NCBI GenBank assembly: GCA_045863395.1 | Contig: BTVJ01000032.1 | Span: forward strand, 18,159 to 82,158 | Reading direction: 5' to 3' | Length of the DNA: 64,000 bases | From: Myxococcales bacterium | GTDB taxonomy: Bacteria > Myxococcota_A > UBA9042 > JABWCM01 > BTVJ01 | Shown here: positions 1 to 64,000 of the stretch, one piece after another | How positions within the stretch are numbered: position 1 is the stretch's first letter | How the letters are laid out: every line of letters begins with the position of its first letter | Notes under the pieces: generated by a model | Database searches by the model: none | Seen by the model: only the letters and a program-made list of their open reading frames with translations | What the model was told of the DNA's origin: nothing | Position numbers and translations under genes: made by a program

Positions 1-1727
1 CCGACCCGCTCGGCGAGGCGCGGCAAGCGCTCGATGAGCGGCGCCGCGGCCTCGGGGGGCAGCTCGTGGGGTCGAGTCGCCAGCTCCCGGACCAACCGGA
101 CGAGCACGGGAGGCACGCGAAGCAGCACCACGCGGTCTCCCCCCTCGGGCAGCCACAGGGCCCGCCCGCTGTCCGCACGGGAGAGCGGCTCCCAGGCCTC
201 CCGGGGAGTGACCACGGTGTCGCCCAGGCGCACCAGGATGCGGATGGCCTCCCCATCCCGCTCCGTGACAAGGGACGCGTCCTCGCGGACCAGGGGGACG
301 GGCGCTTTCCCCTTGTGGCGGAAGATCATGGGATGGCCGACCAGCAGATCGACGGCGTGGAGCGTCGCCCCGAGTCCGCAGTCGAAGGGACCCGCGGCGC
401 CGCGTGGCAGCACCAGGTCCAGCGCGTGGGCCTCGGCGGGGGTGAGCTCGACTCCGCCAAGCTCCGTGCGCCCCACCCGGGACACCTTGTAGCCCCCGCC
501 CTTCTTCGCAGGACTTGCGAGGGCCGGTCGCACCCGCGGCTGGACGCCCGAGTCGTCGACGATGAAGGCCATACGCCCCTCGGCCACCGCAGGGGCCTTG
601 GCGTCCAGGCAGCGGTCCAGCGCGGCCAGCGTCCGCTCCCAGACGGGGGCCCCGACGGCTGCGAAGAACTTCACGGCGAGGTCCGGGTTGTCGGGGCCGC
701 CCGCCAGGATCAGGGCAGACTCCACGGCGCCCAGCAGCACCTGGCACTTGCGCTCCTGACTCTGGCAGCCACACTGAAGCACAGGGAACGCCCCGGCCTC
801 GCCAAACGTGAAGTACGCGCGCCCTCCAGGGTGCCCGGCGCAGCCACGCTCGCGGCTCGACTCGTAGCTGAGGCGCGGGGGATCCAGCTCGATGGTGAGG
901 CGACCGGCGGGGGCGCTAGGGAGCGGGGGGAGGAGCGCCCGCAGCCGCGCCCGCTCCGCCTCCAGCGCGTCGTAGATGCGCGCCCCCACGGGATCCGCGG
1001 GCCTCGCGAGCCGCGCCAGGCGCTCCCGCTCGGCGTCCTCGACGGCCCGCCGCATGGTGGGCCGCGCGACGAGCCACTTGCAGACCGCCGCCTGGACCTC
1101 CTTCAGGTCGCGCGTCGTGGCGTTCGGCAGCGCGATGATCTCGATGACCGTCCGGGAGTCGTAGGCGGCAAACCAATGGGCGCTGCCCGCGAGGCCCAGC
1201 TCGCTGGCGATGTGGCGCACGGACCGCTCCGCCTCCTCGCTGACCCCGGCCCAGCGCGCCCAGGCTCCCGTGGCCGCCTGGGACGTGCCCGGCAACGGTG
1301 GGGTCGGCGGAGCCGCGGCCACCACGGCGGCCCAGCGCCCGAGGAATTCTCCGTTCAAGGTCGCCCCCGCAGCACGCCGCGGCCCGAGGGCCACCGTCCC
1401 CCCATCGCGCACGATGTCGCGACCAAGCGCCTCCCACAGGAGGAGGGTCGCCGCCGCGTGGGCGCAGGGCGCCGCACCGCAGTCGCAGGCCGCGGCCAGC
1501 GCCAGGCCCGGCCGGAGCCCCACGGAGCACCGGTAGACGCGCCGATTCTGCGCCGCGACCACCCCGACGAGCCGAAACCGCTCGGTCGTGACGGTCTGCA
1601 CCGCGCCATCCAGCGCCAGCCGAGCCGCAGCCGCGAGCACGGCGGCCCCCACGGAGGGCGCGAGGTCCTCCGCCAGCTCCATCAAGCGCTCCTGCACCGC
1701 CCGCATCGCCTCTTCTTTAGTCGCCAT
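1..1727 (-). CDS. SWIM zinc-finger-like protein, partial (C-terminus lies beyond the window start)
   Basis: ATG at 1727..1725 (plus-strand CAT at 1725-1727). Reverse-strand translation begins MATKEEAMRAVQERLMELAEDL and stays open to position 1; it is absent from the ORF track, consistent with having no in-window stop. Around residues 80-95 it contains YRCSVGLRPGLALAAACDCGAAPCAH, a CxCx4CxH SWIM-like motif. It is in the same frame as the stop of the upstream 1842..5867 gene, 114 bp downstream. The long plus-strand ORF 66..1859 is its antisense shadow. No clear Shine-Dalgarno. Confidence 0.45.
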   Translation of the reverse strand, partial: MATKEEAMRAVQERLMELAEDLAPSVGAAVLAAAARLALDGAVQTVTTERFRLVGVVAAQNRRVYRCSVGLRPGLALAAACDCGAAPCAHAAATLLLWEALGRDIVRDGGTVALGPRRAAGATLNGEFLGRWAAVVAAAPPTPPLPGTSQAATGAWARWAGVSEEAERSVRHIASELGLAGSAHWFAAYDSRTVIEIIALPNATTRDLKEVQAAVCKWLVARPTMRRAVEDAERERLARLARPADPVGARIYDALEAERARLRALLPPLPSAPAGRLTIELDPPRLSYESSRERGCAGHPGGRAYFTFGEAGAFPVLQCGCQSQERKCQVLLGAVESALILAGGPDNPDLAVKFFAAVGAPVWERTLAALDRCLDAKAPAVAEGRMAFIVDDSGVQPRVRPALASPAKKGGGYKVSRVGRTELGGVELTPAEAHALDLVLPRGAAGPFDCGLGATLHAVDLLVGHPMIFRHKGKAPVPLVREDASLVTERDGEAIRILVRLGDTVVTPREAWEPLSRADSGRALWLPEGGDRVVLLRVPPVLVRLVRELATRPHELPPEAAAPLIERLPRLAERV

Positions 1728-1841
1728 GGGCGCAACCCATGGCACAGCGGCAGGGGCGGGGTCAATGGGAAATGCAGGTGGTCGGGGGCACACGCCGCAG
1801 GCATGAGCGCCGACCCGACCCTGAGCGACCGCCTCGCCGGA

Positions 1842-4800
1842 TCAGGGACCCTGGTCTGAAGGCCCCTCCTCGTCCGCCCCCCGTTCGTCGGGGGGCTCCC
1901 CCTCCCCCACGTCGAACGCCGAGTACCGCCCCGTCGTCGCCTGCGCCATGAGGCCCGCGGCCTCCAGCGCCTGTGTCAAGGTGAAGGGCCAGGCGAGGTC
2001 CGTGGTGCGGCACTCGATGGGGCCGCCGGGGTCGTCCAGCCTCCCCTCGAGCCATGCGTAGAGCCCCCGCCGCCCGACCCGGCGCTCGATGGCGTCCATC
2101 AGCATGTAGCCGACCTTGTACTCGTTCCAGGGGCGACCATCGTCGGGCTGCATGGTCCCGCTGAGGCGGCGGGACAGGAGAAACTGATGGTCCGCCCAGG
2201 TGGCGTGGCCTTCGATGACGAGCTTCCCCTCGAAGTACCGCTGGGCCTCCGGCGACTCGACGTGGCGCCCGCGGTCGAACAGCCCGGCCTGATGCTGCCA
2301 GTTGTGGGTGTACTCGTGGAGGATGACCTCGCAGATCCAGTCGTCGGAGGGGTGGGGGCGCACGACCACGCGGTTGTCCGTCGGGTAGTAGTAGCCCCAG
2401 ACCGAGCCGGGAAAGTCGGGCGCGGCGCCCCAGGTGGCGGGACCCACCCAGGCCGGGTCCAGCACCATCTCGGGCGCGAGCAGGCGGGTCCACTCGCCGT
2501 CCGCATACCCACCGGCCTCCGTGCCGATCATCAAGGCCCGCAGGCGCTCCAGCCGGTGGGGGGCCGCCAGGGTCGGGTCATCGTCGGCGAGGGTCCGAGC
2601 CTCGCGGAGCAGCTCCTCCGTGACGGAGGTCGGGTCCCGCCCGAGCAGCCCGCAGACCAGCTCGAAGGCCGCCCAGCGCGAGACCACGTCCGCCTCGGTG
2701 AAGGTGCGGCGGTCTCCCGCGCCCCACGCCAGGAGCGAGATGGTCCCGAGGCCGCCACAGCACGCGGCGCAGCCGTCGGCGCACGCACAGGTCGCGAGCC
2801 TCCGGGCCATCCACCACAGCAGGTCGTCGACGGCGCCGGCGTCACCGAAGACGTCCCGCTCCAGGGAGTCGGCGGCGCCCCAATCGTCCGCCCAGAGGGG
2901 GTAGATCAGGATGCGAGCGCCGGCGCCCGACACCGCGACCACCCGGAGGGTGTCGTCGAAGAGCAGGTACTCGCGGCGAAGCCGGGCGGCCAGCAGGCGT
3001 GCCAGGCCGCGGACGCCGGCGGCGCTCCGGGCGGGATCGCCCGGGAGGTCCACCCCGCCGAGGAAGAGGTGCAGCGCTGGCGTGGACACGGTCCGGGACG
3101 GCGGCGCGTCGGCCAGCCCACTGTGGCGCATGAAGCCGTCGTCCTCCACGAGCCGCTCCGTGGTGGAGACCACGTCCCGAAGCGCTTCCGAGAGCCGGAC
3201 GGGCCACCGCCCCACGGCGAGCGTCACGGACGGGTCCGCCTCGGGGGCGGCGACCGTGAGGCGCCAGGCACGGGCGGGTCGCGCGGAGACTCCACTGGCG
3301 GGGAGGAGCCCCTCCAGGGGGACCGCCGCGAGCGCGTCCGGCTCGACCACATCGGCGCGCAGCGTCGTCTCGACGCGGGCGAGGCGCCGGTCCACCTCCA
3401 GGTCGAGCTTCATGGTCTGGCTGGCGACCAGGAGCCGCCCCACCGCGCCGGGCCGCGGTGCGGGCAGAGGCTCCCGGCGCCGCACCCGCACCGAGTTTGG
3501 CGCGTAGCGGAGCACGACGCCCGGGTGCAGATCGATGAACACGCGCGCCGCGTCCACGTGGTCGGCGAGCCGCGGAGTGCGCGCCGCGGGACCGCCCGCC
3601 GTCTCGTCCCAGACCTCCAGGGTCTCCGCCGTCGAGCAGGACCAGGGGACGGGCCACGCGTCGCCCGTCAGCGCCGGGTCCCGGCGCACGTAGGAAGCGA
3701 CGAGGCGCGGCTCAGCGACGGTGGGGCCTGGCTCGAAGACCTGCACGAGGGCGATGCGCCCCTCGCGCACCCACCGCTCCAGAACCGGCGCCGCCACCTC
3801 CCGCGTGAACGCCGCGAGCAGCCGGTCCGCCGGGATGGGGTGCCCGCCGAAGTCGCCGAACAGCCTGCCCAGCTCGTGCAGGACCAGGTCGGCGCCCGGG
3901 GTAGGCAAGAGCGCGCTCGGCCCGCGGAGCGCGTCCGACGGGGAGCCCGGCCAGGTCCCGTCCCCCATCTCCCGCAAGGTCTCCAGGTCGTCGGGGGACG
4001 GCGTGGCGAGCAGGATCAGGGCGCCACCGTCCACCAGCGCCGCCCGGAGCGGAGCCAGGGTGGCCTCCGGGATGGGGCCCGCGCCGAGCAGGATGACCAC
4101 GTCCCACTGGGCGGCCCGATCGACGGCCACGTGCGCGCTGGAGAGGAAGTCCCAGGCGAGGGAGGGCGCCACACCGGCTCCGCTGGCCACGGCCTCCACG
4201 ACCTGGTCGCGCAGGCGGCTGCGGGCCTCGGGGCCGAGCAGGGGCAACGGATCCACGAGGGCCAGGCGCGGCGGCCGCTGGTCTTCCGCGTGGAGGCGGC
4301 TCCAGCAGCGCCCGATCTCGACGAGGACGGAGTGGACCTCGCCCATGTAGCTGCCCCGCGCGAACGTAGGACGCTCCGCAGCGGAGTCCACCAGCTCCAT
4401 GGGCGCCATCCAGCCGACGACCGTGCTCGCGCCCACCCAGGAGAGCAGAGAGACCGTCTCCACGTGGGCCTCGCCCAGCAGGTACTTGGCGAAGGCGTCC
4501 TGGTTCTGCATGGGCGGCAGGATCAGGACCACCGTCGGGTTGGCTCCGAGGGCCGCTGCGGTGATCCGTAGCCGCGCGAGGGCCACCCGCAGGCGGAGGA
4601 GCTCGTGGCGAGGCAGGCGCTCCGGGTGGTCGACGACGACGAACCGGAGGCGCCGCAGGAAGGCGGCCGCCGCCCCGTTGGCGTGGGCGAGGACCCCCCG
4701 GCTGAGCATCAGGGCGTCTGCGTAGAGCACGTCGACGCCCGTGAGCTCCACGCTCGAGGCTGCCCCGTAGAGGGCCCTGTCGCACACGTGGCCATCGAGC

Positions 4801-5867
4801 CCCGCCGCCGACAGCAGCCGCCGGAGGACGACCCGCGGGTGCCTCACGGCGCCGCGACCACGCAGCCGCGTGTCGGCGTCCACGCCATCGTCGGGCCCCG
4901 ATGGCGTCACGCAGAACAGCGCGCCTTCCCGGTGCAGGATCGCGCCGAGGGCCACGAGGCAGGCGACCGTGGTCCGCCCCGAGCCCACGTCGCCCATGAG
5001 GATGACGTCTCGCGCGTCGCGGTGCTGGTCGGCCGCGAGCAGGGCGTCGACGGCCCGCCCCTGCCCCTCGGTGAGCGCAAGGCCTGCGGCGCGCACCACC
5101 TGGTCGAGGCGCGGCCACCTCCGTAAGAGCGCAGCGAGGGGCTCCCCGGAGGCCTCGGCGACCCGCTGCACCGCGCTGAGGTGGCGCTCCACCACGACCT
5201 GCCGCCGGTAGAGGCTCGACGCCCGGAGCAGGCGCAGGAGCTCCTCCGCCGTGGCCTGGCGGGGCGGATCCGGCACCGTGGGGGTCACCGCCGTGGCAGC
5301 GGCGGGCTCCTCCAGCACCCGCGGCAGCGGGATGAGCGTAGCGATCCCCAGCGCCCCGAAGAACAGCGCCACCCCGAACACCAAGGGCGCCGCGGCGAGC
5401 GTCACCAGGCTCGTCAAGAGGATGGGGACGCTGAGGGCGCCGGCGAGCGCGAGGGCGAAGCCGGCTAAGAGGTGCAGCAGCGCGGCTCCGGCGGTACCGT
5501 GGGACGCGCGGCGGCAGAAGCGCCCGAAGCCCGAGGTCTCGCCACGGGTGAGCGCGAGGGAGCTCGCGGCCGGGGCGGCGGCCATCCACCCGAGGCCGAT
5601 GGCGAGTATGAAGAGCGCTGCGCAGAGGAATCCCGCCCACAGGATCCGCGCCCCGCGTGCGACGTCCCCCGCCTGGGACCGGGAGCCGACGAAGCCCTCG
5701 AGCGCCGCGCGCGCCCACTCGGGGAGCAGCGACGCCAGCGCCGCGTCCGCCTCCGCCAGCACGGCGACGGCGAGCAGGACCCCGATGGCCAGCGCGAACA
5801 GACCGCTGCCCACCAGCACGACCTTCGCGCGCCAGGCCCGGACCGAGGCGTCGAGGGTGGCGCTCAT
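1842..5867 (-). CDS. Membrane-anchored multidomain protein (1341 aa): N-terminal transmembrane (TM) helices, P-loop-like segment, Cys-cluster, C-terminal HExxH motif
   Basis: ATG at 5867 (plus CAT 5865-5867), with a GGAGG 8 nt upstream. ATGA overlap with the stop of the 5864..8053 gene. The first ~190 aa hold 3-4 hydrophobic helices, then ILMGDVGSGRTTVA (Walker-A-like with R in place of K), VVVDHPERL, RRLATCACADGCAACCGG (Cys cluster) and VILHEYTHNWQH (HExxH). The ORF-track ORF 1842..6095 contains it; the upstream Arg/Pro-rich 76 aa were judged non-coding. Confidence 0.7.
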   Translation of the reverse strand: MSATLDASVRAWRAKVVLVGSGLFALAIGVLLAVAVLAEADAALASLLPEWARAALEGFVGSRSQAGDVARGARILWAGFLCAALFILAIGLGWMAAAPAASSLALTRGETSGFGRFCRRASHGTAGAALLHLLAGFALALAGALSVPILLTSLVTLAAAPLVFGVALFFGALGIATLIPLPRVLEEPAAATAVTPTVPDPPRQATAEELLRLLRASSLYRRQVVVERHLSAVQRVAEASGEPLAALLRRWPRLDQVVRAAGLALTEGQGRAVDALLAADQHRDARDVILMGDVGSGRTTVACLVALGAILHREGALFCVTPSGPDDGVDADTRLRGRGAVRHPRVVLRRLLSAAGLDGHVCDRALYGAASSVELTGVDVLYADALMLSRGVLAHANGAAAAFLRRLRFVVVDHPERLPRHELLRLRVALARLRITAAALGANPTVVLILPPMQNQDAFAKYLLGEAHVETVSLLSWVGASTVVGWMAPMELVDSAAERPTFARGSYMGEVHSVLVEIGRCWSRLHAEDQRPPRLALVDPLPLLGPEARSRLRDQVVEAVASGAGVAPSLAWDFLSSAHVAVDRAAQWDVVILLGAGPIPEATLAPLRAALVDGGALILLATPSPDDLETLREMGDGTWPGSPSDALRGPSALLPTPGADLVLHELGRLFGDFGGHPIPADRLLAAFTREVAAPVLERWVREGRIALVQVFEPGPTVAEPRLVASYVRRDPALTGDAWPVPWSCSTAETLEVWDETAGGPAARTPRLADHVDAARVFIDLHPGVVLRYAPNSVRVRRREPLPAPRPGAVGRLLVASQTMKLDLEVDRRLARVETTLRADVVEPDALAAVPLEGLLPASGVSARPARAWRLTVAAPEADPSVTLAVGRWPVRLSEALRDVVSTTERLVEDDGFMRHSGLADAPPSRTVSTPALHLFLGGVDLPGDPARSAAGVRGLARLLAARLRREYLLFDDTLRVVAVSGAGARILIYPLWADDWGAADSLERDVFGDAGAVDDLLWWMARRLATCACADGCAACCGGLGTISLLAWGAGDRRTFTEADVVSRWAAFELVCGLLGRDPTSVTEELLREARTLADDDPTLAAPHRLERLRALMIGTEAGGYADGEWTRLLAPEMVLDPAWVGPATWGAAPDFPGSVWGYYYPTDNRVVVRPHPSDDWICEVILHEYTHNWQHQAGLFDRGRHVESPEAQRYFEGKLVIEGHATWADHQFLLSRRLSGTMQPDDGRPWNEYKVGYMLMDAIERRVGRRGLYAWLEGRLDDPGGPIECRTTDLAWPFTLTQALEAAGLMAQATTGRYSAFDVGEGEPPDERGADEEGPSDQGP

Positions 5868-8053
5868 AGAGCCTCCGGTGCGGGACGGGCGGCGCGGTGT
5901 CGGACCTGCACGACCAGGAGGCAGCCCGGGGAGACGGCACCCTCCAGCGGGAGGACCTCGGGAAGCTCGACGTCGCCGAGGGCCGGAGCCACCAGGACGC
6001 CTGCGATGGCGTACGTGTGGGGGGAACCACCGGGGCCCCCGGGCAGCCGGTGCGAGTCGCTCGCCCACCGGACGGCCCGCCTGGCTCTCTCGCACAACGC
6101 CGCACGAAGCACGGCGACCCGCCTGCCCTCGACCACGAGGTCCGCGAGCAGGGGCCGCACGAGCGCCAGGTGTTCGTCACGGGTGATGCGCGTGGGGGGC
6201 TCGGACAGGGTGACGCACCGGTCGAGGCGCCGGAGCCAGGCGTCCAGAGGCGGCGCGTCCGCCTCGCCGATGAGCTCTGGACCAACGGCGAGAGAGAAGC
6301 GCCCCGCCTCCTCATCGTCGTGGGCCCGCACGTGCAGGGCGGAGTCCAGCGCCAGGTGCTCCTGCTGGAGGATGCGCCGGAGCCCGGCCACCTCGGCGAT
6401 CAGGCGCGAGCGGGCGTGGGCCACGTCGCGGAGCAGCGCGCCCGCGGCAGCATAGCGGACCTCATGAGCGACGGCCTCCGCGCCACGCACCAGGACCCCA
6501 CCCACGGTCTCCGTGGCGTCGCGCACCCCGGGCTCCTCGACCTCCTTCGTCCAGCGCTCACCCCACTCGCGCTGCTGTGCGCCCCGGGACCGGAGCTGAA
6601 ACACCCCCACCAGCGCCCCGAGGAGCGTCACGCCGCCGACGATGGCCGCGGCCGTCCCCGCCGTCTGCACTCCGGCCACCAGGGTCCCGACCCAGGCGGC
6701 GGCGGCGAAGCCCAGGACGGCAGCGGCGACCTCCAAGCGCGCGGCGAGGCGCGTGGGGACCGTCGCCACCGCGCTCAGGACGCCACCTTCATTGCCGAGC
6801 CACGACGGCTGGAGCTGCCGCGCCGTCCGGGCGGCGTCCGGCACCCCGAAGCGGGGCGGGGGCGGCGAGGTCGGGCGCCGGCGCCGCACGGCCTCGGCGA
6901 GCCCGTCGAGCAGCGCCAGGGCCTCGCCGATGGCCTCGCGCGGGACGCCGGCGAGCCGGATGTCCTTGTCCACGTCCTTCGCGAGCGCCCCAAAGGCGCC
7001 CGTGGCCTGCGTGACGGCCGCGGCGACCACCTGGTCGAGCACCTGCGGGGCCCCCGCCTCCACGGACTGCGCGAGATCCTCCGTCCAGAACGCGGCGTTG
7101 TGGGGTAGCACCAGGTTGGCGGCGCCGGGATCGCGGGGGTCGTCGACGGCGGCGCCGGGGCGGAGCCACCCCCCCGACCGCCCTCGAAACGCCCGCAGCG
7201 TCTTGGTCTCCACCTCGGCGTCGAACACGGCGCCGATGGCGCGGCGGTGCGTGTCCTGGCGCGTCGCCACGGCCTTCGCGATCACCCCCATCGCGTCCTC
7301 CCCGAGGGGCTGGCTCGGGTCGGGGACGCCGCGCTTGCCCGCCAGGAGCGCAGCGATTCGCGCGCGGGCCAGGGCCTCGTGGACGGGCGCGTCGAGCAGC
7401 GCGCACGCGGCCTCCACGGCCTCGACGCCGGTGCCTGGCGCGCCGAGCAGCTTGTCCGCCTCTCCCCCGCTCGCGGAGACGGCGTGGACCGCCGCCATGG
7501 TGGCGACGAGCGAGGCGAGGCCGTGGCGCTCGAAGGTCCGCGCCCGCGCCGCCCCGTCCCGGGTCCCCTCCAAGAGCGGGATCGCGCGGCGCCCGGGCCC
7601 GGCGAACAACGAGGGCGCGGTGACCGGGGTTTCGGGCTGCTCCGTGAAGGCCCATGGAACGAGACGCAGGGTGCCCTGACCGAGGCCCGGCCCCACATGG
7701 TCGAGCCAGGCCTCGAGCGTCCGCCAGACCTCGTCCAGCTCTGCGAGCGCTCCGTCACGCTCGTCGCCAGCGCGAGGGAGCCTCAGCGCCGGTGACACGA
7801 CGATGATGGCGCCCCACTCCGTGCCACGCCGCAGCGCGCGCTCCATGGCCCCAGTCAGGCGGTCGGCCAGAGGGGCCTCACCCTCGAAGGGCACCACCAG
7901 GAGCGGCTCGGGGCGCACCTCCAGCTCGCCCGCCCTGGAGAGATCCCCGCCGATCCGGCGCGGCTCGAACGAGGCGAGCGAGACGAGCTCCTCGACGGCG
8001 CGCTGGGCGCGCTGGCCCGCGAGGCCGCGGAGTGGGATGAGGACCAGCGCCAC
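5864..8053 (-). CDS. Hypothetical membrane protein (729 aa) with internal TM hairpin
   Basis: GTG start at 8053 with GGAGGGG 6 nt upstream; 13 bp after the stop of 8069..11344; its stop overlaps the next start (ATGA). Hydrophobic segment ATVPTRLAARLEVAAAVLGFAAAAWVGTLVAGVQTAGTAAAIVGGVTLLGALVGVF. No recognisable catalytic motif. Confidence 0.62.
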   Translation of the reverse strand: MALVLIPLRGLAGQRAQRAVEELVSLASFEPRRIGGDLSRAGELEVRPEPLLVVPFEGEAPLADRLTGAMERALRRGTEWGAIIVVSPALRLPRAGDERDGALAELDEVWRTLEAWLDHVGPGLGQGTLRLVPWAFTEQPETPVTAPSLFAGPGRRAIPLLEGTRDGAARARTFERHGLASLVATMAAVHAVSASGGEADKLLGAPGTGVEAVEAACALLDAPVHEALARARIAALLAGKRGVPDPSQPLGEDAMGVIAKAVATRQDTHRRAIGAVFDAEVETKTLRAFRGRSGGWLRPGAAVDDPRDPGAANLVLPHNAAFWTEDLAQSVEAGAPQVLDQVVAAAVTQATGAFGALAKDVDKDIRLAGVPREAIGEALALLDGLAEAVRRRRPTSPPPPRFGVPDAARTARQLQPSWLGNEGGVLSAVATVPTRLAARLEVAAAVLGFAAAAWVGTLVAGVQTAGTAAAIVGGVTLLGALVGVFQLRSRGAQQREWGERWTKEVEEPGVRDATETVGGVLVRGAEAVAHEVRYAAAGALLRDVAHARSRLIAEVAGLRRILQQEHLALDSALHVRAHDDEEAGRFSLAVGPELIGEADAPPLDAWLRRLDRCVTLSEPPTRITRDEHLALVRPLLADLVVEGRRVAVLRAALCERARRAVRWASDSHRLPGGPGGSPHTYAIAGVLVAPALGDVELPEVLPLEGAVSPGCLLVVQVRHRAARPAPEAL

Positions 8054-8068
8054 GGCGCCCCTCCGCGC

Positions 8069-11000
8069 TCAGCCTGCCCCGACGCGCAGCACGGCGGGGA
8101 TCTCCGCGCCGGCGAGGTTCACGAGCTCCCGCGCCAGGTCGTCCATGGCGCGCGCCTGCCGGTCCAGCGCCTGGCGGTGGAGCGGGTCCACGACGGCGCT
8201 CGCTCGCTGGCGCAGAGCGGCGGCCAGATCCTGGAGCGTGTCGGCGGGGGCACCCCACCCGGCGCTGGCCGCCTGGGCCCGCAGCGATTCCCAGAGCAGC
8301 CCCCGGAGCCCGTCGCGCAGGTTGGTGGCCTCGGTCGTGCTCCCGCCGAGCCAGTCCAGGAGCTCGACCTCGCCGGCCGGACCGACCTGACCCGCGGCAA
8401 ACGCCCGCCGCCCCGCAGCGGCGTCGCCCGGGATGCGCCGCGTCAAGGTCCACGGCCCGCCCTCGCTCCGCGCCAGGATCCCCTGGCCCTCTGCCAGGGC
8501 GAGCAGCGGGGCTCCCCAGTCGGTGGTGCTCCCCGTGCCGTGCAGCATGCTGCGCGCCGCCTGGGAGTACTCCCGCGTCGTGTGGGGCCAGTAGGTCTGG
8601 TCGGCGGCCGGCATGCGCTCGTAGAGGTCGTGCTCGCTCTGGAGGTTGAGATCGAAGAGGGACGCCCCGACGTGGGCCTGCGCGACGAACACCGTGCGGG
8701 GATCGATGGTGGCGCTGGCCGTCGCGTGGATGGTCGGCAGGTCGGCCCCGGCCATGTGCTGGCCATGGGCCTGGATGGCCGGCCCGATGAGGGTTGCCTC
8801 CTTCGGATAGATGACGAAGCAGTAGCGGGTCGGGACACCGCGGGCCTGCGGCCGGAGCGACCAGAACGGGGTCGCGAACGAGATCGCCTGCCCGATGCGA
8901 CCGGCGAGGTACAGGTTGCGGGCCGTGAGGCGGTCCGCCTCGGCGTCCGCGAAGGTGAGGTGCCCCATGGCCGCGGCGGCCGCCCGCCCGGCGCGCCCCT
9001 CGACCTCCTGCTCCCAGGTGGTCCGCTCCTTGCGGTCGATGGCGTCCCGCTCCGCCGTCTGAATCTGCTCGAGCCGCCGGACGAGCGCGGACGCCTCTTC
9101 GAAGAGCAGGGCGTCGATGCGGGTCTCGCTGCGCAAGGTCGCGTCGGCCCGGGCCGCGATCACACCCTCCAGGGTCTCCCGGAGGCGGTTGGCCGAGTCC
9201 GAGGCCACCTGATCCAGCGGAGTGACGCCCTGTCGCCGCCAGGCGACCAGCTCCTCCTGCTCCGCGCGCGGCAGCGCGAGGAGCGCAGCCGCGAACCGCT
9301 CGCGCAGGGGCTCCGACAGGGACCGGAGCACGGCCTCCGCCGAGGTGGAGGCGCCGCTGGCCACCCGCGCGAGGAGGCGCCGCCGCGTGGTCTCGCCCCC
9401 GCCCACGGGGATCACGGGCCGCACGGCGTTGCGGCCCGTGTCCCGGGCGCCCCTGTCCGCGCCATCGAGGGCGCTGGCCTCGGTCTCGGCCACTGCCTGG
9501 AGCTGCCCGAGCAGGCGCGGCGCCCGGAGCAGGGCGCCGAGCTGATCCGCTGCGCTCCCGAGGGCCCGCAGATAGCCGATGGCCCGGTCGTAGAGGTTGG
9601 TCACGGCGCCGATCTTTGTGTCCCACAGGTGGAAGGTGAAGAAGCGCCGGGCGTCGTCCTTCACCTCGGCGCCCAACTCCACGATCTTGCCGCGGCGGAA
9701 CAGCGACCAGAAGCCCTCGGCCTCCCGGCGGAGCGTCGTCAGCCGGGCCTGGAGGTCCAGGTTTCCGTCCTGCGGCCGGTTCAGCCACGCGCGCGTCTCG
9801 TGGATGGCGATGGAGTCCCGGTTGCGGGCCAGCTCGTCGCACAGCTCCCGGATCCACACCTGGAGCACCCCGATGGCGCCGGCGTCCACGAAGCGGCCGA
9901 CGCGCTGGTCGATGAGCCACCGGAGCCCGGCGTCCGCGGGGTTGTCAAGGTTGGGCGGGACCCGGCTCCACCGGCTCCGGGTGCCATCCAGCAGGGCGGC
10001 CGTCCGCGCCGCCGCGAGCCCCTTGACGTTGCGCTCCACCCAGTCGACGAGCTGCGAGGCGGCGGCGACGGCGTCGTCGGGCTTCTCCGCCCCGGCCAGG
10101 TTGCTCGTGACCCGGTCGAGCCCCTTCTTGAGGGCCTCGTCGTCGGGCCCGAACAGCTCGAAGACCTGGTTGAACTGGTTGCCGCCGTCCGGGCCCACCT
10201 CGCGCATGCGGAGCACGTGCTCCAGGAAGAAGTCCACGCTCGCGTCGACCGTCGCGGCCTCGGGGAGCAGCCGCTTGGTGCCGTCCGGCGCGACGTCGGC
10301 GAGGACCGCCCTCCACGGCCCGTCGGCGGCGGACAGCGCGGTGCCGGCGACCTGGGCACCCCACTCCGCGACCAGCCACTTGGTCAACTGCTGCGCGGGC
10401 ACGGCGAGGGTGACGCCGGCGAGGCTCCCGAGGCGCCGCGGGCTCGGGCTGGCGGCCCAGGAGTCGAGGAGGCGCTGGGCGTCGTCCACGCCGGCCACCA
10501 GGTTGGCGAGCCCGTGGGCCGCCATGTGGATGAGGCTCGGGTAGTCCAGGGTCTGGCCCGCCAGGTTGCGCCCCTCCAGCAGATAGGCGCCGTGCAGGGG
10601 CGGGTCGTCGGGCGACGGCGAGAAGGACCAGGTGCCCTCCGCGGCGCGGAGGGTCCGCGGCGACCGGGGACGGACTCCCGCGGCCCCGTAGCGGTTGAAC
10701 TCGTACTGGAGCTCCAGCAGGGCGCCATAGCCGTTGGCCCCCACCCGGTCCGCGAGGCGCCCCGAGTTGCCACCCCGGGTCACCGAGCCGGCGATGAACA
10801 CGCCGGTCCCGTGGACCTGGACGTTGGGCATGTGGCGCGTCACCTCGGCCCGAGCGATGGTGGCCACGTCGAGGAAGCTCCCGCCGCAGGTGCCGTTGCC
10901 CAGGCTCCCGACGACGAACACCCGCCAGTCTCCCCCCAGGGCGCCCACGCTGCGGATGTTGAGGGCGGTCACGTCGTCGAGCATGGCGCGGACGGTCGCC

Positions 11001-11344
11001 GCGACGTGGTCGGCGTAGCGAAAGGCATAGTAGCGACCGAAGGCCCGGATGGCGCCGCACCCCGAGCTGAAGTCGGTGTCGCCGCTGGGCATGAGCGTCT
11101 CGGGCCACCAGTCCAGGAGCCCCGCGACCCGCTTCTCGTGGAAGTCGTCCACGAAGCGGATCGCGTAGTTGGGGCGGAAGTGCAGGCCCGGCACCCGCCC
11201 CCCCTCCGGGGCATCCACCTTGGCGTCGATGACGCCGAGGGCCACGTGGGCGGGGACCCTGCCCCTCCACTCCTCCAGCAGGGACTTCACCCCCTTCACG
11301 ATCTGGGTCCCGGTCCCGCCCACTCCTAGAATCAAGACTGGCAT
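8069..11344 (-). CDS. FtsZ/tubulin-superfamily GTPase-domain protein (1091 aa; N-terminal tubulin-like domain, long coiled C-terminal region)
   Basis: ATG at 11344 (plus CAT 11342-11344), GGAGG 5 nt upstream, 14 bp after the stop of the vWA gene. N-terminus MPVLILGVGGTGTQIVKG (T1-loop-like GGxG). SSGCGAIRAFG is T3-like. VVGSLGNGTCGGSFLDVATI matches the FtsZ/tubulin signature GGGTG[ST]G (T4). The remaining ~800 aa are Ala/Arg/Leu-rich and helical. The ORF-track ORF 8069..11902 extends upstream into a Gly/Arg/Pro-rich region judged non-coding. Confidence 0.68.
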   Translation of the reverse strand: MPVLILGVGGTGTQIVKGVKSLLEEWRGRVPAHVALGVIDAKVDAPEGGRVPGLHFRPNYAIRFVDDFHEKRVAGLLDWWPETLMPSGDTDFSSGCGAIRAFGRYYAFRYADHVAATVRAMLDDVTALNIRSVGALGGDWRVFVVGSLGNGTCGGSFLDVATIARAEVTRHMPNVQVHGTGVFIAGSVTRGGNSGRLADRVGANGYGALLELQYEFNRYGAAGVRPRSPRTLRAAEGTWSFSPSPDDPPLHGAYLLEGRNLAGQTLDYPSLIHMAAHGLANLVAGVDDAQRLLDSWAASPSPRRLGSLAGVTLAVPAQQLTKWLVAEWGAQVAGTALSAADGPWRAVLADVAPDGTKRLLPEAATVDASVDFFLEHVLRMREVGPDGGNQFNQVFELFGPDDEALKKGLDRVTSNLAGAEKPDDAVAAASQLVDWVERNVKGLAAARTAALLDGTRSRWSRVPPNLDNPADAGLRWLIDQRVGRFVDAGAIGVLQVWIRELCDELARNRDSIAIHETRAWLNRPQDGNLDLQARLTTLRREAEGFWSLFRRGKIVELGAEVKDDARRFFTFHLWDTKIGAVTNLYDRAIGYLRALGSAADQLGALLRAPRLLGQLQAVAETEASALDGADRGARDTGRNAVRPVIPVGGGETTRRRLLARVASGASTSAEAVLRSLSEPLRERFAAALLALPRAEQEELVAWRRQGVTPLDQVASDSANRLRETLEGVIAARADATLRSETRIDALLFEEASALVRRLEQIQTAERDAIDRKERTTWEQEVEGRAGRAAAAAMGHLTFADAEADRLTARNLYLAGRIGQAISFATPFWSLRPQARGVPTRYCFVIYPKEATLIGPAIQAHGQHMAGADLPTIHATASATIDPRTVFVAQAHVGASLFDLNLQSEHDLYERMPAADQTYWPHTTREYSQAARSMLHGTGSTTDWGAPLLALAEGQGILARSEGGPWTLTRRIPGDAAAGRRAFAAGQVGPAGEVELLDWLGGSTTEATNLRDGLRGLLWESLRAQAASAGWGAPADTLQDLAAALRQRASAVVDPLHRQALDRQARAMDDLARELVNLAGAEIPAVLRVGAG

Positions 11345-11358
11345 GACGCCCTCCGGTG

Positions 11359-13734
11359 TCAGTGTTCCTCGACTCGAATCGGGTACGCGGTGGTGTCGAC
11401 CACCGACCCGCCCTGCAATTCGCGCAGCATGATCGAGCGCCCGCCGTGGCGAGCCTCGTCCAGGGTGATCACCCGCGCCTCCCGCTGGATCCGGCGCCGA
11501 GACGGGCGCCGAAGCCGCGGCAGGGGGTCCGTGTCCCCATCCAGGGACGCCTCCCGATCCAGCTCCCCTTCCCCCGCGGGCAGCGTCGCGTCCCACAGGC
11601 GGAAGGTGCCGGGCATGGACCCGGGCAGCACCCCGAGCACGGGCATGCCGCGGGCCAGGTCGCTGCCGGTGAACGCCTCGCGGGTGGCCTGGGTGAACCC
11701 GCCGGCCTGGAGGTGCACGAAGAGCGGCTGGCGGCGGATCAGCGCCCAGGCGCCCTTGAGGCCGGCGCCGTGGGCGGTGCGCAGGTCCCGATTGTCCGTC
11801 GAGGTCCCGATGAAGAGCCCCGGTGGGAGCTGCGGGCGCGTCGCCCACAGGACCGCGAGCACCAGGAGGAGGACTCCCGCGATGCCGATTGCCACCCACC
11901 ACAGCCAGAAGAGCGGCGGGGACTCGATGACCAGCGGGATCTCCACGCAGTGCTCGCCGGCGCTCGCCGCCGGAGGGACGCAGTCCGGGCAGCGCACGAG
12001 GACGGGGCGCGCGGGCATCGGGGGAGCCGCAAGCTCGGGGCGGAAGCAGGCGCGGGCGACGTAGCTGCCCGGCGGCGGGTCGAAGCCGAGGCCGAAGGCG
12101 CGCTCCCAGTGGTCTTGTCGCTCCGCGGGAGACACGACGTGGAGGTCACCGCCGCACGCCAGGTCGATGACCCCGGAGCGGGGGCCGCCAGGCACGGCGA
12201 TGATCCGGGCGGCGTCGGCCACGTCCTTGCCCGTCTCGTCGGTCAGGGTCACCCGCGTGGGGATCGTGGCGGGGCCACAGCGCTCGTCACAGGACACGCC
12301 GAGGCGGCGGCTCGCCTGCTCGTAGACGTGGAGCCAGTCTGCCCGGAGGGGGCCGAGAGGGGCGTCGGGGCGCATGGAGTCTCCGCCGACGACCGTGTAG
12401 AGGCACGGCGGAGGCGGAGGCGGAGGCGGGACATACACCTTGACGGAGACGTCGCCGAGGCGCAGGAGCCCCCCGTCGTCGTCCTGGGGCAGCACGAAGG
12501 AACTCCCTGGCCACGCGCGCTTGAGCTCGGCGCAGAGCGCGTCATGGACCAGCCGGACGGGCGCGGCGCCCTCCGGCACGTCGCCCGCGGGGAGCACCGC
12601 GGTGGTCGCGCCCTCGATGCGCGGGCGCAGGGAGCCACGCTCGAAGCGGAGTGTCTTCCGCTCGCCCTCTACTCTGCGGGGCGGAGCGGTGATCGACCAC
12701 TCGGCGGTCCGGGTGGTCCCGACCCGGACGTCCCACCGGACCTCCGCCTGGACGGCCAGGGTCGATCGGGGAGACGGGGCCGGGTCGGCAGGCTCTCCGC
12801 GACACACGAGCAGACTCGCGGCCTCGTCTGATCGAAGCCCAGCGCCGTGCCCCCGCGCCACGAGCCGCAGCGTCCGGGGCACCTCCAGCTCCACCTTGTG
12901 CCCCTCGGGCGGCTTGGTGGGGTCGTAGACCGCCGCCAACGTTGGGAGGCCAAAGAGGACGTCGTAGACCACGTGGTCGGGCGGCGGGGTGGTGCAGGCC
13001 GGATGGTCCGCGCAGTCTGGATCGTCACAGTCGGCGCGCCCGTCCCGGTCCTCGTCGATGCCGCCGGTGCAGATCTCGGGCGGCGGTGGCACGTAGACGT
13101 CGCAACGATCCCACCGCAGGCGCAGGCGCCGCTGCTGGCGTTCGACCCACTCCACGTAGGGGCGGTTGTCGAAGCCGCGCCGCACCTCTTCTTCACCGTC
13201 GGTGACCACGCAGATGTCGAAGAGGCTCGCGTCGTCGGGGATGTCCTTGTCGGTCGTGAACTCGGCGCCCAGCTCCAGCTCCGTCTTGATGACCTGGAAG
13301 ATGGAGTAGGAGATGTAGCTCTTCGGCGCGTTGTAGAGGCGCGCGTCGTCGCTGAAGGCGGCGTCGACGCGCGAGGCGGCCTCGTCGGGCAGGAGCCCCA
13401 CGGCCCCGCCGATGGGCGCGTGCTGGTCCTTGTCACCGAGCTGCCAGAAGCTCACGCGGACGTCGTCCCGCCCCCGGTGCCCAGCGAGCAGGTCCCGCGC
13501 CCGCCGTCGCGCCCCCTCCATGGCCTGCGTGAACGAGAAGGCCCGCGGCTGCCCGGTGGCGGGGTCCTTGGCCCACGACATGGAGCCGCTGCGGTCGACG
13601 AGGAAGAGGACGCGGCGCTCGGGCGCGGCGTCAGCCACGGCGGGCGCGAGGAGGGTGGACAGCACGAGGGAGGCACAGACGAGCGCCACGCGCGGCCAGC
13701 CCAGAACCCTCAGGTGTGCACCCCGCTCGACCAT
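11359..13734 (-). CDS. Secreted/membrane-anchored von Willebrand factor A (vWA) domain protein (791 aa)
   Basis: ATG at 13734 (plus CAT 13732-13734). Signal-peptide-like N-terminus MVERGAHLRVLGWPRVALVCASLVLSTLLAPAVADA. MIDAS motif RVLFLVDRSGSM...TDGEE. Cys-rich module CDVYVPPPPEICTGGIDEDRDGRADCDDPDCADHPAC and a PPPPPPPP stretch. C-proximal TM helix FWLWWVAIGIAGVLLLVLAVLW followed by a ~170-aa tail. Confidence 0.75.
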   Translation of the reverse strand: MVERGAHLRVLGWPRVALVCASLVLSTLLAPAVADAAPERRVLFLVDRSGSMSWAKDPATGQPRAFSFTQAMEGARRRARDLLAGHRGRDDVRVSFWQLGDKDQHAPIGGAVGLLPDEAASRVDAAFSDDARLYNAPKSYISYSIFQVIKTELELGAEFTTDKDIPDDASLFDICVVTDGEEEVRRGFDNRPYVEWVERQQRRLRLRWDRCDVYVPPPPEICTGGIDEDRDGRADCDDPDCADHPACTTPPPDHVVYDVLFGLPTLAAVYDPTKPPEGHKVELEVPRTLRLVARGHGAGLRSDEAASLLVCRGEPADPAPSPRSTLAVQAEVRWDVRVGTTRTAEWSITAPPRRVEGERKTLRFERGSLRPRIEGATTAVLPAGDVPEGAAPVRLVHDALCAELKRAWPGSSFVLPQDDDGGLLRLGDVSVKVYVPPPPPPPPCLYTVVGGDSMRPDAPLGPLRADWLHVYEQASRRLGVSCDERCGPATIPTRVTLTDETGKDVADAARIIAVPGGPRSGVIDLACGGDLHVVSPAERQDHWERAFGLGFDPPPGSYVARACFRPELAAPPMPARPVLVRCPDCVPPAASAGEHCVEIPLVIESPPLFWLWWVAIGIAGVLLLVLAVLWATRPQLPPGLFIGTSTDNRDLRTAHGAGLKGAWALIRRQPLFVHLQAGGFTQATREAFTGSDLARGMPVLGVLPGSMPGTFRLWDATLPAGEGELDREASLDGDTDPLPRLRRPSRRRIQREARVITLDEARHGGRSIMLRELQGGSVVDTTAYPIRVEEH

Positions 13735-13843
13735 GGCCGCGACGGTAGACCACCACGGCCAATCTGGCAAGGCGCAAGTGGCATAGAGACACAACGAGGC
13801 ACTCCTCCCGCACGGCAGCACTGTGAGCGGTTTCTGGGCGCGA

Positions 13844-16800
13844 TCATCCTCCCTCGCCCGCTGCGCCGCGGCCCTGGGCGATCAGTCCAAGGAAGATGCC
13901 ACCGAAGACCGACATGGCCGTCCACATGACGACCGCAGCGAACCAGACGTCGGACCCAAGTTGCAGCGCCCCGGCACCGGCACCGGAGAGCAAGGCGGCG
14001 TCCGTGTCACCCATCGCCACGAGGAGTCCTGCACTCTCGAGCGCCGCGATCACGACCGCAACGCCATAGACGGGAAGGATGCGCCGACCGACCAGGCCCC
14101 ACGTTCCACCGGTGGGCGACTGCACGCGCTTGCGCAGGTCGAAGGCCAGGAAGGCCAGCCCCCCAAAGAGCGCCAGCACGACCACGGAGACATAGGAGAT
14201 GCCTCCGGTCGCCGCCAGGTCGTTCCAGGTCTTTGCCAGGCTCAGCGTGAACATGCCGCCACCCAGCACGCCGGACCACAGGGGTGAAAAGCGCGCCAGC
14301 ATACCCGGCGCGTTGACCTCGGGCCGCTCCTTCTTCAGTCGCTGCTTCAGGAGGCCCGCCATGTCGAAGCGGAGCTGACGCAGCAGGAAGCCGTGGGCCT
14401 CGACCAGGAGCCTCGGGGACGCCGCTCGAAGTGCGTCTGCGGACCTGTTGTCGTTGGTTGACGGGTCGCCCACTCCCAGCACCGCACACAGCGCTGCCTC
14501 GTCGAGTGACGCGAGGGCACGCTCCAGGTCTTTGTCCGCGTTTCTGCGAACCATGACGGAATCGCGCACGGATGTCGCCCACCCGTCGAGGTCGCCCACC
14601 ATGGTCTCGAAGAGGGCCATCTCCGGCCACGCAAGCCCCGCCGAACGAAGCGCCGCGAAAAACCGCGGCAGCTCCTCCCGCATCGACTCAAGCTCGCCCG
14701 CATCCAGACGGTCCGCTTCACCTCGGGCAACGACGACCCTGAGTCTTGAAACGATATCCCTCCCCGCGGCCCGGGCATCCGCAGTGTCACCACCGAGCGC
14801 GGCTGCCCAACCCAACAACCCGGGCTCCTTGTCGGGACTCACTCCCAGAAGCCGCTCCAAGTCCCATGCCCAGTCACTGACACGGGCCCAGGTCGCGGGA
14901 TGTGCCGTCACGTCCGGGAGAGTGGGTCTTGTCTCCGGTATGGTCTGGATGGCCTCACCCAGATCGACCGCCCCCATCATGGCAAGTGCGTCGGCAACGG
15001 CGTGCAGCCGAGCGCGAAGTCGCACCCAGGCCCCTTCTGTTCCGCCCGGTCCGCCGCGGACACGCGCGGCGTCCAGCGCCCTCATCGCTCCGAGCAGCAC
15101 GTGCATCCGGGTCCCGCTCCAGGGTAGGACACTCTCTGCCTCCTCCCAGAACGAGTCGGGCGGGTCGAGGCGAAGCAACGCCCACAGGAGCCGCACACTC
15201 TGCACCACGTCGGGGACCAGCACCTCCGCGTTCTGCGGCAAACCTTCCAGGAGTGACGCGAGCCCGATTGCCGCCTGATCGATCAGGAACTTGTCGCCAT
15301 CGTCCCCTGCGTCCGCCCTCTCGCATCCCTTCGCAAGCACCGCGTGAACCGTCGCAGCCGTGACCTGGTGGTCGTGCAGGAGCCACCGGAGCCCTCCAAC
15401 ACCCGCGCTCGTGAGCCGCACTGCCAGGTCGGCGCGTCCCACCCGTCCAGCGGTCGCGTCAGGCGTGCCCCCAAGGTGCCACACATCCGGGAGCCCCGCC
15501 TCCTCCAGCAAGGCGCCCCACGGCAGATCGCGCGTCGCTGGGGCCTCGAGGAGCAACACGAGCTCCGCCACCCTCGCCGCGAGCCACAGAGGGTCGCGCA
15601 GCGCAACCACCGATGAGCGACACAGCCGGAGACGCTCGATGACCGCGTCCGCGTCTACCCGGGCCACGGCGGGCAGCCCGCGTCCGAGAGCGAGCGACGC
15701 TGCCACGTCGAACGGGGCGAGCGCCGCCACAGCGGCATCCACGTCAGGGACCGCCTCGGGGGCGTGAGCGACGACGAACGCCAGACTCACTGCGGCGGAG
15801 CACCCGAGGTCCGCCGCCGGCCCGAGACGACCCCCATGCCTGGCGAGGAGCCCGGGGCTCAGCATCGCGTCCACGACGAGCTGGCGAGCACGGGGATAGG
15901 CGGTCAACGCACGCACGAGCGCGCGCAGACCCATGTGGTGCTGGTAGCCTGGCGTGCCCTTGTGCATCAGAGTGCGGCTGAGGGCAGTGATGGCGGCAAT
16001 CCAGGGAGCCTCCCCCAGTGGACGCGTGGCAAGCTCGGCGAAACCATGGAGTGCCGCGGACTGGTCGAATGGATCCTCGGGCAGCGGTGCCGCGAGCAGG
16101 ACCTCCGCGTCCAAGCCCGGCAACGGCACACCTCGCCCAGCGAGGGCGCAACGCAGGTGGATGAAGTGACGTCTCACGTGCTTGCGGCGGAGCGGGTCAT
16201 CACCAAACCACCTCTCCACCAGCGGATCGGGGTGAGCGCCAGCGCTCAAGCGCTCGTTGGCGGCGGCGAGCTCTTCGTGGAGACTCGGGGAACGACTCGC
16301 CAGCGCAGCAAGGGCGCAGGATGCTGGAATCCACGTAGAGCGGACACGCGCGTGGAACGCCTCGCGGACGAAAGTGACAATCGGCTCAGTCGGCGGAGCC
16401 CAGCACAGCGCCAGGAGGGTCGGGGCCCATGTGAGATCTTCTCCGTCGCTCCTGCGTGGGCGCGGGACGCCCCGTGCACCAGCCGAATTGCCCTCGTCGA
16501 CCGGTCCGCGCCTGCTCACAGGCGCCGCCTGGGCGTCCGCTCCTCGGGGAGCGAACACCCACGGAAGCAGGCTCGGGTCGTCGAGCAGAACGCCGGCCCA
16601 ACTCTGCGTCACAGGGTCGAGCGTGGGCCACTGCGCCACGAGCGCTGCTCCGCTCTTTCCGACGAGCCGTACGAGCTGGGCTACGCGCCGCACGGCCTCG
16701 GACGCCGGCTTCCCGCGCAGCGGCGGTAGAGTGCGCAGCGCCGCGCGGATTCGCGACGCCCCCTCGCCCGACCCGTCCCAGCCGTCCAGCAGCGCTGCGG

Positions 16801-16852
16801 CGGCCTCGTATTCCTCAGAAGCGTCGGATATCGCGACCATGTCTGCCCTCAT
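13844..16852 (-). CDS. Large alpha-helical (HEAT/ARM-like) protein with C-terminal polytopic membrane domain (~1002 aa)
   Basis: The ORF-track ORF begins at a TTG (16912). The first ATG is at 16852 (MRADMVAISDASEEY), with an alternative ATG at 16840. About 860 aa of Leu/Ala-rich helical repeats precede 4-5 TM helices at the extreme C-terminus (GGMFTLSLA...VVVLALFGGLAFLAF...VYGVAVVIAALESAGLLVAMG...VWFAAVVMWTAMSVFGGIFLGLIA). It is the first gene of the minus-strand operon, downstream of the repeat-rich intergenic region. Confidence 0.58.
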   Translation of the reverse strand: MRADMVAISDASEEYEAAAALLDGWDGSGEGASRIRAALRTLPPLRGKPASEAVRRVAQLVRLVGKSGAALVAQWPTLDPVTQSWAGVLLDDPSLLPWVFAPRGADAQAAPVSRRGPVDEGNSAGARGVPRPRRSDGEDLTWAPTLLALCWAPPTEPIVTFVREAFHARVRSTWIPASCALAALASRSPSLHEELAAANERLSAGAHPDPLVERWFGDDPLRRKHVRRHFIHLRCALAGRGVPLPGLDAEVLLAAPLPEDPFDQSAALHGFAELATRPLGEAPWIAAITALSRTLMHKGTPGYQHHMGLRALVRALTAYPRARQLVVDAMLSPGLLARHGGRLGPAADLGCSAAVSLAFVVAHAPEAVPDVDAAVAALAPFDVAASLALGRGLPAVARVDADAVIERLRLCRSSVVALRDPLWLAARVAELVLLLEAPATRDLPWGALLEEAGLPDVWHLGGTPDATAGRVGRADLAVRLTSAGVGGLRWLLHDHQVTAATVHAVLAKGCERADAGDDGDKFLIDQAAIGLASLLEGLPQNAEVLVPDVVQSVRLLWALLRLDPPDSFWEEAESVLPWSGTRMHVLLGAMRALDAARVRGGPGGTEGAWVRLRARLHAVADALAMMGAVDLGEAIQTIPETRPTLPDVTAHPATWARVSDWAWDLERLLGVSPDKEPGLLGWAAALGGDTADARAAGRDIVSRLRVVVARGEADRLDAGELESMREELPRFFAALRSAGLAWPEMALFETMVGDLDGWATSVRDSVMVRRNADKDLERALASLDEAALCAVLGVGDPSTNDNRSADALRAASPRLLVEAHGFLLRQLRFDMAGLLKQRLKKERPEVNAPGMLARFSPLWSGVLGGGMFTLSLAKTWNDLAATGGISYVSVVVLALFGGLAFLAFDLRKRVQSPTGGTWGLVGRRILPVYGVAVVIAALESAGLLVAMGDTDAALLSGAGAGALQLGSDVWFAAVVMWTAMSVFGGIFLGLIAQGRGAAGEGG

Positions 16853-16933
16853 CTGGTCCCAACTCGCCTTTGCCTGGGTGCCGACGGTGCCACTCCCGAG
16901 TCGACGGGTCAACCCTCGTGGGTGTACTGCGGC

Positions 16934-17121
16934 CTCTTAGAGGGTGTATTCAAAATGGCCCGTCGCGAGCGCGTGGGCGCGCCCGCATGGCAAGGAGCGG
17001 GCTTCCCGACGAGGGGGCGCGTACTCGTGGTACTCGTCCCCTCGTCGGGAGGCCCGCGACGCGGCCAAGCGGGATGCGACCGCGCGCGTAGCAGGGCCAT
17101 TTTGAATACACCCTCTTAGGC
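16934..17121. repeat. Hairpin element: ~22-27-bp near-perfect terminal inverted repeats flanking a ~134-bp GC-rich core with a nested hairpin
   Basis: Left arm ctcttagagggtgtattcaaaatggcc (16934-16960); right arm ggccattttgaatacaccctcttagg (17095-17121). 22 bp are perfect, the extension has 1 mismatch. The AT-rich arm core tattcaaaatgg stands out in 70% GC DNA. Inner nested IR cccgacgaggggg...cccctcgtcggg (around 17020-17065). Confidence 0.7.
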
Positions 17122-17274
17122 GCCGGTGCATAATAACCTGATCCATCGAGGGCCCCGATGCGCCCCGCTGGCAGTCTGGCGGGACCGCAGGCAGGGCCAG
17201 GTCCTTCCAAGGTCTCGCCAGGCTGTCAGCGGGGATGCAGCGGGGGCCGAATGGCACAGGTTATTGTGCACCGG
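17121..17274. repeat. Second hairpin element directly abutting the first: 20-bp inverted repeats (1 mismatch) flanking ~114 bp
   Basis: cgccggtgcataataacctg (17121-17140) versus caggttattgtgcaccggcg (17255-17274). Both elements are followed by the pentamer cttag. Confidence 0.65.
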
Positions 17275-17536
17275 CGCCTTAGTCGTAGCGCACCTCCCCG
17301 AGGCACCTCCAGGCCCAAAGCTCCCGGGGGCCCAACGCGTGCGGGGACCACCAATCGCCAGGACCACCAGCGCACTCCCACCACCGGACCCGGGCTTGAC
17401 AGGAACGCCGTGGATGAAGCACCGTAGCGCAGTCGGCACCGTAAGCGCCCGTGCAGTAATGGCCGGTCCATTCTGCCCCTCCTGCATCCCCGCTGCAACC
17501 TGGCGATACCCTGGAAGGACGCGGCCCTGCCTGTGG
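17185..17536. repeat. ~70-bp sequence present twice in inverted orientation (~85% identity), ~213 bp apart
   Basis: The reverse complement of 17185-17254 (ccattcggcccccgctgcatccccgctgacagcctggcgagaccttggaaggacctggccctgcctgcgg) aligns with 17468-17536 (ccattctgcccctcctgcatccccgctgcaacctggcgataccctggaaggacgcggccctgcctgtgg). Compared by eye. Confidence 0.6.
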
Positions 17537-17931
17537 ATTTCCGAGGCTGCCTGCTGGGCGCGTCGAGGCTCTCGATCAATCAGGTTGTCATTTACCGGCG
17601 GCTGATTGGTCTTCGGGACCGTGTCTCAATCATGTCGGCAGAGAGGGGTCAGACCCGACGCCGGGAGCGTTCACCACGCTGGTCCGGCAAGCACATCGGA
17701 CCCCGGGCGAGGGTCCCGTGTCAGAACCGAGGTTCCGAGCGCTCTACGGAAGCGGTCTGAGCAACGGCGCTGAGCCCACGAGCGGCGGGGGGAACACACC
17801 ACGAAGAAACGGGGAGGCGACTCAGGCAGTCACGGCGCGTGAGAGACGTGTCAGACGCGGCGTCGAGATGACTCTACCGTGGAGTCATCGACGGGGCGGC
17901 CGTCGGACGGTGACCCACTCGGAGGTGTCCC

Positions 17932-18717
17932 ATGAGCAAGGGTGCAGTGGTCGGGGTGGTGATGGCGCAGGTGGTGGTGGTCGGGGGCCTGGGGATCTGG
18001 ATGTTCCAGCGGGGCCAGGAGCAGGCGGAGCGGCAGGAGCAGCGCCTCGCAGATCTGGAGGCGGTGACCTCCGAGCGCGTCGCGGCGCTGGAGGAGACCG
18101 TCGAGCAGCAGGGCCACGCCATCGTCGCGCTGGAGGTGGCGGTCCGGGCGGGGAGCGCGGCCCTCGCCGCGCGCGTCGACGCGGTGGAGTCTTCGGTGGC
18201 GAAGCTCGACGCGGAGCGCGTGGCGCCGCTGGAGCGCCGGGCGTCGGGCATCGAGAAGGGGCAGTTGCAGCTCGCCGAGCGCGTCGACCACAACGACGCG
18301 GCGCAGGCCGCGAAGGCGGAGCAGGTGGTCGCCGAGATCTCCTCGGTGAAGGAGGACATGGCGGCCCTGAAGGAGCGCGTGGTCTCCGTGGAGCGGAGCG
18401 CGACCTCGACCGGAGTGGACCTGGCGAAGCTCGCTGCGCTCACGGGGAAGAACGACCGCCGCATCCGCGACCTGGTGGACGAGCACGCGGCCCTGGTCGC
18501 CACCGTGGAGCAGGTGCGGAAGAGCGGCACCCAGGACTCGCGTGAAGCAATCGAGGCCATGGAGCGCAAGCTCGCGAGCCTGGACGCCGCCGTGCGCCTG
18601 GCCGCCGAGCAGGTCACGAAGGAGTACCTGGAGTCGCATCAGGATGACTCCAAGGCGGACATGGCGCGGGAGATTGCTGCCCGCACGCGCTTCGAGGTGC
18701 TGGAGGGGGCGCGGTGA
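17932..18717 (+). CDS. Membrane-anchored coiled-coil protein (261 aa)
   Basis: ATG at 17932 with GGAGG 6 nt upstream. N-terminal TM helix VVGVVMAQVVVVGGLGIWMF. The rest is heptad-like Ala/Glu/Leu/Arg-rich (LADLEAVTSERVAALEETVEQQ...). Confidence 0.65.
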   Translation: MSKGAVVGVVMAQVVVVGGLGIWMFQRGQEQAERQEQRLADLEAVTSERVAALEETVEQQGHAIVALEVAVRAGSAALAARVDAVESSVAKLDAERVAPLERRASGIEKGQLQLAERVDHNDAAQAAKAEQVVAEISSVKEDMAALKERVVSVERSATSTGVDLAKLAALTGKNDRRIRDLVDEHAALVATVEQVRKSGTQDSREAIEAMERKLASLDAAVRLAAEQVTKEYLESHQDDSKADMAREIAARTRFEVLEGAR

Positions 18718-18831
18718 CGGGTGCGGGCGGTGGCGCCGCGGCCGCCCGCGGCTCCACCTCTCCGAGGCTGCGCGACGACGACCCTGGTCCGCGGGGCGAT
18801 GGCAGCAGAGAGCCCTGCAGGAGGAGTGGCG

Positions 18832-19293
18832 ATGAGGGTGACAATCCTGGCTCTGGCGATCATCGTCGGCGGATGTGCGACATCGAGACGGCACGCTCCG
18901 GCGACACCGCAAGCTACGTCAGCGAGCTTCCCCGGAGGCGCATCAGCGCAGGGCGGCGGCTGGGCCACGAGCCCCGTCGGGACCTCCACCCCCGACGTGG
19001 AGGTCCTGTGCGACGGCGCAAGGCCGCAGATCCGGTTCGACGACGCCGCGCGCCAGCGTCTCTTCCCGAAGCACGAGGTCGTGTGGGTCCTGAGCCCCTT
19101 CGAGGGAGGCGGAAAGTGCCGGCTCTACGGCCTCGTGCGGAGGCCCCACCGGGGAGCGACGTTCCCCGACGACGTGCGCCTTCGGGCGACCGCCACGTTC
19201 CCGGACGACGGCGACCGGTGCCGCTGCGTCCCGACCAAGGCGCGGGCCCACGAGGGGTGGTTCCCGTCGGCGATCTCGGAGGTGAACCCATGA
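18832..19293 (+). CDS. Lipoprotein (153 aa)
   Basis: ATG at 18832 with GGAGGAG 8 nt upstream. MRVTILALAIIVGGCATS is a signal peptide plus lipobox (VGGC). Its stop overlaps the next start (ATGA at 19290-19293). Confidence 0.6.
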   Translation: MRVTILALAIIVGGCATSRRHAPATPQATSASFPGGASAQGGGWATSPVGTSTPDVEVLCDGARPQIRFDDAARQRLFPKHEVVWVLSPFEGGGKCRLYGLVRRPHRGATFPDDVRLRATATFPDDGDRCRCVPTKARAHEGWFPSAISEVNP

Positions 19294-20504
19294 GCTTGAC
19301 AGGGCCCCGTGCCCCCGAGGGGGGAGCCGCGCAGCTCGACGGCCCGGACGCGACCGGCGGGCTGCGCGAGCGCCTCGGGTGGGTGCGCCTCGGTTCGGAG
19401 GCCGAGGTCCGCGACCTGCTCACGTCACACCCGGCCTGGGAGGCGCTGGCGCCCATCCGGCAGAGCGCCACGGACGCCCGGGGGGCCATCGCCGACCAGG
19501 GCTTCGAGGTGGATCCCGGCGCGCTGGGCCTCACCCCCATCCTTGCCGAGGCCCGAGAGCGGTGGGGGCTCGCGCTGGACCTGCGCCTCTTGATGGTGCC
19601 GCGGCCGGAGTACAACGCCTTCGTGCTGGCAAACCCCTTCGACGGAGAGGTCGTGCTCGGGGCGTCGTGCTCGCTGGTGGAGGACTTCGAGCCCCGGGAG
19701 CTGGCCTTCGTCATCGGGCACGAGCTCGGCCACCACGCCCTCGGGCACACGGCCATCGCCGGCCGCCGCCGGCAGCTCGCGGATCACGTGGCGCCCCACC
19801 ACCCGCTGCGGCTCCTGGACGCGTCACTGGGGCGGCGGCAGGAGATCAGCGCGGACCGGGCAGGCCTCGTGGTCTGCGGCTCGGCCGCCGCTGCGCGCAC
19901 CGCGCTGCTCAAGGCCGCGACCCAGACGCCAAACCGCCGCCTCGCGGCCGCCGTGCTCGCGGGCGGGCCCGACTGGGCCTTCGTGGACCCGGAGCTGGAT
20001 GGGTTCGCCCCCTGGGCTCAGTCCCACCCGCCAGCGCGGGTGCGCGTCCGCGCCCTGGAGGGCTTCGCGCGGGACGCTGACGGCCACTCCCTCGCCGACC
20101 TGGACGCCCGCTGCGACGGGTGGCTCGATGCGCTGGAGGCCGACGCCCTCAAACGGGATCGGGCCACCGTGGAGCGATTCGCCGCGGCGGTCGGGGCCGT
20201 CGTCGGGGCGACCGCAGGCGTGGCGGAGATTCCGGCGCTCTTCGCGGCCCATGCAGGCCCCTGGCTGGGCCAGGCAGGCGACCTGGAGGACGCCTGCGCC
20301 ACCCTCCGCGAGCTGGCGAGCCCGGGGCGCCGCCTGCGCGTGCTCGCGGCGGCCATCAGCGTGCTGTCCGCGGACCTGCGCCTCGGGGCCGAGGCGGGCG
20401 CCCGGACCCGCGCGCTGGCGACGCGCCTGGGGCTGCCACCGGAGGCAGCGGACCGGCGCCTCGCCGCGGCCCGGGAGTCTTTGGCCCTGCGAGGGACGGA
20501 GTGA
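19290..20504 (+). CDS. M48-like zinc metallopeptidase (404 aa)
   Basis: ATG at 19290, translationally coupled to the lipoprotein gene. LAFVIGHELGHHALGH HExxH motif in an HtpX/Ste24-like context. In frame with, and internal to, the ORF-track ORF 18714..20504. Confidence 0.62.
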   Translation: MSLTGPRAPEGGAAQLDGPDATGGLRERLGWVRLGSEAEVRDLLTSHPAWEALAPIRQSATDARGAIADQGFEVDPGALGLTPILAEARERWGLALDLRLLMVPRPEYNAFVLANPFDGEVVLGASCSLVEDFEPRELAFVIGHELGHHALGHTAIAGRRRQLADHVAPHHPLRLLDASLGRRQEISADRAGLVVCGSAAAARTALLKAATQTPNRRLAAAVLAGGPDWAFVDPELDGFAPWAQSHPPARVRVRALEGFARDADGHSLADLDARCDGWLDALEADALKRDRATVERFAAAVGAVVGATAGVAEIPALFAAHAGPWLGQAGDLEDACATLRELASPGRRLRVLAAAISVLSADLRLGAEAGARTRALATRLGLPPEAADRRLAAARESLALRGTE

Positions 20505-20593
20505 ACCGCGGAGGCACCCGAACGGCCCCGCAATCCAGGGACTCTCAGACACCCGATGGACTCGTCATCGCACCACGACGCGGAGGAGCACCC

Positions 20594-22876
20594 ATGAGGC
20601 GCCGTACACGCCCGACCCCGACCGCAACCATCACACGCCGCGTGGCATGGTTCCGCCTGATGCGGCCCGGCGCCACGCTGGACGACGTGCCCGCCGCCAT
20701 CGTGCGGGCGTTGCGTGAGCTGGGGGACGCGCACCCGCTGCGCCTCGCCGTCACGACCCTCACCGGGACAGACAGCCCGACGGTGGACACATGGGTGTCC
20801 ATCACCTCCGACCAGGAGGCTGCCTCCGCTGCGCTGAGCACGCTGCAGGAGGCGCTGGGGTGGTTCTCTCTCGGGACGGCCGACTGCTCCGCCGCGCTCC
20901 ACGAGCACCGGGAGCGCCTCCCGGAGCAGCTCGCCCTCGTGCCCCACCCCGCCGATGGGAGCCTGCTGCTACCACGAGGGCCCGCTGCGGTTCAGCCCCT
21001 GCCCGCGCTGCTGGCGCACCTGGCTCGGCAGGGCACGCCCACCATGGTCCAGGTGGAGGCGAGCACCGTGGGCCGGGACGAGGCCCTCGCGGTCGTCCCG
21101 GCGCTGCGCACGGCCCGCGCCGTCGCCGACGCCCTGGCTCCGCACCGCCTGGACGTGGCCTCACCGCAGGACCTGCTCGCGCCCCCGATGGCCCTGCGCG
21201 GGGCCGACCCGGAGCGTCTCATCGCCGACGTGGTGGGAAACCTGTGGCGGGTCCGCGTCGCGGTGCGCTCCGCGCGTCCCCTGCCCGAGCGCGTCACCAC
21301 GGCCATCCGCCTGGCCTTGGAGGAAGGCGGCGTGCGGCTCGCGCAGGAGGCGACTTCCCCTGCCACGGGCGCCGGCATCGTACACACCACGGTCCTGCCG
21401 GCGGTGTGGCAGGTCCCCGTCGTCACAGCCCCGTGCGGCCACCTGCGCGTCGAGGACCTGCCGCGCCTGCCTGCCCCCGTCGGGGCGCTGGACAAGGGCT
21501 TCCTCCTCGGCGAGACCGACGACGGCCCGCGCACCCGGGAGCTGCGCCTGGACCCGGAGGTCCTCGGACGCCACGCCTACGTGGTGGGCAAGACGGGCAC
21601 CGGCAAGACCACCCTGCTGGAGTCTCTGGTGGCCAGCGCCATCGAGCGCGGCGACCAGGCGGTCATCGTCGTCGACCCCCATGGCGACATGACCGAGAAG
21701 CTCCTGCGTTGGCTCCCCCGGGAGCACGCGGACCGCGCCTTGGCCATCGACTTCGGTGACCCGGAGCGGCTGCCGTCCCTCAACCTCCTCGAGGCCCGCG
21801 ACGAGCAGGAGCGCGAGTTCGCCATCGGCGAGCTGGACGCGCTCTTCCTCGACATGTACGGCCCGGAGATCTGGGGGCCGCGCCTCCAGGACACCTTCCG
21901 CAACCTGGCGTCGCTGCTGAGCATCGACCCGGAAGGTCCCGGCACCCTCGTCGACCTGCTGTGGGCGGCCAACCTGCGCCACGACCCCATCCGGCACCGC
22001 CTGGAGGCCATCGCCGAGTCGTCCGGCTCCATCTCACACCGGATCTTCCTGGAGCAGATCCAGCAACGACAGTACGGCGACGGGTCCCTGCAGGAGCTGG
22101 TGGCCTACTACCGCTCCAAGTTCTCGCCCTTCGTGGACAACAAGACGCTGCGCCTCGTGCTCGGGCGCCCCAAGTCCACCCTGGACATCGCCCGGTTCAT
22201 CCGCGAGCGCCGCGTCTGCCTGTTCAACCTCAACAAGGGCCGCATCTCGTCCCGCTACGCGAGCCTCATCGGGCGCATCCTGACCGCGCGCATCTTCCAG
22301 GCGGCCCTCGCAAACGGACGCCTCCCCCCGGCCGAGCGCCCACCGGCCCTGCTCGTGCTGGACGAGTTCCAGAACCTCGTGTCCCCCACCGTCGAGGACA
22401 TCCTGGCCGAGGCGCGCAAGTACCGCCTCAGCGTCGTCCTCGCCAACCAGCACCTGGCCCAGGTGCGCAGGAGCCGCACCGACGTGCGGGGAGACCGCTC
22501 GTCCATGCTGGACGCCATCTTGGGCAACGTAGGGACGCTCGTCGCGTTTCGGCTCTCCGGGCTCGACGCGACACAGCTCGCCGCGGAGCTGGGGGGCCAC
22601 GTACCGGCCGAGACCCTCTCGTCGCTGCCGGCGTGGCACGCGGTCTGCCAGGTGAGCGAGAGCCATCGGTGCGTGCCCCCGTTCCTGGCGCGGACGCGCC
22701 CGATTGGCGCGTGTGGAGACCCGAGCGTCGCGCGATCTGTCAGAAGCCGCAGCCGGCGGACTCTCTGTACCCGGCTGGACGACGCGGAGCGGGCGATCCG
22801 CCAACGCGTGCTCAGCCGCATGGGCATCGTGGACGTGCCGGACGACCCCGTCGGGCACCTGCTGGAGAGGCTGTGA
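20594..22876 (+). CDS. FtsK/HerA/TraD(VirD4)-family P-loop ATPase with ~400-aa N-terminal domain (760 aa)
   Basis: ATG at 20594 with GGAGGAG upstream. Walker A HAYVVGKTGTGKTTLLESL. Walker B ALLVLDEFQNLV. VLANQHLAQV, a sensor-like motif. In frame within the ORF-track ORF 20120..22876. Confidence 0.75.
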   Translation: MRRRTRPTPTATITRRVAWFRLMRPGATLDDVPAAIVRALRELGDAHPLRLAVTTLTGTDSPTVDTWVSITSDQEAASAALSTLQEALGWFSLGTADCSAALHEHRERLPEQLALVPHPADGSLLLPRGPAAVQPLPALLAHLARQGTPTMVQVEASTVGRDEALAVVPALRTARAVADALAPHRLDVASPQDLLAPPMALRGADPERLIADVVGNLWRVRVAVRSARPLPERVTTAIRLALEEGGVRLAQEATSPATGAGIVHTTVLPAVWQVPVVTAPCGHLRVEDLPRLPAPVGALDKGFLLGETDDGPRTRELRLDPEVLGRHAYVVGKTGTGKTTLLESLVASAIERGDQAVIVVDPHGDMTEKLLRWLPREHADRALAIDFGDPERLPSLNLLEARDEQEREFAIGELDALFLDMYGPEIWGPRLQDTFRNLASLLSIDPEGPGTLVDLLWAANLRHDPIRHRLEAIAESSGSISHRIFLEQIQQRQYGDGSLQELVAYYRSKFSPFVDNKTLRLVLGRPKSTLDIARFIRERRVCLFNLNKGRISSRYASLIGRILTARIFQAALANGRLPPAERPPALLVLDEFQNLVSPTVEDILAEARKYRLSVVLANQHLAQVRRSRTDVRGDRSSMLDAILGNVGTLVAFRLSGLDATQLAAELGGHVPAETLSSLPAWHAVCQVSESHRCVPPFLARTRPIGACGDPSVARSVRSRSRRTLCTRLDDAERAIRQRVLSRMGIVDVPDDPVGHLLERL

Positions 22877-23691
22877 TGAGCAGCGAGCCAGTTGACCGGG
22901 CCAGGCGCCGGGCGCTCCCGCTCCTGCCCGCGGCGCTGTGCGCCATCGCCGACGGCGCGCCCACCGCCGCGCGCCGGGTGGCGTTGCTCCGGGCGATCCG
23001 CGCCATGGGAACGCCGTGGGAGGCGACGGCGCTCCTGCTCACCATCCTCGAAGAGCGGGCGGTCCGCCCGGAGCACATCCGCTCCCTCTATGCCCTGCGG
23101 GCGCTCCTGGTCGAAGAGAGTGCCACGGAGGCCCGCACAGAGGAGGCGCTCGGCTACGCCGCCGATGTGGCGCTCGCGGGCGGGCCGGGCGTGGACCAGC
23201 TCGCGGTGCTGGCGGCGGCCACCAGCGCGCTGGATGGGGACTGGGAGGTGCTCTCCAGGCGCGGGATCCCTGGCCGCCCGACCTCCGAGGATACGCGCGC
23301 CACGATGCGGAGCATCCTCGCGCGGGAGGTGACGCCGCCCCACGAGAACCCCATCGACCTGTTCCGCGGCGCCCTCCCCATCGCGGGCCTCCCGACCCCG
23401 GGCAGCGCGGACCCTGTGCGCTTCTACGACGGCCTGGCCGGGTCCATCTCTCTGGCTCCACAGGAGCGGATCGCCGTCGTGGAGAGGCTCGGGAGCCTCA
23501 CCCAAGTCCAGATCGACGCCCTGGTCGGGATCTTCGAGGAGGAGCGCGTCAAGTTCCTGTCGCTGGACGAGACGCACTACCCCCAGCTCCGCAGGCTGGC
23601 CGTCGAGTTCGGGGTGCAGTGGATCGAGGTCTACGAGGGCCTCACGGGGCGGCACGTCGTCACGCCCCGGCGGCGCGCAGGCGACGCTTGA
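22876..23691 (+). CDS. Hypothetical protein (271 aa) coupled to the ATPase gene
   Basis: ATG at 22876 overlaps the ATPase stop codon (GTGATGA). Part of the ORF-track ORF 21961..23691. No recognisable motif. Confidence 0.5.
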   Translation: MSSEPVDRARRRALPLLPAALCAIADGAPTAARRVALLRAIRAMGTPWEATALLLTILEERAVRPEHIRSLYALRALLVEESATEARTEEALGYAADVALAGGPGVDQLAVLAAATSALDGDWEVLSRRGIPGRPTSEDTRATMRSILAREVTPPHENPIDLFRGALPIAGLPTPGSADPVRFYDGLAGSISLAPQERIAVVERLGSLTQVQIDALVGIFEEERVKFLSLDETHYPQLRRLAVEFGVQWIEVYEGLTGRHVVTPRRRAGDA

Positions 23692-23780
23692 CAAGAAACG
23701 ACGCGAGCGCTGTGATGCGCGGCGGTGGTCTGCCTCTTGACGCCGAAGGGAGACAACCGCCGGACGCAGAGGAGTCGGGG

Positions 23781-25862
23781 ATGGCGACAGACCGCGCAGA
23801 CAAGGAAGAGGTCACGCAGGATATCCAAGACGAGGCGCAGCGCGCCGTCGCGGAGCGCCTCGTGGAGCTCAGCTCGCGGGGGACTGAGCTCCCCAAGAAC
23901 CACGGGACGGTGATGAAGCTCGTCGTCACTCGGCTCCGCAGAGCGCTCAAGCAAAGCAAGGTGCAGGAGGACCGCTCGTCGATCAGTGCGTGGTGCCGCG
24001 CGGACACCTGCGCCACCGCGCTGCGCGTGCGCTACATGGAGGATACGGGCACCGACCTCAGGGACGCTGCCAGACGACGGTACACCGGGCTCGGGTTCAG
24101 CCCGGAGGACGCGGAAGAGTGGGCGGGCCGCATTGAGATTCGGTACTATGAGTCGGGGCCCAGCACACAGTTGGGGGAGCACTCGACAGAGTCCGACGTC
24201 TCGTACGTGACGCTTGCGTGGCTGAAGACGGTCACCCTGAACGACGCCCTCAACCGTCGGCGCAGGGGGTGGAGGGTCACGGCCTGGGACGACGCGGACT
24301 GCCCGGCCGATGAGGTCACCGCGGCCGGAGGCCCGCAGGGTGCCCCACCGCCGGCACCGGACAAGCTGGTGGAAGCCCGTAACATGCTGGACCGCATTGC
24401 AGACCTCGTTCCCACGCTCCAACGCCGCGTCGCGCTCGTCGCGTCCGACATGCTGGCCCACCCGGACGACGAGCCGGCCGAGAGGGCGCTGCGACTGAAC
24501 CTGACACCAGGGAACATCCACACGCAGACCTATCGGTTCAGGCAGGCGCTGGCCGCGGCCGACCTCTGCCGGCGGTCCAGTACAGCAGCAGTGACACCCG
24601 AGGATCCGGACGACGGCCCCGGGGGAGCGGGGAGAGGAAGGAAGACCATGAGCGCGCGAGACACGGTCGGAAAGGACCGCGCAGCGAAGAGCCAGCGCAC
24701 GGCTCCACGGACCCAGACACCAGGCGGAGCCACGGGACCAGGCCCGGCGGTCGACTCCGCCACGGGTCAGGCCCCGCTCCTCGCGGAGGCTGCCCGAGTG
24801 GTCGGGGACCTCGTGCTGAGCGGCCAGCGGGTCGACGCGGAGGCGCTGGCCTCGGAGGCGCGCGGCGCCCGGGGAGCCGTCGAGGCGGCGCTGGAGGCCA
24901 CGGACGGCGCGCTGATCGACGAGGCCATGCCCGGGCTCGCGGAGACCGGCGCCTGGCTGGCCGCGCACCCGGACCCCGCCACGCTACCGAACGAGGTCGC
25001 TGAGGCTTCCCTCGCGGTCCTCGAACGGCGACACCATGTGGAGGCGCTGCTTCTGGGGGCCGAGCAGATCGTGGGACGCCGCGTCGCGAGCATGGACCTC
25101 GCGACGTCCCTGGAGGCCTTCGACACGGCGGGACGCGAGACCCTCTGGGCCTTCGTGCCCTTGAACAGTGCGCGACGCGCGCGCGCCGCGGCGCTCGACC
25201 CGGAGGCGCGCGAGAGGTGCTGGTGGTGGTCCGAGGGGGCAGACCTCGCAGAGGACTCCGTGCTCGCGCTGCGCAAGGCAGCTCGACTCATCGCGGTGTT
25301 CCCGGCGGCGCAGGGGGAGCTGGACGCGCTGATCGCGGCGGCCCGCGAGACCCGCGCCGAGGCCATGCGGACCACGAAGGGACACTCCGCCAGGCGGATG
25401 GCGAGCCGCGGGAGCCCGGAGAGGAGCGCACCGGGCGACAAACGTCTCAGGGTGGGAGACATGAGAGTGACCACCGCCGCGGGGGCGCCGGACAACGACG
25501 CCGAACGGCTGGGCGTCGTGTACTTCCTGCAGTTCCGCGCGGTGCCAGGGCACGACAATGAGCGCCTGGTCGCCCACGGCAGCGAGGAGGAGGTCGTTGT
25601 CAGACCGCTCGACGGAGTCACTCTCTCCGTGGACGACGACGCGCTGATCATCGACTATGAGATGTCCTGCGACCCCGACCCGAGCAGACCTCCGGTGCTG
25701 GAGCCGGAGCGAGGAGCGATCATCGTGGCGACAGAGCCGTTCACTGGGCGCTTCGTGCTGCCATTCCAGTCCATGGACACGGCCAGCACGACCGCGATAC
25801 TCCGCGTGCCCCGGCGCGACCAGCCGGACCTGGTCGTGCAGATCCCCTGGGAGGTGCCATGA
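23781..25862 (+). CDS. Sigma-70 (ECF-type)-like N-terminal domain fused to a ~420-aa C-terminal domain of unknown function (693 aa)
   Basis: ATG at 23781 with GAGGAG 7 nt upstream. SYVTLAWLKTVTLNDALNRRRRG resembles sigma region 2.4 (WLxxIxxNxxxDxxRRR). LQRRVALVASDMLAHPDDEPAERALRLNLTPGNIHTQTYRFRQAL resembles region 4 (HTH). The first kb is lower GC than its surroundings. Its stop overlaps the next start (ATGA). Confidence 0.5.
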   Translation: MATDRADKEEVTQDIQDEAQRAVAERLVELSSRGTELPKNHGTVMKLVVTRLRRALKQSKVQEDRSSISAWCRADTCATALRVRYMEDTGTDLRDAARRRYTGLGFSPEDAEEWAGRIEIRYYESGPSTQLGEHSTESDVSYVTLAWLKTVTLNDALNRRRRGWRVTAWDDADCPADEVTAAGGPQGAPPPAPDKLVEARNMLDRIADLVPTLQRRVALVASDMLAHPDDEPAERALRLNLTPGNIHTQTYRFRQALAAADLCRRSSTAAVTPEDPDDGPGGAGRGRKTMSARDTVGKDRAAKSQRTAPRTQTPGGATGPGPAVDSATGQAPLLAEAARVVGDLVLSGQRVDAEALASEARGARGAVEAALEATDGALIDEAMPGLAETGAWLAAHPDPATLPNEVAEASLAVLERRHHVEALLLGAEQIVGRRVASMDLATSLEAFDTAGRETLWAFVPLNSARRARAAALDPEARERCWWWSEGADLAEDSVLALRKAARLIAVFPAAQGELDALIAAARETRAEAMRTTKGHSARRMASRGSPERSAPGDKRLRVGDMRVTTAAGAPDNDAERLGVVYFLQFRAVPGHDNERLVAHGSEEEVVVRPLDGVTLSVDDDALIIDYEMSCDPDPSRPPVLEPERGAIIVATEPFTGRFVLPFQSMDTASTTAILRVPRRDQPDLVVQIPWEVP

Positions 25863-27589
25863 CCCTGCCGCTCGCAGCCAGGGCGCTGCTCGACCTGGGA
25901 GTCCCGCGGTCCGCGGCGGCGCTGCTCGCCTCGACCAGTGACCGGGGGCACGAGATCGGCGCGCTCCGCTCTCAGGCTTACAAGCGGCGGATGAGGCGGC
26001 TTGCCGCGGGCTTCTATGGGGTCGTCGTGCATGCAGACGTGGGACTGGTCCTTCCGCTGCACGTCGAGCGAGGAGTGGCGCGGGGCGCCCGGGACGACGC
26101 AAGCCTCGCCGCCTCCCAGCGGCTGGCCAACCAGCACGCGCGAGCGCTCTTCTCGGATTCGTCACGGCTCCCATCACTCATCGTTCGCCTGCCCGAGGAC
26201 CTCGGTATCCAGGGAAGCTCCCTCGGCCTCGCGTCCTTCCTCGCGTTCGTCGCGCGCCTGGCTGGCATCGAGCCACGGCAGCCCATCGCGGCGCTCGGCG
26301 ACCTGTGCTCGGGGGACACAGTCGGCTCCGTGGGCAGAGACGGGCCCAAGCTCGCGGCCATATCGCGCGACCTCACCGGCCAGGATGGCCTCGTGCTCGT
26401 GACTCCGGAGGACTCCTCTGCGATCCCCCGTGACATCCGGACCATCCAGATTGAGACCCTCGGCGACGCCTTGCGCGCGGTCTTCGGCCGGACGAAGTTC
26501 AGGGCGGCGTTCGAGGTCGTGTCGCTGGAGGACATGCTTCGGACCTGTCGCAGAGAGACCGACTCGGAGCGGGTAGTGAAGCATCTGGGCGGGATCCGCA
26601 CCGACACCCTCCCGGTCGCCGATCAAGCCGAGGTCTTGATGCTCCTCGGGACTCACATGCGACACTTGGGCCGGACGGACGAAGCCCGAAGCTGCCACGA
26701 GGAGGCCGCGACGCTCCTCGAGGAGGCGGAGCCCGCACTGGGCGCCGCTCACATCGAGGACCTGCGCATGGAGTGCCTGGCCACCGAGGTCGACCGCTTC
26801 GAGCTGGAGGATCTCGAGTCCCGGCTGCGGGCGCGCCTCGCCGAGCCCTTCGCGACGCTCCACAACCGGGTCCGGTGCGCGGGAATGCTCTCCCAGGTCG
26901 TCTCCATGCGCGGGCGCCCCGATGAGGCGCTGCGGATCCGAGAGCCAAACCTGGAGATTCAGACTCGGCACGCCGGCATGCGGGACGAGATCCCGTGGAC
27001 GTTGTGTGCCCTGGTGCTGGAGGCCGCGAGGGCCAGGAAGACCGAGGCGTTCCGCCGCTTCGGGGTGCGGCTCCTCGAGGAGACGAGCGCGGGCGACGCG
27101 CACCAGGAAGGCTTCAACACGGCGGCACTCTCCCGCGGCCTGGCGTTGCTGGACCCTGCCGCGCTGGTCGCATGGGCGGACGGCGGCGACCTCTGGTCCC
27201 ACGCGGCACCCCTGCACCTCCAGGCTCTGGCCAGCGGGCACCCCGTCGATGGCAACCCGGGCCTCTCGACTGCGAGGGCGCTGGTCCGGGCGCTTCGGGT
27301 CAACGGGCAGCCGCACCGCGCGGTCGCTGTCGCCCGCTCCGTCGCCCTGCCCGCGCACCCGCTGGCGCGATGGGTGGGGGCGCTCGCGCTGATCGAGGGG
27401 GCGCTCGCAGCCGCAGAGTCAGGCACAGACCCACTTCCCCTGTGGACGGCGGGGCGCCGGACGCTGGAGTCAGCCCACCCCGCCGCCGCGCGATTCCACG
27501 CGGAGCTGGGGATGCTGGACGCGGCGCCGCCGGCGCGGGAGGCGGACGTCGCAGCGCTGGAGTCACACATCGACCACGTGTGGTACTGA
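25859..27589 (+). CDS. Lon-like S16 peptidase domain (Ser-Lys dyad) protein with C-terminal TPR-like helical region (576 aa)
   Basis: ATG at 25859 (ATGA overlap). LIVRLPEDLGIQGSSLGLASFLAFVARL, with the Ser in a GxSxG-like context, and ~44 aa later IAALGDLCSGDTVGSVGRDGPKLAAISRDLTGQDGLVLVTPED, match the Lon proteolytic-domain pattern (vAmTGEi..G.V.pIGG..eKllaA..aG...vilP). The remainder is helical repeats. Confidence 0.55.
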   Translation: MTLPLAARALLDLGVPRSAAALLASTSDRGHEIGALRSQAYKRRMRRLAAGFYGVVVHADVGLVLPLHVERGVARGARDDASLAASQRLANQHARALFSDSSRLPSLIVRLPEDLGIQGSSLGLASFLAFVARLAGIEPRQPIAALGDLCSGDTVGSVGRDGPKLAAISRDLTGQDGLVLVTPEDSSAIPRDIRTIQIETLGDALRAVFGRTKFRAAFEVVSLEDMLRTCRRETDSERVVKHLGGIRTDTLPVADQAEVLMLLGTHMRHLGRTDEARSCHEEAATLLEEAEPALGAAHIEDLRMECLATEVDRFELEDLESRLRARLAEPFATLHNRVRCAGMLSQVVSMRGRPDEALRIREPNLEIQTRHAGMRDEIPWTLCALVLEAARARKTEAFRRFGVRLLEETSAGDAHQEGFNTAALSRGLALLDPAALVAWADGGDLWSHAAPLHLQALASGHPVDGNPGLSTARALVRALRVNGQPHRAVAVARSVALPAHPLARWVGALALIEGALAAAESGTDPLPLWTAGRRTLESAHPAAARFHAELGMLDAAPPAREADVAALESHIDHVWY

Positions 27590-27605
27590 GGGGGAGAGGC
27601 TCACC

Positions 27606-28376
27606 ATGTCCACCGGAAGGACCATCATCATCGGAGACGTCCACGGCTGCATCGACGAGCTGGAGGCGCTGCTCCGCCACGTGTGCCTGGAGCCCCGAGA
27701 CCGCCTCGTGTTCGCCGGCGATCTCGTGGATCGTGGGCCAGCCTCGGTGGGAGTCGTCCGGAGGACCAGGGAGCTCCTGGCGCGGCACCCGGGGAGCGTC
27801 TGTGTGGCGGGAAACCACGAGACGAAGGCGCTGCGATGGCGGGATCGAGGCGCGCCGAGGGAGTGGGAGCAGCCCATGCGCGAAGACGACTGGACGTTCC
27901 TCGACTCCCTCCCGCTGGTCATGCGCCTGCCCGAGCACGGCGCCACCGTCGTGCATGGCGGAGTCTTCCCGGCGTTCTTTGAGCGGTACGGGCGCATCGG
28001 CGAGGTCCCTCCTGACTGGCGCACGAGCCGCGACAAGCGCTGCGACCGTCTCCGCCGCTTCGTCCTGGTCCGGCACGTGGACTTGCGGGGAGAGATGACG
28101 GCGCTGGGATCGGAAGGGCCCGACACGGTCCACTGGACGGCACGCTACGACGGCCGGGAGGGCCACGTCTTCTTCGGCCACGACCCGCAGCTCGGCGGAG
28201 AGCCACTACAGACGCCGAGCGCGACGGGGCTCGACACCGCCTGCTGCTTCGGGGGCCGCCTGACCGCAGCGGTGCTGCACCCGGGGCAAACCGCGGCGGA
28301 GGCCGAGTTCGCGAGCGTCCCCGGCACCCGCTACGCCGAGCCGCGGTGCATGCTCGACGAGACCGGCGCGCTCTGA
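27606..28376 (+). CDS. Calcineurin-like metallophosphoesterase (PPP-family Ser/Thr phosphatase / ApaH-like), 256 aa
   Basis: GGAGAGG RBS. Motifs IIIGDVHGC, FAGDLVDRGP and VAGNHE. Confidence 0.8.
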   Translation: MSTGRTIIIGDVHGCIDELEALLRHVCLEPRDRLVFAGDLVDRGPASVGVVRRTRELLARHPGSVCVAGNHETKALRWRDRGAPREWEQPMREDDWTFLDSLPLVMRLPEHGATVVHGGVFPAFFERYGRIGEVPPDWRTSRDKRCDRLRRFVLVRHVDLRGEMTALGSEGPDTVHWTARYDGREGHVFFGHDPQLGGEPLQTPSATGLDTACCFGGRLTAAVLHPGQTAAEAEFASVPGTRYAEPRCMLDETGAL

Positions 28377-28441
28377 TCACGAGGGGGGCCCAAGGTGGGG
28401 CCCTCGTCAAGCGCGGGGACACCCCCCGCACGGAGGAAACC

Positions 28442-28630
28442 ATGGGAAGCCTGACCGCCTGTCCGCGCTGCGGACGCACACTGACCAAGTCACTTCTGGG
28501 AGGGGCCTTCTTCCCGGTCTCCAAGTGCCTCAAGTGCGGCACGAAGTACTGCAAGGACTGCGGCGGCACGAAGTGCCCGAAGTGTGGGGCCTCCGACCGC
28601 ATGGAGACCGACAAGGTCTACGCGCGCTGA
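28442..28630 (+). CDS. Small zinc-ribbon protein (62 aa)
   Basis: ATG at 28442 with GGAGGAAACC upstream. CPRCG...CLKCG...CKDCGGTKCPKCG gives four CxxC pairs. Its 3' end overlaps, convergently, the end of 28618..30438 by 13 bp. Confidence 0.5.
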   Translation: MGSLTACPRCGRTLTKSLLGGAFFPVSKCLKCGTKYCKDCGGTKCPKCGASDRMETDKVYAR

Positions 28631-30438
28631 CCCGTCAGGGTCTCGGCGGTGACGGGCAGCTCGATGCGCGTCCGGCAGCCCTCGGTGCAGTCGAGCGTGA
28701 GCGTGGAGGAATCGGGGTCCCAGCCGCGGTATAGGAAGAGCCGCTCGGTGCCACAACCGCGGCAGTGAGCGGACAGCGCGAAGGGACCCGCCGAGAGCGG
28801 TGACGCGCCGCCGCGCAGATACACGTAGGTCAGCTCTTCGTCGCCGAGCCAGAGCCCCGTCTCCAGAGACTCGGCGCTGAAGACGACCCCACGCTCCTCA
28901 CGCCGCGCCAGATCCGTGAAGCGATAGACGTGGAGGGTCGTGGCCGCGTCGTGCCCGAGCTGGTCGATGACCGCCAGGTCCACCGCGCGGAGCGCCGGCA
29001 GGGCCTCGACGAGGCCCACCCAAGCGGCCCGCAACTGCTCGACCTGCCGCGGATCCGTGATGGGGCGTCCGTGGGCCTCGTCGTTGCGGGCATCGCGCAG
29101 GGAGCGGAGCGCATCCGAGGAGAGCACCGGACCCAGCTCCGCCGCGAGCCGGACCGGGAGGGCGGGGGAGGCATCCCGTACGGCTCGGCCCAACGCCCGC
29201 TGGAAGGACGTTCGGATCCGCGCGACGTCCATGAGTCCTCGGCGACCGCGGCTCAGGTGCTCCATCACGCCGTCTCCACCTCCTGGAAGCCGCCGGAGCC
29301 CGAGGATCAGGACCAGCTCGATGAAGGCCAGGAGCTGCTCCAAGTGAGTCACGACGGCCCGGACGACCGCCCCGGAGCGAGCGCGTGGTGAGGCCGCGAT
29401 CACCGCCTGGCGACGAAGAGGCCAGGGAAGCGCGGCCGCGCACCAGGCTCTGCGAGCTGCCTCCCAGGACGTGGCAGCAACGGTCTCCAGCTCCTCCCGA
29501 AGGCGCGCAGGAGCGCCTGCAACGACCCCATGCAGCGCGGCCAGACCCCACGCCAGCTCGATGAAGTGCCAGGCCCGCACCTCTGGGAAGTCGGGGCACG
29601 GCCGCCGCGTCTCCCGCACCTGGAGGATGTGACGCGCCAGGTCCAACAGGACGACCCGGGTCTCCTCCGTGACGGCGCCGCCATCGATCGAGAGATCCAG
29701 CAGGGTCGCGAGGCACGCCAGCCGGGGCGCGTAGACGAAGGAGAGCTTGTATCCCTCGGCCGTGAAGAAGGAGTCCTCCTCGGCGAAGCGAGGAGACACC
29801 AGCTCCGCCATGAGCCACCGGCGCGCCCGAGCCTGGGACTCGGGTGGGATCGCGCCTCGCAGCGACGTGAGGGCGAGGGACGTGCCGAGGCGACTCGGAG
29901 GACCGCCCGGGCGAAAGGGCCAGGCACCGGTGTCGAGCTGCAGAGAAAGTAGCCGCGCATGGTCTGGAGTCACGTCACACGTGTTGGAGAGCGCGAGGAT
30001 GGAGTAGGCCGTGCTGTAGGTGCGGACGTCTGGACTATCGTCACTGACGCCCCAGCCTCCATCGGGGAGCCGCGCACCTTGGAGCCACGAGCGCGCTCGC
30101 TCGATCACAGACGATCCGCGGCCGCGGGCCCCCGCGCCGAGCAAGAAGGCCGCGGTGGCGTCCACGATGGAGACCGGTCTCCCACACGCGGGCTCGGCAT
30201 AGGGGAGACCGGCCTGGCTTCGCTCCAGAGCGGCCTCCAGGAACCGTTCAGATGTCTCCAGCGCGAAGTTCAGAGTGTCCGAGAGCCGGGGAAGCGCCGC
30301 GAGGGCCCCATAGATCTCTGCCGTGGTCCAGCAGCCGCTCCGGTCCCCTGCGTAGGTCTCGGGAAAACCCCCGTCCGGGTTCTGCCACGATGCCACGTCG
30401 TCGAGGGCGGTCAGCCCCACGCGCAGCAGCTCGTTCAC
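28618..30438 (-). CDS. Terpene cyclase / prenyltransferase-like (alpha-alpha toroid repeat) protein (606 aa)
   Basis: Repeats with QNPDGGFPETYAGD and LPDGGWGVSDD (squalene-cyclase/prenyltransferase-type QW-like motifs). GTG start at 30438 without a clear RBS, so the start is uncertain. Last gene of the minus-strand block. Confidence 0.55.
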   Translation of the reverse strand: MNELLRVGLTALDDVASWQNPDGGFPETYAGDRSGCWTTAEIYGALAALPRLSDTLNFALETSERFLEAALERSQAGLPYAEPACGRPVSIVDATAAFLLGAGARGRGSSVIERARSWLQGARLPDGGWGVSDDSPDVRTYSTAYSILALSNTCDVTPDHARLLSLQLDTGAWPFRPGGPPSRLGTSLALTSLRGAIPPESQARARRWLMAELVSPRFAEEDSFFTAEGYKLSFVYAPRLACLATLLDLSIDGGAVTEETRVVLLDLARHILQVRETRRPCPDFPEVRAWHFIELAWGLAALHGVVAGAPARLREELETVAATSWEAARRAWCAAALPWPLRRQAVIAASPRARSGAVVRAVVTHLEQLLAFIELVLILGLRRLPGGGDGVMEHLSRGRRGLMDVARIRTSFQRALGRAVRDASPALPVRLAAELGPVLSSDALRSLRDARNDEAHGRPITDPRQVEQLRAAWVGLVEALPALRAVDLAVIDQLGHDAATTLHVYRFTDLARREERGVVFSAESLETGLWLGDEELTYVYLRGGASPLSAGPFALSAHCRGCGTERLFLYRGWDPDSSTLTLDCTEGCRTRIELPVTAETLTGQRA

Positions 30439-30510
30439 ATGGTCACCGATTGGCCGAAGGGCCGGAGATGCCCCAGGACTGAACCTCGAGAGTCGCTCGT
30501 CGATGGATGC

Positions 30511-30867
30511 TCAATGGACCACCCGGTCGGTCTGGCAGATCACGTAGGCCTCAAGCGGGGAGCTACACTCCTTGCCGCGCACGAACCGGCCCTTGACGGT
30601 CACGCGCGTGCCGGTGGGAGGGGGCGATGCCCCTTGGACCCACACGCTCCCCTCGTCCTTGACCACCTTGTACCAGTCGAGATCCACCACGGGCGTGTCC
30701 AGGCGCAGGCTGACGACGCCGCTGACACACACCTCCTTGCCGAGGAAGGCCGCCGGATTCCCAGCCAGCTTCGCTGGGTCCTCGCAGGCAGCCTCGTAGA
30801 GGTCGCTGCAGCGGCAGCCCGCCACCCAGATCAGAACCACGCCCAGCGCCAACACCATCCACTTCAT
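30511..30867 (-). CDS. Small lipoprotein (118 aa)
   Basis: ATG at 30867 (plus CAT 30865-30867) with AAGGAGG 7 nt upstream. MKWMVLALGVVLIWVAGC is a signal peptide plus lipobox. Internal to the ORF-track ORF 30511..31449. Confidence 0.65.
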   Translation of the reverse strand: MKWMVLALGVVLIWVAGCRCSDLYEAACEDPAKLAGNPAAFLGKEVCVSGVVSLRLDTPVVDLDWYKVVKDEGSVWVQGASPPPTGTRVTVKGRFVRGKECSSPLEAYVICQTDRVVH

Positions 30868-30982
30868 GGGCTCGCCTCCTTGGTCATGAGAGCCCCACGC
30901 CGAGGCGATCTGACAGACAGACGCCTGCCACCGGCGAACCCATCGTTCCAGGAACGTGGGACGCGACAGGCACCATGGGCCC

Positions 30983-31963
30983 TCACGAAGACACCGGCGA
31001 TGATCGGACCATGCGGAAGCCCGACGTGTCGTCGTGCCAGTCCGGCGTCGAGTAGTGGCGGAGCGATGCACGGAGCGAAGCCGCGGTCGAGACCCAGGAT
31101 CCGCCCCGCGACACGCGGCCCGTGCCCTGGGCCGGGCCCGTGGGGTCGTCCACGGCTCCCGCGGGATACTCACCATAGCGATCCCAGCACCACTCCCAGA
31201 CGTTGCCCAGTACGTCGTGGAGACCCCACGCGTTGGCCGCTCGCTCCGCAACGCGCTGAGGTGCGCGGACTGCGTCCGCACGGCTCCAGGCAATCGCCGG
31301 AACTGCCCCATAGGTAGGGCCGGTCGAGCCAGCCCGGCAGGCGTACTCCCACTCCGCCTCGGTGGGGAGCCGGTAGCCCCCCGTGTGGTGGGCGGCGAGG
31401 ACCCTGTCACACCGGAAACCGGCTCCCGCCGCGCGACCGTTGCTCCCAAAGTAGGCGTAGCACGGCGTCAGGCCCTCCTTCAACGACAGGGCGTTGCAGT
31501 ACCACACGGCGTCATACCAGCTCACGTTGACCACCGGAGCCAGGGGATCTCCACCCCTTGCCCCGCCCGGGAGGCTCTGTAGCAGCCCCGCCCACTCTCC
31601 GTTGGTGACGGGGCACACCTGAATCAGGAACGGGCGCGTGAGGGTGACGACGTGCTGGCGCTCGTCCCCGAAGCGACCGGGCTCGTCCCTGGGCGCCCCC
31701 ATCGGGAACTGGCCAGGCTCGACCCGCACCCAGCCAGGCGGAACGGAAGGAGGCTGCGGGCCAGGGCCGCCCGGATCGACCGGGTACCCGTCCAGCACCG
31801 CCTCCACATCGTCAGGGTGGACGCCCACGGCCACACCGCGCTCCGCGAGGACCGCGCGCGCCCGAGGCGTGATGGCACCGTAGGCGCATACTGCGAGGTC
31901 AACCGCGTCGCGAAACCTGGCGAGAGCCTCTGGGTCCGAGAGAACGAACGTGAGGTCGGACAC
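30983..31963 (-). CDS. Formylglycine-generating-enzyme (FGE)/sulfatase-modifying-factor domain protein (326 aa)
   Basis: GTG at 31963 with AAGGAGG 5 nt upstream. RLPTEAEWEYACRAG...GNVWEWCWD...RGGSW are FGE-sulfatase hallmark motifs. Confidence 0.78.
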   Translation of the reverse strand: MSDLTFVLSDPEALARFRDAVDLAVCAYGAITPRARAVLAERGVAVGVHPDDVEAVLDGYPVDPGGPGPQPPSVPPGWVRVEPGQFPMGAPRDEPGRFGDERQHVVTLTRPFLIQVCPVTNGEWAGLLQSLPGGARGGDPLAPVVNVSWYDAVWYCNALSLKEGLTPCYAYFGSNGRAAGAGFRCDRVLAAHHTGGYRLPTEAEWEYACRAGSTGPTYGAVPAIAWSRADAVRAPQRVAERAANAWGLHDVLGNVWEWCWDRYGEYPAGAVDDPTGPAQGTGRVSRGGSWVSTAASLRASLRHYSTPDWHDDTSGFRMVRSSPVSS

Positions 31964-32056
31964 ACGCACCTCCTTGCGGGCGGCGAGTCTACTCGACTTG
32001 TGGGGAGCTGGGAACCCGCCGTGCACATGGGACCGCAGCACCGGGAATGAGCGGCG

Positions 32057-32698
32057 TCAGGACGCGGTCGCCCACCACAGGGCGAGCGCCGCCAGGGTGA
32101 AGCCGCAGAAGACATCGCCCCGGCGCACGGCCCCGCGGACCTCCTCCTCGGTCAACGCGAGGCGCCGGACGATGCGCTCGTCGGGCTCTTCGTGGTCCCG
32201 CGCCCGCTCCGAGCCCAGGCGCACCAGCACGACTCGGATGGGGTGCATGCAGAACGTCGTGTTGGGGTTGCACCAGCCGATGGGAGTGGCCAGGTGTGGC
32301 TCCATGCCCGTCTCCTCCCGTGCCTCCCGAAGCGCCGCGTCCTCGCAGGACTCCCCGGGCTCCGGGAACCCTCGCGGGAGCTCCAGGCTCATCGCGCCCA
32401 GGTTCGACAGGTCCCCGGGAGGATACTGAGGAGTGCCTCCCGGGGTCAGGGCGGCGGGGCGCCACTGCTCGACGAGGACGAGGCGCCCATCCGGGAGCAC
32501 GGGCACGACGACCGCCCCGCTCGGCGGGTCCGCCCAGAGCGGGAGGTCGTAGCGAGGCTCCCCAGCCTCGTCGCAGGCAACGGCGTGGACGATGGTGCCG
32601 TAGGTCGGGTTCGCGAGCACGGCGTCTGGCGGGCTCGGGCGCCACCCAGGGTGAAATGGCGTGCGCTCCACCAGGGTCGACAGGGGACGGACCTTCAC
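32057..32698 (-). CDS. NUDIX hydrolase (213 aa)
   Basis: GTG start with GGGAGG 4 nt upstream. Nudix box GFPEPGESCEDAALREAREETG (Gx5Ex7REUxEExGU). Confidence 0.8.
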   Translation of the reverse strand: MKVRPLSTLVERTPFHPGWRPSPPDAVLANPTYGTIVHAVACDEAGEPRYDLPLWADPPSGAVVVPVLPDGRLVLVEQWRPAALTPGGTPQYPPGDLSNLGAMSLELPRGFPEPGESCEDAALREAREETGMEPHLATPIGWCNPNTTFCMHPIRVVLVRLGSERARDHEEPDERIVRRLALTEEEVRGAVRRGDVFCGFTLAALALWWATAS

Positions 32699-32725
32699 GG
32701 GACCTCCCGGCGCCCCGCGGGCGCC

Positions 32726-35700
32726 TCACAGGTACAGGACCAGCGGGCAGGCCTCGATCCGCTCCTGCGCCGACTCCTTCGACTTGCAGCGGGCGAGGTG
32801 CGCCTCGTAGACGGCCCGCGGCAGGTCGATGGGGCGGCCGATGGACGCGCGGACCCTCCGCAGGAGGCTTCCTGCCACATTCACCATCTCGGCGTCCAGC
32901 ACGGACCAGAGGGTCACGACCAGCGCGCCGCTCCCGGCCGCGATGAAGGCGCGTAGGAAACCGGACACTTCGCCACCGGGCGCGTCGGCTCCCTGGCCCG
33001 TGACGCACGCACCGAGGACCGTGAGCTTGTTGCGGGCGAGGCGCAGAGACGCGGCGATGTCGAACTGCGTGAGCACGTCTCCCTCCAACGCCAGGGCTGG
33101 GCCCAGGGCGTCGAGGCGGCGGTCCCAGAGGCCGTGGCCGGTGTAGACGAAGACCTCGGGGCGGGGAGCGGTGAGCCGTCCCAGGGTCGCTCGGCTGGCG
33201 GGACCGACGGGCCTGACTCGTGGCGCCCACTCCGGGAGGGTCCCCGCCCAGTGGAGGTCCTCCCGAGGCCAGTCGAGGCCCTTCAGCTCGCGCCCCGTGG
33301 TGTTCTCGTCGAGGAGCGCCAGCACGCACAGGTCGTCGCCCGGCTCGATGGTCTGCACACGGAGCAGGTGGCGGGACCGGCTCACGAAGGCGGCCGCGCT
33401 CACGGAGAAGCAACAGGGGAGGGATGCCGCCAGGGGCCACCTCGTCTTCGGCTCGAAGGCGACATGGAGCGGATAGCGGAACAGCTCGCCACAGGGGATG
33501 ATCACGAGCAGCTCCGGCGGAGCGGCACCTCCGCACACGTGCTTCCAGAGCGGCGCCAGCAGGTGATCGCTCATGGCCTGCGCGAGCTCGACCGTCGGAC
33601 CCGTGTCAGGGTCCGCCTGGAGGCGGCCCTGGTAGGCATCCCATGCGAATCTGACTGGTGCGAGCTGCAGGTCGTCCACAAACTCCATGCGGGCACCGCG
33701 GAACACGAAGGCACCCAGCGCAACTCGCTCTCCCTCGACATGCTCGAAGTAGCGGATCACTGCGACATCCGGGTGGTTCGTCGTGAAGCCGCGCACCGTC
33801 CGGCCCAGGTCTTCGTCATGGCCGCTGGTCGGGATGGGGTGGTTCAGCATCCACTGCTCATAGAAGGTACGGCGTTGCCCGATGGCTGCGTCGACGCCCG
33901 AGCCCGACACCCCGTCGGTCCGGCGCATGGTTCCCCGGCGCCGCACGCGCATTCCCTTCCTCTTCCTGGCGGGCTGCGAGACCTGGATGTCCGCGAAGAG
34001 AGGCACCTCCGGCAGCGCCGCGATGCCCTCGGCGGGCGCACGGCGAGAGGCTCCCTGCATGAGGTCAAGCAGCTCCCGGGCGCTGGCCTCCTCCACATAG
34101 GCGAGGGCGTCCTCCCGGCTCTCACCCACGGAGGGGACGCGCTCCGACCTGAGGGGGGCCCGGCGGAGGCTGGCCGCGACGGCCTCTCGATACACCGGCG
34201 CCACGTGGCTCGCGAGGGCGGCCTTGTGCTGGCCGACGGTGACGACCTTCCGCTGCGACTCGACCGTGCGCAGCCGCTCTCGCAGCCAGCGGATGCGGGC
34301 ACTGGAAACGTCATCGCCTTGTCGCTCCATCTCGGTGATCACCTTGTGGTAAGCCGCCAGCGCGAAGGTCTGGCGGTCCAGATCGAAGCCAGCCTGGGCT
34401 GAGGGCCGGGCGCGCGCCTCCTCGAGCTCATCCACGAGTCCCTCCACCAGCGCCCGCGCTTCACCGACATCGCCTTGAAGCAGCCGGATCTCCGCCAGGT
34501 TCTGTCGAGCGATGAGGCGCCCCCGGACCCAGGGGAGCACGTCGATGGACTCCCTGCACAGCCCTGCCGCCTGATCGAGGTGGCGGGACCTCTCTTCGCC
34601 GGACGACTTCTCCGCCCTCGACTTGTGCAGCCGCGTCTGATGGCCGAGCGCCTGCGCGAGCCGGTACGCATCTCCGTTGGCGCGAGCGATGACCTCTGAC
34701 CCCCGGGACCACGAGAGCGACAGCTCCTCGTCCGACGACGACAGCTCGTCGGACCCGTTGTGGTACAGGCTGCACAGGCCCCGGAGATGCTCGCGGTCCC
34801 TCGGAGACTCGGGGGGAGTGACCTCGCCGACTCGCAGCGCGGCAATTCCATGGAGATTGGCCACCCTGATCGCATCCTCGATGAGCGGTCGGTAGCGCTC
34901 CTCGGGCGGGCCAGGCGCGGTGCCGACCGTCCGCTTCTCCTGCGTGGCACCGCGCTCCAGGTTGCTCCTCAGGTCCGCCAGGCACCACCACAGGTCGTGC
35001 TCGACGGCGACCGTCACGGCACGCTCGAACGACCGCCGCCCCTCCGTATGGTCCCCGGCCCGGTAGCTGGCCTTGCCCGCGCCGTCGAACCACCGGGCCG
35101 CCGCGTAGGCGTGCCACTGGACGTCGGGATGCTTCGTATCCAGACGCTGTTCGAGGGACTCGGCCAGCGCCCGGGAGCGGTCGGCGAGCTGGAGCGCCTC
35201 GTGGTACTCGTAGGCGACGTCCGCGCTAACGATGCGGCACCACCACGCGCCCACCGCGCAGGCGAGCTGCTCCACGGGGTCCGACGGAGACCGAGGCAGG
35301 AAGGCGCCAAGCGATTCGAGGTGGCCAAGGCAGACGTGGTGGCGGTACTCCGTGTCGTAGACCGCGTCGAAGAGCTCGACCAGGCCTCGCACCCTGTCGC
35401 GCACGCCGGGGTCTCCGAGGTCGGTTCGGGCGGTACCAGCCAAAGCAACCGCTGGCGCGCTCGGGGGGAGAGGCGGCTGTCTGCGCGCATCCGCCCGCGC
35501 CGGCGGCTGCGTGAGCACGGAGGGAGACGACGAAGCCGCGTCGAGCGTGTCGACCACGGGGGCGCCGCTGGGGGGGGTCACGACGGCCCCCTGGTTCATG
35601 GCCACCGGGGGCTCGGGAAGCATCGGCTGCTCCTGTCCCGGCGACTTGCCCGGACGCGGCGTCTTCGGGCGGGCGCCGGCGACGGTCGGACCACGCGACG

Positions 35701-36499
35701 AACCCGGAGGTGTCGGTCCGCACCAGGCGTCCAGATGCTCCGGAATCAGCGCCGGCCCCGGACGCCCCTTCTCCACGTCGCCATCTCGCCACTGACTCAC
35801 GGTGGGTGCGCCGAAGAGGGAGCGCGCCAGAGACTCGTAGAGCTCATGGGACCAGCCGCCGACGTTGCCGTGCACCAGGTCGTTGCGGCGATTGCGGAAG
35901 GTCGCGATCACCTCGCTGCGTCGCTGAACGGATCGCGGCCGGGCGAAGAAGTCGCGACGAAACCACTGCTCCAGGGCAGCCAACTGCTCCGCGGTGCCCT
36001 TCTTGCGGACGGCCCCGTAGGCGATCTGGAGGGACTGACAGGACCCGAGCGTGGGTCTGACCCGGCCCTCAGCGAGAGCCAGGAGCTCCCTGCGGTGTAT
36101 GTCCTTGATCGGAGCCTCGGCGAGCAACCTGCCGTGCTCCAACGCGGCGGGGACGAGCATGTCTCGAAGCTGCCTCTCGGTGGCGGCGCAGAGGAACATG
36201 GCGCACGCCATACGGAGCGGATCGAGGCTCGCAGCGGAGGCGGGCTGTCTCATCAGCCCCTCCAGGGCGACGACCACACCGAGGTGACTCACGACGTCCT
36301 CGGAGAGCTCCTTTGGGAAGGGCGCGGCCGGGGCCCCCCGTCGGGTGAGGCGCCTTCGGCTCGCTTTCCCCATCAGCACGGCGTTTTTCGCGCGAAACGC
36401 GGCGAACGCCTCCTCGAACTGGCGATCCTCCTCCTCGGCTGCTTGCGCCTCGCGCAGCAATCGAGCGTCGAGGTCTTCGCGGTCTCCTCTCCGGCTCAT
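32726..36499 (-). CDS. CHAT-domain (caspase-like His/Cys) protease with ~230-aa N-terminal domain, Pro-rich linker and TPR-like repeats (1257 aa)
   Basis: ATG at 36499 (plus CAT 36497-36499). C-terminal VFVYTGHGLWD (His) ... LTVLGACVTGQGADAPGGEVSGFLRAFIAAG (Cys) gives the CHAT/caspase dyad order. The central region carries tetratricopeptide-like repeats. Confidence 0.65.
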   Translation of the reverse strand: MSRRGDREDLDARLLREAQAAEEEDRQFEEAFAAFRAKNAVLMGKASRRRLTRRGAPAAPFPKELSEDVVSHLGVVVALEGLMRQPASAASLDPLRMACAMFLCAATERQLRDMLVPAALEHGRLLAEAPIKDIHRRELLALAEGRVRPTLGSCQSLQIAYGAVRKKGTAEQLAALEQWFRRDFFARPRSVQRRSEVIATFRNRRNDLVHGNVGGWSHELYESLARSLFGAPTVSQWRDGDVEKGRPGPALIPEHLDAWCGPTPPGSSRGPTVAGARPKTPRPGKSPGQEQPMLPEPPVAMNQGAVVTPPSGAPVVDTLDAASSSPSVLTQPPARADARRQPPLPPSAPAVALAGTARTDLGDPGVRDRVRGLVELFDAVYDTEYRHHVCLGHLESLGAFLPRSPSDPVEQLACAVGAWWCRIVSADVAYEYHEALQLADRSRALAESLEQRLDTKHPDVQWHAYAAARWFDGAGKASYRAGDHTEGRRSFERAVTVAVEHDLWWCLADLRSNLERGATQEKRTVGTAPGPPEERYRPLIEDAIRVANLHGIAALRVGEVTPPESPRDREHLRGLCSLYHNGSDELSSSDEELSLSWSRGSEVIARANGDAYRLAQALGHQTRLHKSRAEKSSGEERSRHLDQAAGLCRESIDVLPWVRGRLIARQNLAEIRLLQGDVGEARALVEGLVDELEEARARPSAQAGFDLDRQTFALAAYHKVITEMERQGDDVSSARIRWLRERLRTVESQRKVVTVGQHKAALASHVAPVYREAVAASLRRAPLRSERVPSVGESREDALAYVEEASARELLDLMQGASRRAPAEGIAALPEVPLFADIQVSQPARKRKGMRVRRRGTMRRTDGVSGSGVDAAIGQRRTFYEQWMLNHPIPTSGHDEDLGRTVRGFTTNHPDVAVIRYFEHVEGERVALGAFVFRGARMEFVDDLQLAPVRFAWDAYQGRLQADPDTGPTVELAQAMSDHLLAPLWKHVCGGAAPPELLVIIPCGELFRYPLHVAFEPKTRWPLAASLPCCFSVSAAAFVSRSRHLLRVQTIEPGDDLCVLALLDENTTGRELKGLDWPREDLHWAGTLPEWAPRVRPVGPASRATLGRLTAPRPEVFVYTGHGLWDRRLDALGPALALEGDVLTQFDIAASLRLARNKLTVLGACVTGQGADAPGGEVSGFLRAFIAAGSGALVVTLWSVLDAEMVNVAGSLLRRVRASIGRPIDLPRAVYEAHLARCKSKESAQERIEACPLVLYL

Positions 36500-36612
36500 C
36501 TTCCAGTCTCCCCAGGATCTGCGGATGCGGTGGCGGAGTCTCGGACCTCGATCCTCCCTGCCGCACCACCTTACGTCTTCGCCCCCACTTCCGGCAATCA
36601 CCCCGCTCCTGC

Positions 36613-39270
36613 CTATGCCCCGTCCCCATCCGTCACGCCGGGCCGCAGCGCGCCCGGGTCGTCGCGCACAGTGGCCGCCACGAGGTCGAAGAGTCGGTCG
36701 CTGCCGCCGGACACCGCGCGGAGCAGGAAGCGTCTGAACGCGCCTCGCTCAGCCGCGCGGCGCACCTTCTCCATGGACACACCCTGGTCGAGCAGCGCTC
36801 GCAGGGCCGGCCTGAGCAAGTGACGCGCGAGGCGCCGGGAACCGGCGGCGTGCGCATGCTCCAGCAAGGTGGTCAGGCCAGCCTCTCCGCGCACGCTCAA
36901 GTCGCGCGCGTCGATGCGGTCGAGGAGGTCCGCGTCCACCTGGAGCCGGGGCATTGCCAGGAGGAGACGCACCAGCGCCGCCGGCGCCACGCGCCCGAGG
37001 GCCGCGCGCTCGATGGCGTCCACTTCACCCGCGTGCTCTCCGGCGACCAGGCGCCAGCCCTCGGCCTTGGGCCAGCGGCTGGCCCTCGCACGCCACGCCG
37101 GGTCCGTGGAGGTGAGCAGGACGGCGAGAGGCACCACATCGAGCGGCGGGGGATCCGCCTCTCCCCACAGCTTCAGGGCGAGCCAGACGTGGGCTTCAGT
37201 GGACGCCGCCCGGAAGAGGTCGGACGCCGTGTGCGCCGCGCTGCCGCGGAGGGCGAGGAGCGGAGCCAGGATGCCTCTCGCGTCGTCCATGTCGAGACGA
37301 GGCAGAGCGGCGCCCCGCAGGCAGGCGACAAGGTAGGAGAGTCCCGGGTCCCCCACCACGCTCGCCGGGTCCACCTGCCTCGCCCAGTCGCGCGCACAGA
37401 GCAGGAGCTCCCGTCCACCGTCGGCCGCGGCGAGCAGATCCCGCGCCACTCCGCGATCCGCTTTGGCCCGCTCCAGGGTCCACTTGCGGCCGACGTCCGA
37501 CGCCGGGGCGCCACGCGATGCCCGCTCGCGCAGGAGGAGCCGGGCCCACGGATCACCGACCTCCGCGGCCACGCGGGCGCGCAGATCCCACACGTCCAGC
37601 TCACGCTCCACTGTGTGCCAGTCGCGCAGGAGGGCATCGATCATGGTCGCCGAGACGGGACCGGCCACACTCCGGGCCAAGGCGACGGCCGCCCGCGCCC
37701 CGTGGCGCTCCGGCAGCCGCGCGGCGAGCGCGCCCAGACCCACCGCCTCCGCCAGGCGCCAGGCACCCGTGAGGGACCCGCGCGACACGCCCAGGTCCAG
37801 CAACCGCGTGACCGTCTCCTCGTCTTCCGGGGCGAAGCACCGCGCCAGCTCCACGAGGTCTTCGGCGGCGGGCTCGCCATGCGTCAGCGCGCGCGCCGCT
37901 CGCCACGCCCCCGTGTCCAGCTCCGCGGCCCACGCCCGGTCGCTCCGCCGCCCGTGCTGGGACCGCAGCGCCGCCCACGCGAGGCGCCCCTGGGCCAGCT
38001 CTCTCCACCGCCGCACCCACTCCGCGTCCCCCGCGGCGGGCGCGGCGAGACCCTCCACCTGCCCCGGCGGCACGCGGTCCAGGAGCCGCGCCACGCGCTG
38101 CGCGGCCTCCTCCGCCGCGTCCAGGTGCTCGCTCCGGACGTCGTCGAGTAGCTCCGGCGCAGCGCCCGCGTGCACCTGCACCGTCCCCAGGAGCACGCCC
38201 AGCGCGCGCACGGACCGAGAGGTCTCCGCCGCACGGCGCCACGCCTCGGCCCACTCGGGTCCCCGCGTGCCAGCGAGCGCGGCCGCTCGCTGACCCCGGG
38301 GCGCAGTCGCCACCGCGTGGAGCGCGTCCAGGTGCAGCATGGTCACCTCGACGCGCGCCGCCGCTCCGCAATGGAGCGACCTGCGGAGCCCATCGATGTG
38401 GTCCAGGTCCTGGGCCAGCTCCGCGGCGCGCCTCGCGGCGACGGGCCATGGGTCGCCAGGCGAGAGCCGGAGCCCCCCCAGGGCAGCGTCGACGCGCTCG
38501 CACAGCTCCCGCAGGGTCGTCGCGCCCGCACCGATCCGTGCGACGTGCTCCGCGTAAGCAAGCCCTGGGAGCGCCGCCTCGTCCGCCCCGCGCAGCACAC
38601 CGTCGACGATGGATACTCCGGTGGCCACCGCCTCCCCGAACCCGATTGCCACCGCGTCCGTGACCCGCGCGAGACCAGCCCCGAAGGGCACCCTCCACGC
38701 CACTTCCCGGGGGAGGCAGGCGAGCACCACCGCCGTGCGCTCCAACTGCGCCTCGACCGCGCCCCGGTCCCGGATCCCCACGGCAAGCCCCGACGCCACC
38801 ACCGCCAGCAGCAGGCGCACCTGCTCCGCCCACCCATCGGGCAGCGCGATGTCGGTGGGGGACACCACCAGCGGGGGTGCGGCGGGGTCCACCACAACCG
38901 GAGGCTCCGGCGACAGCGGGACCGCGGGCAGCAGGGCGCGGTCCCACGCATCAGGCCGGCACACGCCGTAGTGCGCCTCCGTGTAGAGGCGTCCCGGCGC
39001 GCCCTCTCCGGCCTCCGAGCGCCCTCGGATGCGCCCCACCACCACCACACCCTCCACCGCGGCACCCACCACCCCACCGTCCGGCCACCGGTAGTGGTCC
39101 CACGTGAAGCCCGCCCCACCACCGAGGCCCAGGCGGTCGGGGCGGCACCACCGCACCACCTCTGCGGTCACGCCCGGGGACCGGACCGTGCAGCCGTGGT
39201 CGCACCCCGGGACGATGGGTCCCCGAGGGCTCTGCACCAGCTTTCCGTAGCGGACTTGCAGGAGCTCCAT
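36613..39270 (-). CDS. Hypothetical protein (885 aa) translationally coupled to the upstream GTPase
   Basis: ATG at 39270 (GAGGTG 4 nt upstream), 5 bp after the GTPase stop. A GTG at 39276 is an alternative start. Ala/Leu/Arg-rich helical protein without recognisable motifs. Confidence 0.55.
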   Translation of the reverse strand: MELLQVRYGKLVQSPRGPIVPGCDHGCTVRSPGVTAEVVRWCRPDRLGLGGGAGFTWDHYRWPDGGVVGAAVEGVVVVGRIRGRSEAGEGAPGRLYTEAHYGVCRPDAWDRALLPAVPLSPEPPVVVDPAAPPLVVSPTDIALPDGWAEQVRLLLAVVASGLAVGIRDRGAVEAQLERTAVVLACLPREVAWRVPFGAGLARVTDAVAIGFGEAVATGVSIVDGVLRGADEAALPGLAYAEHVARIGAGATTLRELCERVDAALGGLRLSPGDPWPVAARRAAELAQDLDHIDGLRRSLHCGAAARVEVTMLHLDALHAVATAPRGQRAAALAGTRGPEWAEAWRRAAETSRSVRALGVLLGTVQVHAGAAPELLDDVRSEHLDAAEEAAQRVARLLDRVPPGQVEGLAAPAAGDAEWVRRWRELAQGRLAWAALRSQHGRRSDRAWAAELDTGAWRAARALTHGEPAAEDLVELARCFAPEDEETVTRLLDLGVSRGSLTGAWRLAEAVGLGALAARLPERHGARAAVALARSVAGPVSATMIDALLRDWHTVERELDVWDLRARVAAEVGDPWARLLLRERASRGAPASDVGRKWTLERAKADRGVARDLLAAADGGRELLLCARDWARQVDPASVVGDPGLSYLVACLRGAALPRLDMDDARGILAPLLALRGSAAHTASDLFRAASTEAHVWLALKLWGEADPPPLDVVPLAVLLTSTDPAWRARASRWPKAEGWRLVAGEHAGEVDAIERAALGRVAPAALVRLLLAMPRLQVDADLLDRIDARDLSVRGEAGLTTLLEHAHAAGSRRLARHLLRPALRALLDQGVSMEKVRRAAERGAFRRFLLRAVSGGSDRLFDLVAATVRDDPGALRPGVTDGDGA

Positions 39271-39277
39271 GGGCACC

Positions 39278-40168
39278 TCACGCCGGCATGCAGAAGACGC
39301 CCTCGGCCTTGCCCGTGGCGGCGAACACGAAGGGGTCGAGCACCTGGAAGGGCTGCCAGAGAGCAGCCGCTTTGGGGAACCCGCAGGAGGGCGCGGTGTG
39401 CCTGAGACCGCCGGTCTGCGGGTTGAAGTTGGGCGCGCCCTCGGCGAACCCGAACACGGAGGTCCAGCAGACCCCGAGCAGGGTGGGCTTGCGGCAGAGC
39501 AGCTCCAGGGATCGGAGCCCGGCGGGCGCCATCAGGCTGCGCAGCACCGAGACGGGGTCACTGGAGCGCGCCTGGGAGAGCGCGCGTGGTCCGTGCGCCT
39601 GGAAGTGCTTGTCCGCCTTGGTCAGGCACACCACCACGCGCTCGAGGGGGGACTGGCGGCGCTGGATCACCTCCTCGAGCAGCGCCGGCAGCTCCACGAA
39701 GAACGTGGGCAGGTCCTCCGGGTTGGTCGGATCCACGCACAGGATGAAGCCCCGCGCGCGGGACAGCTCGGACAAGAGCCGCTCCCGGTGGGCGTCCTCC
39801 ACGTCGGCGTCCAGGGACGCACGGCCCACCTGAGGGAGCAGGCTCGCCCCCGGCCCATCCAGCAGCTCGAAGCGCGTCTCCGATGCGTCGGTCCTGCCGA
39901 ACAGCCGCCGGCGCGTCGTGCGCAGCGAGAAGGAGTACCGGCACACGTCGAGGGTGCCGTCGACCGGCGGCAATCCCTCCTGGCGCGTCAGCCCCACGCC
40001 ATAGGTCCGCAGGAGCTGCATCATCTCCTTGTTGGGCGTCACGATGTCGTGGGACAGGTCTCCTTCCTGCGCCACGTTGCGCGCGGCGATCTGCAGCGCG
40101 CCCACCATCATGGTCTTGCCCGACTTGGACGGGCCGAGCACTCCGTATCCGCGCGACTCCAGCGCCAT
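39278..40168 (-). CDS. Ras/Arf-like small GTPase (296 aa)
   Basis: ATG at 40168 with GGAGGAGG RBS. G1 GPSKSGKT, G3 LLDGPG, G4 CLTKAD. Confidence 0.7.
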   Translation of the reverse strand: MALESRGYGVLGPSKSGKTMMVGALQIAARNVAQEGDLSHDIVTPNKEMMQLLRTYGVGLTRQEGLPPVDGTLDVCRYSFSLRTTRRRLFGRTDASETRFELLDGPGASLLPQVGRASLDADVEDAHRERLLSELSRARGFILCVDPTNPEDLPTFFVELPALLEEVIQRRQSPLERVVVCLTKADKHFQAHGPRALSQARSSDPVSVLRSLMAPAGLRSLELLCRKPTLLGVCWTSVFGFAEGAPNFNPQTGGLRHTAPSCGFPKAAALWQPFQVLDPFVFAATGKAEGVFCMPA

Positions 40169-40198
40169 GGGGCCTCCTCCGTGGGTCAGGGGTGGGGG

Positions 40199-40954
40199 TC
40201 AGCGACGGTCCAGCGACCGCAACGACCGCTTGATCTCCTCCAGCAGGTCGATGGCCCGGGAGAGACCATCGTCGATGACGGCCTCGTCGCCGCCCTCCGC
40301 CGGAAGGAGGCGGGGAACGAGGTCCTCCACGACCTCGCCTATTCGCAGAAGCTCCGCCCGGGTCATGTCCACGCTCCCTGGCACTCCCCGGCGACGCCTG
40401 AGCGCGGCGGTGACGTCTCCGCGCAGGCGGTGCATTCGCCGGTGGCACAGATCGCGGATCCCCATCAAGTGCGTTCGGACCGGGTGCTGGAGGCTCAGAC
40501 TCGCCCGCGCCGCCAGCAGGGCGTCGTCCACGCGCAGCCATGTGCGTACGAGCGCGCCCAGCTCAGTGCGGAGGCCCTGCTGGTCACGCCACCACGGCGG
40601 AAAGAAGATCACCCAGGCGACCGCCCGATCCTCCTCGGAGTCTCGCGGGCTCGTGCGGGTGGTCAGCGCCGCCCAGGTGATCAGGCCGGCGCACAGCGTG
40701 ACGCCAGCGAGCCAGACCCAGGGCCACTCGCCGATGAGGCCCACCGACACGAGGACGACGCCCGGAGACAGCCCGACGAGGATGCGCCCGAGCAGATATC
40801 CGAGGAGCATCGCCTTGAACCCCGCGTCGCGTGCCGCGCGGCTCAGCTCCCGCCACGCGGTCTCGATACCTGCCGAGACCTGCGCGAGCACGGTCATCAG
40901 CCGCGCGGCCAGGTCGTTTGCCAGCCTCACCAGCGATCCGAGCCAGTCTCCCAT
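40199..40954 (-). CDS. Polytopic membrane protein (~251 aa)
   Basis: ATG at 40954 with AGGAG 7 nt upstream. The ORF-track start at 40978 lacks an RBS. 3-4 TM helices (LLGYLLGRILVGLSPGVVLVSVGLIGEWPWVWLAGVTLCAGLITWAAL). Confidence 0.5.
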   Translation of the reverse strand: MGDWLGSLVRLANDLAARLMTVLAQVSAGIETAWRELSRAARDAGFKAMLLGYLLGRILVGLSPGVVLVSVGLIGEWPWVWLAGVTLCAGLITWAALTTRTSPRDSEEDRAVAWVIFFPPWWRDQQGLRTELGALVRTWLRVDDALLAARASLSLQHPVRTHLMGIRDLCHRRMHRLRGDVTAALRRRRGVPGSVDMTRAELLRIGEVVEDLVPRLLPAEGGDEAVIDDGLSRAIDLLEEIKRSLRSLDRR

Positions 40955-41008
40955 CGGTAACTCCTGTCCTGTGAGCATCGCTGTCGGTCTCGCCCACCGC
41001 CGTGCCAG

Positions 41009-41698
41009 CTACTTCTCTCGCCTCTGCGCCCTGTCGAGGATGGCGCTCAGCGGATCCGCCGCCAGGGACCCGCGTTCCCCGGCCAGCTCCGCCAGCAGCG
41101 CGTCGGCCTCGTCTCCGCCGCCACTCTCGCCCGGGAACGCCCAGGGGTCGGCGTCCAGGTCTCGCCACGCCTCCTCTTGAGACTCCAGCCGCTCCACCCC
41201 TTCGAGGAGCGGGCCCCTCCAGTCCGCCTCGCCGACCCGCCCCAGGCCGTCCGCGGACTCACGCAGGTGGAACGCGGCGCCGGCCCGCGCCTCTCGCGCG
41301 TCCGCCCACGCCACCTCCAGCTCCGCCTGCCGCGCCTCCGCGTCCAGCGCGTCGAGCTGCCGCTCCAGGTCTGCGACCCGGGCCCGATGCTCCCGGGCCC
41401 GCGCCGCCAGCTCCGCCGCGCGCCTCCGGTGCACGACGGCCCGCTCCGCGGCCAGGCGGGCCGCCACGGCGTCTCCTTGGTCAAGAGCGGTGCCCGCCGC
41501 GGTCCGCTGAACCCCCTCCTTGTGGCGTTCCGCGTCCAAGTCCCGCTCCACCAACGCCAGGTGCGCCATGGCCACGGCCACATGCTGGGACCCGTCGCGG
41601 TGCCGCCCCCTCACCTCCTCGACGAAGCGCCGCGCCCGCTCCCGCGGGTCCACCACGGCCTTCCTCCGTCTCCACCACGCGGCGACTCGCCTCCACAT
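41009..41698 (-). CDS. PspA/IM30 (ESCRT-III-like) family coiled-coil protein, tentative (229 aa)
   Basis: ATG at 41698 (plus CAT 41696-41698) with AGGAGG 8 nt upstream. MWRRVAAWWRRRKAVVDPRERARRFVEEVRGRH...LALVERDLDAERHKEG... is a PspA-like amphipathic N-terminus plus extended coiled coil. Assigned from compositional and positional resemblance only. Confidence 0.45.
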   Translation of the reverse strand: MWRRVAAWWRRRKAVVDPRERARRFVEEVRGRHRDGSQHVAVAMAHLALVERDLDAERHKEGVQRTAAGTALDQGDAVAARLAAERAVVHRRRAAELAARAREHRARVADLERQLDALDAEARQAELEVAWADAREARAGAAFHLRESADGLGRVGEADWRGPLLEGVERLESQEEAWRDLDADPWAFPGESGGGDEADALLAELAGERGSLAADPLSAILDRAQRREK

Positions 41699-41978
41699 GG
41701 GTCGTCCTCCTGGGTCACGGCTATCGGAGAGACTCGACCGCAGCGCATCTGACACGAGTCTCACGTTCCGACCGGGAAGGCGGACATCTCCGTCGGCACC
41801 GGGCCGGACGGCACTGAGCCGAACACTCCGGACGAAGGAGAGCCCTGGTCCCGGCTGCGCTGACAGCGTTCGGCGAACGAACTTCACGGTTGACAATCCG
41901 AGCCAATCGCGCTGTGCTACGGCTCCGACGAACCCACCCCGGGGGACTCAGCAGCCTACTTGCATGGAGGGAACCACC
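41699..41978. promoter_or_regulatory. Divergent promoter region between the PspA-like gene (minus) and the YbjN-like gene (plus); candidate -35 TTGACA
   Basis: ttcacggTTGACAatccgagccaatcgcgctgtgctacggc at ~41880-41920. GGAGGG RBS before the ATG at 41979. Confidence 0.3.
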
Positions 41979-42635
41979 ATGGCGACGACAGTCCGCGAGA
42001 TCGCAGGCTTCCTGGACGAACGCGGGATCAAGTACGACATCAAGGGAGACTCCCGCATCGTGACCGGCTTCCGCACCAAGTCCTTCACCAACGTGGAGGG
42101 CGAGAAGTCCATCGTGGTCGTGATCCTGCTCCAGGAAGATGGCCGATACTTCCAGGTGTACGCGCCTCTGGCCATGCGCGCGGAGGGGCCCCACCAGGAG
42201 GCCTTCATGAAGGCCTGCATGGCCGTGCAGTGGAAGACCAAGCTCATCCAGTTCGAGATGGATCCCCAGGACGGCGAGATCCGCCCGACCGTGGAGTTCC
42301 CCCTGGAGGATGCGCCCCTCACGGCGGCCCAGCTCCACCGGAGCATCGGGGGCCTGATCACGCTGCTGGAGGAGTACTACCCGGTGCTGGAGAAGGCCCT
42401 GAAGACCGGGCAGGTCGAGTTCCCCGAGGAACCCCAGGACCGCATGATGCGCATGCTCCAGGAGATGATGAGGACGGTGGACCCCCTCCGGATGCAGCTC
42501 GCGGCGACGGTGGCGCGCATCACGGAGCTTCGTGAGACCGGCGGAGATGCCGTGACCATCGGAGTGCTGGAGCGGGAGGCGCAGCGGCTCCAGGCGGCCA
42601 TCGCTGCCTCGTCGGGGGGACCAACGGAGCTATAG
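41979..42635 (+). CDS. YbjN-domain (putative sensory-transduction / chaperone-like) protein (218 aa)
   Basis: ATG at 41979 with GGAGGGAACCACC upstream. MATTVREIAGFLDERGIKYDIKGDSRIVTGFRTKSF...YFQVYAP matches the YbjN-family pattern. Internal to the ORF-track ORF 41520..42635. Confidence 0.55.
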   Translation: MATTVREIAGFLDERGIKYDIKGDSRIVTGFRTKSFTNVEGEKSIVVVILLQEDGRYFQVYAPLAMRAEGPHQEAFMKACMAVQWKTKLIQFEMDPQDGEIRPTVEFPLEDAPLTAAQLHRSIGGLITLLEEYYPVLEKALKTGQVEFPEEPQDRMMRMLQEMMRTVDPLRMQLAATVARITELRETGGDAVTIGVLEREAQRLQAAIAASSGGPTEL

Positions 42636-42686
42636 GGACGCCGGTGAAACCGGGGGGGGCATCCAACAGCATCGTGAGGAGTCCAC

Positions 42687-45600
42687 GTGGCCGAGATTCA
42701 CGCAACGACCCGGAGCATCCTCGCCTGGGCCAAGCGCGCGGCGCTGGCCGCCAGGCGCGACTCGCTGACCCTACCCGACCTGCTGTGCGGCCTCTACGCC
42801 GTGCGGGAGGACACCACCGTGGCGCCGCTGCTCGCAGGGCGAGCGCAGCACTGGGCCGACCCAGTGGTCTCTGGGTGGGAGAGCGCGGCCGGAGTCGACG
42901 AGACGGACCGCAAGTTTCCCCTGGACGACGTGGTCCGAGACTTGGTGCGCCGGGTCCACGACAAGGACCCGGCGCTTCCCCCGGCGCTCCTGCTGGAGGA
43001 GCTGCTCAGGCACGGCGAGGCCTTCCAGCGGCCGGCGGAGCGGGCGCTCTCGCCCATGCTCCGGCGCCTGGACGAAGCTCGGGATCTGGCGGACCGTCTG
43101 GTCGCTGCGCTGAAGGAGCGCGTCTTCGGCCAGGACCAGGCGATCCGCGCCCTGGGGGAGGCCGCCTTCCACGCGACCGTCTCACCACCTTCCCAGGGTC
43201 CCCGCGGCGTGCTCACCTTCCTCGGGCCCTCCGGCGTCGGCAAGACCTGGCTCGCCGAGTGCTTCGCCGAGGAGCTGGCGCGCATCCGGGGTGAAGCCAT
43301 CGGCTTCCGCCGGTTCGACATGGGCACCTTCGGTGGCCCACAGAACTTCGAGCAGCTCTTCGGCACGGAGCAGTTCTACAAGGGGAGCCGCCCGGGGACC
43401 TTGACCGGGTTCGCGAAGGACACCCCCCGCGCCGTCATCGTCCTCGACGAGCTGGAGAAGGCCCACCCGACGACCCTGCAGGCGCTGTTGGCGGTGTTCG
43501 ACAAAGGAGAGGTGGTCGACAAGGCGCTGGAGCGCCCCGTGGACTTCCGCGGCACGTGGTTCATCGTGACGACCAACCTGGGGCAGCAGCTCTTCGCGGG
43601 CCCCAACAGCGCTGGCGTGCTCCACGCCGGCGGCGCGTCCCCGGAGCTGGTCTACGACATCCTGACCGCGCGGGGCGAGGCGGGCGCAGAGGGCTCTACG
43701 CCCGGCCTGCCGCCCGAGCTGGTCTCGCGGTTGGCGAAGGGAGGCGCCGTGGCGCTCGGTGCGCTGGAGACACGTCACACCTTGCGCATCGTGGGGCGGG
43801 CGTGCGAGACGGCGTCGGACACCCCCAGCGTCCGCCCGTCCCGCGATGCGGCGTTCATGCTCCTCCTGTCGCTGCTCCCCCAGCTCGACGCCCGCCGGGT
43901 GGCCGCCCGCACCTCCACCTGGGCCTCGGAGCTGGTGCGCGGGGCCCACCAGGTGTGTCGCAGCGAGCTGCACGCCGCCAACCCCGAGCGCCTGTCGGTG
44001 CGCGTGGAGGTGGTGGGCGAAGCCGCGGCGTGGCTGCGCGCGCGCCTGGAAGCCCCGAGGCTCCGGGTGCTGGTCGTCGACGACGGAGACGATGTGCGGC
44101 GCCTCGTCGCGGCGGAGCTGGGGGCAAGCGTCGAGGTGCAGCGAGCCACGTCCGGGGAGGCGGTTGCCCTGGCCCAGCGCCTGCGGCCCGATGTGGTGCT
44201 CCTGGACCTGTGCATCGACCAACCCCAGAGCAGCGCTGTGGTCACGGGCGGCGACGCCGTGCTGGAGGCGCTGCGCACAGCGCTGCCCTGGCTCCCCGTC
44301 GTGCTCTTCAGCGAGAACGTGGATGGGCGCGGCGCCTTCGAGTCAGTCGTCGCGCGCGTGCTCGCACGGGGCGGCGCCCGCGCCTTCATCCCGCTCCGCC
44401 GGGACCACACGGACCCGCTCGCCGCCGAGGATCTGGTCGCGCGGGTGCGGGCGGTGGTGGACGATGTGCTGCTCGACCGGGTCCTCCGCGAGCAGGTCCG
44501 GGCCCACAAGGCGGTGCGGCTTCGGACGGAGTTCGCGTGGGACGCCGGGGCCACCGAGGTGGTCGCCCGCATCGTCGGGGTCTCCGAGCAGGTGGCCATC
44601 GCCGCTGCCGACCGCTCCGCGTCCATCCGCTTCGCCGGCATCCCCACCGACCGCCTCGACGACCTCGTCGGGCTGGAGCGCGCGCGGCGACGCCTGCGCC
44701 AGGTCGTGCGCTGGCTGTCCGACCCGAGCACCCTCGAAGCCTTCGGCGCACGCCCGCCGCGGGGCTTCTTGTTGGCAGGTCCTCCCGGGACGGGAAAGAC
44801 GATGCTCGCCCGCGCCCTGGCCGGCGAGGCGGGGCTGCCGTTTCTGGCCATGTCGGCCGGCGAGCTCCAGTCCAAGTGGGTGGGGGAGTCGGAGGAGCGC
44901 ATCCGCGAGCTCTTCCAACGCGCCCAGGCCTACGCCCCGGCCATCGTGTTCATCGACGAGATCGACGCCGTGGCGGGGCGCCGGGGCGAGGTCGCGACCC
45001 ACGCCCACTCGGTGCTCAACCAGCTCCTCGCGTGCATGGACGGCTTCCAGGTGGCCGACCGCTCGGTGTTCGTGCTCGCCGCCACCAACCACCCCGAGGG
45101 GCTCGACCCCGCCATCCGGCGCCCGGGGCGCTTCGACGAGGTCATCGCGGTGGAGCGACCCAACGCGGCCGCCCGGCAGACCTTCTTCGAGCGCCGCCTG
45201 GCCCCCCTCGACGTGAGCGGGGCCGATCTGCCCCGGCTGGTGCGTGCCACGGCCGGTTTGACTCCGGCGGAGCTGGACCGCATCGCCCGCGAGGCGGCCT
45301 ACGCGGCGGCGGCCGACGGGCGGCAGAGACTGGAGGGAGCCGACCTCCTCGACGCCGCCCGCCTGGTGCGCTTCGGCGCCGAGCGAGAGGACCTGCAGGT
45401 GCGCCCCGACGAGCTGCGCGTGACCGCCTGGCACGAGGCGGGCCACGCGGTAGCCCACCTGACCCTGCTCCCCGATGATCCCATCGAGCTCCTGACCATC
45501 GTTCCCAATGAGCGGGGCGCCCTCGGCTTCCTGGCATCGCAGCGGGACGAGGCACGGCACGACCTGACGCGGGACCGGGTCCGGCGTCAGCTGGTCGTCG

Positions 45601-45935
45601 CACTCGCTGGGCGCGAGGCCGAGCGCCGCCTGGGCGGCGACGACGCATTGACCGCGGGCGCCCGCAGCGACCTGGAGCAAGCGACCCGCCTCGCGGCGGC
45701 GGCCGTCGGGGAGTGGGGCTTCGACGAGGCGGTGGGCCCCCTGTTCGCGCCGGCCCTCGGAGACCCGGCCCTGGTGCGACGCCGCGCCCGCGTGTGGCTC
45801 GCAGAGGCAGCCCAGGCGGCGAAGGCGCTCCTCGACGAGCGCCAGGACCTCGTCGCGGCGCTTGCCGAGGCGCTGCTCGAGCGCGAGTCCCTGGACGGGG
45901 CGGCGGTGGCGGAGGTAGCGGCGGAGGTGCGGTAG
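42687..45935 (+). CDS. Multidomain AAA+ unfoldase-protease fusion: Clp-N-like domain, ClpB/ClpA D2-type AAA+ module, CheY-like receiver (REC), FtsH-type AAA module and M41 zinc peptidase (1082 aa)
   Basis: GTG at 42687 with GAGGAG 6 nt upstream. [14 protein letters not shown]...[51 protein letters not shown] and [10 protein letters not shown] match ClpB D2. [52 protein letters not shown] is REC. [70 protein letters not shown] is the FtsH AAA module. [16 protein letters not shown] is the M41 HExxH motif. Confidence 0.8.
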   Translation: [1082 protein letters not shown]

Positions 45936-46107
45936 CCGCCGCCTGCGGCGGGTCGACGGGTGAGTCCTGGCCCGTGGCGCGACGCTGGGCGCGACCCTCG
46001 GCGGCCACCTTGGTTCTTGCGGCCGCCTCGACGCGGAGCACTCCGTCCATGTCCGCGTGGCAGCCCCACTCCATGCGCCGCGGGACCTCGGGCGCGGAGG
46101 ACCAGGC

Positions 46108-47451
46108 TCAGAGTGGCACCGAGAGGGGCTCGCCGCCCGGTGTCGAGCCGAGGCGTCCGGGCGCGAAGAGGCGCAGGACGGCTTGCGCGTCGGGCGCCTG
46201 GTCGCCGAGCCGCGACCGCAGCCGCGTCGCGCAGGCTCCCGCGAGCGACGCGATCAGCGCCTCGTCGCCCGCCTCCAGGGCACGCGGCGAGAACCAGGCG
46301 GCCTCGTCGAGCAGCGCGAGGGTCGCCTCCCGGGCGCTGGTGTCCTCGCCAGGGCTGGCGTGCAGCAGCTCAGTGCGCAGGGCCGCGACGTCTCCGCCGG
46401 CAGCGCGCACCTCGCCGCGGACGGACAACAGCCGCGCCACCTGGGACGCGCCGCAGGGCAGCCCCAGCGCGGCGAGGGTGAGCGCGGCGACGGTGAGGGG
46501 GAACCGCTCCGGGGCCGGGCCGTCGGGCACGCACCAGGCGCCCTTGGGCTTGATCCGCAGGTCGTTCGCCTCCTCGTCGCGGACCACCTCGCACAAGCGC
46601 GGCACCGACAGGGGGATGGCCTTGAACCCCTTGGACTTGGCGAACCCGTGGTCCGCTGGCATGAACGCCGGCTCCAGGAGCCGTATCGCTGCCCCGATCT
46701 TCGCGAGGCGCGGCGTCGGGTCTCCGGCCAGCACAAGAGCCTCGATGGCCCACCGCATCAGGCGCACCGCGTCGCCGGGGGTGCGATCCTCACTCGCGGG
46801 GGCACTCGGGGCCGTGACATCCGCGGCCGCGGGCGCCCGATCCCGCTGCGGAGCCGCAGCCACCGGGTCGGCCTCGGCCACGGGCGCCGGCACCGCGGGC
46901 TCCGTCTTCGCCCGCACGGGCCGCTCCGCCAGCGACTCGGGCAGCACGTGCAGCGTGTCGCACCACACCCGCACGTTGCTCGCGACCGTCCCCTTGCGGG
47001 CGACCACCTCGACGCGGCGGCCGTGCTCCCGCAGCTTCTCCATGAGCGGAGTGAAGTCGCTGTCGCCCGTGACCAGCACAAAGGTGTGCAAGTGGGGCCG
47101 CGTGAGGAGCAGCTCCATGGCGTCCACGCACATGCGCATGTCCGCCACCTTGCGGCCCGCGCCGCCCCACGCCGTGGCGTCGACCATCCCGATGCCACGA
47201 CGCGCCAGGGTACGCCGCGCCTCCTGGAATCGCCCCCAGTCCGCGTAGGCCCGCATGACGCCGGCGCGAAGCCAGCGCACCAGGTGGTCGAGCAGCTCGG
47301 CCCCACCCCACCGGGCATCGGGCACCAGGTTCTCGTAGTCGATGAGCAGGGCCGTCCCGGCCAGCTCGCGCTGGACCTCGCCCGCTCCCTCGTCCGCCCC
47401 CCTCACCCCCTCGATGACGCTCAGCCTGTCTCCCTCACCGCGCTCTCGCAT
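46108..47451 (-). CDS. NYN (LabA-like) ribonuclease-domain protein with C-terminal extension (447 aa)
   Basis: ATG at 47451 with GGAGG upstream. ALLIDYENLV...VDAMELLL...TFVLVTGDSDFTPLMEKLREHGRRVEVV is the NYN/PIN-like acidic-residue pattern. Confidence 0.72.
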   Translation of the reverse strand: MRERGEGDRLSVIEGVRGADEGAGEVQRELAGTALLIDYENLVPDARWGGAELLDHLVRWLRAGVMRAYADWGRFQEARRTLARRGIGMVDATAWGGAGRKVADMRMCVDAMELLLTRPHLHTFVLVTGDSDFTPLMEKLREHGRRVEVVARKGTVASNVRVWCDTLHVLPESLAERPVRAKTEPAVPAPVAEADPVAAAPQRDRAPAAADVTAPSAPASEDRTPGDAVRLMRWAIEALVLAGDPTPRLAKIGAAIRLLEPAFMPADHGFAKSKGFKAIPLSVPRLCEVVRDEEANDLRIKPKGAWCVPDGPAPERFPLTVAALTLAALGLPCGASQVARLLSVRGEVRAAGGDVAALRTELLHASPGEDTSAREATLALLDEAAWFSPRALEAGDEALIASLAGACATRLRSRLGDQAPDAQAVLRLFAPGRLGSTPGGEPLSVPL

Positions 47452-47582
47452 GGCCGTCCTCCGGGTTGGTGTCGTGAACACCCCCAGAGAGGCGCAAGCG
47501 GAGTCGATCTGACACGGACGGAGAAGGCTCCCAGCAGGATCGTTCCGAGGATGGACGCCGCGATGGCGCCGGGGGCTGCCAG

Positions 47583-49796
47583 TCACCCCTTGCGGCGCAG
47601 CAGGGCGAAGGCGGCGATCAGCACGAGGACGCTGCCCCAGAGCGCCGGGAGCACCCCCTTGTCGGTGAGGTCCTCCATGGTGCGGGCGCCCCAGGGCAGG
47701 GCGAGCACCACCTGGATGACCCCCGCCAGGCCGATGACGAAGAAGAGCAGCTCCGCGCGGCGGTCCATGAGGGTCTCGGCGAGCTGATCCAGGCGGTCGA
47801 GGGAGTCCTGGAGCGCGGCACGGTGGGCGTCGATGCCCATGGAGCCAGCGAGGCGCTCTCGGGCCTGGCGCGCCAAGGGGGAGCCTGCGGCCTCGTGCCT
47901 CAGGTGCCGGGCGAGGAAGCGCAGGTACGCGCGGCGCACGCGCTCGACCCGCGCCAGGGACGGGCGACGGCGCGGCGCCCAGCGGCGTCCCTCCCGGGGC
48001 GCGTCGAAGACCTCCGCCACCTGCCGGTCGAAGTGGGCCAGGGTCTCGTTCAGGAGCGCGCTGTAGGTGAACGCGCCCTCAAGGTCCTGCGCCGGGGTCT
48101 CCGCCAAGTACACCACGGTGCGGCCCTCCACCTGGAGGGGAGCGTCGCCCGCGACGGGATTCACACCGCCGCCGAGGCGCTCCAGGACGGCCCGGGCAGG
48201 CGTGTCTCCGGGCGTGACGCGCACCAGCAGGTAGCGGTTGCCCTCGGCGCGCAGTGTGTTCAGCCACCCGGCCACATCGTCCAGGCAGACGCCCTCGCCC
48301 GTGAAGCGACGGCGCCGGACGCACGGAAGCGGAGCCGCCCCCGGACCGCCGAGGAGCGAGGCGCCAGCGTTGCCCGAAGGAAAGCCCAGCGCCAGCGCCT
48401 GGTCCACCTCCGCCACACCGGACGGCCGCGCCAGAGGCGGACCCGCCAGGACCTCCGCCGCGTGAATCTCATAGGCGGCCGCGACGGCGTGGGTCTGGTG
48501 GAGCGGCTGCGGGCAGGGCTCCAGGTGCTCGAGCAGGATGACCTCCAGGGAGGGGAGGCGCGCCTTCCAGAAGGGCCCGGTGCCGATGGCGCAGATCGCC
48601 TCGTAGGTCAACACCGTCCCGTCCCGCGGAGAGTCGACGATGGTGTGGCCGTGTCCGCGCCCGTCGTACCAGGGGTCGGAGCAGGTGCAGTCCGGGTCGG
48701 CGAAGCGGGGCGTCCGCGGGCGGGTGTCGCCGTCCTTCTGCGCTGCGCGGGCGGCGACCTCCGCCTCTTCGAGGGCCCGGCCGAGGCCCGTCAGGAGAGG
48801 GGCGCGGCCGTCGGCCCTCCAGCCTGGATCGAGGGACAGGACCACCCGGGGGAAGCGGGGCTCGCCGTCGACCAGAGTCGCGATGCGTGAGCCGCACTCC
48901 GCGTAGGGCCAGATCAGATACGGGATGCCGCTCCCCCGCACCCAGTACTTGGACAGCTTGGAGACCGGCGGCGCTCCCAGGACGAGGCCCGGCACACCCT
49001 CGATGACGCCGGACGCCGACGGCAGGGAGACCATGATCCGCCGCGCATGGGGGAGATCCGCGCTGAGGAACGTCGGGAGGTCCGCATCCAGGATCGGCGC
49101 AATCTCTGCTCCGACCCCGTCTCGCCGCCAGGCCGAGACGCCCGGCTCGCCAGGGAGCAGGTCTGCCATGGCATGGATCGGGCGACTTCCGGCGGTCACC
49201 CGCGCCTCCGCGACCCTGCACATTGCCGTGGCCAGGAGCTCGATACCCGTCCGCATCTGCCAGGCGTCGTCCCGCTCCGGGTGCTCCTTGTCACGCAGGG
49301 TGTCGAGGGCAAGAAACGCCATGTGGACCGCATGGGTAGCGGTCTCCATGTGGTCTGTCTCGACGCGGTAGCGGCCAGCGTCCACCAGCGTCGAGTAGGC
49401 GACCAGGGCCGCTGCGTAGGGGGGCAGATCGCCGTCCTCCACGAGGCGTATTGCCAGGTGGGCAGACACCACGCCGTCGAAGTCAGGGAATTGGTGCGTG
49501 ACGATGGCCGGGGACCACGGCGTCCCGGCCAGCGCCTGCCCGTCCCGGGCCCTGCGGTTCCAGTCGGACATGAGGTGGTCGTAGACGTACTCGGGCCACC
49601 GCAGCACCAGCTCGGACGTCGAGGCGCCGAGGGCGTCGCCCTGGTGCTGGTCGAGGATGCCGGGGCCCAGGTGGTTTCCCACGTCCAGGATCACGGCGTC
49701 GGAGATGGGCTGCAGGGGTGTTCCGTGGTCGACGAAGCTGAAGCGCCAGTCCGTGACGAGGCCCAGGTCTCGCGCGCCCGTGCGTAGCTTCCCCAT
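47583..49796 (-). CDS. Hypothetical protein with possible DHH-phosphoesterase-like motif and C-terminal TM helices (737 aa)
   Basis: ATG at 49796 with GAGGAG upstream, 9 bp after the kinase stop. IVTHQFPDFDGVVSAHLA resembles DHH motif I (HxxPDxDGxxS); the other DHH motifs are not clear. C-terminal hydrophobic helices LLFFVIGLAGVIQVVLALPW and VLPALWGSVLVLIAAFALL. Confidence 0.5.
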   Translation of the reverse strand: MGKLRTGARDLGLVTDWRFSFVDHGTPLQPISDAVILDVGNHLGPGILDQHQGDALGASTSELVLRWPEYVYDHLMSDWNRRARDGQALAGTPWSPAIVTHQFPDFDGVVSAHLAIRLVEDGDLPPYAAALVAYSTLVDAGRYRVETDHMETATHAVHMAFLALDTLRDKEHPERDDAWQMRTGIELLATAMCRVAEARVTAGSRPIHAMADLLPGEPGVSAWRRDGVGAEIAPILDADLPTFLSADLPHARRIMVSLPSASGVIEGVPGLVLGAPPVSKLSKYWVRGSGIPYLIWPYAECGSRIATLVDGEPRFPRVVLSLDPGWRADGRAPLLTGLGRALEEAEVAARAAQKDGDTRPRTPRFADPDCTCSDPWYDGRGHGHTIVDSPRDGTVLTYEAICAIGTGPFWKARLPSLEVILLEHLEPCPQPLHQTHAVAAAYEIHAAEVLAGPPLARPSGVAEVDQALALGFPSGNAGASLLGGPGAAPLPCVRRRRFTGEGVCLDDVAGWLNTLRAEGNRYLLVRVTPGDTPARAVLERLGGGVNPVAGDAPLQVEGRTVVYLAETPAQDLEGAFTYSALLNETLAHFDRQVAEVFDAPREGRRWAPRRRPSLARVERVRRAYLRFLARHLRHEAAGSPLARQARERLAGSMGIDAHRAALQDSLDRLDQLAETLMDRRAELLFFVIGLAGVIQVVLALPWGARTMEDLTDKGVLPALWGSVLVLIAAFALLRRKG

Positions 49797-49805
49797 GGCG
49801 TCTCC

Positions 49806-51326
49806 TCAGGCTCCCGGCGGGAGCGTCCTGCACACCCGGAACGTGATCTCGGGGTGACGGGTGTCCGGCGGCACCGCATAGCGCCAGGCGATCCGGGCCA
49901 TATCGCCCGACCCGCCGCGCACGACCCGGAGCGTGCCCGCCTCCGGCCCCGCGGGGTCCGCCCCCCCGCCGTAGGGAGCGTACCAGTCCCAGCACCACTG
50001 CCAGACCGCGCCGAGCATGTCCACAAGAGCGCCGCTTCTGCAAGCCCGCTCCCACTCCGCCTCGGTGGGCAGGCGGAGGCCCGTGGAGGCGCGGTCCCAC
50101 AGCAGGCGCCCCTGCTCCACGCGGTAGGCGGGCGGCAGGCTCCATGCGCCGGAGAGGGCGTTGCAGAAGGCCGCCGCCTCGAACCACGTGCGGGCCGTGG
50201 CGGGGCGGTCCGGCGCGGTGGGGCGCCGGAGCACGTCCGCGATGAGGGCCTCCGTGACCGGCGCAGCCAAGAGCGCGATGGGGCGGGTGAGGGTCACCGC
50301 GACGGGTCCCTCGTCGGGCAGGCGGCCGGGCTCGTCGAGGGGGGAGCCGAGGGTGAAGTGGCCCGGCTCGACCCGGACCAGCACCATGGGGGGGCGCCGA
50401 GAGGACGCCCCGGTCACGGAGTGCGCTGCATCAGAGCGTCCGCCGTGGTGCGCTGCCGCCGGTGCGAGCGCGGGCTGGGCGGGCAACGCCGTGGGAGTGA
50501 CCATCGGCGCCGGCGCAGCGCCTGGCTGCGCGGCCGGCGCAGCGCCTGGCTGCACAGCCGGCGCAGCCGCGAGCGCCTCGCGCCGCGCGGCCTCCGCACG
50601 CTGCCGCTCTGCGGCCTCGCAGAGCTCCCGTAGTCGGGCCTCCGCCTCGGCGGCGCTCGGGCGCCGCGCTGGGTCCGGGTCCCCCATGGCCCGCAGGAGC
50701 GTGGCCACCCGGCCCCGGCGCAGCCCCTCGCCGGGCCGCTTCGGCGGAGAGCCCCGCAGCAGGCAGTGGATCACCGCCGCGGCGCCGTACACGTCGGCGC
50801 GGTCGGTGACGGCCGCGGGATCCTCCTGCTCGGGGGCGGAGTAGCCGCGGCTGCCGAGGCGCTCCAGGGGGCCGGTGAGGGTGCTCCCAGGCAGGCGCAG
50901 GACCCCGAAGTCGGAGAGGAGCACCCGGTCGTCGTCGCCGAGCAGCAGGTTGGCGGGCTTCACGTCCCGGTGGACGAGCCCCCGGGCGTGGACGTGGGCG
51001 AGGGCAGAGAGCAGCTCCGCGCCCCAGCGGAGCGCCCGCGGCTCGTCGATGGGCCCCTCGGCCAGGGCGTCCTCCAGGCTCCCGCGCCGCAACACGGGCA
51101 TGCGGACGAAGGGGCTCCCGTCGTCGAGGACTCCATGCTGGAGGAGCGGCACCACGTGGGGGTGGTAGAGGGACTCGAGGGCCGCCGCCTCCCGCCGGAA
51201 CCGCTCCCGCAACGCCTCGTCGGCGGCAAGGGGGGCGCGCATCACCTTGACGGCCCACTCCCCGTCGTCGGAGTCCCGCACGAGGAGCACCGCCCCCATG
51301 GCGCCGTCGCCGAGGCGACCGACCAC
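49806..51326 (-). CDS. Hanks-type Ser/Thr protein kinase fused to C-terminal FGE-sulfatase domain (506 aa from GTG; N-terminus uncertain)
   Basis: GRLGDGAMGAV (Gly loop), AVKVM, HRDVKPANLL, SDFG and YSAPE. C-terminal RLPTEAEWERACRSG...GAVWQWCWD is an FGE domain. The frame is open for a further 81 codons upstream (to a stop at 51570-51572) with kinase-like sequence (DGGRLRVVGRLG) but no ATG/GTG/TTG. Confidence 0.75.
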   Translation of the reverse strand: MVGRLGDGAMGAVLLVRDSDDGEWAVKVMRAPLAADEALRERFRREAAALESLYHPHVVPLLQHGVLDDGSPFVRMPVLRRGSLEDALAEGPIDEPRALRWGAELLSALAHVHARGLVHRDVKPANLLLGDDDRVLLSDFGVLRLPGSTLTGPLERLGSRGYSAPEQEDPAAVTDRADVYGAAAVIHCLLRGSPPKRPGEGLRRGRVATLLRAMGDPDPARRPSAAEAEARLRELCEAAERQRAEAARREALAAAPAVQPGAAPAAQPGAAPAPMVTPTALPAQPALAPAAAHHGGRSDAAHSVTGASSRRPPMVLVRVEPGHFTLGSPLDEPGRLPDEGPVAVTLTRPIALLAAPVTEALIADVLRRPTAPDRPATARTWFEAAAFCNALSGAWSLPPAYRVEQGRLLWDRASTGLRLPTEAEWERACRSGALVDMLGAVWQWCWDWYAPYGGGADPAGPEAGTLRVVRGGSGDMARIAWRYAVPPDTRHPEITFRVCRTLPPGA

Positions 51327-51873
51327 GCGGAGGCGCCCGCCGTCCAGGGAGGACCCGGGCGGGTGCGGATCGAGCGGCAGCGCCAGCGGGCTGCGAGCGT
51401 GGCCGTGGGTCAGGGCGAGGGCGCGGCGGCCGGGGGCGAGGGCCCCCGAGAGCGTCGCAGCGGGGCCCGCCCGCTCGGCCTCATCGGTGCAGACCAGGGC
51501 GTCGCCTCGAAGCGACGAGGGTGTCCACCACGCGGGAGGCGGGGCTGTGCGGGTCGCGGGCGGGGTGGGTCATCGGCGGCTCCCGGGTGGATGGGCCGGA
51601 GCAGTGGCCCGCTCCGTGGCTGTCGAGGTGTCCGTGCTCCCGTGGATCATCGCAGATCTCCCGTCCTCTCGGGGTCACCTTCGCAGCCTGGCTCGTGCCC
51701 CCCACCCAGTCAGAATCTCGCGTGATCGGGGCTTCGCCCCGAGCCCCACCAGGGGCCGCTGACGCGCCCCCTGGACCCCACGGGGGGCGGCTCCGTCGTG
51801 AGATCGCGCCGGCGTCGCGGTCGCTGGCGCTCCGAGGTGAGTCGCGGAGAACCCAGGTCAAGGGCCCAAGGGT

Positions 51874-52662
51874 TCAAGAGCCAAGGGTTCGCCTCGCGCC
51901 TACGGCGCGAGCCTGGAGAGGCGGATGCCGAGGCCGTCGTTGCGGTTGACCGGCTACCAGACACCCCACCAGCAGCTCCTGCCACGAGCCGCTCACCCCC
52001 TCGGGCACAACCACCGGCTTCGCGACGTGCCCCATCATGATCTGCTTGTCCGTGCCCTCGAAGGGGAGCCGACCCGTCAGCAGCTCGTAGGCCGCCACCG
52101 CCAGGCCGTAGACGTCCGACGGCGGGCCCACCTGGCCGTCGAACATCTCCGGCGCCGCGTACGCCATCGACCCCTGCCCCGAGTGCCGCGACAGGCTGTG
52201 CTCCGTCGCCTTCGCCAGCCCCACGTCACCCACCACCACGCGCCCCTCCACGAACAGCAGGTTCGCCGGCTTCACGTCCCGGTGCACCACCCGCTGCCCG
52301 TGCAGATACGCCAGGCCCTCCGCCGCCTCGCGCACCACCCGCGCCACCTCCGGCCCGGGCACCCCGCCCTGATAGGTGCGCAGCAGGTCCGCCGCGCTGC
52401 CACCCTCCGCCAGGTCCGTCACCAGGTACAGCCGGCCGTCGTCGTCGAAGGCGTCCCGGAAGCGGAGGACGTGCGGGTGAGACAGCCGCGCCAGGAGCCG
52501 GATCTCCCGCAGATCGGCGCCGGCCCGCAGCCCCTTCACCGCCACGTCTGCCACCGCTTCGCCGGCCACGAGCTGCTCCGCCCGCCACACCTCGCCGAAA
52601 CCACCCTCCCCGAGTCGCTCCACGAGCCGATACCGCCCGCCCACCACGTCCGTCGCCCGCAT
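51874..52662 (-). CDS. Compact Hanks-type Ser/Thr protein kinase (262 aa)
   Basis: ATG at 52662 with AGAGGAG upstream. GRYRLVERLGEGGFGEVW, VAVKG, HRDVKPANLL, GDVGLA (DFG replaced by DVG) and YAAPE. Confidence 0.78.
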   Translation of the reverse strand: MRATDVVGGRYRLVERLGEGGFGEVWRAEQLVAGEAVADVAVKGLRAGADLREIRLLARLSHPHVLRFRDAFDDDGRLYLVTDLAEGGSAADLLRTYQGGVPGPEVARVVREAAEGLAYLHGQRVVHRDVKPANLLFVEGRVVVGDVGLAKATEHSLSRHSGQGSMAYAAPEMFDGQVGPPSDVYGLAVAAYELLTGRLPFEGTDKQIMMGHVAKPVVVPEGVSGSWQELLVGCLVAGQPQRRPRHPPLQARAVGARRTLGS

Positions 52663-52747
52663 TCCGTCTCCTCTGGTTACCGCCCCGAGGTGCTCTACCT
52701 CACGCTGCCTTGGTCCAGGACTCCGCCCGCCGGGATCCCACGAGCCA

Positions 52748-53569
52748 TCAGCCCGAGGGCTCGACGACTGCCGGCGCCCTCCTGCGGGGGCTCCGCCGCT
52801 CCCCAGGTCTTCGCCGCGCCGCCCCGGCAACCGCCACCGCCACGCTCACGTTGTCGCGGCCCCCGGCCCCCAGCGCCGCGTCCACCAGGCGGCGCGCCCG
52901 CTCCGCCGCCGCCCCGTCCGCACACGCCAGCTCCGCGATCCGGGCGTCGCCGAGCTCGCCCGTGAGGCCGTCAGAGCACAGGAGCACCACGTCGCCCAGC
53001 TCCACCTCGAAGGATGCGCCCTCCCCCTCCTCGGGCGACAGCTCCACCGACTCCCATGCCTTGGCCCCCAACGACGACGTGAGCTGACCCGCCATGGGGT
53101 GCGACGCCGCCGCCTCCGGTGCGAGCTGACCGAGCTCCACCAGCACCTGGGTCACCGAGTGGTCCCGGGAGCGCAGCAGCACCGCACCACCCCGGAGCCA
53201 ATAGAGCGGACTGTCCCCCGCGTGGAGCCAGGTGACACGCCTCCTGTCCAGGAGCGCCGCCACCGCCGTGGTGCCCATGCCGCGCAGGTCGGGCTCCTGG
53301 CGCGCCCGCTCCACGACCGCATCGTGGCCCCGCCGCAGCGCCTCGTGGAGCGCCGCCCGCGGGTCCCCCTCGGCGGCTCCGAGGGCCGGCAGCGCGGCCT
53401 CCACCACCAGCGCCGAGGCCACGTCCCCTCCCGCGTGGCGCGCCATGCCGTCGGCGAGCACCAGCGCCGCGCCGCCCGGGCGCGGCAGCCACCCCACCGC
53501 GTCCTCGTTGCGCGGGCGCACCCTCCCGGGGTCCGTCTGACATGCCACGTCCCACAGGATGTCCGCCAT
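52748..53569 (-). CDS. PP2C-family Ser/Thr phosphatase (273 aa)
   Basis: ATG at 53569 with AGGGAGG upstream. RPRNEDAV, LADGMARHAGG, DSPLYWLRGG and GGRDNVSVAVA motifs. Confidence 0.78.
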   Translation of the reverse strand: MADILWDVACQTDPGRVRPRNEDAVGWLPRPGGAALVLADGMARHAGGDVASALVVEAALPALGAAEGDPRAALHEALRRGHDAVVERARQEPDLRGMGTTAVAALLDRRRVTWLHAGDSPLYWLRGGAVLLRSRDHSVTQVLVELGQLAPEAAASHPMAGQLTSSLGAKAWESVELSPEEGEGASFEVELGDVVLLCSDGLTGELGDARIAELACADGAAAERARRLVDAALGAGGRDNVSVAVAVAGAARRRPGERRSPRRRAPAVVEPSG

Positions 53570-53683
53570 GCTCGCCTCCCTGCACCCGGCCTTCCGGGGC
53601 GCCTTGCCCCACCAATTCAATGGGCCCCGCCCTCCGGGGGGCGACGTGCCCCACGCGCCAAAACGCCGCTAGCGTACCCGCCA

Positions 53684-54934
53684 TCACTCCGCCATGAGCA
53701 GCCGCCCCGACCGCCGCGCCGCCACCAGGGACTCCGCGGCCCGGCCAGTGTCGAGGGCGCCCGCCTGCTGGAAGGCTGCAAGGTCCTCCTCGAAGCGCGC
53801 CGCCAGGTCCAGGTTCCCGCTCCGCCGCGCCGCATCTGCCATCAGCCCCGTCAGCCGCGCCTGCGCGCCCGGGGAGCTCTCGTTGGCCCGGAGCCACCCG
53901 TGATAGCCGATGTCGCGGGCGATGCGCAGGTTCTCCGCGTCCCGGTGGCGCCCGTGGACGCGCCGGTCTCCCCCCGCCGCGAGCTCCAGGCACAGCGGCG
54001 CCTCCTGCGCCGTAATGACGTCGCCCCGGACGGTCGCGGACGCGCCGATGCTCCCCACCGCGTAGGGCCCTGGCGCCGCGCCGAAGGGAACCGCCACCGC
54101 CACCTCGAGCACGTAGGCAGAGACGGGCGGCTCCACCGCGCCGAGGGGGATGGACCAGGACCCGAGGCGGTCCACGGCCTCCAGAGGCAGGAGCTCGGGC
54201 AGCACCCGCACCGCAGACAGGAGCCGCACCCCGGCGACGGCGCGCAGATCCAGGCGGGCGGCGACGGCGCTCACCTCCTGGGCCGAGCGCACGCGCTCCT
54301 CCAGCTCCGCCGCGAGCCCCGCCGGCTCCGGGGCATAGCAGAAGCTCCCCCGCCCCGCGTCCGCCAGCGCCGCCAGGAAGCTCGCCTGCCAGTGGCGCGC
54401 GTCGCCGAGCCCGAGGGTCCCGATGACGGCCCCCTGCGTCGCCGCCCGCCGCGACGCGGACAGCACCGGCGTCGGGTCCTCCAGCACCCGCCCGTCCGGC
54501 CCGGTCGGGTGCCCGTCGGTGACCACCCACAGGAACCGGGGCCCGTCCACTGCCAGCGCGTCGAGCGCCCGCACGCCTGCCTGGAGCGCCTCCCCGAGCA
54601 GCGTGACGCCCCCGGCGGCGCAGGTGTCGATGGCCGCGAGCACGTCGCTGTCCGCCGTCCGACCCTTCTCCGCCCCGTCGACCAGCGAGGTCACACGGCT
54701 CGCGAAGGTGAGCACCGTCAGCCGGTCCCCAGGCCGCAGCGCCCGCCACACGGTCCGCACCGCGTCCTTGGCCGGGTCGAGCCTCTCGTCCATGGACCCC
54801 GACACGTCGAGCAGCACGACGGCCGCCAGCGAAACTGGGGTCGCCGGCGCCCCGACGCGCACCGCGAGATAGTGCGTCGTGGCCCCCGCCACACCCCGCA
54901 CCGGCTGATTCCACTCTGCTGTCAACGTGAGCAT
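53684..54934 (-). CDS. Cytoplasmic vWA domain protein (TerY-like), 416 aa
   Basis: ATG at 54934 with GGAGGG upstream. MIDAS VVLLDVSGSMDE...TDGHPTG. No signal peptide. Confidence 0.72.
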   Translation of the reverse strand: MLTLTAEWNQPVRGVAGATTHYLAVRVGAPATPVSLAAVVLLDVSGSMDERLDPAKDAVRTVWRALRPGDRLTVLTFASRVTSLVDGAEKGRTADSDVLAAIDTCAAGGVTLLGEALQAGVRALDALAVDGPRFLWVVTDGHPTGPDGRVLEDPTPVLSASRRAATQGAVIGTLGLGDARHWQASFLAALADAGRGSFCYAPEPAGLAAELEERVRSAQEVSAVAARLDLRAVAGVRLLSAVRVLPELLPLEAVDRLGSWSIPLGAVEPPVSAYVLEVAVAVPFGAAPGPYAVGSIGASATVRGDVITAQEAPLCLELAAGGDRRVHGRHRDAENLRIARDIGYHGWLRANESSPGAQARLTGLMADAARRSGNLDLAARFEEDLAAFQQAGALDTGRAAESLVAARRSGRLLMAE

Positions 54935-55128
54935 CGCGCACCCTCCGGGAGCCTCAGGTGCGGCGAGCGTAGCAGATCCTCGGCGAGGGCGCAGCAGCCG
55001 CGTGCGCGCTCGGGGGACCGATGAAGCCTGTCCCTCAGCGACCTCGGAGACCCCGGCAGCCCACAGGGCACCACGGCCCAAGGAGACGCGCTCGATCCAG
55101 GCCCCGATCTCGAGACGGGCCCACTCCC

Positions 55129-58100
55129 TCACCCCTCGTGCAGCGAGGCCCGCGACAGATAGAGGTGAACGACCACGGTGGCGAACAGGGCCAGGGCGGT
55201 CCAGGCGAGGAGGACATGGGGGTACAGCGCGGTCGAGACGACGCCCGCGAACGCGTCCGGGAGCCTGAGCTGCACCTCGAACGGGAGCCCGAGCACGTCG
55301 CTGCCCGCCAGTCCCGCCTGCTCCAGCTTCGCGAGGTCGGCCTGTGATTCCCCCGTCATCACCCGACCCGCGAACAACTGAAAGACAAGAGCCACGATAT
55401 AGCTCTCCGCCATGGTCACGCCGAAGAGGATGCGGGTGCGGCGATTCACCTGTGACATGCCGTCCCGGCCGGACCACCCTCCAGAGGAGCGGCCGTCCAT
55501 GGGGGCAACCACGCGAGAGGCCACCTCACCTTGCATATAGCGCCAGGTCAGGCTTCCCCCGATGGCGACGGCGGCCAGGACCCCCAGCGGGCTTGCGCAC
55601 AGGAGGAGTGTCCAGAGCTCGTCCGAGAGGAACAGGCCGGCGACGACGACGAGCATCGCCCCAAGGATCCTTGGCGCGACCATGCGGACGAAGGGCGTGA
55701 CCCGCGTGACCCGTGCTGCACCATCCGTGGCACGGAACAAGCGCCCCGCTACGCGAAACAGCCAGTCCAGCGAGACCCACAGGACAGCCACGGCCGCAAG
55801 AAGCGCGAAGACCGCAAGCTGGACAGAGAAGGCCCACCCGGTCACGGCCGCGACCTGGCCAGGCGCAAGAGAGGCTCCCGCGAGCCAGGACGCAAGGAAG
55901 GGAGAGACGACGATCAACCCCACCAACCATGGGCGGCGGACGACAGCGAAGAGAGCCCGCGACGGCTCGAGCCACCGCGACGCATCTGCCGCTGCGACCT
56001 CGTCGAGCATGAACCGTCCAAGCATCCAGCGACCCAGGACCTCGCGCAGGCGCGCCCTCTCTTCGGAAGCAATGGACTCCGGGACCATGAGGACCGAGTG
56101 CTCTCCCTCCACCCATGGGCGAGGGTCCTCTCCGAGGCGCATGTGCAGGTCCTTCACGGAGCTCTCATCGTTCTCCGCAAGGAGGTCCCGGACGGTGGTC
56201 AGCCAGTCGCACCGCTCCTGAATGCGGGCACGCAGGTCCGACACCGTCTGGTTGAATGCGTCGACCAGAGGCTGATAGAGCGCAGCTCTGGCTATCTCGA
56301 TCAGGCCGGTGGCGGGGTCATCGAGCTCCCGTAGACACTCCTTGAGCACCACGACGCGTGCGGACAGGCTGTCCATGGGCAGGCCCGCCTCGTGAGCCAG
56401 GCGCCCGATGATCTGGTCAGCGCGCGGCAGGATCCTCCACAACCCCACGATCTCACGGCTGCGCTCCCGTTCCGGGAGCTTCCGCACCTGCTCCTCCATC
56501 TCCTTCACGTAGCCGGCCAGCCGCTTCCTCCCGCCCGCTTCCGCCACAAGATCCGACCAGGAGCCGCCCGCCAGACACGCGAGCTCCGCCAGCCCATTGA
56601 GGGCGTTCTCCTTGGCCCTCACATAGGGGGTCGAATCATCGGTGCAGCGCGCACCGTCGGCGCCTGACGCCAACGTGGCGGCCAGGTCCCGGAGCGCCTG
56701 GACTGTCGGCCCCCGGGCGCCGCTGCCCACCGTCCCCATCAGCTCGTGGAGCGCCGGCAGGAGCCGGTGTGTGTTTACGTGCGCGACGCGCTCCACCATC
56801 CGCTCGATGACCCTTCCATCACAGCCATGGGCCATCAGATCATCGAGGAACCGTACGGTCCGGTCCCAACGAATCACGGACTGCGCAGGGGTAGAGTTCG
56901 CCCAGCCACCGACCACGACCCGCTCAAGGACGATGTCCACGAGGTCACCCACCTTCTTGGGGTCTGTGACAGGACCCCGGACCAGCTCCAACACCCTGTC
57001 CTGCAAGAGGGGATGCAAGTTGATGGGGTAATCGGACCGCTCGAGCTCCACCAGGCTCCCAGCGACGTCCGGCGTCTCCTCCAACGTCCGGGCCAGGGCT
57101 GCGATGAACGCGTTTCGGTACGAGGAGTTCGTCGCTCGGGTTTCGGCGATCTCCCCGAGGCGCTCGAGCATCCACTCCACGAGGGTGAGCAGCGAGACGC
57201 CCATCCTCCGCGCTCGCCAATCGTTGCCAGACATCAATAGTCGCGCTCGCGCTATGGCGTGGGACGTCCGGATGGCCTCGATCCCCCAGACCCGCAAGGC
57301 CTCCAGCGCCGGGTCACGGGCGCCGAGGTCAGACAAATCGAACAGTGGCGTCGGAGGCGGCGCAGGCTCAGCCGCGGGGTTCGCTGCGAACGCGACCCAG
57401 TCGCGCACCCTCCCGAGAGCGAGCGTCACCGCCGGACCGGTCCCGAGAATCTCCAGAGCCCGTGCTTCATCCAAGGCAGCGACGCCGTGAATCTGCGCAA
57501 GTTGCAGAGGAGCATGGAGCTGCAGCGCGCGTGCCGCAGCGCGCATGACGGCCCACGAGTGCCCCTCGTCGCGCGCCGCCAGGTCGGCGATGCGTGGCGG
57601 GAGGGCCTGCTCCGTCAAGAGCACGATAAGGGCGACGGCGTGGCTCCGCGCCGGGCACTCTTCCATCGATGAGAGGGCGGCCAACACCCGCTGCGACATC
57701 CCCGCGAGGTGAAGCGACCGGACCCCCAGCTCGACCGCGGCAAATCTTCGCTCCGCGTCGATGAGGCTGCCACCGCCTCCGCTCGTGGCTTGCGCACACG
57801 CCACGACCGCGCCGACCAGCGTGTCACCGATGGCTCCGCGATCCGCGATGCCCCGGTGCAACGCCTCGGAGAGCGCCTCGATGACCGCGGCCTGTACGAG
57901 GGAGTCTCGCTGAGCGCCCACGTCGTGGGGCCAGAGCCCATCGATGCGGTGGGACACCCGCGAGATCCCGCCTTCTTCAGATGTCACGGTCAGGCCGCAG
58001 CCGGCCACCCAGAGCAGCGATGCCAGGTTGGCGGCGGATTGGGGGGCCTCCTCCACCACCCGGCCGACATGCTCCTGGAGCCGCTTGCGCACACCTCCCG

Positions 58101-58851
58101 CCGGCTCCGCGGCGGTCTCCTCAGGCATGACCCGATGCACCTCGATGGCGCGAGGGAGACCGGCCAGCAGAGACCTGTGGAAGGGCGGCTTCGCTCCTGC
58201 GGGAGCACCACGGCGCGCTCCCTTCCCTGTCTTGACGCTCTCCGCCTTCGCGGGCGGCAGTGCGCCCAGGGTCCCCTGAATCAACAGCTCCGCAGCGCCG
58301 AACCTCTCGGCATGCACATGGGCACTCGACCACTGGTCCAGCGTGGCCAACGCCTTTGCCGCGGCGGAGGCGGACTCGAACACGGGCAACCGCGCCTCCC
58401 GGTCGAGCCAGTCGCGCACCACGCCCAGCGCCCTCTCCGGCGGAGGCGTCCCCTTGCCGCGTTCCAGCTCTCCGATGACGGAGGCCAGCTCGCCAAACTC
58501 CCTCTGGCCGAAGTGCGGTAGAGCCTCGGCCAGAAACCGGAGGACCCCGGAGCGGAGGGCAACAGGCCCGAGCACGGATGGGTAGTGCGACGTCCCTGGC
58601 CCCTTGGCCGATGCTCCATCCGCCACGTTCAGTGGCCTCACCGAGCGAAGGACGAGGCGTACGGATCGAATGGCGAGGGGAGCCCAGCAGACGCCGTCCG
58701 AGATGCTCGTCCAAGAGGCCGGATGTGAGAGCCACCACTCGAGGGCGCAAGCATCCCGCGAAGAGAGAGTCTTTGCGCTGGCAATGCGTGCTGCGCAGCT
58801 CGCAAGCGCAGTCGCTAGCCCGATTCCGCCGGAGCCCGTCTCGCCGTCCAT
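55129..58851 (-). CDS. Giant alpha-helical protein with C-terminal polytopic membrane domain (1240 aa)
   Basis: ATG at 58851 (plus CAT 58849-58851) with GAGGGG upstream. The ORF-track ORF 55129..59502 has an Arg/Pro/Gly-rich N-terminal extension judged non-coding. ~1000 aa helical repeats, then about 6 TM helices in the last ~250 aa. Confidence 0.58.
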   Translation of the reverse strand: MDGETGSGGIGLATALASCAARIASAKTLSSRDACALEWWLSHPASWTSISDGVCWAPLAIRSVRLVLRSVRPLNVADGASAKGPGTSHYPSVLGPVALRSGVLRFLAEALPHFGQREFGELASVIGELERGKGTPPPERALGVVRDWLDREARLPVFESASAAAKALATLDQWSSAHVHAERFGAAELLIQGTLGALPPAKAESVKTGKGARRGAPAGAKPPFHRSLLAGLPRAIEVHRVMPEETAAEPAGGVRKRLQEHVGRVVEEAPQSAANLASLLWVAGCGLTVTSEEGGISRVSHRIDGLWPHDVGAQRDSLVQAAVIEALSEALHRGIADRGAIGDTLVGAVVACAQATSGGGGSLIDAERRFAAVELGVRSLHLAGMSQRVLAALSSMEECPARSHAVALIVLLTEQALPPRIADLAARDEGHSWAVMRAAARALQLHAPLQLAQIHGVAALDEARALEILGTGPAVTLALGRVRDWVAFAANPAAEPAPPPTPLFDLSDLGARDPALEALRVWGIEAIRTSHAIARARLLMSGNDWRARRMGVSLLTLVEWMLERLGEIAETRATNSSYRNAFIAALARTLEETPDVAGSLVELERSDYPINLHPLLQDRVLELVRGPVTDPKKVGDLVDIVLERVVVGGWANSTPAQSVIRWDRTVRFLDDLMAHGCDGRVIERMVERVAHVNTHRLLPALHELMGTVGSGARGPTVQALRDLAATLASGADGARCTDDSTPYVRAKENALNGLAELACLAGGSWSDLVAEAGGRKRLAGYVKEMEEQVRKLPERERSREIVGLWRILPRADQIIGRLAHEAGLPMDSLSARVVVLKECLRELDDPATGLIEIARAALYQPLVDAFNQTVSDLRARIQERCDWLTTVRDLLAENDESSVKDLHMRLGEDPRPWVEGEHSVLMVPESIASEERARLREVLGRWMLGRFMLDEVAAADASRWLEPSRALFAVVRRPWLVGLIVVSPFLASWLAGASLAPGQVAAVTGWAFSVQLAVFALLAAVAVLWVSLDWLFRVAGRLFRATDGAARVTRVTPFVRMVAPRILGAMLVVVAGLFLSDELWTLLLCASPLGVLAAVAIGGSLTWRYMQGEVASRVVAPMDGRSSGGWSGRDGMSQVNRRTRILFGVTMAESYIVALVFQLFAGRVMTGESQADLAKLEQAGLAGSDVLGLPFEVQLRLPDAFAGVVSTALYPHVLLAWTALALFATVVVHLYLSRASLHEG

Positions 58852-59039
58852 ATGCCTGCCCCTCGCGTGGAGTGTGGAGGCGATAGTGTATGTCCACTTG
58901 AAGCCGGCGCGCAATCGTGGATCGGTGGGCGAGAGGCGAAGGCGTGGGACCAAGCTCGGAACCTTGACGGAGCCGCCATCCGCGGGGAAGGAAGCCGCAG
59001 GCAGCGCCTTGACCCGCGAGAGCGACTCCGGTCGCTCCG

Positions 59040-60596
59040 CTACGCGTGGAGGATGGTCACCGCCACCCCTCGGCGAGTGCGGGCGTCCTCGAAGCGGGTG
59101 CGATCCTCCACCGGGGGGGCGACGCTGCGGCGGTCGAAGACCACCAGCCAGCCATGATCCAGGCTGAGGTGGGTGAGATACGCCTCGATCTGTCGGAGCC
59201 CCTCCGCGGTGGGGTCGGCCTCCCCGTCGCGGCGCATCTTGAGCTCCAGGGCCTCCCGCTGCCAGCCTCCCTGGTGGGGCCACCGGACGAGCACGTCGAT
59301 GCGGCGCATGCCCACGCCGTACTCGCGGTCGACGAAGCCGCCGCCGTTGACCACGCGCTGGAGCCAGGCGGAGAGCACGAGCTGCGCCGCCACCTCGTGG
59401 TAGGGCATCTTCGGAGCGAGCGCCGCACCTTGCTCGCGCCAGAATCCGGCGAAGGCGTCGAGGAGGGTCCGCAGGTCGAGGCGCCCCGTGCCGTCTACCC
59501 ACGGGCGGTCCGGGAGGGAGATGTTGGACTCGGCGGCAGAGGCCAGCACACGCACCAGCACCTCCCGGTAGATGGGGTTGGCCACACGCAAGGGCTTGTC
59601 CACGACCAGACCCAGGTCGCGAACGAAGGCCACGTCGTCGTTGTACGCGTCGCCCCCGATGGAGTCTCCGGAGAGCAAGGGCTCGATGACACGGCGGACG
59701 CGGGGTTCCTGGAGCCGGGCCACGAGGGAGTCGAGGTGGGTCTGGCGGGCCAGGATCAGGCGCTCCTTGGCCTCGTCGCAGTGAGCGACGGTGATGGGGG
59801 TCGGCGGCAAGATGCCCACCTCCTCGATGATCTCACGCGCGAGGGCGTTGGCGAGCCAGGGCTGCCCGCCCGTCAGCTCCAGCGCCCGATCCAGCGCCTC
59901 GCCGGAGAAGGGCTGACCCGTCTCGGCCGTGTGCTGGGCATACAGCGCGGCGAGATCAGCACGGCCGAAGACCCCGAGACGCAGCGACTTCGTCTTGACG
60001 TTGAAGGGGCTCGACGACCCGATGTGGTCCGGGTCCGCAACTGCCGCCATGCGGTAGTCGCGCACGTCCCGCAGGCCGCACAGGGCGACCGACCAGGGGA
60101 AGCCGCGCCCGCGGTACTGGAAGCCCGCGCGAAGCTGGCGCAGCACGGAGAGCAGGCTCTCGCCCCGCAGCGCGTCGATCTCGTCGAACAGCAGCACCAG
60201 CGGGCGCGGGCAGGAGAGGCTCCACTCCATGAGGAGGTCGGTGAGCATCCCCGCGGGCTCTGCAGGGATCAGGGTCGGAGGGCGCAAGTCGTCCGGGAGA
60301 TCCAGGCGCGCGGCCACCCTGAGCTGGTGCAGGATCGCGCGCTGCGCCGCTTCGGTGTCTTCCCTCGCGCCGGCTGCCGTCTCGCAGGAGAAGGCCAGCG
60401 CCGCGTAGCGCCCCTCGGCGGTCAAGGTGTGCGCCAGCGCCCGAATCGAGGTGGTCTTGCCGGTCTGCCGCGGCGCGTGGATGACGAAGTACGCCCCCTG
60501 GTCCACGAGCTTGCGGGCGTCGGGGATGCGGTCCAGTGGCGGGAGCATGTAGTGGCGGCCTTCGATGCAGGGCCCGGCGACGTTGAAGAACCTCAT
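59040..60596 (-). CDS. Archaeal-type AAA+ ATPase (ATPase_2-like) with C-terminal PD-(D/E)xK nuclease-like domain (518 aa)
   Basis: ATG at 60596. MRFFNVAGPCIEGRHYMLPPLDR...YFVIHAPRQTGKTTSI (Walker A), LLFDEIDAL (Walker B) and C-terminal RIDVLVRW...REALELKMRRD (D...ExK). Confidence 0.68.
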   Translation of the reverse strand: MRFFNVAGPCIEGRHYMLPPLDRIPDARKLVDQGAYFVIHAPRQTGKTTSIRALAHTLTAEGRYAALAFSCETAAGAREDTEAAQRAILHQLRVAARLDLPDDLRPPTLIPAEPAGMLTDLLMEWSLSCPRPLVLLFDEIDALRGESLLSVLRQLRAGFQYRGRGFPWSVALCGLRDVRDYRMAAVADPDHIGSSSPFNVKTKSLRLGVFGRADLAALYAQHTAETGQPFSGEALDRALELTGGQPWLANALAREIIEEVGILPPTPITVAHCDEAKERLILARQTHLDSLVARLQEPRVRRVIEPLLSGDSIGGDAYNDDVAFVRDLGLVVDKPLRVANPIYREVLVRVLASAAESNISLPDRPWVDGTGRLDLRTLLDAFAGFWREQGAALAPKMPYHEVAAQLVLSAWLQRVVNGGGFVDREYGVGMRRIDVLVRWPHQGGWQREALELKMRRDGEADPTAEGLRQIEAYLTHLSLDHGWLVVFDRRSVAPPVEDRTRFEDARTRRGVAVTILHA

Positions 60597-60823
60597 GGGC
60601 GGCAGGGTACGCCCCCACGGGCCGGGCGGCAAGACAGGCGACGTGTCGTTCTCTGGGAGTAGAGCCGGTGGAGCGCAAGGCACCGCTCGTGGACCGTCGC
60701 GCCGGGGCGAGGAACGGAGGGCACGGCGGCAGAGTTCTGGACACCCTCGTCACGTCTGGCGTAAATTGCCGCCACCACGACCCGTTCGGAGCGGCCGGGC
60801 CACCGCCGTCAGGAGGGGCGCTC

Positions 60824-63800
60824 ATGAGCGCGAGCCATCGCTGGGCCACCGTCATCGTCGCGCTGGGCCTCGCCGGCGGGTGTACCGACGACGCCACGCC
60901 CGGGGCCTCCGTGGGCGGCGACGGGGGCACGGTGAGCGATGGACGAGACGCAGCGAGCAGGGTGGACGCCCCAGCGGACGACGGACTCACCGGTGGGGCC
61001 ACCAGCGACTCCTCGCCGACCGAGACGGGCGACTCGGCAGGCACCGCGCTCAGCGGGTGGGCGCAGCTCACGGGGCCGGTCGCGGGCGCCGTCGTGGAGG
61101 TCTGGTCCCTTGATGAGGAGCTTGCCCCCGTCTCGGTGGTGGCGACTGGAAGTACTGGCGAGAACGGCGCATTCTCGCTGGACCTGGCGCCGGGCGTGAA
61201 GGGTTGGGTGGAGGTACGCCTGACCGGGACCAAGGCACGGTATGCGGTCGGAGGTGAGGCGGAGTCCTTGGACCCGGACGACCGCCTCGCCACGCTGGCC
61301 TCGGTGACACTTGGGGCAGACACGGCGCACGTCGCCGTCCACGGCTGGACCACCATGGCGGTCACCCTGGCGCGCGCCTACGCTTCGAAGGGCGACGGGG
61401 GGGCGGCGGCGATCCAGCTCGCGTACAGGCGGCTGGAGGACCACCTGTGGCGCCCCGAAGACGCTGCCATGGGCGCCCAGCTCGTGACCCTGCCGGGCGA
61501 AGCGGCCTATGACCCCGACCGGCCCGACTCGCGCCTGGGGCTCACCCACCTCGGCTTCGCGGGGCTGGCGGCGCGGTGGAGCGCGACGTCCGGAGACTCC
61601 GTGAAGGTCATCGACGTGGTGACGGCGCTGTCCCGCGACCTGGACAACGCGCTGTTCGACGGCCTGCGCCACGCGGCAGACGGGAGCCTGCTGCCCGTGG
61701 CCGTCGGCGAGTCGAAGCCGCTCGGCGTGGACACCACGCGCCGGGACCTGGCGCGGGCCATCCACGAGATGACGCAGGGTGTCGACCAGGCGCCGCTGTT
61801 GGCGGCGGGGGGCATTTACGAAGATCTGAGCCTGGACGACGGCTTGCTCTACCCACCCGCGCCCTCGCCATCGGCCTTCGACCCCGAGGCGCCGGACCTG
61901 GCCTGGGAGCCTCCAACCCCGGCGGAGGGGAGCATCGTCTCGCACGACTTCACCGCGCGGGTGACGGCGACCGACCCGTCCGGCGTGACCGAGCTGGTGG
62001 CAGCGCTCGTGGCGGGCGACGTGGAGACTCCACTGGTCCTCGCGGAGCTGGGCGGGATGGGCACCGCCCGCACCGCCGAGGTCGCCGTCACGGTGGAGGG
62101 GCTCGACCAGGGACAGCACGCCGTGCGCGTCACCGCGCGCGACCCCGACGCCAACACGGCGACCATCGAGCGCGCCTTCCACGTGGACACGGTGGCGCCG
62201 TTCGTGAGCTTCGGATCGCTGCTACCGGCGACCGCGTCTCCCACGATCACGTTGGGAGGTGCGGCGAAGGACCCGGAGCCTCAAGTCGGGTTGTCCGCGG
62301 GCGTCGCGGCCGTGGTGCTCTCGGTGGGCGGCGTCGAGACCGACGCCGTGGCCAATGGAGCGACCTGGTCGGCGACGGTGGCGTTCCCCGGACCCGGCTC
62401 CCACGAGATCCGGGTGACCGCGGAGGACGGGGTAGGAAACGCGGCGACCGTCGCACAGATCACGCTGTTCGACCCCAACCCGCCGCAGCTCACCATCACG
62501 TCGCCGGAGGAGGGCCAGTGGGTGAAGGCACCGGCCGGGGTCGCAGGCACCGCCCCGGACGCCGGTGTGGGAGGCGTCGCCGTGACAGTCACGGTCAACT
62601 TCACGACGCTGGACGCCACCTTCGGAGAAGACGGCGCGTGGTCCGTCCAGCTCCCGGCGCTCCCGGACGGGTCGTACTCCGCCCTCGCCAAGGCGACCGA
62701 CGCGCTGGGCAACCAGGCGGTCGCCGTGCGCACGCTGCTCTTGGACAACACGCCCCCCGTGATCGGGGTTGCCCCTGGGCTCGACGGCTCCTTCACCGCG
62801 AGCGACAGCGTCGTCGTCAGCGGGACCGTCAGCGACGCGGGGAGTGGACCGGCGAGCGTGACCATGACCGCCGACGGGCAGCCTGTGGTCACAACGTTGG
62901 TCGCGGGCGTCCCCACGACCTTCTCGGCCACGGTTCCAGTCTCCACGGCCGGCACGCTGGTCTCGATCACGGGCCACGACAACGCGGACAACTCCAGCGC
63001 TCCGTTGACCCTCACCATCACCCGCGACCTGACCCCACCCGTCGTGGCGGTGACGGCGCCGGCGGGCCCCGAGGTGTGGACCAACACGGCCGTCCTGATC
63101 GAGGGGACGGCAGAGGACGCGGGCGCCGGCGTGGCGGCCGTCCATCTGGCTGTGGACGGTGGGCCACCGAGCGCGGCGGCCATGTCGGTGGACCCGGCGA
63201 CGGGCGTCGTGACGTGGTCCAAGTCGTTCGCGCCGCTGCCCGGCGGCACGCTCGCGGAGGGGCCGCACACCATCGAGGTGTGGGCGGTGGACATGGTGGG
63301 GAACGCCTCGGTGGCGGTGGGGGTGGGCGTTGTGGTGGATGTGACTCCGCCGGTGTTGGGGTTGGGACCGGACAGCGGTTATGTACCCGAGGACCTCTGC
63401 TCGGTGGAGTTTGCTGGTGGGATCGCCACGTATCACTGCCCCGACGGACCTTCGGGAAGCAACATCCTGTCCAACCTCTGCACCACATCTTGCGGCCCCC
63501 TCAAGAAGTTCCCCCAGCGACTCGGACACGGACTTTCGAGCCAAAGCGTATCTGCACTTCAGGCGAACAACATTCCGCACTTCGCTCCATGGGCCAACGA
63601 CAACTCAACGTCATGGCTGGGGGGCGCACTGCCCGTTCTTTCCTACCGCTTCCGCTTTCCGTCGGCGCCAGGACTGGCGGAGATTACCGCCTGGCTCCCG
63701 GTGGCAGCGTCGGGAGTGGTTCCGATAGCCGTGCAGTCTTGGGGGGGTACAAGTACCATCCCCGACTCTTCGACCAAGCTCCCGACCGGCATCGAGTTCC

Positions 63801-64000
63801 GGGCGATGGACAAGGCAGGGAACACGACCACCAGCCCGCTCTACAGTTTCGAGATAGAGCTGCTGACGCCTCCCCCCCAGGTCGAGCCCATGTCCCTCCC
63901 CGGGACGCCGCTCCTCGAGACTGGAAAGGCGCTCTCTTTTGCGGGCCTCACCCTCCATGAACCCTTCATGACCCCGGCGACGGGCATCCGGGTGGCGCGT
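60824..64000 (+). CDS. Large surface lipoprotein with tandem bacterial Ig-like domains, partial (continues beyond window end)
   Basis: ATG at 60824 with AGGAGGGG 6 nt upstream. MSASHRWATVIVALGLAGGCTDD is a lipobox. The frame was read by hand and is open to 64000 (absent from the ORF track because there is no in-window stop). Recurring Ig-domain-like segments: HAVRVTARDPDANTATI, HEIRVTAEDGVGNAATV, HTIEVWAVDMVGNASV. The last ~550 bp are lower GC. Confidence 0.6.
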   Translation, partial: MSASHRWATVIVALGLAGGCTDDATPGASVGGDGGTVSDGRDAASRVDAPADDGLTGGATSDSSPTETGDSAGTALSGWAQLTGPVAGAVVEVWSLDEELAPVSVVATGSTGENGAFSLDLAPGVKGWVEVRLTGTKARYAVGGEAESLDPDDRLATLASVTLGADTAHVAVHGWTTMAVTLARAYASKGDGGAAAIQLAYRRLEDHLWRPEDAAMGAQLVTLPGEAAYDPDRPDSRLGLTHLGFAGLAARWSATSGDSVKVIDVVTALSRDLDNALFDGLRHAADGSLLPVAVGESKPLGVDTTRRDLARAIHEMTQGVDQAPLLAAGGIYEDLSLDDGLLYPPAPSPSAFDPEAPDLAWEPPTPAEGSIVSHDFTARVTATDPSGVTELVAALVAGDVETPLVLAELGGMGTARTAEVAVTVEGLDQGQHAVRVTARDPDANTATIERAFHVDTVAPFVSFGSLLPATASPTITLGGAAKDPEPQVGLSAGVAAVVLSVGGVETDAVANGATWSATVAFPGPGSHEIRVTAEDGVGNAATVAQITLFDPNPPQLTITSPEEGQWVKAPAGVAGTAPDAGVGGVAVTVTVNFTTLDATFGEDGAWSVQLPALPDGSYSALAKATDALGNQAVAVRTLLLDNTPPVIGVAPGLDGSFTASDSVVVSGTVSDAGSGPASVTMTADGQPVVTTLVAGVPTTFSATVPVSTAGTLVSITGHDNADNSSAPLTLTITRDLTPPVVAVTAPAGPEVWTNTAVLIEGTAEDAGAGVAAVHLAVDGGPPSAAAMSVDPATGVVTWSKSFAPLPGGTLAEGPHTIEVWAVDMVGNASVAVGVGVVVDVTPPVLGLGPDSGYVPEDLCSVEFAGGIATYHCPDGPSGSNILSNLCTTSCGPLKKFPQRLGHGLSSQSVSALQANNIPHFAPWANDNSTSWLGGALPVLSYRFRFPSAPGLAEITAWLPVAASGVVPIAVQSWGGTSTIPDSSTKLPTGIEFRAMDKAGNTTTSPLYSFEIELLTPPPQVEPMSLPGTPLLETGKALSFAGLTLHEPFMTPATGIRVAR

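Follow-up and report, generated by a model that had tools for sequence, protein, structure and literature searches.

A probable four-gene envelope-spanning module that combines an FtsZl1 tubulin-like GTPase, a vWA protein and a YprA/MrfA-related metallopeptidase

The window, the whole 64,000-nucleotide stretch of a Myxococcales contig that was analysed here, begins with six genes on the minus strand, named A to F. The frames of these genes are backed by third-position GC. The GC3 of gene A is lower than that of its neighbours and lies under the gene-call filter, yet this gene has a homologue of 50% identity in locus L001. The six genes are the following.

13844..16852, minus strand: gene A, 1002 aa; helical, three C-terminal transmembrane (TM) helices
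11359..13734, minus strand: gene B, 791 aa; signal peptide, vWA domain, TM helix
8069..11344, minus strand: gene C, 1091 aa; FtsZl1/Tubulin_2
5864..8053, minus strand: gene D, 729 aa; TM hairpin
1842..5867, minus strand: gene E, 1341 aa; TM helices, YprA/MrfA-like core, MZB, HExxH metallopeptidase
1727 down to 3, minus strand: gene F; SWIM-like, cut by the window edge

Genes B and C are separated by 14 bp, C and D by 15 bp, and D and E share a 4-bp ATGA overlap, with GGAGG-like ribosome-binding sites at the B-C-D-E junctions. The first-pass annotation had the 14-bp junction and the overlap right, gave 13 bp for C-D, and left out the gaps between A and B (109 bp) and between E and F (114 bp). 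No promoter or terminator signals were definable in a scan of positions 1-18000, which was uninformative in this DNA of 75% GC. The same annotation had joined all six genes into one operon. The minus-strand genes themselves held up, but the six-gene unit did not, as only B-C-D-E are co-conserved.

The A product is, as described before, a helical protein of ~1002 aa with a C-terminal TM bundle, in which hydropathy analysis placed three TM helices at residues 888-991. Pfam, NCBIfam and PDB searches gave no family or structural match for A, and its homologue was found only in L001, which belongs to the closest related Myxococcota genome. Judged by its sequence relatives, A is a Myxococcota-specific accessory gene, a lineage-specific addition rather than a core component. 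In F, a SWIM motif (C-x-C-x5-C-x-H) was seen by eye and no Pfam model matched; against the PDB, both A and F gave chance-level matches only. F was linked to the other genes in none of the other loci and is not part of the system.

The features of the C product are given below.

8069..11344, minus strand: architecture of C, a cytoplasmic tubulin-like GTPase, a long helical/coiled-coil region and a C-terminal alpha/beta domain
10325..11344, minus strand: tubulin/FtsZ-fold region of C (~residues 1-340), with T1 at G7-T13, a T3-like DGCGAIRAxGR and T4 at S147-G155

Pfam PF13809 (Tubulin_2) matched residues 4-284 of C with an E-value of 9e-24 (84.8 bits against a cut-off of 27), which indicates that the tubulin-like pattern did not arise by chance. 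All ten full-length homologues that were found (28-57% identity) also carry PF13809. The motifs GVGGTGT, SGCGAIRAFG and GSLGNGTCGGS, from which an FtsZ/tubulin relationship had been read initially, are present in C, and their key residues are invariant across the ten homologues; no variation was seen among 10 sequences at G7, G9, G10, T11, G12 and S147-G155. In the AlphaFold2 (AF2) model of C (pLDDT 81.9), the tubulin fold spans ~330 residues, more than the N-terminal GTPase domain, residues 395-830 are nearly all helical, and an alpha/beta domain follows at 839-990. The predicted fold speaks against a coincidental occurrence of the T1 and T4 motifs. A conserved loop, G285-x-D287...R291..D294, follows a predicted core helix and is a candidate for the T7 position. 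C was rejected as a paralogue of the division FtsZ because it does not show the FtsZ_C domain or C-terminal peptide and the dcw-type gene context of a canonical cell-division FtsZ, in agreement with the view that this is not a cell-division context. It was also rejected as a TubZ partition system, since tblastn found no match to C in the plasmid (72,556 plasmids) or phage (50,697 records) collections; E had no match in the plasmids either. In the loci examined, the gene calls placed no small gene directly next to C.

The B product begins with a signal peptide and contains two hydrophobic segments, at residues 16-34 and 611-629. An identical 791-aa protein (P0015) is present in the database.

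11359..13734, minus strand: architecture of B, a signal peptide, periplasmic vWA domain, beta-rich region, TM helix and ~155-aa cytoplasmic tail
13090..13614, minus strand: vWA domain of B (~residues 41-215), with MIDAS, downstream Thr and TDG
12994..13080, minus strand: acidic double-disulfide repeat of B, Cys-rich (residues 219-247), NCBIfam NF033662
11836..11904, minus strand: TM anchor of B (residues 611-633), hydropathy peak 2.71

The MIDAS of B reads D47-R-S49-G-S51 (D47-x-S49-x-S51), and the DxSxS motif, the downstream Thr (within TY[IVM]A in most) and the TDG are conserved across seven members of the family. Pfam VWA did not match B at E<=0.1; a profile-profile comparison with the Pfam-verified vWA domains of other FtsZl1 neighbours gave an hhalign probability of 96.5% (E 9e-10). 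The best PDB matches were integrin alpha-M I-domains (E 0.011), and the gene in the B position of the clade-II locus L024 carries Pfam VWA. NF033662 matched with an E-value of 6e-9 and stayed under its whole-protein cut-off because B has a single repeat; this Cys-rich repeat was found in the window and L001 only. A TM helix occupies the equivalent position in the B-slot proteins of L020, L023, L024 and L025, though not of L021. The signal peptide, Cys-rich module and TM anchor of the initial description are thus borne out by hydropathy and NF033662, and the protein is membrane-anchored rather than freely secreted.

The D product is indeed a membrane protein of 729 aa, with a central TM hairpin recognised by hydropathy and both large halves predicted to be cytoplasmic.

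6599..6730, minus strand: TM hairpin of D (residues 442-485), hydropathy peaks 2.06 and 2.09

It has no recognisable domain or catalytic motif. No Pfam, NCBIfam or PDB match was obtained for D, and searches of the PDB with D and with the D-family profile gave chance-level matches only. The D-family HMM matched only loci that also carry E, and in 8 of the 8 metagenome loci examined the D position is taken by an open reading frame of 625-810 aa whose TM segments lie around residues 370-550.

Gene E is the best-conserved gene of the module (32-58% identity), and its product is the strongest clue to function.

5316..5822, minus strand: four TM helices of E (residues 16-184), hydropathy peaks 1.8-2.7
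4968..4994, minus strand: Walker A-like motif of E, G-D-V-G-S-G-R-T-T (residues 292-300), with Arg for the canonical Lys
4620..4640, minus strand: motif II-like VVVDHPE of E (residues 410-416), aligned to IVIDELH (DExH) of YprA
2745..2789, minus strand: MZB (DUF1998) zinc cluster of E, C1027-x-C1029-x3-C1033-x2-C1036, cysteines invariant in clades I and II
2052..2396, minus strand: metallopeptidase domain of E (residues 1158-1272), with H1184-E-x-x-H1188-N-W-Q and E1219

The homology between E and YprA was set up via a second, remote clade as a chain of two strong profile matches. The clade-I profile, which includes E of the window, matched clade II with an hhalign probability of 100% (E 3.6e-47), and the clade-II profile matched residues 45-731 of Bacillus subtilis YprA (6ZNP) with an E-value of 1.6e-78; directly against the PDB, the clade-I profile gave nothing useful. 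NCBIfam TIGR03817 (DECH_helic) matched E of the window itself (E 2.7e-5), and the remote relatives carry Pfam DEAD, WHD_HRQ1 and MZB. Of the seven remote relatives examined, six likewise have TM helices at the N-terminus. Pfam MZB matched 5/7 clade-I members (best 7.8e-6), and the cysteine cluster of E aligns to the MZB of YprA. An AF2 model of E(205-1341) built from 4 sequences was unusable (pLDDT 42.7) and was kept out of the fold search.

The helicase motifs of the family are degenerate. The Walker A-like motif, which aligns to ASGKT of YprA, reads GSGR[ST]T (GTGRGT in one), so that Lys is replaced by Arg in all 16 aligned sequences and the canonical GxGKT is not found. Motif II, VVIDHPE in the family, aligns to IVIDELH of YprA and has DHPE in place of the canonical DExH; in clade II it is EDLE or DDLE. 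The arginines of motif VI are lost in clade II, and the window clade appears degenerate there by eye. This degeneration predicts weak or no ATPase activity, and the helicase core is probably a nucleotide- or nucleic-acid-binding module rather than a processive motor. The peptidase residues H1184, E1185, H1188 and E1219 are invariant in 22 sequences. Pfam DUF6782 matched 7/7 members, the window protein with 27.1 bits at a cut-off of 27, and SprT-like matched 2/7 weakly. E was rejected as the "GTPase_new fused to a Zn-binding domain" of 2010, as the latter has ~390 aa and belongs to a different family. The P-loop, Cys cluster and HExxH that the first-pass annotation ascribed to this membrane protein are all present; what it missed is a divergent YprA/MrfA homologue with a C-terminal metallopeptidase. 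We could not find a description in the literature of a membrane-anchored YprA/MrfA relative fused to a zinc protease.

The order and strand of B-C-D-E are kept in ~21 independent loci from genomes of 28-75% GC. The four genes are syntenic in the window, L001-L003, L005-L007, L020-L021 and L022-L025, as well as in 9/9 metagenome loci with enough upstream DNA, and B lies upstream of C in all loci. The expectation that all six genes recur together elsewhere was therefore correct for B-C-D-E but not for A (L001 only) or F (none). Genes like D and E are missing from 12 other FtsZl1 loci, which makes B-C-D-E a distinct subclass of the FtsZl1-vWA operons. The module is rare and patchy. Word-indexed protein searches returned just 10, 4 and 2 relatives of C, E and B, respectively; the wider E family was recovered only through an exhaustive phmmer search (~23 full-length E clusters among 1.84 billion representatives), and a pattern scan of 185,579 GTDB species genomes found only 3 full-length relatives of C. 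The module has apparently spread horizontally. Among the genes next to individual loci, JetC, RAMP/Csm3 and LeoBC-LeoA are known or candidate defence genes.

Taking these results together, we are confident that B-C-D-E form a four-gene envelope-spanning module, a distinct subclass of FtsZl1 (Pfam Tubulin_2)/vWA operons. The same high confidence applies to a joint identity in which B is a type-I membrane protein whose metal-dependent (MIDAS) vWA domain lies in the periplasm and whose tail is cytoplasmic, C a tubulin-superfamily GTPase of the cytoplasm that has a long helical stalk, D a protein anchored by a membrane hairpin, and E a derivative of the YprA/MrfA SF2 helicase family anchored by four TM helices, in which the ATPase motifs are degenerate while the MZB and the C-terminal HExxH...E zinc metallopeptidase are intact.

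With somewhat less than even confidence, we propose that the module is a conflict or defence-type sensor-effector complex, which is GTP-switched, spans the envelope and has a protease output. A signal would be sensed either by the vWA domain, outside the cell, or by nucleic-acid binding of the helicase-like scaffold, inside it. It would induce GTP-dependent self-assembly of the tubulin-like C on a membrane platform of B, D and E, and this assembly would be the threshold switch by which the metallopeptidase of E is activated or positioned. Identity and mechanism taken together have, in our estimate, an even chance of being the best explanation. This conflict reading is supported by L006, which adjoins Wadjet JetC (E 3e-249), L024, which adjoins type III CRISPR RAMP/Csm3 genes, and L044, which adjoins a LeoBC-LeoA dynamin-like fusion, and also by the rare, patchy distribution of the family. 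DISARM, Dpd, Druantia and ARMADA have YprA-family helicases as core components (Bell et al. 2025), and operons of tubulin, vWA and GTPase genes have been proposed as NTP-thresholded conflict systems (Kaur et al. 2020, PMC7159879); we count both in favour. On the opposite side, PADLOC-DB 2.0 gave no component match for the six proteins at E<=0.1, barring a spurious one (0.038), and the module contains no nuclease, toxin or other classical effector. Its flanks are mostly housekeeping or unrelated genes; just 3-4 of the ~21 loci adjoin recognised defence genes, and the lipid-transport genes MlaD, MlaE and PqiA flank some loci, which suits an envelope function. Because the ATPase motifs of E look inactive, the analogy with active defence helicases may also mislead. 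NCBIfam gave the six proteins no family names beyond weak helicase matches and the disulfide repeat. The literature searched yielded no experimental function for any FtsZl1 system, sixteen years after their description, and no characterised tubulin/vWA/helicase system.

Membrane remodelling or envelope maintenance is a serious rival, which we nonetheless consider unlikely. Here, D, B and E would tether a tubulin-like polymer that deforms or organises the inner membrane (vesicles, lipids, repair), and the peptidase of E would serve the processing or quality control of envelope proteins. Three of the four products (B, D and E) sit in the membrane, no other anchor is obvious for C, and D is hairpin-anchored with no catalytic motif; such a role also agrees with the missing PADLOC matches, with the published prediction for FtsZl1 operons, the original Makarova-Koonin hypothesis, and with the MlaD, MlaE and PqiA neighbours, although these occur in a minority of loci. 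It leaves unexplained why a YprA-family homologue with an MZB zinc cluster is strictly co-conserved, and the rare, patchy and apparently horizontal distribution would be odd for a housekeeping envelope role. We favour the conflict reading.

Another reading is a membrane-associated DNA-handling apparatus, in which C would move DNA like TubZ/PhuZ and E would act on DNA at the membrane in segregation, uptake or a conjugation-related process. This is improbable: across the family, Walker A has Arg for Lys and motifs II and VI have degenerated, the plasmid (C and E) and phage (C) collections gave no match, a TrwB-like neighbour is limited to two related Myxococcota loci, and neither a periplasmic vWA partner nor a protease domain is expected for DNA segregation. 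That the genes are merely adjacent and form no dedicated multi-protein system, as might be argued from A and F not being co-conserved and from the lack of definable promoter or terminator signals, is hardly credible given the kept order and strand in ~21 loci of 28-75% GC and the tight junctions (14 bp, 15 bp and the 4-bp overlap) with GGAGG-like ribosome-binding sites. Synteny contradicts mere adjacency for B-E; mere adjacency still stands for F and partly for A.

B-C-D-E may represent a class of prokaryotic immune or threat-response systems that has gone unrecognised and is rare though phylogenetically widespread, in which a tubulin-superfamily GTPase polymer is the switch between a periplasmic vWA sensor and a membrane-anchored, YprA-derived pseudo-helicase/metalloprotease; we put this forward as a tentative proposal. 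If so, a cytoskeletal-type tubulin would for the first time be mechanistically tied to the helicase lineage of DISARM, Druantia, Dpd and ARMADA. Through E, the module is connected with the YprA lineage, on which several major anti-phage systems are built, and E indicates that this lineage can be put to new use with a membrane anchor, a protease output and ATPase motifs that have degenerated. FtsZl1 is the most divergent branch of the tubulin/FtsZ superfamily, and the AlphaFold model suggests that more of the tubulin fold is retained in it than had been evident from sequence analysis, which bears on its capacity for GTP-dependent filaments. The strict synteny in very distant genomes makes the role of FtsZ-like 1 directly testable, in a compact four-gene subclass with mutable sites in the GTP loops, MIDAS, MZB cysteines and HExxH.

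A kinship with reported FtsZ-like/vWA operons, suspected from the beginning, was confirmed: C is an FtsZl1 protein (PF13809) and the vWA gene B lies 14 bp upstream. As in the operons of Makarova and Koonin (2010, PMC2875224), an N-terminal FtsZ-like GTPase is followed by a long coiled-coil and then by an alpha-helical region at the C-terminus, a vWA gene with an intact MIDAS lies immediately upstream and a large membrane protein gene immediately downstream. With 1091 aa, C fits the FtsZl1 architecture (GTPase, extended coiled-coil, helical C-terminal region, ~1000-1200 aa). The layout is matched by Plesiocystis pacifica (vWA 868 aa, FtsZl1 1079 aa, hypothetical 903 aa) and by the actinobacterial vWA-FtsZl1-B3 triad (PMC2875224); an adjacent vWA gene is typical of FtsZl1, not universal. 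In contrast to our locus with E, the 2010 neighbourhoods have no helicase or peptidase gene, and our locus in turn lacks their small "GTPase_new", OmpA, protein kinase and B4-B6 genes (PMC2875224). Nothing was alignable beyond helix H5 in 2010 (PMC2875224), whereas the AF2 model covers ~330 residues of the tubulin fold. The GAP1-N2 systems described from Firmicutes and Actinobacteria (Kaur, Burroughs, Iyer and Aravind 2020, PMC7159879) share a tubulin homologue fused to coiled-coil/helical regions, a membrane-bound protein with extracellular vWA and beta-rich domains, and the proposed logic of NTP-dependent assembly and thresholding. Their GAP1-N2 GTPase and FNIII-repeat proteins were not found here, the YprA-like helicase-peptidase and the hairpin protein D being present instead; Pfam and NCBIfam gave no GTPase family match in A-F, and the sole P-loop is the helicase-type one in E. 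The Esr paper of 2026 on Actinobacteria concerns MoxR-vWA systems, not tubulin ones.

The 2025 census of ~52,000 YprA homologues does not mention the E branch. E shares with YprA/MrfA (COG1205; B. subtilis MrfA, PDB 6ZNP) the RecA1-RecA2-WH-MZB(DUF1998) core and the four-Cys MZB cluster, and differs in the Walker A Arg, the DHPE motif II, the N-terminal TM helices and the C-terminal metallopeptidase, and in having no associated methyltransferase, PLD or other nuclease, or MrfB. With SprT-like/DUF6782 metallopeptidases it shares the HExxH and a downstream invariant Glu, but its domain is fused to a helicase-like core and membrane-anchored.

Zorya is an inner-membrane sensor complex, the cytoplasmic part of which reportedly recruits or activates helicase-type effectors. 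The module described here may follow the same outside-in logic, by analogy only, as no homology was detected. It has no MotAB-like ZorAB, its effectors are membrane-anchored, and its output would be a protease, not a nuclease.

The window has a GC content of ~75%, so long spurious open reading frames are common in it; the coding frames were picked by third-position GC, which gave one minus-strand frame per stretch. The genes obtained, with the topology of the products estimated from hydropathy, are the following:

Gene A, 13844-16852, minus strand: 1002 aa, three C-terminal transmembrane (TM) helices (residues 888-991)
Gene B, 11359-13734, minus strand: vWA protein of 791 aa, signal peptide and one TM helix (residues 611-633)
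Gene C, 8069-11344, minus strand: tubulin-like GTPase of 1091 aa, zero TM helices
Gene D, 5864-8053, minus strand: 729 aa, central TM hairpin (residues 442-485)
Gene E, 1842-5867, minus strand: helicase-like/metallopeptidase protein of 1341 aa, four N-terminal TM helices (residues 16-184); database locus tag AMXMBFR64_33250 (NCBI MAG labelled Myxococcales bacterium)
Gene F, 1727 down to 3, minus strand: cut by the window edge

The intergenic distances are 109 bp (A-B), 14 bp (B-C), 15 bp (C-D) and 114 bp (E-F), D and E share a 4-bp ATGA overlap, and C, D and E are each preceded by a GGAGG-like ribosome-binding site. The first-pass annotation of these genes was accurate overall, apart from small junction errors and the omission of the two ~110-bp gaps (A-B and E-F); the vWA protein that it called secreted is instead membrane-anchored through the helix at residues 611-633. 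The gene A region (window 14000-17000) has a GC content of 0.67-0.71 versus 0.72-0.77 in the rest of the operon. This lower GC and the 109-bp gap to B fit a later addition of A. In F, a SWIM-like C-x-C-x5-C-x-H motif (CDCGAAPCAH) is present; the sequence of this gene, cut at position 3, matched no family in Pfam, NCBIfam or PDB.

Conservation of the gene neighbourhood was examined in the loci of homologues. Around C homologues (L001, L002, L003/L004 and the three GTDB genomes L005-L007), genes for a B-like protein (~750-850 aa), a Tubulin_2 protein, a D-like protein (770-890 aa) and an E-like protein (1363-1459 aa) follow one another on one strand, and the same B-C-D-E arrangement was found at two more E homologues (L020, L021). 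The HMMs of the D and E families match only such loci and gave zero matches in 12 other loci of the FtsZ-like 1 (FtsZl1) family (L008-L019), where the vWA gene is mostly kept and the accessory genes are different. With E(230-1341) as the query, phmmer run exhaustively over 1.84 billion representatives returned 81 matches, ~23 of them full length. The remote E relatives P0054, P0058, P0063 and P0062 (L022-L025) lie in the order vWA-like, Tubulin_2, ~700-aa TM-hairpin protein, E-like. A metagenome scan with a broad E profile gave 24 loci: wherever the contig reached far enough upstream (nine loci), the vWA and Tubulin_2 genes were present, the D slot ahead of E was occupied by a 625-810-aa ORF with TM segments in 8/8 loci examined, and the GC of these genomes ranged from 28% to 73%. 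Together the searches identified roughly 40 family members.

The four-gene order is thus common to about 21 independent loci, and the pattern is real, well beyond chance. Outside the window, A recurs in L001 alone, the 57%-identical Myxococcota relative, and F in none of the compared neighbourhoods. The operon originally proposed as a six-gene unit therefore resolves into a conserved B-C-D-E unit, which alone is co-conserved, a lineage-specific accessory gene A and an unrelated gene F, unlinked elsewhere.

Protein C matched Pfam Tubulin_2 (PF13809), the FtsZl1 family defined by Makarova and Koonin 2010 (PMC2875224), with 84.8 bits (cut-off 27, E-value 9e-24), and the domain was present in 10/10 full-length homologues (28-57% identity). 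The homologue alignment conserves the T1-like (G7, G9-G10-T11-G12), T3-like (G95-C-G-A98, R100, G103) and T4-like (S147-L-G-N-G-T152, G154-G155) motifs, and a candidate T7-like loop (G285, D287, R291, D294) is invariant. The AlphaFold2 model built on this alignment had a mean pLDDT of 81.9, and its best 50 Foldseek matches in PDB were all tubulin or CetZ (best unrelated fold, score 8.7). The GTPase of the tubulin/FtsZ type proposed from motifs alone is thus borne out. FtsZl1 proteins were alignable only as far as helix H5 in the 2010 paper (PMC2875224); since the Foldseek alignment of C extends past an N-terminal GTPase domain, the model suggests that C keeps more of the tubulin fold than that alignment reached.

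The Pfam search of B gave zero direct matches. All members of the B family, however, keep the MIDAS signature (D47-x-S49-x-S51, a downstream Thr and TDG). Pfam-checked genes upstream of distant FtsZl1 genes, with a canonical VWA domain in 7/10 scanned, served as the reference set; a profile-profile comparison with these vWA domains gave a probability of 96.5% and an E-value of 9e-10 for the N-terminal domain of B, with the MIDAS positions in register. The top PDB matches of this domain were integrin alpha-M I-domains (E-value 0.011). These results uphold the assignment of B as a vWA protein, and the Cys-rich module noticed in it proved to be one acidic double-disulfide repeat (NCBIfam NF033662, E-value 6e-9), which is restricted to the window and the nearest relative and is consistent with a periplasmic location of B.

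E is the best-conserved gene of the module (32-58% identity within its clade) and the most informative one, and its kinship with YprA/MrfA helicases had been missed. Pfam DUF6782, a putative metallopeptidase, was found in 7/7 members of the window clade (clade I) and MZB (the former DUF1998, which binds zinc in MrfA) in 5/7; the direct NCBIfam match of the window protein to the DECH helicase family TIGR03817 was weak (2.7e-5). The remote relatives (clade II) show Pfam DEAD, WHD_HRQ1 and MZB, that is, the YprA/MrfA architecture, together with the C-terminal HExxHNWQ domain that the window clade also has; L023 and L029 are clade-II loci of lower GC. The window clade aligned with the remote clade over 969 columns in hhalign (probability 100%, E-value 3.6e-47), and the remote-clade profile matched B. 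subtilis YprA/MrfA (PDB 6ZNP) at residues 45-731 with an E-value of 1.6e-78 (5.7e-38 for the pooled E profile). These two profile matches and the architecture identify E as a YprA-family derivative that is anchored in the membrane. One remote relative, P0062 (L025 8798-12811), is without N-terminal TM helices and carries a Pfam VWA domain at residues 317-453, inserted after the DEAD region, a second link between the helicase-like protein and vWA modules.

In 16/16 aligned E members, Walker A reads GSGR[ST]T (GTGRGT in one) versus ASGKT of YprA; at motif II, where YprA has DELH, the window clade has VVIDHPE and the remote clade EDLE or DDLE, and the motif VI arginines are lost in clade II. Judging by these motifs, E probably binds nucleotide without hydrolysing it. 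All 22 E sequences compared keep the four MZB cysteines, H1184-E1185-x-x-H1188 and, further downstream, E1219, and the predicted zinc protease domain is intact. The AlphaFold model of E, built from four sequences, had a pLDDT of 42.7.

Several further genes were observed near the module. A TrwB/TraD/HerA-like ATPase of 918 aa (DUF87, TrwB_AAD_bind, TraG-D_C) lies at window 20120-22876 on the plus strand, a few kb from gene A and on the strand opposite to it, and in the related Myxococcota contig a similar gene, beside an M48 peptidase, occurs on the corresponding flank of the module (L001 1-1314, minus strand); the two may reflect shared synteny or an extra partner. In two loci (L023 12437-14269 and one other), the E-like gene is directly followed by an HD_4 hydrolase and RelA_SpoT synthetase pair, a hint that alarmones may be involved. 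In several metagenome contigs, E-like genes have another Tubulin_2 gene or additional vWA genes downstream (L031 5421-8477; L042 2354-4297; L035 7664-8956 and 11078-11902), which suggests tandem or duplicated systems. The L005 contig (CAZSAT010000029.1) is labelled 'uncultured Enterobacterales', yet its GC of 72% looks inconsistent with this order and suggests a wrong label or mis-binning.

The GTP-binding tubulin fold and the MIDAS vWA domain facing the periplasm are both intact in sequence, E combines an intact zinc protease and zinc cluster with a helicase-like scaffold whose ATPase motifs are degenerate, and B, D and E are membrane-anchored. We propose that B-C-D-E would form a complex spanning the envelope and that C, by assembling in a GTP-dependent manner, might couple a signal, extracellular via the vWA domain or intracellular via the helicase-like module, to the protease of E. 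The flanking genes that bear on its role are the following:

L006, 595-3933: Wadjet JetC adjoining the module (E-value 3e-249)
L024, 1-2629: type III CRISPR RAMP/Csm3-like genes adjoining the module
L044, 12204-16034: LeoBC-LeoA dynamin-like fusion of 1276 aa adjoining the module
L020, 876-1514 and 14271-15719: MlaD and MlaE/ABC fusion flanking the module
L021, 15041-15523: PqiA fragment flanking the module

A role in defence or conflict is our preferred, tentative reading, put at somewhat short of an even chance. The ancestry of E in the YprA family, the literature's reading of sister systems as conflict systems, the rare, patchy distribution of the family and the known or candidate defence genes adjoining three loci (L006, L024, L044) argue for it. 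It is weakened by the zero PADLOC matches of the module components, the missing classical effector, the mostly non-defence neighbours and the recurrence of MlaD/MlaE/PqiA lipid-transport genes. Genes for MCE-type lipid transport lie beside the module in some loci; of 81 ORFs that flank it in 21 loci, three match MlaD and two match MlaE. Membrane remodelling or envelope maintenance by B-C-D-E, in line with the membrane-remodelling machine predicted for FtsZl1-vWA operons (Makarova and Koonin 2010, PMC2875224), is in our view a serious but less probable alternative. DNA handling is unlikely, as C and E were unmatched in the plasmid collection and C was unmatched in the phage collection.

Firmicute and actinobacterial tubulin+vWA operons were reread as GAP1-N2 GTPase-centric conflict systems (Kaur et al. 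2020, PMC7159879), whereas this GTPase is absent from the window module. The survey of ~52,000 YprA homologues by Bell et al. 2025, which ties the family to DISARM, Dpd, Druantia, ARMADA, BRIGADE and TALON, leaves tubulin, vWA, transmembrane or peptidase-fused forms unmentioned. The 2010 neighbourhood tables contain triads of vWA, FtsZl1 and a large membrane protein, including one from the myxobacterium Plesiocystis, and helicase or peptidase partners are absent from these lists (PMC2875224). Within the literature searched, where experimental studies of FtsZl1 systems were looked for and not found, the combination of vWA, FtsZl1, hairpin protein and YprA-like peptidase appears undescribed. The suggested relation to published FtsZ-like/vWA operons holds, C being an FtsZl1 protein with a vWA partner of the 2010 operon class, and its context was rightly judged not to be that of cell division. 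FtsZl1/vWA systems are a known, experimentally uncharacterised kind, and the locus is a variant of them.

Follow-up and report, generated by a model that had tools for sequence, protein, structure and literature searches.

Gene D (1842..5867, minus strand) lies in the 64-kb stretch of DNA analysed here (the window) and encodes a protein of 1341 aa that combines four transmembrane (TM) helices, a predicted inactivated YprA-like helicase with its MZB zinc cluster, and a putative gluzincin. As judged from sequence comparisons, residues ~205-1075 belong to a derived YprA/MrfA-family SF2 helicase that is full-length but catalytically degenerate. The protein is anchored in the inner membrane via its four helices, and gene D invariably occupies the fourth position in a cassette of four genes that has been little studied and is centred on a bacterial tubulin-like protein. 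On balance, and with modest confidence, it is viewed here as a protease subunit of a vWA-FtsZl1 module, acting at the membrane under the control of a ligand (ATP and/or ssDNA), with the dead helicase as the presumed switch.

Reading frame and membrane domain of gene D

GC3 frame analysis indicates that the coding frame of 1842..5867 is that of the gene D ORF; all features given below with coordinates are also located on the minus strand. The ATG of gene D (5867) is included in an ATGA (5864-5867) and overlaps the stop codon of the upstream ORF, gene C (5864..8053). The N-termini of the gene D homologues line up with the Met encoded at 5867, and the gene calls of the homologous loci L001, L002 and L005 show the same 4-bp overlap of genes C and D. 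As gene C encodes a protein with a central 2-TM hairpin, these data confirm the translational coupling to an upstream membrane protein that had been proposed from the sequence.

The N-terminal membrane domain (residues 13-185; 5313..5831), delimited by hydropathy and conservation, comprises four hydrophobic helices, in agreement with the three or four helices anticipated by the sequence-only reading. Three of them are clear (residues 16-34, 75-93 and 133-151) and the fourth is located around residues 155-180. A GExS...C loop between TM2 and TM3 is conserved. The topology is predicted to be N-in/C-in, which would place the remainder of the protein in the cytoplasm.

A degenerate helicase of the YprA/MrfA family

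The alignment by hhalign of the gene D family (23 members, 26-57% identical to the gene D protein) with bona fide DExH YprA-like helicases covers 737 columns (Prob 99.7, E 1.9e-26). The best PDB match of the gene D profile is MrfA/YprA (6ZNP, E 1.2e-6), with two colinear stretches corresponding to motifs Ib-III and to the MZB. The RecA1-like domain (residues ~262-470; 4458..5084) is delimited by the 6ZNP profile match, by hhalign and by a match to NCBIfam TIGR03817 (2.7e-5). It is followed by a RecA2-like and connector region (residues ~471-1000; 2868..4457), delimited by hhalign and motif alignment and presumed to include equivalents of the wHTH and OB-CON. It is preceded by YRRQ (residues 220-223; 5199..5210), the counterpart of the YRGQ signature that bona fide YprA-like helicases carry in their N-terminal part. 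Distant relatives of gene D pass the Pfam thresholds for DEAD and MZB, WHD_HRQ1 remaining below its cut-off. The AF2 model of the whole cytoplasmic domain has a pLDDT of 36.

The MZB/DUF1998-type zinc-binding domain (residues ~1002-1075; 2643..2864) was recognized from Pfam MZB matches in homologues (2 of 4 close homologues at 7.8e-6 and 7 of the 22 C-termini of gene D relatives) and from its alignment to the MZB of MrfA. Its four-Cys cluster, CACADGCAAC (residues 1027-1036; 2760-2789), aligns with CPCHDGCPSC of MrfA 6ZNP, the consensus of the gene D family being CxCxDGCxxC. The metal binding that had been suspected for this cluster, with a suggested comparison to DUF1998, is thus backed, and the cluster can be assigned to the four-Cys MZB/DUF1998 zinc site of the YprA/MrfA family. 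The initial description of the protein as a chimera of separate motifs has to be corrected: the P-loop and the Cys cluster belong to a single YprA/MrfA-type helicase unit. The converse outcome, in which no motif would align with any P-loop, zinc-ribbon or metallopeptidase model, was not observed.

The ATPase site is extensively altered. In the Walker A motif (motif I), GDVGSGRTT (residues 292-300; 4968-4994), Arg298 replaces the catalytic Lys. The motif II equivalent, VVVDHPER (residues 410-417; 4617-4640), was located, like motif I, by translation and alignment; its DExH has become D-H-P (D-Q-P in some members) and the catalytic Glu is gone. Furthermore, LPP stands in place of the SAT of motif III, and all that is left of motif VI is one invariant Arg, R608 (4044-4046). 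In a census of 98 relatives, among which about 90 are fused to a zincin, 61 of the zincin-fused proteins have Arg at the Walker A position and 13 have Lys, and only one zincin-fused protein retains the DE of motif II; all three zincin-less YprA-like matches carry both Lys and DE. As the Arg is also found in Lys-rich relatives, it is not an effect of GC composition. These data favour the earlier proposal that the Lys-to-Arg replacement makes the site possibly non-hydrolytic or regulatory.

All the motifs first noticed are real: each was confirmed by translation of its coordinates, and their residues are invariant in the 23 family members (G292, G295, G297, R298, C1027, C1029, G1032, C1033 and C1036, and, in the C-terminal domain, H1184, E1185, H1188, W1190, E1219, G1220 and W1224). 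R221 and Q223 of YRRQ and R608 are also invariant in the family. When the protein sequence was shuffled 20,000 times, HExxH arose by chance in 2.8% of the shuffles, G..G.G[KR][ST] in 0.9% and CxCxxxCxxC in none; motif conservation is a stronger argument against chance than these statistics. The invariance of the P-loop glycines, of R221 and Q223 and of R608 speaks for the retention of a phosphate or nucleotide site.

A C-terminal domain related to gluzincins

The C-terminal domain (residues ~1140-1310; 1938..2450), identified with Pfam, AF2 and Foldseek, is predicted to be a DUF6782-type gluzincin and is thus a putative protease. DUF6782 matches the whole protein with 27.1 bits (cut-off 27.0), the isolated C-terminus with 29.5 bits and the C-termini of 14 of 22 relatives; the remaining weak Pfam matches of these C-termini all correspond to gluzincin families (BSP, M1, M61, DA1 and DUF2268). 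The AF2 model of residues 1002-1341 (pLDDT 78.5, mostly 80-95 within residues ~1140-1310) displays a three-strand sheet, a helix carrying HExxH, then a helix bearing Glu1219. The predicted active-site helix includes HEYTH (residues 1184-1188; 2304-2318), whose H1184, E1185 and H1188 would form the zinc-binding and catalytic HExxH. The top Foldseek lists for this domain mainly contain zincins (M1, M9, IrrE, SprT and ACE), none of the matches being statistically significant (best E 0.09).

The sequence-only reading considered HEYTHNWQH...EGHATWADH as a gluzincin-type peptidase site. The Pfam matches agree with this assignment, but His1221 of EGHATW (residues 1219-1224; 2196-2213) is not conserved among relatives, and the third zinc ligand is probably the invariant Glu1219 in the helix following HExxH, a gluzincin arrangement. 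DUF6782 (PF20573), of which a literature search found no mention, and the gluzincins of clan MA (M1, M9, M61, BSP, DUF2268) share with this domain a small beta-sheet, an HExxH helix and an invariant Glu in the next helix, whereas the gene D domain differs by its HExxH-x30-E spacing and by a clade-specific signature, HE[YF]xHxWQ ... EG[HF]AxW ... EYxxG. IrrE/PprI and SprT/Wss1/Spartan also place a minimal zincin under a nucleic-acid-binding module, and IrrE-like and SprT-like models are among the best fold matches in the viral library, with PprI-ssDNA (8SLN) in the PDB list, all non-significant. They are analogues rather than relatives: in gene D, the regulatory module would be a whole inactivated helicase, anchored to the membrane, and dependence on DNA is hypothetical.

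The four-gene cassette and its distribution

Upstream from gene D, the cassette includes genes A, B and C. Gene A (11359..13734) encodes a protein of ~791 aa with an N-terminal signal or TM segment, a divergent vWA domain whose DxSxS is intact (DRSGSMS) and an acidic double-disulfide repeat, together with one TM helix and a tail on the cytoplasmic side. Gene B (8069..11353) encodes a tubulin/FtsZ-like GTPase of ~1094 aa (Pfam Tubulin_2, FtsZl1 family) whose C-terminus bears a long extension. The product of gene C (729 aa) carries no recognisable domain besides its hairpin. The order is thus vWA, FtsZl1/Tubulin_2, 2-TM protein, then gene D, with intergenic spacings of 5 nt and 15 nt, then the 4-nt overlap.

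When only loci with at least 6 kb of flanking sequence were counted, a Tubulin_2 homologue was found upstream from gene D, on the same strand, at 10/10 genome or assembly loci and 10/10 metagenome loci; homologues of vWA and gene C were found at most of these 20 loci. Among 50%-identity clusters, the helicase-zincin fusion is shared by ~25 close ones and ~70 others that are more distant, with Arg in most P-loops. In the window, the neighbouring genes encode a CHAT protein, a kinase-FGE-sulfatase fusion, a STAND-like ATPase and an M48 peptidase with a TraG/HerA-like ATPase.

Relationships with known systems

The YprA/MrfA helicases, such as Bacillus subtilis MrfA (6ZNP), DrmA/DrmB of DISARM and DruE of Druantia, share with gene D the colinear YRGQ, RecA1, RecA2, connector and CxCxDGCxxC cluster. 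Gene D differs by its Walker A Arg, its DHP or DQP, the lack of SAT and a degenerate motif VI; it adds four TM helices at the N-terminus and, at the C-terminus, has a zincin where a nuclease would be. Its partners are a vWA protein and a tubulin-like GTPase instead of MrfB, DrmC, a methylase or DruH. DISARM, Druantia and Dpd all have a YprA helicase at their core, and DUF1998 is also called HAR, "helicase allosteric relay" (preprint 10.1101/2025.09.15.676423). The full text of this 2025 survey of the YprA family mentions neither tubulin, vWA, peptidase nor transmembrane, and the gene D branch is absent from it.

The combination had been considered as corresponding to no described family. However, it has a likely counterpart in the vWA-FtsZl1-B5-B12 arrangement of Ruminococcus lactaris (RUMLAC_01529..01526) and "Bacteroides" capillosus (BACCAP_04124..04121) (Makarova and Koonin 2010, PMC2875224), although its helicase identity was not noted there. 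The gene order, the 4-bp overlap of the third and fourth genes and the sizes are alike (732/1136/678/1418 aa versus 791/1094/729/1341 aa in the cassette), gene C taking the place of family "B5" in the 2010 table; "B12" is likened to gene D by gene order, sizes and description, not by sequence alignment. This arrangement is known only from a row of a supplementary table, in which the ~800-residue helicase-like core was not recognised. The published vWA-FtsZl1 operons, for which membrane remodelling was proposed (Makarova and Koonin 2010, PMC2875224), centre on vWA, OmpA-like proteins, GTPases and kinases, of which only vWA is found here. The tubulin-vWA-GTPase (GAP1-N2) systems, read as conflict systems (Kaur et al. 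2020, PMC7159879), also associate a tubulin-family protein and a membrane protein whose vWA domain is extracellular; they form multi-gene cassettes that are overrepresented in multicellular prokaryotes. Unlike them, the cassette is devoid of GAP1-type GTPase, FNIII and HSP70, and no helicase-zincin subunit is described there.

Proposed role of gene D

In RecA K72R, Rad51 K-to-R mutants and Walker B E-to-Q mutants, ATP is still bound while its hydrolysis is poor. As the substitutions of gene D resemble those used experimentally to obtain ATP-binding, hydrolysis-dead ATPases, the helicase module is read as a ligand sensor, and we infer from residue conservation that it would bind nucleotide or ssDNA. 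Unwinding and translocation would have been lost; the module would keep a phosphate-binding P-loop (Arg for Lys) and the Walker B Asp, with His or Gln at the position of the catalytic Glu. Most likely, it would be a sensor or switch binding ATP and/or single-stranded nucleic acid beneath the MZB "canopy", for which the DUF1998 relay of DISARM would be a precedent. This switch would gate the attached zincin, the sole remaining catalytic centre of the protein, which would cleave a membrane partner, most plausibly the long C-terminal extension of FtsZl1, the gene C protein or the tail that the vWA protein has in the cytoplasm, and thereby control whether the tubulin-like polymer assembles.

The cassette could be involved in membrane remodelling or in biological conflict/antiphage defence. 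A defence role is not established, since PADLOC gave no match to a defence family, the cassette was not found in the plasmid, phage and IMG/VR collections, and its flanks vary between loci, with housekeeping and Mla/Pqi lipid-transport genes among them; we nevertheless lean towards defence, given the descent from YprA and the conflict-type genes that neighbour the cassette in the window.

Alternatively, the helicase-like region could be a ligand-free structural adaptor, which might for instance tether the FtsZl1 filament or the gene C protein to the membrane, and the zincin a constitutive protease that processes cassette or envelope proteins or controls their quality. This would fit the original membrane-remodelling view of vWA-FtsZl1 operons, the degeneracy of motifs II, III and VI, the membrane-centred character of the cassette (TM helices in A, C and D) and the Mla/Pqi genes that adjoin it in two lineages. 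We nevertheless regard it as unlikely: a ligand-free site would be expected to decay, whereas sequences of 26-57% identity vary little or not at all at G292, G295, G297, Arg298, the next Ser/Thr, R221/Q223, R608 and, in the close family, the Walker B Asp, and Lys-to-Arg is fixed in 61 lineages, including Lys-rich ones. That Arg298 instead stands in for Lys in an active, membrane-tethered DNA translocase or helicase, whose zincin would clear DNA-bound or cross-linked proteins, as a bacterial analogue of a helicase with SprT/Wss1-type DNA-dependent proteases, appears highly improbable. MrfA is a DNA-repair helicase (PMC7797055), SprT-like and IrrE-like zincins are among the viral-library fold matches, and 13 zincin-fused relatives keep the P-loop Lys; however, the catalytic Glu of DExH is missing in all zincin-fused relatives but one, SAT is lost, motif VI is one Arg, and the membrane anchoring and obligatory vWA/FtsZl1 context are unlike any repair operon.

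Finally, HExxH motifs are also found in oxygenases, and the HExxH domain of ChlB (alpha-ketoglutarate-dependent oxygenase according to its PDB title) occupies ranks 3-4 of the Foldseek PDB matches (E 0.25, not significant). We give the least credit of all to the idea that the gene D domain is another metal enzyme or a metal-dependent binding module rather than a peptidase. Indeed, its Pfam matches all correspond to gluzincin-type peptidase families (DUF6782 in 14/22), M1 and M9 peptidases, IrrE and SprT exceed other Foldseek matches, and the position of Glu1219 suits a gluzincin zinc site.

The gene and its product

The G+C content of the window is approximately 75%, and analysis of GC3 by frame reveals a run of minus-strand genes that extends from the left edge to about 13.7 kb. 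The target, hereafter gene D, is the minus-strand ORF 1842..5867, which encodes a protein of 1341 aa; a plus-strand ORF at 66..1859 was rejected as spurious on GC3 evidence. The ATG at 5867 and the stop codon that ends the upstream ORF 5864..8053 share an ATGA, and three homologous loci have the same 4-bp overlap between their called genes, which bears out the translational coupling proposed by an earlier sequence-only reading. Furthermore, the N-termini of homologues align to the Met encoded at 5867.

Hydropathy indicates four TM helices in the N-terminal part of the protein. Given these helices and an N-in topology, the helicase-like module and the zincin domain described in the following sections presumably both face the cytoplasm. 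Translation of their coordinates places GDVGSGRTT at residues 292-300, VVVDHPER at 410-417, CACADGCAAC at 1027-1036, HEYTH at 1184-1188 and EGHATW at 1219-1224. The ORF and all the motifs that the sequence-only reading had noticed are therefore real. Of 20,000 shuffles of the protein, 2.8% contain an HExxH, 0.9% a G..G.G[KR][ST] loop and none the Cys pattern. Stronger than these statistics is the invariance of the motif residues across 23 aligned relatives, which share 26-57% identity with the target.

Relatives of the target

A word-indexed homologue search retrieved four proteins, including the target's own record (a hypothetical protein from a Myxococcales MAG), and profile queries in this search likewise gave three to four relatives. 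A profile search run exhaustively against 1.8 billion cluster representatives retrieved 160 relatives. About 25 of them are close and full-length, and about 70 more distant ones (800-1400 aa) display the same parts in the same order. The distant relatives exceed the Pfam thresholds for DEAD and MZB (the DUF1998 zinc domain), and their C-terminal end is the same HE[YF]xH domain. No relative was found in plasmid, phage and IMG/VR collections, hence there is no sign that known mobile elements carry the four-gene cassette described below.

A separate soluble subgroup of about 1180-1210 aa (P0058, P0077, P0079, P0083, P0100, P0101, P0103, P0120 and P0149 among the representatives) has in common with the target clade a YRGQ N-terminal region and a C-terminal zincin, here HE[LFM]FH, and has neither the GxGR/K P-loop nor the CxCxxGCxxC cluster. 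It is a still more eroded form of the target architecture.

A helicase module of the YprA/MrfA type

Searched alone, the target gives a weak DEAD match in Pfam and a match to the NCBIfam 'DECH' helicase model TIGR03817 (2.7e-5) that lies far below the cut-off of this model. Comparison by hhalign of the 23-member family alignment with an alignment of bona fide DExH YprA-like helicases gives a probability of 99.7 and an E value of 1.9e-26 over 737 aligned columns, beginning at the N-terminal YRGQ signature. The best PDB match of the 23-member profile is YprA/MrfA of B. subtilis (6ZNP, E 1.2e-6), which aligns in two colinear stretches, one covering motifs Ib-III and the other ending with CPCHDGCPSC.

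The hallmarks of the YprA family are RecA1, RecA2, a wHTH and an OB-CON-DUF1998 canopy with a four-Cys zinc site, the DUF1998 module having been named 'helicase allosteric relay' in DISARM (10.1101/2025.09.15.676423). Both the hhalign alignment and the match to 6ZNP indicate that the RecA1-RecA2 SF2 core of the target is homologous to that of YprA. The four cysteines of the cluster (C1027, C1029, C1033 and C1036) are invariant and align to the CPCHDGCPSC of 6ZNP. The region that would hold the wHTH and OB-CON is spanned by the hhalign alignment, WHD_HRQ1 matching below threshold and in distant relatives only. The comparison of the Cys cluster with DUF1998 that had been suggested gave a positive answer, as the Pfam MZB model also matches two of four close homologues at 7.8e-6 and, among 22 C-termini, seven. 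For residues 200-1341, an AF2 model from a 3-sequence alignment had a pLDDT of 36 and was discarded.

The colinear match to 6ZNP and the 737-column alignment imply that the P-loop and the Cys cluster are not independent; judging from these profile alignments, they are the two ends of a single predicted SF2 helicase module of the YprA/MrfA type. The sequence-only reading had seen a chimera of separate motifs: the motifs hold, their independence does not, and the target is a more coherent protein than was supposed.

Degeneration of the ATPase motifs

None of motifs I (GKT), II (DExH), III (SAT) and VI (QxxGRxGR) is intact in the target. Where bona fide YprA-like helicases have TASGKT in motif I (Walker A), VVIDEIH in motif II, SAT in motif III and QQAGRAGR in motif VI, the target has VGSGRT, VVVDHPE, LPP and a single surviving Arg, R608. 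A census of 98 relatives extends this observation: among the zincin-fused ones, 61 have Arg at the Walker A position, 13 Lys and about 10 another residue, and only one keeps the DE of motif II. The YprA-like matches without a zincin (3/3 in the census) have both Lys and DE. Within the close family, motif II reads D-H-P in 21 members and D-Q-P in 3, its Asp being kept throughout. A drift from Lys to Arg driven by G+C content was ruled out as the origin of Arg298, since Lys-rich relatives (P0055, P0056 and P0084, for example) carry GSGRTT too.

Lys-to-Arg and Glu-to-Gln are laboratory substitutions that yield RecA-fold ATPases able to bind ATP but deficient in hydrolysis. The three P-loop glycines, the Ser/Thr that follows the Arg, R221/Q223 and R608 are invariant. 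From these residues and the motif II Asp of the close family, we infer that the phosphate/nucleotide site has been retained and hydrolysis lost. The altered motifs of the target and the same pattern across the clade indicate that it is a derived, probably non-catalytic offshoot of the YprA family rather than a working member. With Arg fixed clade-wide in Walker A and the glycines preserved, the clade offers a clean natural case of a helicase apparently turned into a nucleotide- or ligand-binding switch.

A probable zincin domain at the C-terminus

The Pfam family DUF6782 (PF20573), of which no mention was found in the literature searched, matches the whole target by a narrow margin (27.1 bits for a cut-off of 27.0) and its C-terminal 340 aa with 29.5 bits; 14 of 22 relatives match as well. 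The other weak Pfam matches of the C-termini all correspond to gluzincin families (BSP, M1, M61, DA1 and DUF2268). In 22 diverse C-termini, the only invariant positions are four Cys and one Gly of MZB, G1158, H1184, E1185, H1188, W1190, E1219, G1220, W1224, Y1250, G1253 and G1265. The HExxH residues and the downstream Glu (H1184, E1185, H1188 and E1219) are thus invariant in 22-23 diverse sequences. His1221, which lies in the EGHATWADH segment of the sequence-only reading, was rejected as third zinc ligand, the position being H, F or A in relatives. As Glu1219 is invariant while His1221 varies, Glu1219 is the likely third ligand, which would make the domain a gluzincin. The gluzincin-type site proposed from the motif is upheld by the DUF6782 match at gathering score, by the nature of the weak matches and by the invariance of Glu1219.

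Modelling of residues 1002-1341 by AF2 from seven sequences gave a pLDDT of 78.5, with values of 80-95 over most of the peptidase part. The model displays a three-strand sheet, then the HExxH helix and the Glu1219 helix, these two being consecutive. In the Foldseek comparison, also suggested earlier, zincins (M1 aminopeptidases, collagenases G/H, IrrE/PprI, ACE, SprT-like and polyvalent-protein peptidases) dominate the top lists, but no neighbour is significant, the best E values being 0.09 (PDB) and 0.016 (BFVD). A sub-threshold match of the zincin profile to the effector metallopeptidase VgrG2b in the PDB, around HExxHxWQ (E 0.73), was not used as evidence.

Globally, the target is a new branch of the YprA/MrfA family that had gone unrecognised, with a membrane anchor, a degenerate ATPase and a fused zincin, and the domain architecture described here can be held with high confidence.

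A constant four-gene cassette

Gene D is the last of four minus-strand genes. Gene A (11359..13734) encodes a signal/TM segment, a divergent vWA domain with an intact DxSxS, one TM helix and a cytoplasmic tail. Gene B (8069..11353) encodes a Tubulin_2 protein (Pfam, E 1e-23), and gene C (5864..8053) a 2-TM hairpin protein with no recognisable domain, for which nothing was found in Pfam or, with its profile, in the PDB. Genes A and B are separated by 5 nt, B and C by 15 nt, and C and D overlap by 4 nt; this tight spacing and the overlap point to co-translation of the cassette.

Wherever a homologous locus offers enough flank, the genes stand in the A-B-C-D order. The genome or assembly loci, ten in number, belong to MAGs labelled Myxococcota, Deltaproteobacteria, Anaerolineales, Thermoanaerobaculia and others; two of these loci are distant, and there the Pfam thresholds are exceeded for VWA by the first gene and for DEAD by the fourth. 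In metagenome loci with at least 6 kb upstream, a same-strand Tubulin_2 homologue precedes the aligned start of D by approximately 3-6 kb in 10/10 cases, bringing the count to 20/20 loci with enough flank. The target is therefore an obligatory member of the cassette and its constant fourth gene. The flanks vary by locus (among others Mla/Pqi, FG-GAP/MopE secreted proteins, a hydrogenase, a SNF2 helicase with an MmeI-type restriction-modification enzyme, an nSTAND protein), which indicates that the four genes constitute a self-contained module.

An ORF that begins about 120 nt downstream of the target and runs off the left edge (gene E, <1..1721, minus strand) starts with a SWIM-like zinc finger (ACDCGAAPCAHAAA, CxCx4CxH). 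It has no Pfam or NCBIfam match and no homologue in the 18 other loci searched; it was rejected as a member of the cassette and is probably a separate gene.

Some neighbourhoods deserve mention. Lipid-transport genes (MlaD, an MlaE-ABC ATPase fusion and PqiA) flank the cassette in two lineages (locus L002, 987-1514 and 14271-15719; locus L005, 14352-15523), which may reflect a functional link to the cell envelope or a coincidence. In two metagenome loci, a Tubulin_2 homologue directly downstream of the helicase-zincin gene (L025, 5448-6101; L043, 2396-3388) suggests tandem cassettes. A SNF2-family helicase and an MmeI/Eco57I-type restriction-modification enzyme adjoin a distant cassette (L014, 12593-19933) and are the only clearly defence-type neighbours among the flanks sampled.

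Comparison with known systems

Tubulin_2 corresponds to the FtsZl1 family of Makarova and Koonin (2010), who proposed a membrane-remodelling role for vWA/FtsZl1 operons and whose Additional file 5 lists a vWA-FtsZl1-B5-B12 arrangement in two genomes, one of them 'Bacteroides' capillosus (PMC2875224). Ruminococcus lactaris ATCC 29176 and Pseudoflavonifractor capillosus ATCC 29799 are carriers in culture that figure in this table. Like this arrangement, the target locus has adjoining FtsZl1/Tubulin_2 and vWA genes, and the target fits the table row of the fourth family, B12 (about 1400 aa, membrane-associated, zincin and Zn finger, fourth in order). The 2010 arrangement is almost certainly the cassette of the target, the match being to the order, size and description that the table gives for RUMLAC_01526 and BACCAP_04121. 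The helicase nature recognised in the target is not mentioned for B12 in that table. What is new is the zincin-fused YprA/MrfA branch as constant fourth gene, the cassette itself having been glimpsed in the 2010 supplement.

A survey published in 2025 (10.1101/2025.09.15.676423) deals with MrfAB, DISARM, Dpd, Druantia, ARMADA, BRIGADE and TALON within the YprA family; tubulin, vWA, peptidase and transmembrane are absent from its main text. In DISARM, Druantia, Dpd, ARMADA and MrfAB, the partners are DrmB/C with a methylase, DruH, Dpd genes, the MrfB exonuclease or a fused nuclease, whereas the target has vWA, Tubulin_2 and 2-TM partners and a zincin at its C-terminus, and does not fall within the known YprA defence systems. 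PADLOC assigns neither the target nor gene C to a family, and its only match to the tubulin-like protein is non-significant (E 0.05).

FtsZl1/Tubulin_2 is a widespread third branch of prokaryotic tubulin homologues, whose role (membrane remodelling or conflict) has been speculative since 2010. One recurrent form of its operons always ends in a membrane-anchored, zincin-fused, systematically inactivated YprA helicase, which supplies the only clearly predicted hydrolytic enzyme of the cassette besides the GTPase and links it by descent to the helicase family central to DISARM, Druantia and Dpd.

Possible mechanism and role

The favoured mechanism, though tentative and somewhat more likely to fail than to hold, is that of a sensor-gated protease. 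The YprA module would act as a sensor or switch instead of a motor, binding ATP and/or single-stranded nucleic acid, and the zincin would be the effector, cleaving a partner encoded by the cassette and thereby controlling the tubulin-like polymer. Alternatively, the helicase-like module may be an inert scaffold for a constitutive protease, a reading that accommodates the degeneration of motifs II, III and VI and has to be set beside the invariant P-loop glycines and R608. The module may conversely be a still-active translocase; the homology of its SF2 core to YprA is compatible with this, while the altered motifs and their recurrence across the clade argue for a non-catalytic protein. A minor alternative concerns the other end of the protein, which could be a non-proteolytic HExxH enzyme: the oxygenase domain of ChlB is the one such enzyme in Foldseek lists otherwise dominated by zincins. 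The architecture points to specific residues for mutation (R298, D413, C1027/C1029 and H1184/E1185/E1219) and to candidate substrates.

Related tubulin-vWA-GTPase neighbourhoods have been re-read as conflict systems (Kaur et al. 2020, PMC7159879). Between conflict and membrane remodelling, we lean to conflict because of the YprA ancestry and because the window also encodes a CHAT protein, a fusion of a kinase with FGE-sulfatase, a STAND-like ATPase, and a TraG/HerA-like ATPase whose neighbour is an M48 peptidase. A more specific and rather unlikely scenario is that of an envelope-anchored antiphage system, in which the ATPase-dead YprA module would sense incoming or aberrant ssDNA or a nucleotide signal at the inner membrane and release the zincin; by proteolysis, the zincin would then switch how the tubulin-like GTPase polymerises, so that the cell is sealed, remodelled or killed. 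If true, no pseudo-helicase sensor coupled to a protease would have come before it, and the FtsZl1 family, without a function since 2010, would acquire one, together with a tie to the YprA defence helicases.

Other genes of the window

Three plus-strand genes form a divergently oriented group (17932..22876) that looks like another protease-plus-ATPase module. The first (17932-18717) encodes a coiled-coil protein, the second (18714-20504) a protein of 596 aa that contains a Peptidase_M48 domain, and the third (20120-22876) a P-loop ATPase of 918 aa that is TrwB/TraG/HerA-like. On the minus strand, the product of 32726..36601 (1291 aa) carries at its C-terminus a CHAT (caspase-like) domain, which is of a type that prokaryotic conflict systems commonly contain. 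That of 49806..51326, also on the minus strand, combines a Ser/Thr protein kinase with an FGE-sulfatase (formylglycine-generating-enzyme-like) domain; Kaur et al. (2020, PMC7159879) highlight this type (FGS) as a variable effector of the VMAP-ternary conflict systems of cyanobacteria. Finally, 42687..45935 (plus strand) encodes an unusual fusion of 1082 aa in which a response-regulator receiver sits between two AAA domains and Peptidase_M41 follows; it resembles an FtsH with an inserted REC domain.

Follow-up and report, generated by a model that had tools for sequence, protein, structure and literature searches.

Probable tandem MITE-like elements of two families, with one decayed copy, between divergent operons of a Myxococcales genome

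Prokaryotic MITEs are described as elements shorter than 500 bp with terminal inverted repeats (TIRs) of about 4–30 bp, which are AT-richer than the genome and form very stable stem-loops; younger copies are flanked by direct repeats, and integration takes place in AT-richer intergenic DNA (PMC10969869). In other bacteria, inserted MITEs are known to change the activity of promoters, the stability of RNA and termination (PMC10969869). Among the described families, Correia/NEMIS of Neisseria, ERIC/IRU of enterobacteria, RUP of pneumococcus and QMITE2 of Coxiella resemble the repeats reported here (elements A and B) in their length of 100–200 bp, their TIRs of 20–30 nt and their short direct repeats (PMC10969869; see also PMC2229807 and PMC3184786). 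The resemblance extends to the lack of an ORF, an intergenic position near promoters, an elevated AT content and stable stem-loops. No sequence similarity exists between these families and A or B, whose host is a Myxococcales MAG of about 72% GC. Unlike in the four described families, two unrelated families stand here in tandem on one target site.

The analysis covered a 64-kb stretch of DNA (the window), the GC content of which is about 72%, the repeat island being less GC-rich. The island is held by a non-coding gap of about 1.09 kb (16841–17931) between divergent operons. The original prediction had placed it exactly at the divergent junction of two operons, and this was borne out, with gene starts at 16840 (minus strand) and 17932 (plus strand). 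The start at 16840 lies 96 nt from the left CTTAG, and that at 17932 lies 328 nt from element B'. Coding signal was absent from about 16850 to 17930, where the GC3 frame plot was flat. Four ORFs of 159, 123, 117 and 106 aa overlap the island; they were rejected as genes on the strength of the GC3 plot and because their homologues were only two spurious ORFs of the MAG. The features of the region are as follows.

13844–16840, minus strand: first gene of the left operon, 998 aa; its exact product is present in Logan DRR491770
16936–16940, plus strand: CTTAG, left flank of A; TTA at 16937–16939 is the first copy of the putative duplication
16940–17115, no strand: element A, 176 bp if TTA is duplicated (16941–17114 if CTTAG is); termini GAGGGTGTATTCAAAATGGCCC / GGGCCATTTTGAATACACCCTC; whole-length hairpin, non-coding
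16997–17057, no strand: inner hairpin of A, arms 16997–17024 / 17030–17057, 28 nt with a 5-nt loop, 89% complementary
17115–17119, plus strand: CTTAG between A and B, common to both; TTA at 17116–17118
17119–17278, no strand: element B, 160 bp if TTA is duplicated (17120–17277 if CTTAG is); termini GGCGCCGGTGCATAATAACCTG / CAGGTTATTGTGCACCGGCGCC; whole-length hairpin, non-coding
17278–17282, plus strand: CTTAG, right flank of B; TTA at 17279–17281
17283–17444, no strand: spacer from B to B', 162 bp, unique, with neither repeat nor coding signal
17445–17603, minus strand: B', inverted, decayed copy of the whole of B
17932–18717, plus strand: first gene of the right operon, 261 aa, coiled-coil-like

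No family match was obtained for the 998-aa product of 13844–16840. The left operon encodes giant proteins, one of them with a Tubulin_2 domain, and the right operon encodes the coiled-coil protein, an M48 peptidase and a HerA/FtsK-type ATPase with PADLOC mad8 as its best match. CHAT, NUDIX, DO-GTPase2, PspA, NYN, FtsH-like, kinase/FGE-sulfatase and vWA/PP2C genes follow further along in the neighbourhood. The product of 17932–18717 was identical to NCBI AMXMBFR64_33300, a protein of a Myxococcales MAG. Both flanking operons look like conflict/defence-type systems, not conjugation genes. No transposase, relaxase, reverse transcriptase or tRNA gene was detected within the 64-kb window, and neither was an IS with ends matching A or B.

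Several other identities were considered for the locus and rejected. A conjugative oriT or single-stranded DNA promoter was suggested by TrwB/TraD-like matches of the ATPase (20594–22876); the surrounding genes form a conflict/defence set (Tubulin_2, DO-GTPase2, CHAT, NUDIX, NYN, mad8-like HerA ATPase) with no relaxase or T4SS. A retron msr/msd region was considered in view of the myxobacterial host and of outer repeats enclosing a long inner hairpin, and was dismissed because no reverse transcriptase is adjacent and because A and B are symmetric palindromes without the msr-type asymmetry. A possible sigma-54 promoter, TGGCAC-N6-TTGT within B's right arm, was discarded by inspection because its spacing is wrong and GC is missing at −12.

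The island consists of three elements: A (16940–17115), B (17119–17278) and B' (17445–17603). The original prediction had described a first inverted repeat at 16934–16960 / 17095–17121 with a nested hairpin and a second one at 17121–17140 / 17255–17274. Both proved real and longer than described. The arms of A span 16930–16961 / 17094–17125 (32 nt, 91% complementary, 23 nt perfect), and those of B span 17115–17146 / 17251–17282 (32 nt, 88% complementary), with an inner stem at 17163–17186 / 17211–17234. The TIRs measure 22–27 nt in A, 23 of them perfect, and 22–26 nt in B, with one mismatch in the first 22; both fall within the range of about 4–30 bp given for MITEs. The same holds for the overall dimensions, A being 176 bp and B 160 bp long and both lacking coding signal. 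The end sequences of A and B can also be given as GAGGGTGTATTCAAAATGGCC and GGCGCCGGTGCAYAATAACCTG, and the A–B array is bordered by ...GCGGCCTCTTAG on one side and TCGTAGC... on the other. In the intact elements A and B, the inner half of the termini is AT-rich and the body is largely self-complementary. No relatedness between A and B was detectable apart from their flanks.

An inverted duplication of about 70 bp had also been reported at 17468–17536. The inverted copy was confirmed, but not its extent: it takes in all of B, 17118–17277 aligning with 17445–17603 in inverted orientation at 75–78% identity. This copy, B', lies 166 bp beyond B between degenerate flanks (GTAAG... / ...CTGAT).

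All of the five top-ranking inverted repeats in the 64-kb window fall within the island. Folded as single-stranded DNA, A reached a free energy of −84.7 kcal/mol (z −13.5) and B one of −74.8 kcal/mol (z −12.3). Among 3191 sliding 180-nt folds across the window, A ranked first (−147) and B second (−136.5), while folds outside the island had a mean of −81.8, a standard deviation of 11.4 and a minimum of −119.8. For the terminal 15-mer and 22-mer, 0.03 and 0.00 matches, respectively, were expected from shuffles. Taken together, the terminal-motif expectations, the folding z-scores, the fold ranks and the inverted-repeat ranks indicate that the repeats are not due to chance.

Such extreme fold stability, at a site between two operon starts, would also suit structured non-coding RNAs (one or several) acting on the divergent operons, or cis-regulatory hairpins in their 5' UTRs. 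A structured RNA had been among the candidates first put forward. A scan of Rfam 15 returned nothing but generic hairpin matches to animal miRNA models, the best at 29.8 bits and so far below the gathering cutoff of 95, and palindromes of this kind fold equally well on both strands. B' folded no better than shuffles (z −1.3) and has lost the hairpin. When the 67 pairs of B were traced in B', 43 were kept, 36 of them unchanged and 7 through one-sided changes; 23 were broken and none showed a compensatory double change. With no compensation among the pairs and 23 of 67 broken, the pattern is one of neutral decay and not of structural conservation, as expected of a dead transposon copy. The loss of the B' hairpin without compensation and the subthreshold Rfam match together make a conserved RNA unlikely. 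In addition, no sigma-70-like promoter was detected in 16700–18100, and the B-like copies described below occur in unrelated contexts on other contigs. The RNA explanation is therefore disfavoured, and we regard it as quite improbable.

A relative of the right operon bears on the same question and on a further one. The only relative found, a protein 90% identical at the amino acid level to the product of the first right-hand gene (P0002), is encoded at three loci (L018–L020), where homology to the window begins only at 17911. Upstream of this position, which lies 21 nt before the ATG, the three loci are wholly unlike the window, and so no empty site was available for comparison. The first gene can thus occur without a homologous upstream region, which speaks against a 5'-UTR hairpin of the operon. 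It also speaks against a regulatory DNA site specific to this locus, in the form of an operator array or a cruciform to which a regulator of the two conflict-system operons would bind, since the orthologous operon of the relative lacks the region. An elaborate regulatory site had likewise been proposed at the outset, and AT-rich inverted motifs are indeed conspicuous in a divergent promoter region at about 72% GC. However, the arms of A and B stand 130–160 bp apart and enclose fully complementary interiors, unlike operators, and no other copy of the motifs is present in the 64 kb. B moreover recurs on other contigs beside different sequence. A dedicated regulatory site is accordingly disfavoured as well and appears very unlikely.

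The junctions of the elements are marked by a single pentanucleotide. The sequence CTTAG occurs three times in the 64-kb window, exactly at the boundaries of A and B (16936, 17115 and 17278), which gives the order CTTAG–A–CTTAG–B–CTTAG. It had been noticed before that both hairpin elements end in CTTAG; this is correct, and an additional CTTAG is present at the left edge of A (16936). The trinucleotide TTA occurs 13 times in the window, with 5 of the 13 in the island. The three CTTAG all point the same way (the reverse complement being CTAAG) and so do not belong to the inverted repeats as prolonged arms. CTTAG, with TTA inside it, thus flanks A as well as B as a direct repeat, as in MITEs. 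As read from the sequence, the junctions fit a 3-bp target-site duplication (TTA) and a 5-bp one (CTTAG) equally well. As the first base of both elements is G and the last is C, duplicating TTA would automatically recreate CTTAG at each junction. In B', read in the orientation of B, the flanks are the degenerate TCA and, at the opposite end, C-TTA-C. Correia and RUP elements duplicate TA, whereas the apparent duplication of A and B is TTA or CTTAG. Tandem elements on the only CTTAG sites in 64 kb are also an example, from a GC-rich genome, of strong specificity for a target and of its regeneration.

The same junctions can be read in another way. REP/REPIN-type elements, or single-stranded DNA elements derived from IS200/IS605 (PATE-like), could have been moved by an HUH enzyme (RAYT/TnpA), inserting 3' of CTTAG and ending in CTTAG. 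The direct repeat would then represent target plus cleavage site and not a duplication. Occurrence of the same pentanucleotide at all three junctions agrees with this, and a head-to-tail order would arise naturally if the 3' end recreates the target. A and B are also whole-length hairpins, which form readily in single-stranded DNA. Their ends, however, are long mutual inverted repeats (22–27 nt) and not REP-like palindromes, a GTAG-type 5' motif is missing, and lengths of 160–176 bp exceed those of typical REP doublets. IS200/IS605 elements carry separate subterminal hairpins in direct orientation. A RAYT or TnpA gene, finally, is absent from the 64-kb window. An HUH/RAYT-type single-strand element is the main rival to the MITE-like reading; it accounts for the pentanucleotide at the junctions but leaves the long inverted termini unexplained, and we consider it improbable.

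REP/REPIN sequences mobilised by RAYT do resemble A and B in being intergenic, hairpin-forming, dispersed and non-coding. A and B differ from them in termini that are not self-palindromic, in flanking direct repeats, in a length about twice as great and in the lack of a RAYT in the window. The description of REP/REPIN (imperfect palindromes of about 20–40 nt with a conserved 5' tetranucleotide, no target duplication, an associated RAYT) therefore does not fit A or B. Of the two kinds of mobile repeat that had been suggested for the island, MITE-like or REP-like, the REP-like one is not favoured, while the MITE-like one is supported by the TIRs, the direct repeats, the non-coding nature, the decayed copy, the occurrence of B elsewhere and breaks in assembly graphs.

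The assembly breaks provided an independent view of the element boundaries. Logan assemblies are built on a de Bruijn graph with k = 31, in which all 31-mers are distinct (PMC12424806). Five Logan contigs ended at the island: DRR491770_3452 (at 16965) and SRR30634667_88729, SRR30634666_42201, SRR30634669_29625 and SRR25057008_56515 (at about 17253). The contig from DRR491770 (L021) matched the window at 100% identity along 13,122 nt, as far as 16965, which equals 16936 + 29. Three contigs from three other runs (L002–L004) started at 17253, which equals 17282 − 29, and the remaining one (L001) started at 17250. The contig ends thus lie 30 nt inside the outer CTTAGs, and break points were found at the element edges in five samples.

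With k = 31, contig ends at 16965 and 17253 are to be expected where the sequence to the right of 16936 and that to the left of 17282 each occur in more than one context in these samples, so that the outer limits of the two outermost CTTAGs are the boundaries of the repeats. If the insertion were merely present in some genomes and absent from others, the graph would have broken at about 16940 and 17278, which is not the pattern observed. The arms of A and B have no 31-mers in common, so the hairpins themselves cannot have caused the breaks. In L001, the break falls three bases earlier, after the first T of TTA (17279), which hints at a copy with another middle base, i.e., at a T-N-A target. 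The boundaries located in this way are consistent with the MITE-like reading; they fit HUH-mediated movement too.

Copies of B were sought in the rest of the genome by way of a spurious ORF of 106 aa (16940–17257, minus strand) that runs through B and A. In an exhaustive search against 1.84 billion representative proteins, it matched only two, both over residues 1–47, which are encoded by B: P0003 at 87% and P0004 at 70% identity. They are the hypothetical proteins AMXMBFR64_36510 (GMV41935.1) and AMXMBFR64_27950 (GMV41079.1) and come from two other contigs (69.8 and 96.0 kb) of the same MAG, AMXMBFR64. Outside the B-like stretch their residues differ from the window, and there is no continuation into A. 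These flanks, different from those in the window and without A, indicate that B is not tied to A and moves independently of it. Counted in this manner, B-like DNA is present at at least four places in the AMXMBFR64 genome, two of them recognised at the peptide level. The number is a lower bound and biased towards mutated copies, because the peptide route finds only copies without stop codons in frame. Judged from the peptide, TAA/TTA does not flank the P0003 copy at both ends. For A, no independent second copy was found, and multi-copy support consists of one contig end (16965).

These copies also bear on a purely local origin, in which a duplication and a palindrome-forming rearrangement would have built the island with no mobility involved. 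B and B' are neighbours, and no copy was recovered elsewhere at the DNA level, as such an origin would have it. It is contradicted by the B-like peptides encoded elsewhere in the MAG (two further contigs), by graph branch points that coincide, in five samples, exactly with the edges of the elements, and by the confinement of CTTAG to the boundaries. We regard local rearrangement as hardly credible.

Other searches for copies gave negative results. The terminal motifs of A and B had no additional copy in the 64-kb window, and nhmmer profiles of B/B' and of A revealed no further copies in the window or in any of the fetched loci. Six-frame peptides of the island matched no protein family in a word-indexed protein search; this search missed P0003 and P0004 too, so its negatives, including that for A, carry little weight. 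An exact match to the B terminus among 185,579 species-representative genomes returned one chance match (Butyrivibrio) and nothing real. The window's own B was not returned from these representatives, and the source MAG is thus evidently absent from the collection. Exact matching of the A terminus in JGI metagenomes gave 11 chance matches without extended similarity, in DNA of lower GC (44–66%), and an exact-terminus scan of IMG/VR gave 0. Exact patterns fail to find even the host's own diverged B copies, which limits the weight of all exact-terminus negatives. Among plasmids, neither the island (blastn) nor its 20-kb neighbourhood (megablast) found a match.

On this evidence, the island probably consists of tandem MITE-like elements of two families, together with one decayed copy (B'). 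A full-text literature search on MITEs in myxobacteria yielded nothing relevant. A and B are apparently undescribed families, unrelated to each other, in an uncultured Myxococcales lineage, although the kind of element, a common genomic parasite, is already known.

We infer the transposition mechanism, the size of the duplication and the multi-copy status of A. One element would have inserted at a single C-TTA-G site in intergenic DNA, duplicating TTA (or CTTAG). A second element would then have entered one of the regenerated sites, giving CTTAG–A–CTTAG–B–CTTAG, and B' would be an older, third copy, of B, in inverted orientation. A DDE transposase acting on a C-TNA-G target, with its gene in another part of the genome, would have mobilised the elements in trans.

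Ends of IS5-family elements (IS1031/IS427-type) begin with G (GAG.../GGC...; ISfinder). By analogy, the possible 3-bp TNA duplication and the G-initial ends of A and B offer a lead towards an IS5-family (IS1031-type) or PIF/Harbinger-like enzyme. Insertion sites of 3 nt have been reported for IS5-family elements of the IS1031 group (PMC2516522) and for PIF/Harbinger (PMC2213677). IS5 elements of the IS1031/IS427 type, PIF/Harbinger and Tourist-like MITEs are alike in a 3-bp T-N-A duplication (PMC2516522; PMC2213677). For A and B, the likeness to IS5-type elements is confined to the length of the duplication and the bases at the ends; a full-length IS ending like A or B was not found.

The position of A and B in the control region of the two operons would allow a regulatory side-effect. 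A more far-reaching proposal is that two MITE families sharing one rare target, C-TNA-G, build self-propagating "landing pads" in intergenic DNA: with G as first and C as last base, every insertion would create two fresh targets in a genome that otherwise has hardly any (3 CTTAG and 13 TTA in 64 kb). The hairpins of 160–176 nt, lying in the control region shared by the divergent conflict/defence-type operons, could then have acquired a regulatory role, for instance as insulators, cruciforms or processing sites in a 5' UTR; we regard this proposal as rather unlikely.

The general understanding of MITE-like elements is left unchanged by A and B. For this organism, the A and B repeats explain why short-read assemblies break at the locus. 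If the MITE-like reading is correct, the island would represent two new MITE families in an uncultured Myxococcales lineage, and A, B and B' would mark an insertion hot spot in the control region common to two large conflict-system operons.

The two operons that meet at the repeat-bearing intergenic region, together with further gene clusters of the conflict type in the window, have the following content.

3-16840, minus strand: left-hand operon, encoding at least five very large proteins, with lengths from 613+ to 1417 aa
1842-6095, minus strand: left-hand operon protein with a DUF6782 metallopeptidase-like region and weak helicase matches
8069-11344, minus strand: left-hand operon protein with a Tubulin_2 domain
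17932-28376, plus strand: right-hand operon, encoding a coiled-coil/SMC-like protein (261 aa), a 153-aa protein, an M48 metallopeptidase, a HerA/FtsK/TrwB-type ATPase (top match PADLOC mad8, 1.7e-20), and a TPR protein and calcineurin-like phosphoesterase
within 30983-47586: FGE-sulfatase, NUDIX, DO-GTPase2, PspA/IM30 and a CHAT protease (1291 aa)
42687-45935: FtsH-like protein, whose domains are a pair of AAA modules, a receiver domain and an M41 peptidase
46108-47586: NYN nuclease
49806-55477, minus strand: in consecutive order, a Ser/Thr kinase-FGE-sulfatase fusion, a second kinase, a PP2C phosphatase and a vWA protein

No family match was obtained for several proteins of the right-hand operon (17932-28376), which looks like an uncharacterised defence or conflict system, not a conjugation system. 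The same was true of nearly all the large proteins of the left-hand operon (3-16840). The first gene of the latter (13844-16840) has a GC content of 0.67-0.70, below that of the neighbouring genes, and its GC3 bias is weak compared with theirs. Domains of the conflict-system type are packed in one dense run at 30983-47586, and the gene row at 49806-55477 forms a signalling module of the sort usually seen in conflict systems of multicellular bacteria.

The two protein search methods differed in outcome for the residues encoded by the hairpin-forming MITE-like element B in a spurious open reading frame. The word-indexed search with a six-frame query including this peptide returned no matches, and an exhaustive search of representative proteins gave two clear ones, at 83 and 60 bits. 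Negative word-indexed results for GC-rich spurious frames are thus unreliable, since the 8000-candidate list was probably saturated by long Arg/Pro/Gly-rich queries.

A perfect TTGACA hexamer was noted at 17396-17401, in the unique spacer separating B from B', its inverted decayed copy; no acceptable -10 element lies 16-18 nt from it, and the promoter scan detected no promoter. A short palindrome, GATGACTC-TACCGTG-GAGTCATC, occupies 17867-17889, approximately 45 nt before the start codon (ATG) of the first gene of the right-hand operon. A role as an operator or as a small 5'-UTR hairpin is possible. The palindrome is not conserved in a relative with 90% identity, whose homology to the window begins at 17911.

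In this relative (Logan SRR23814901, locus L018:1-1399), the 90%-identical right-hand operon has a different minus-strand gene as its upstream neighbour, and the intervening region is unrelated to that of the window. The junction of the two operons is therefore not conserved, which suggests that these operons are mobile or shuffled cassettes.
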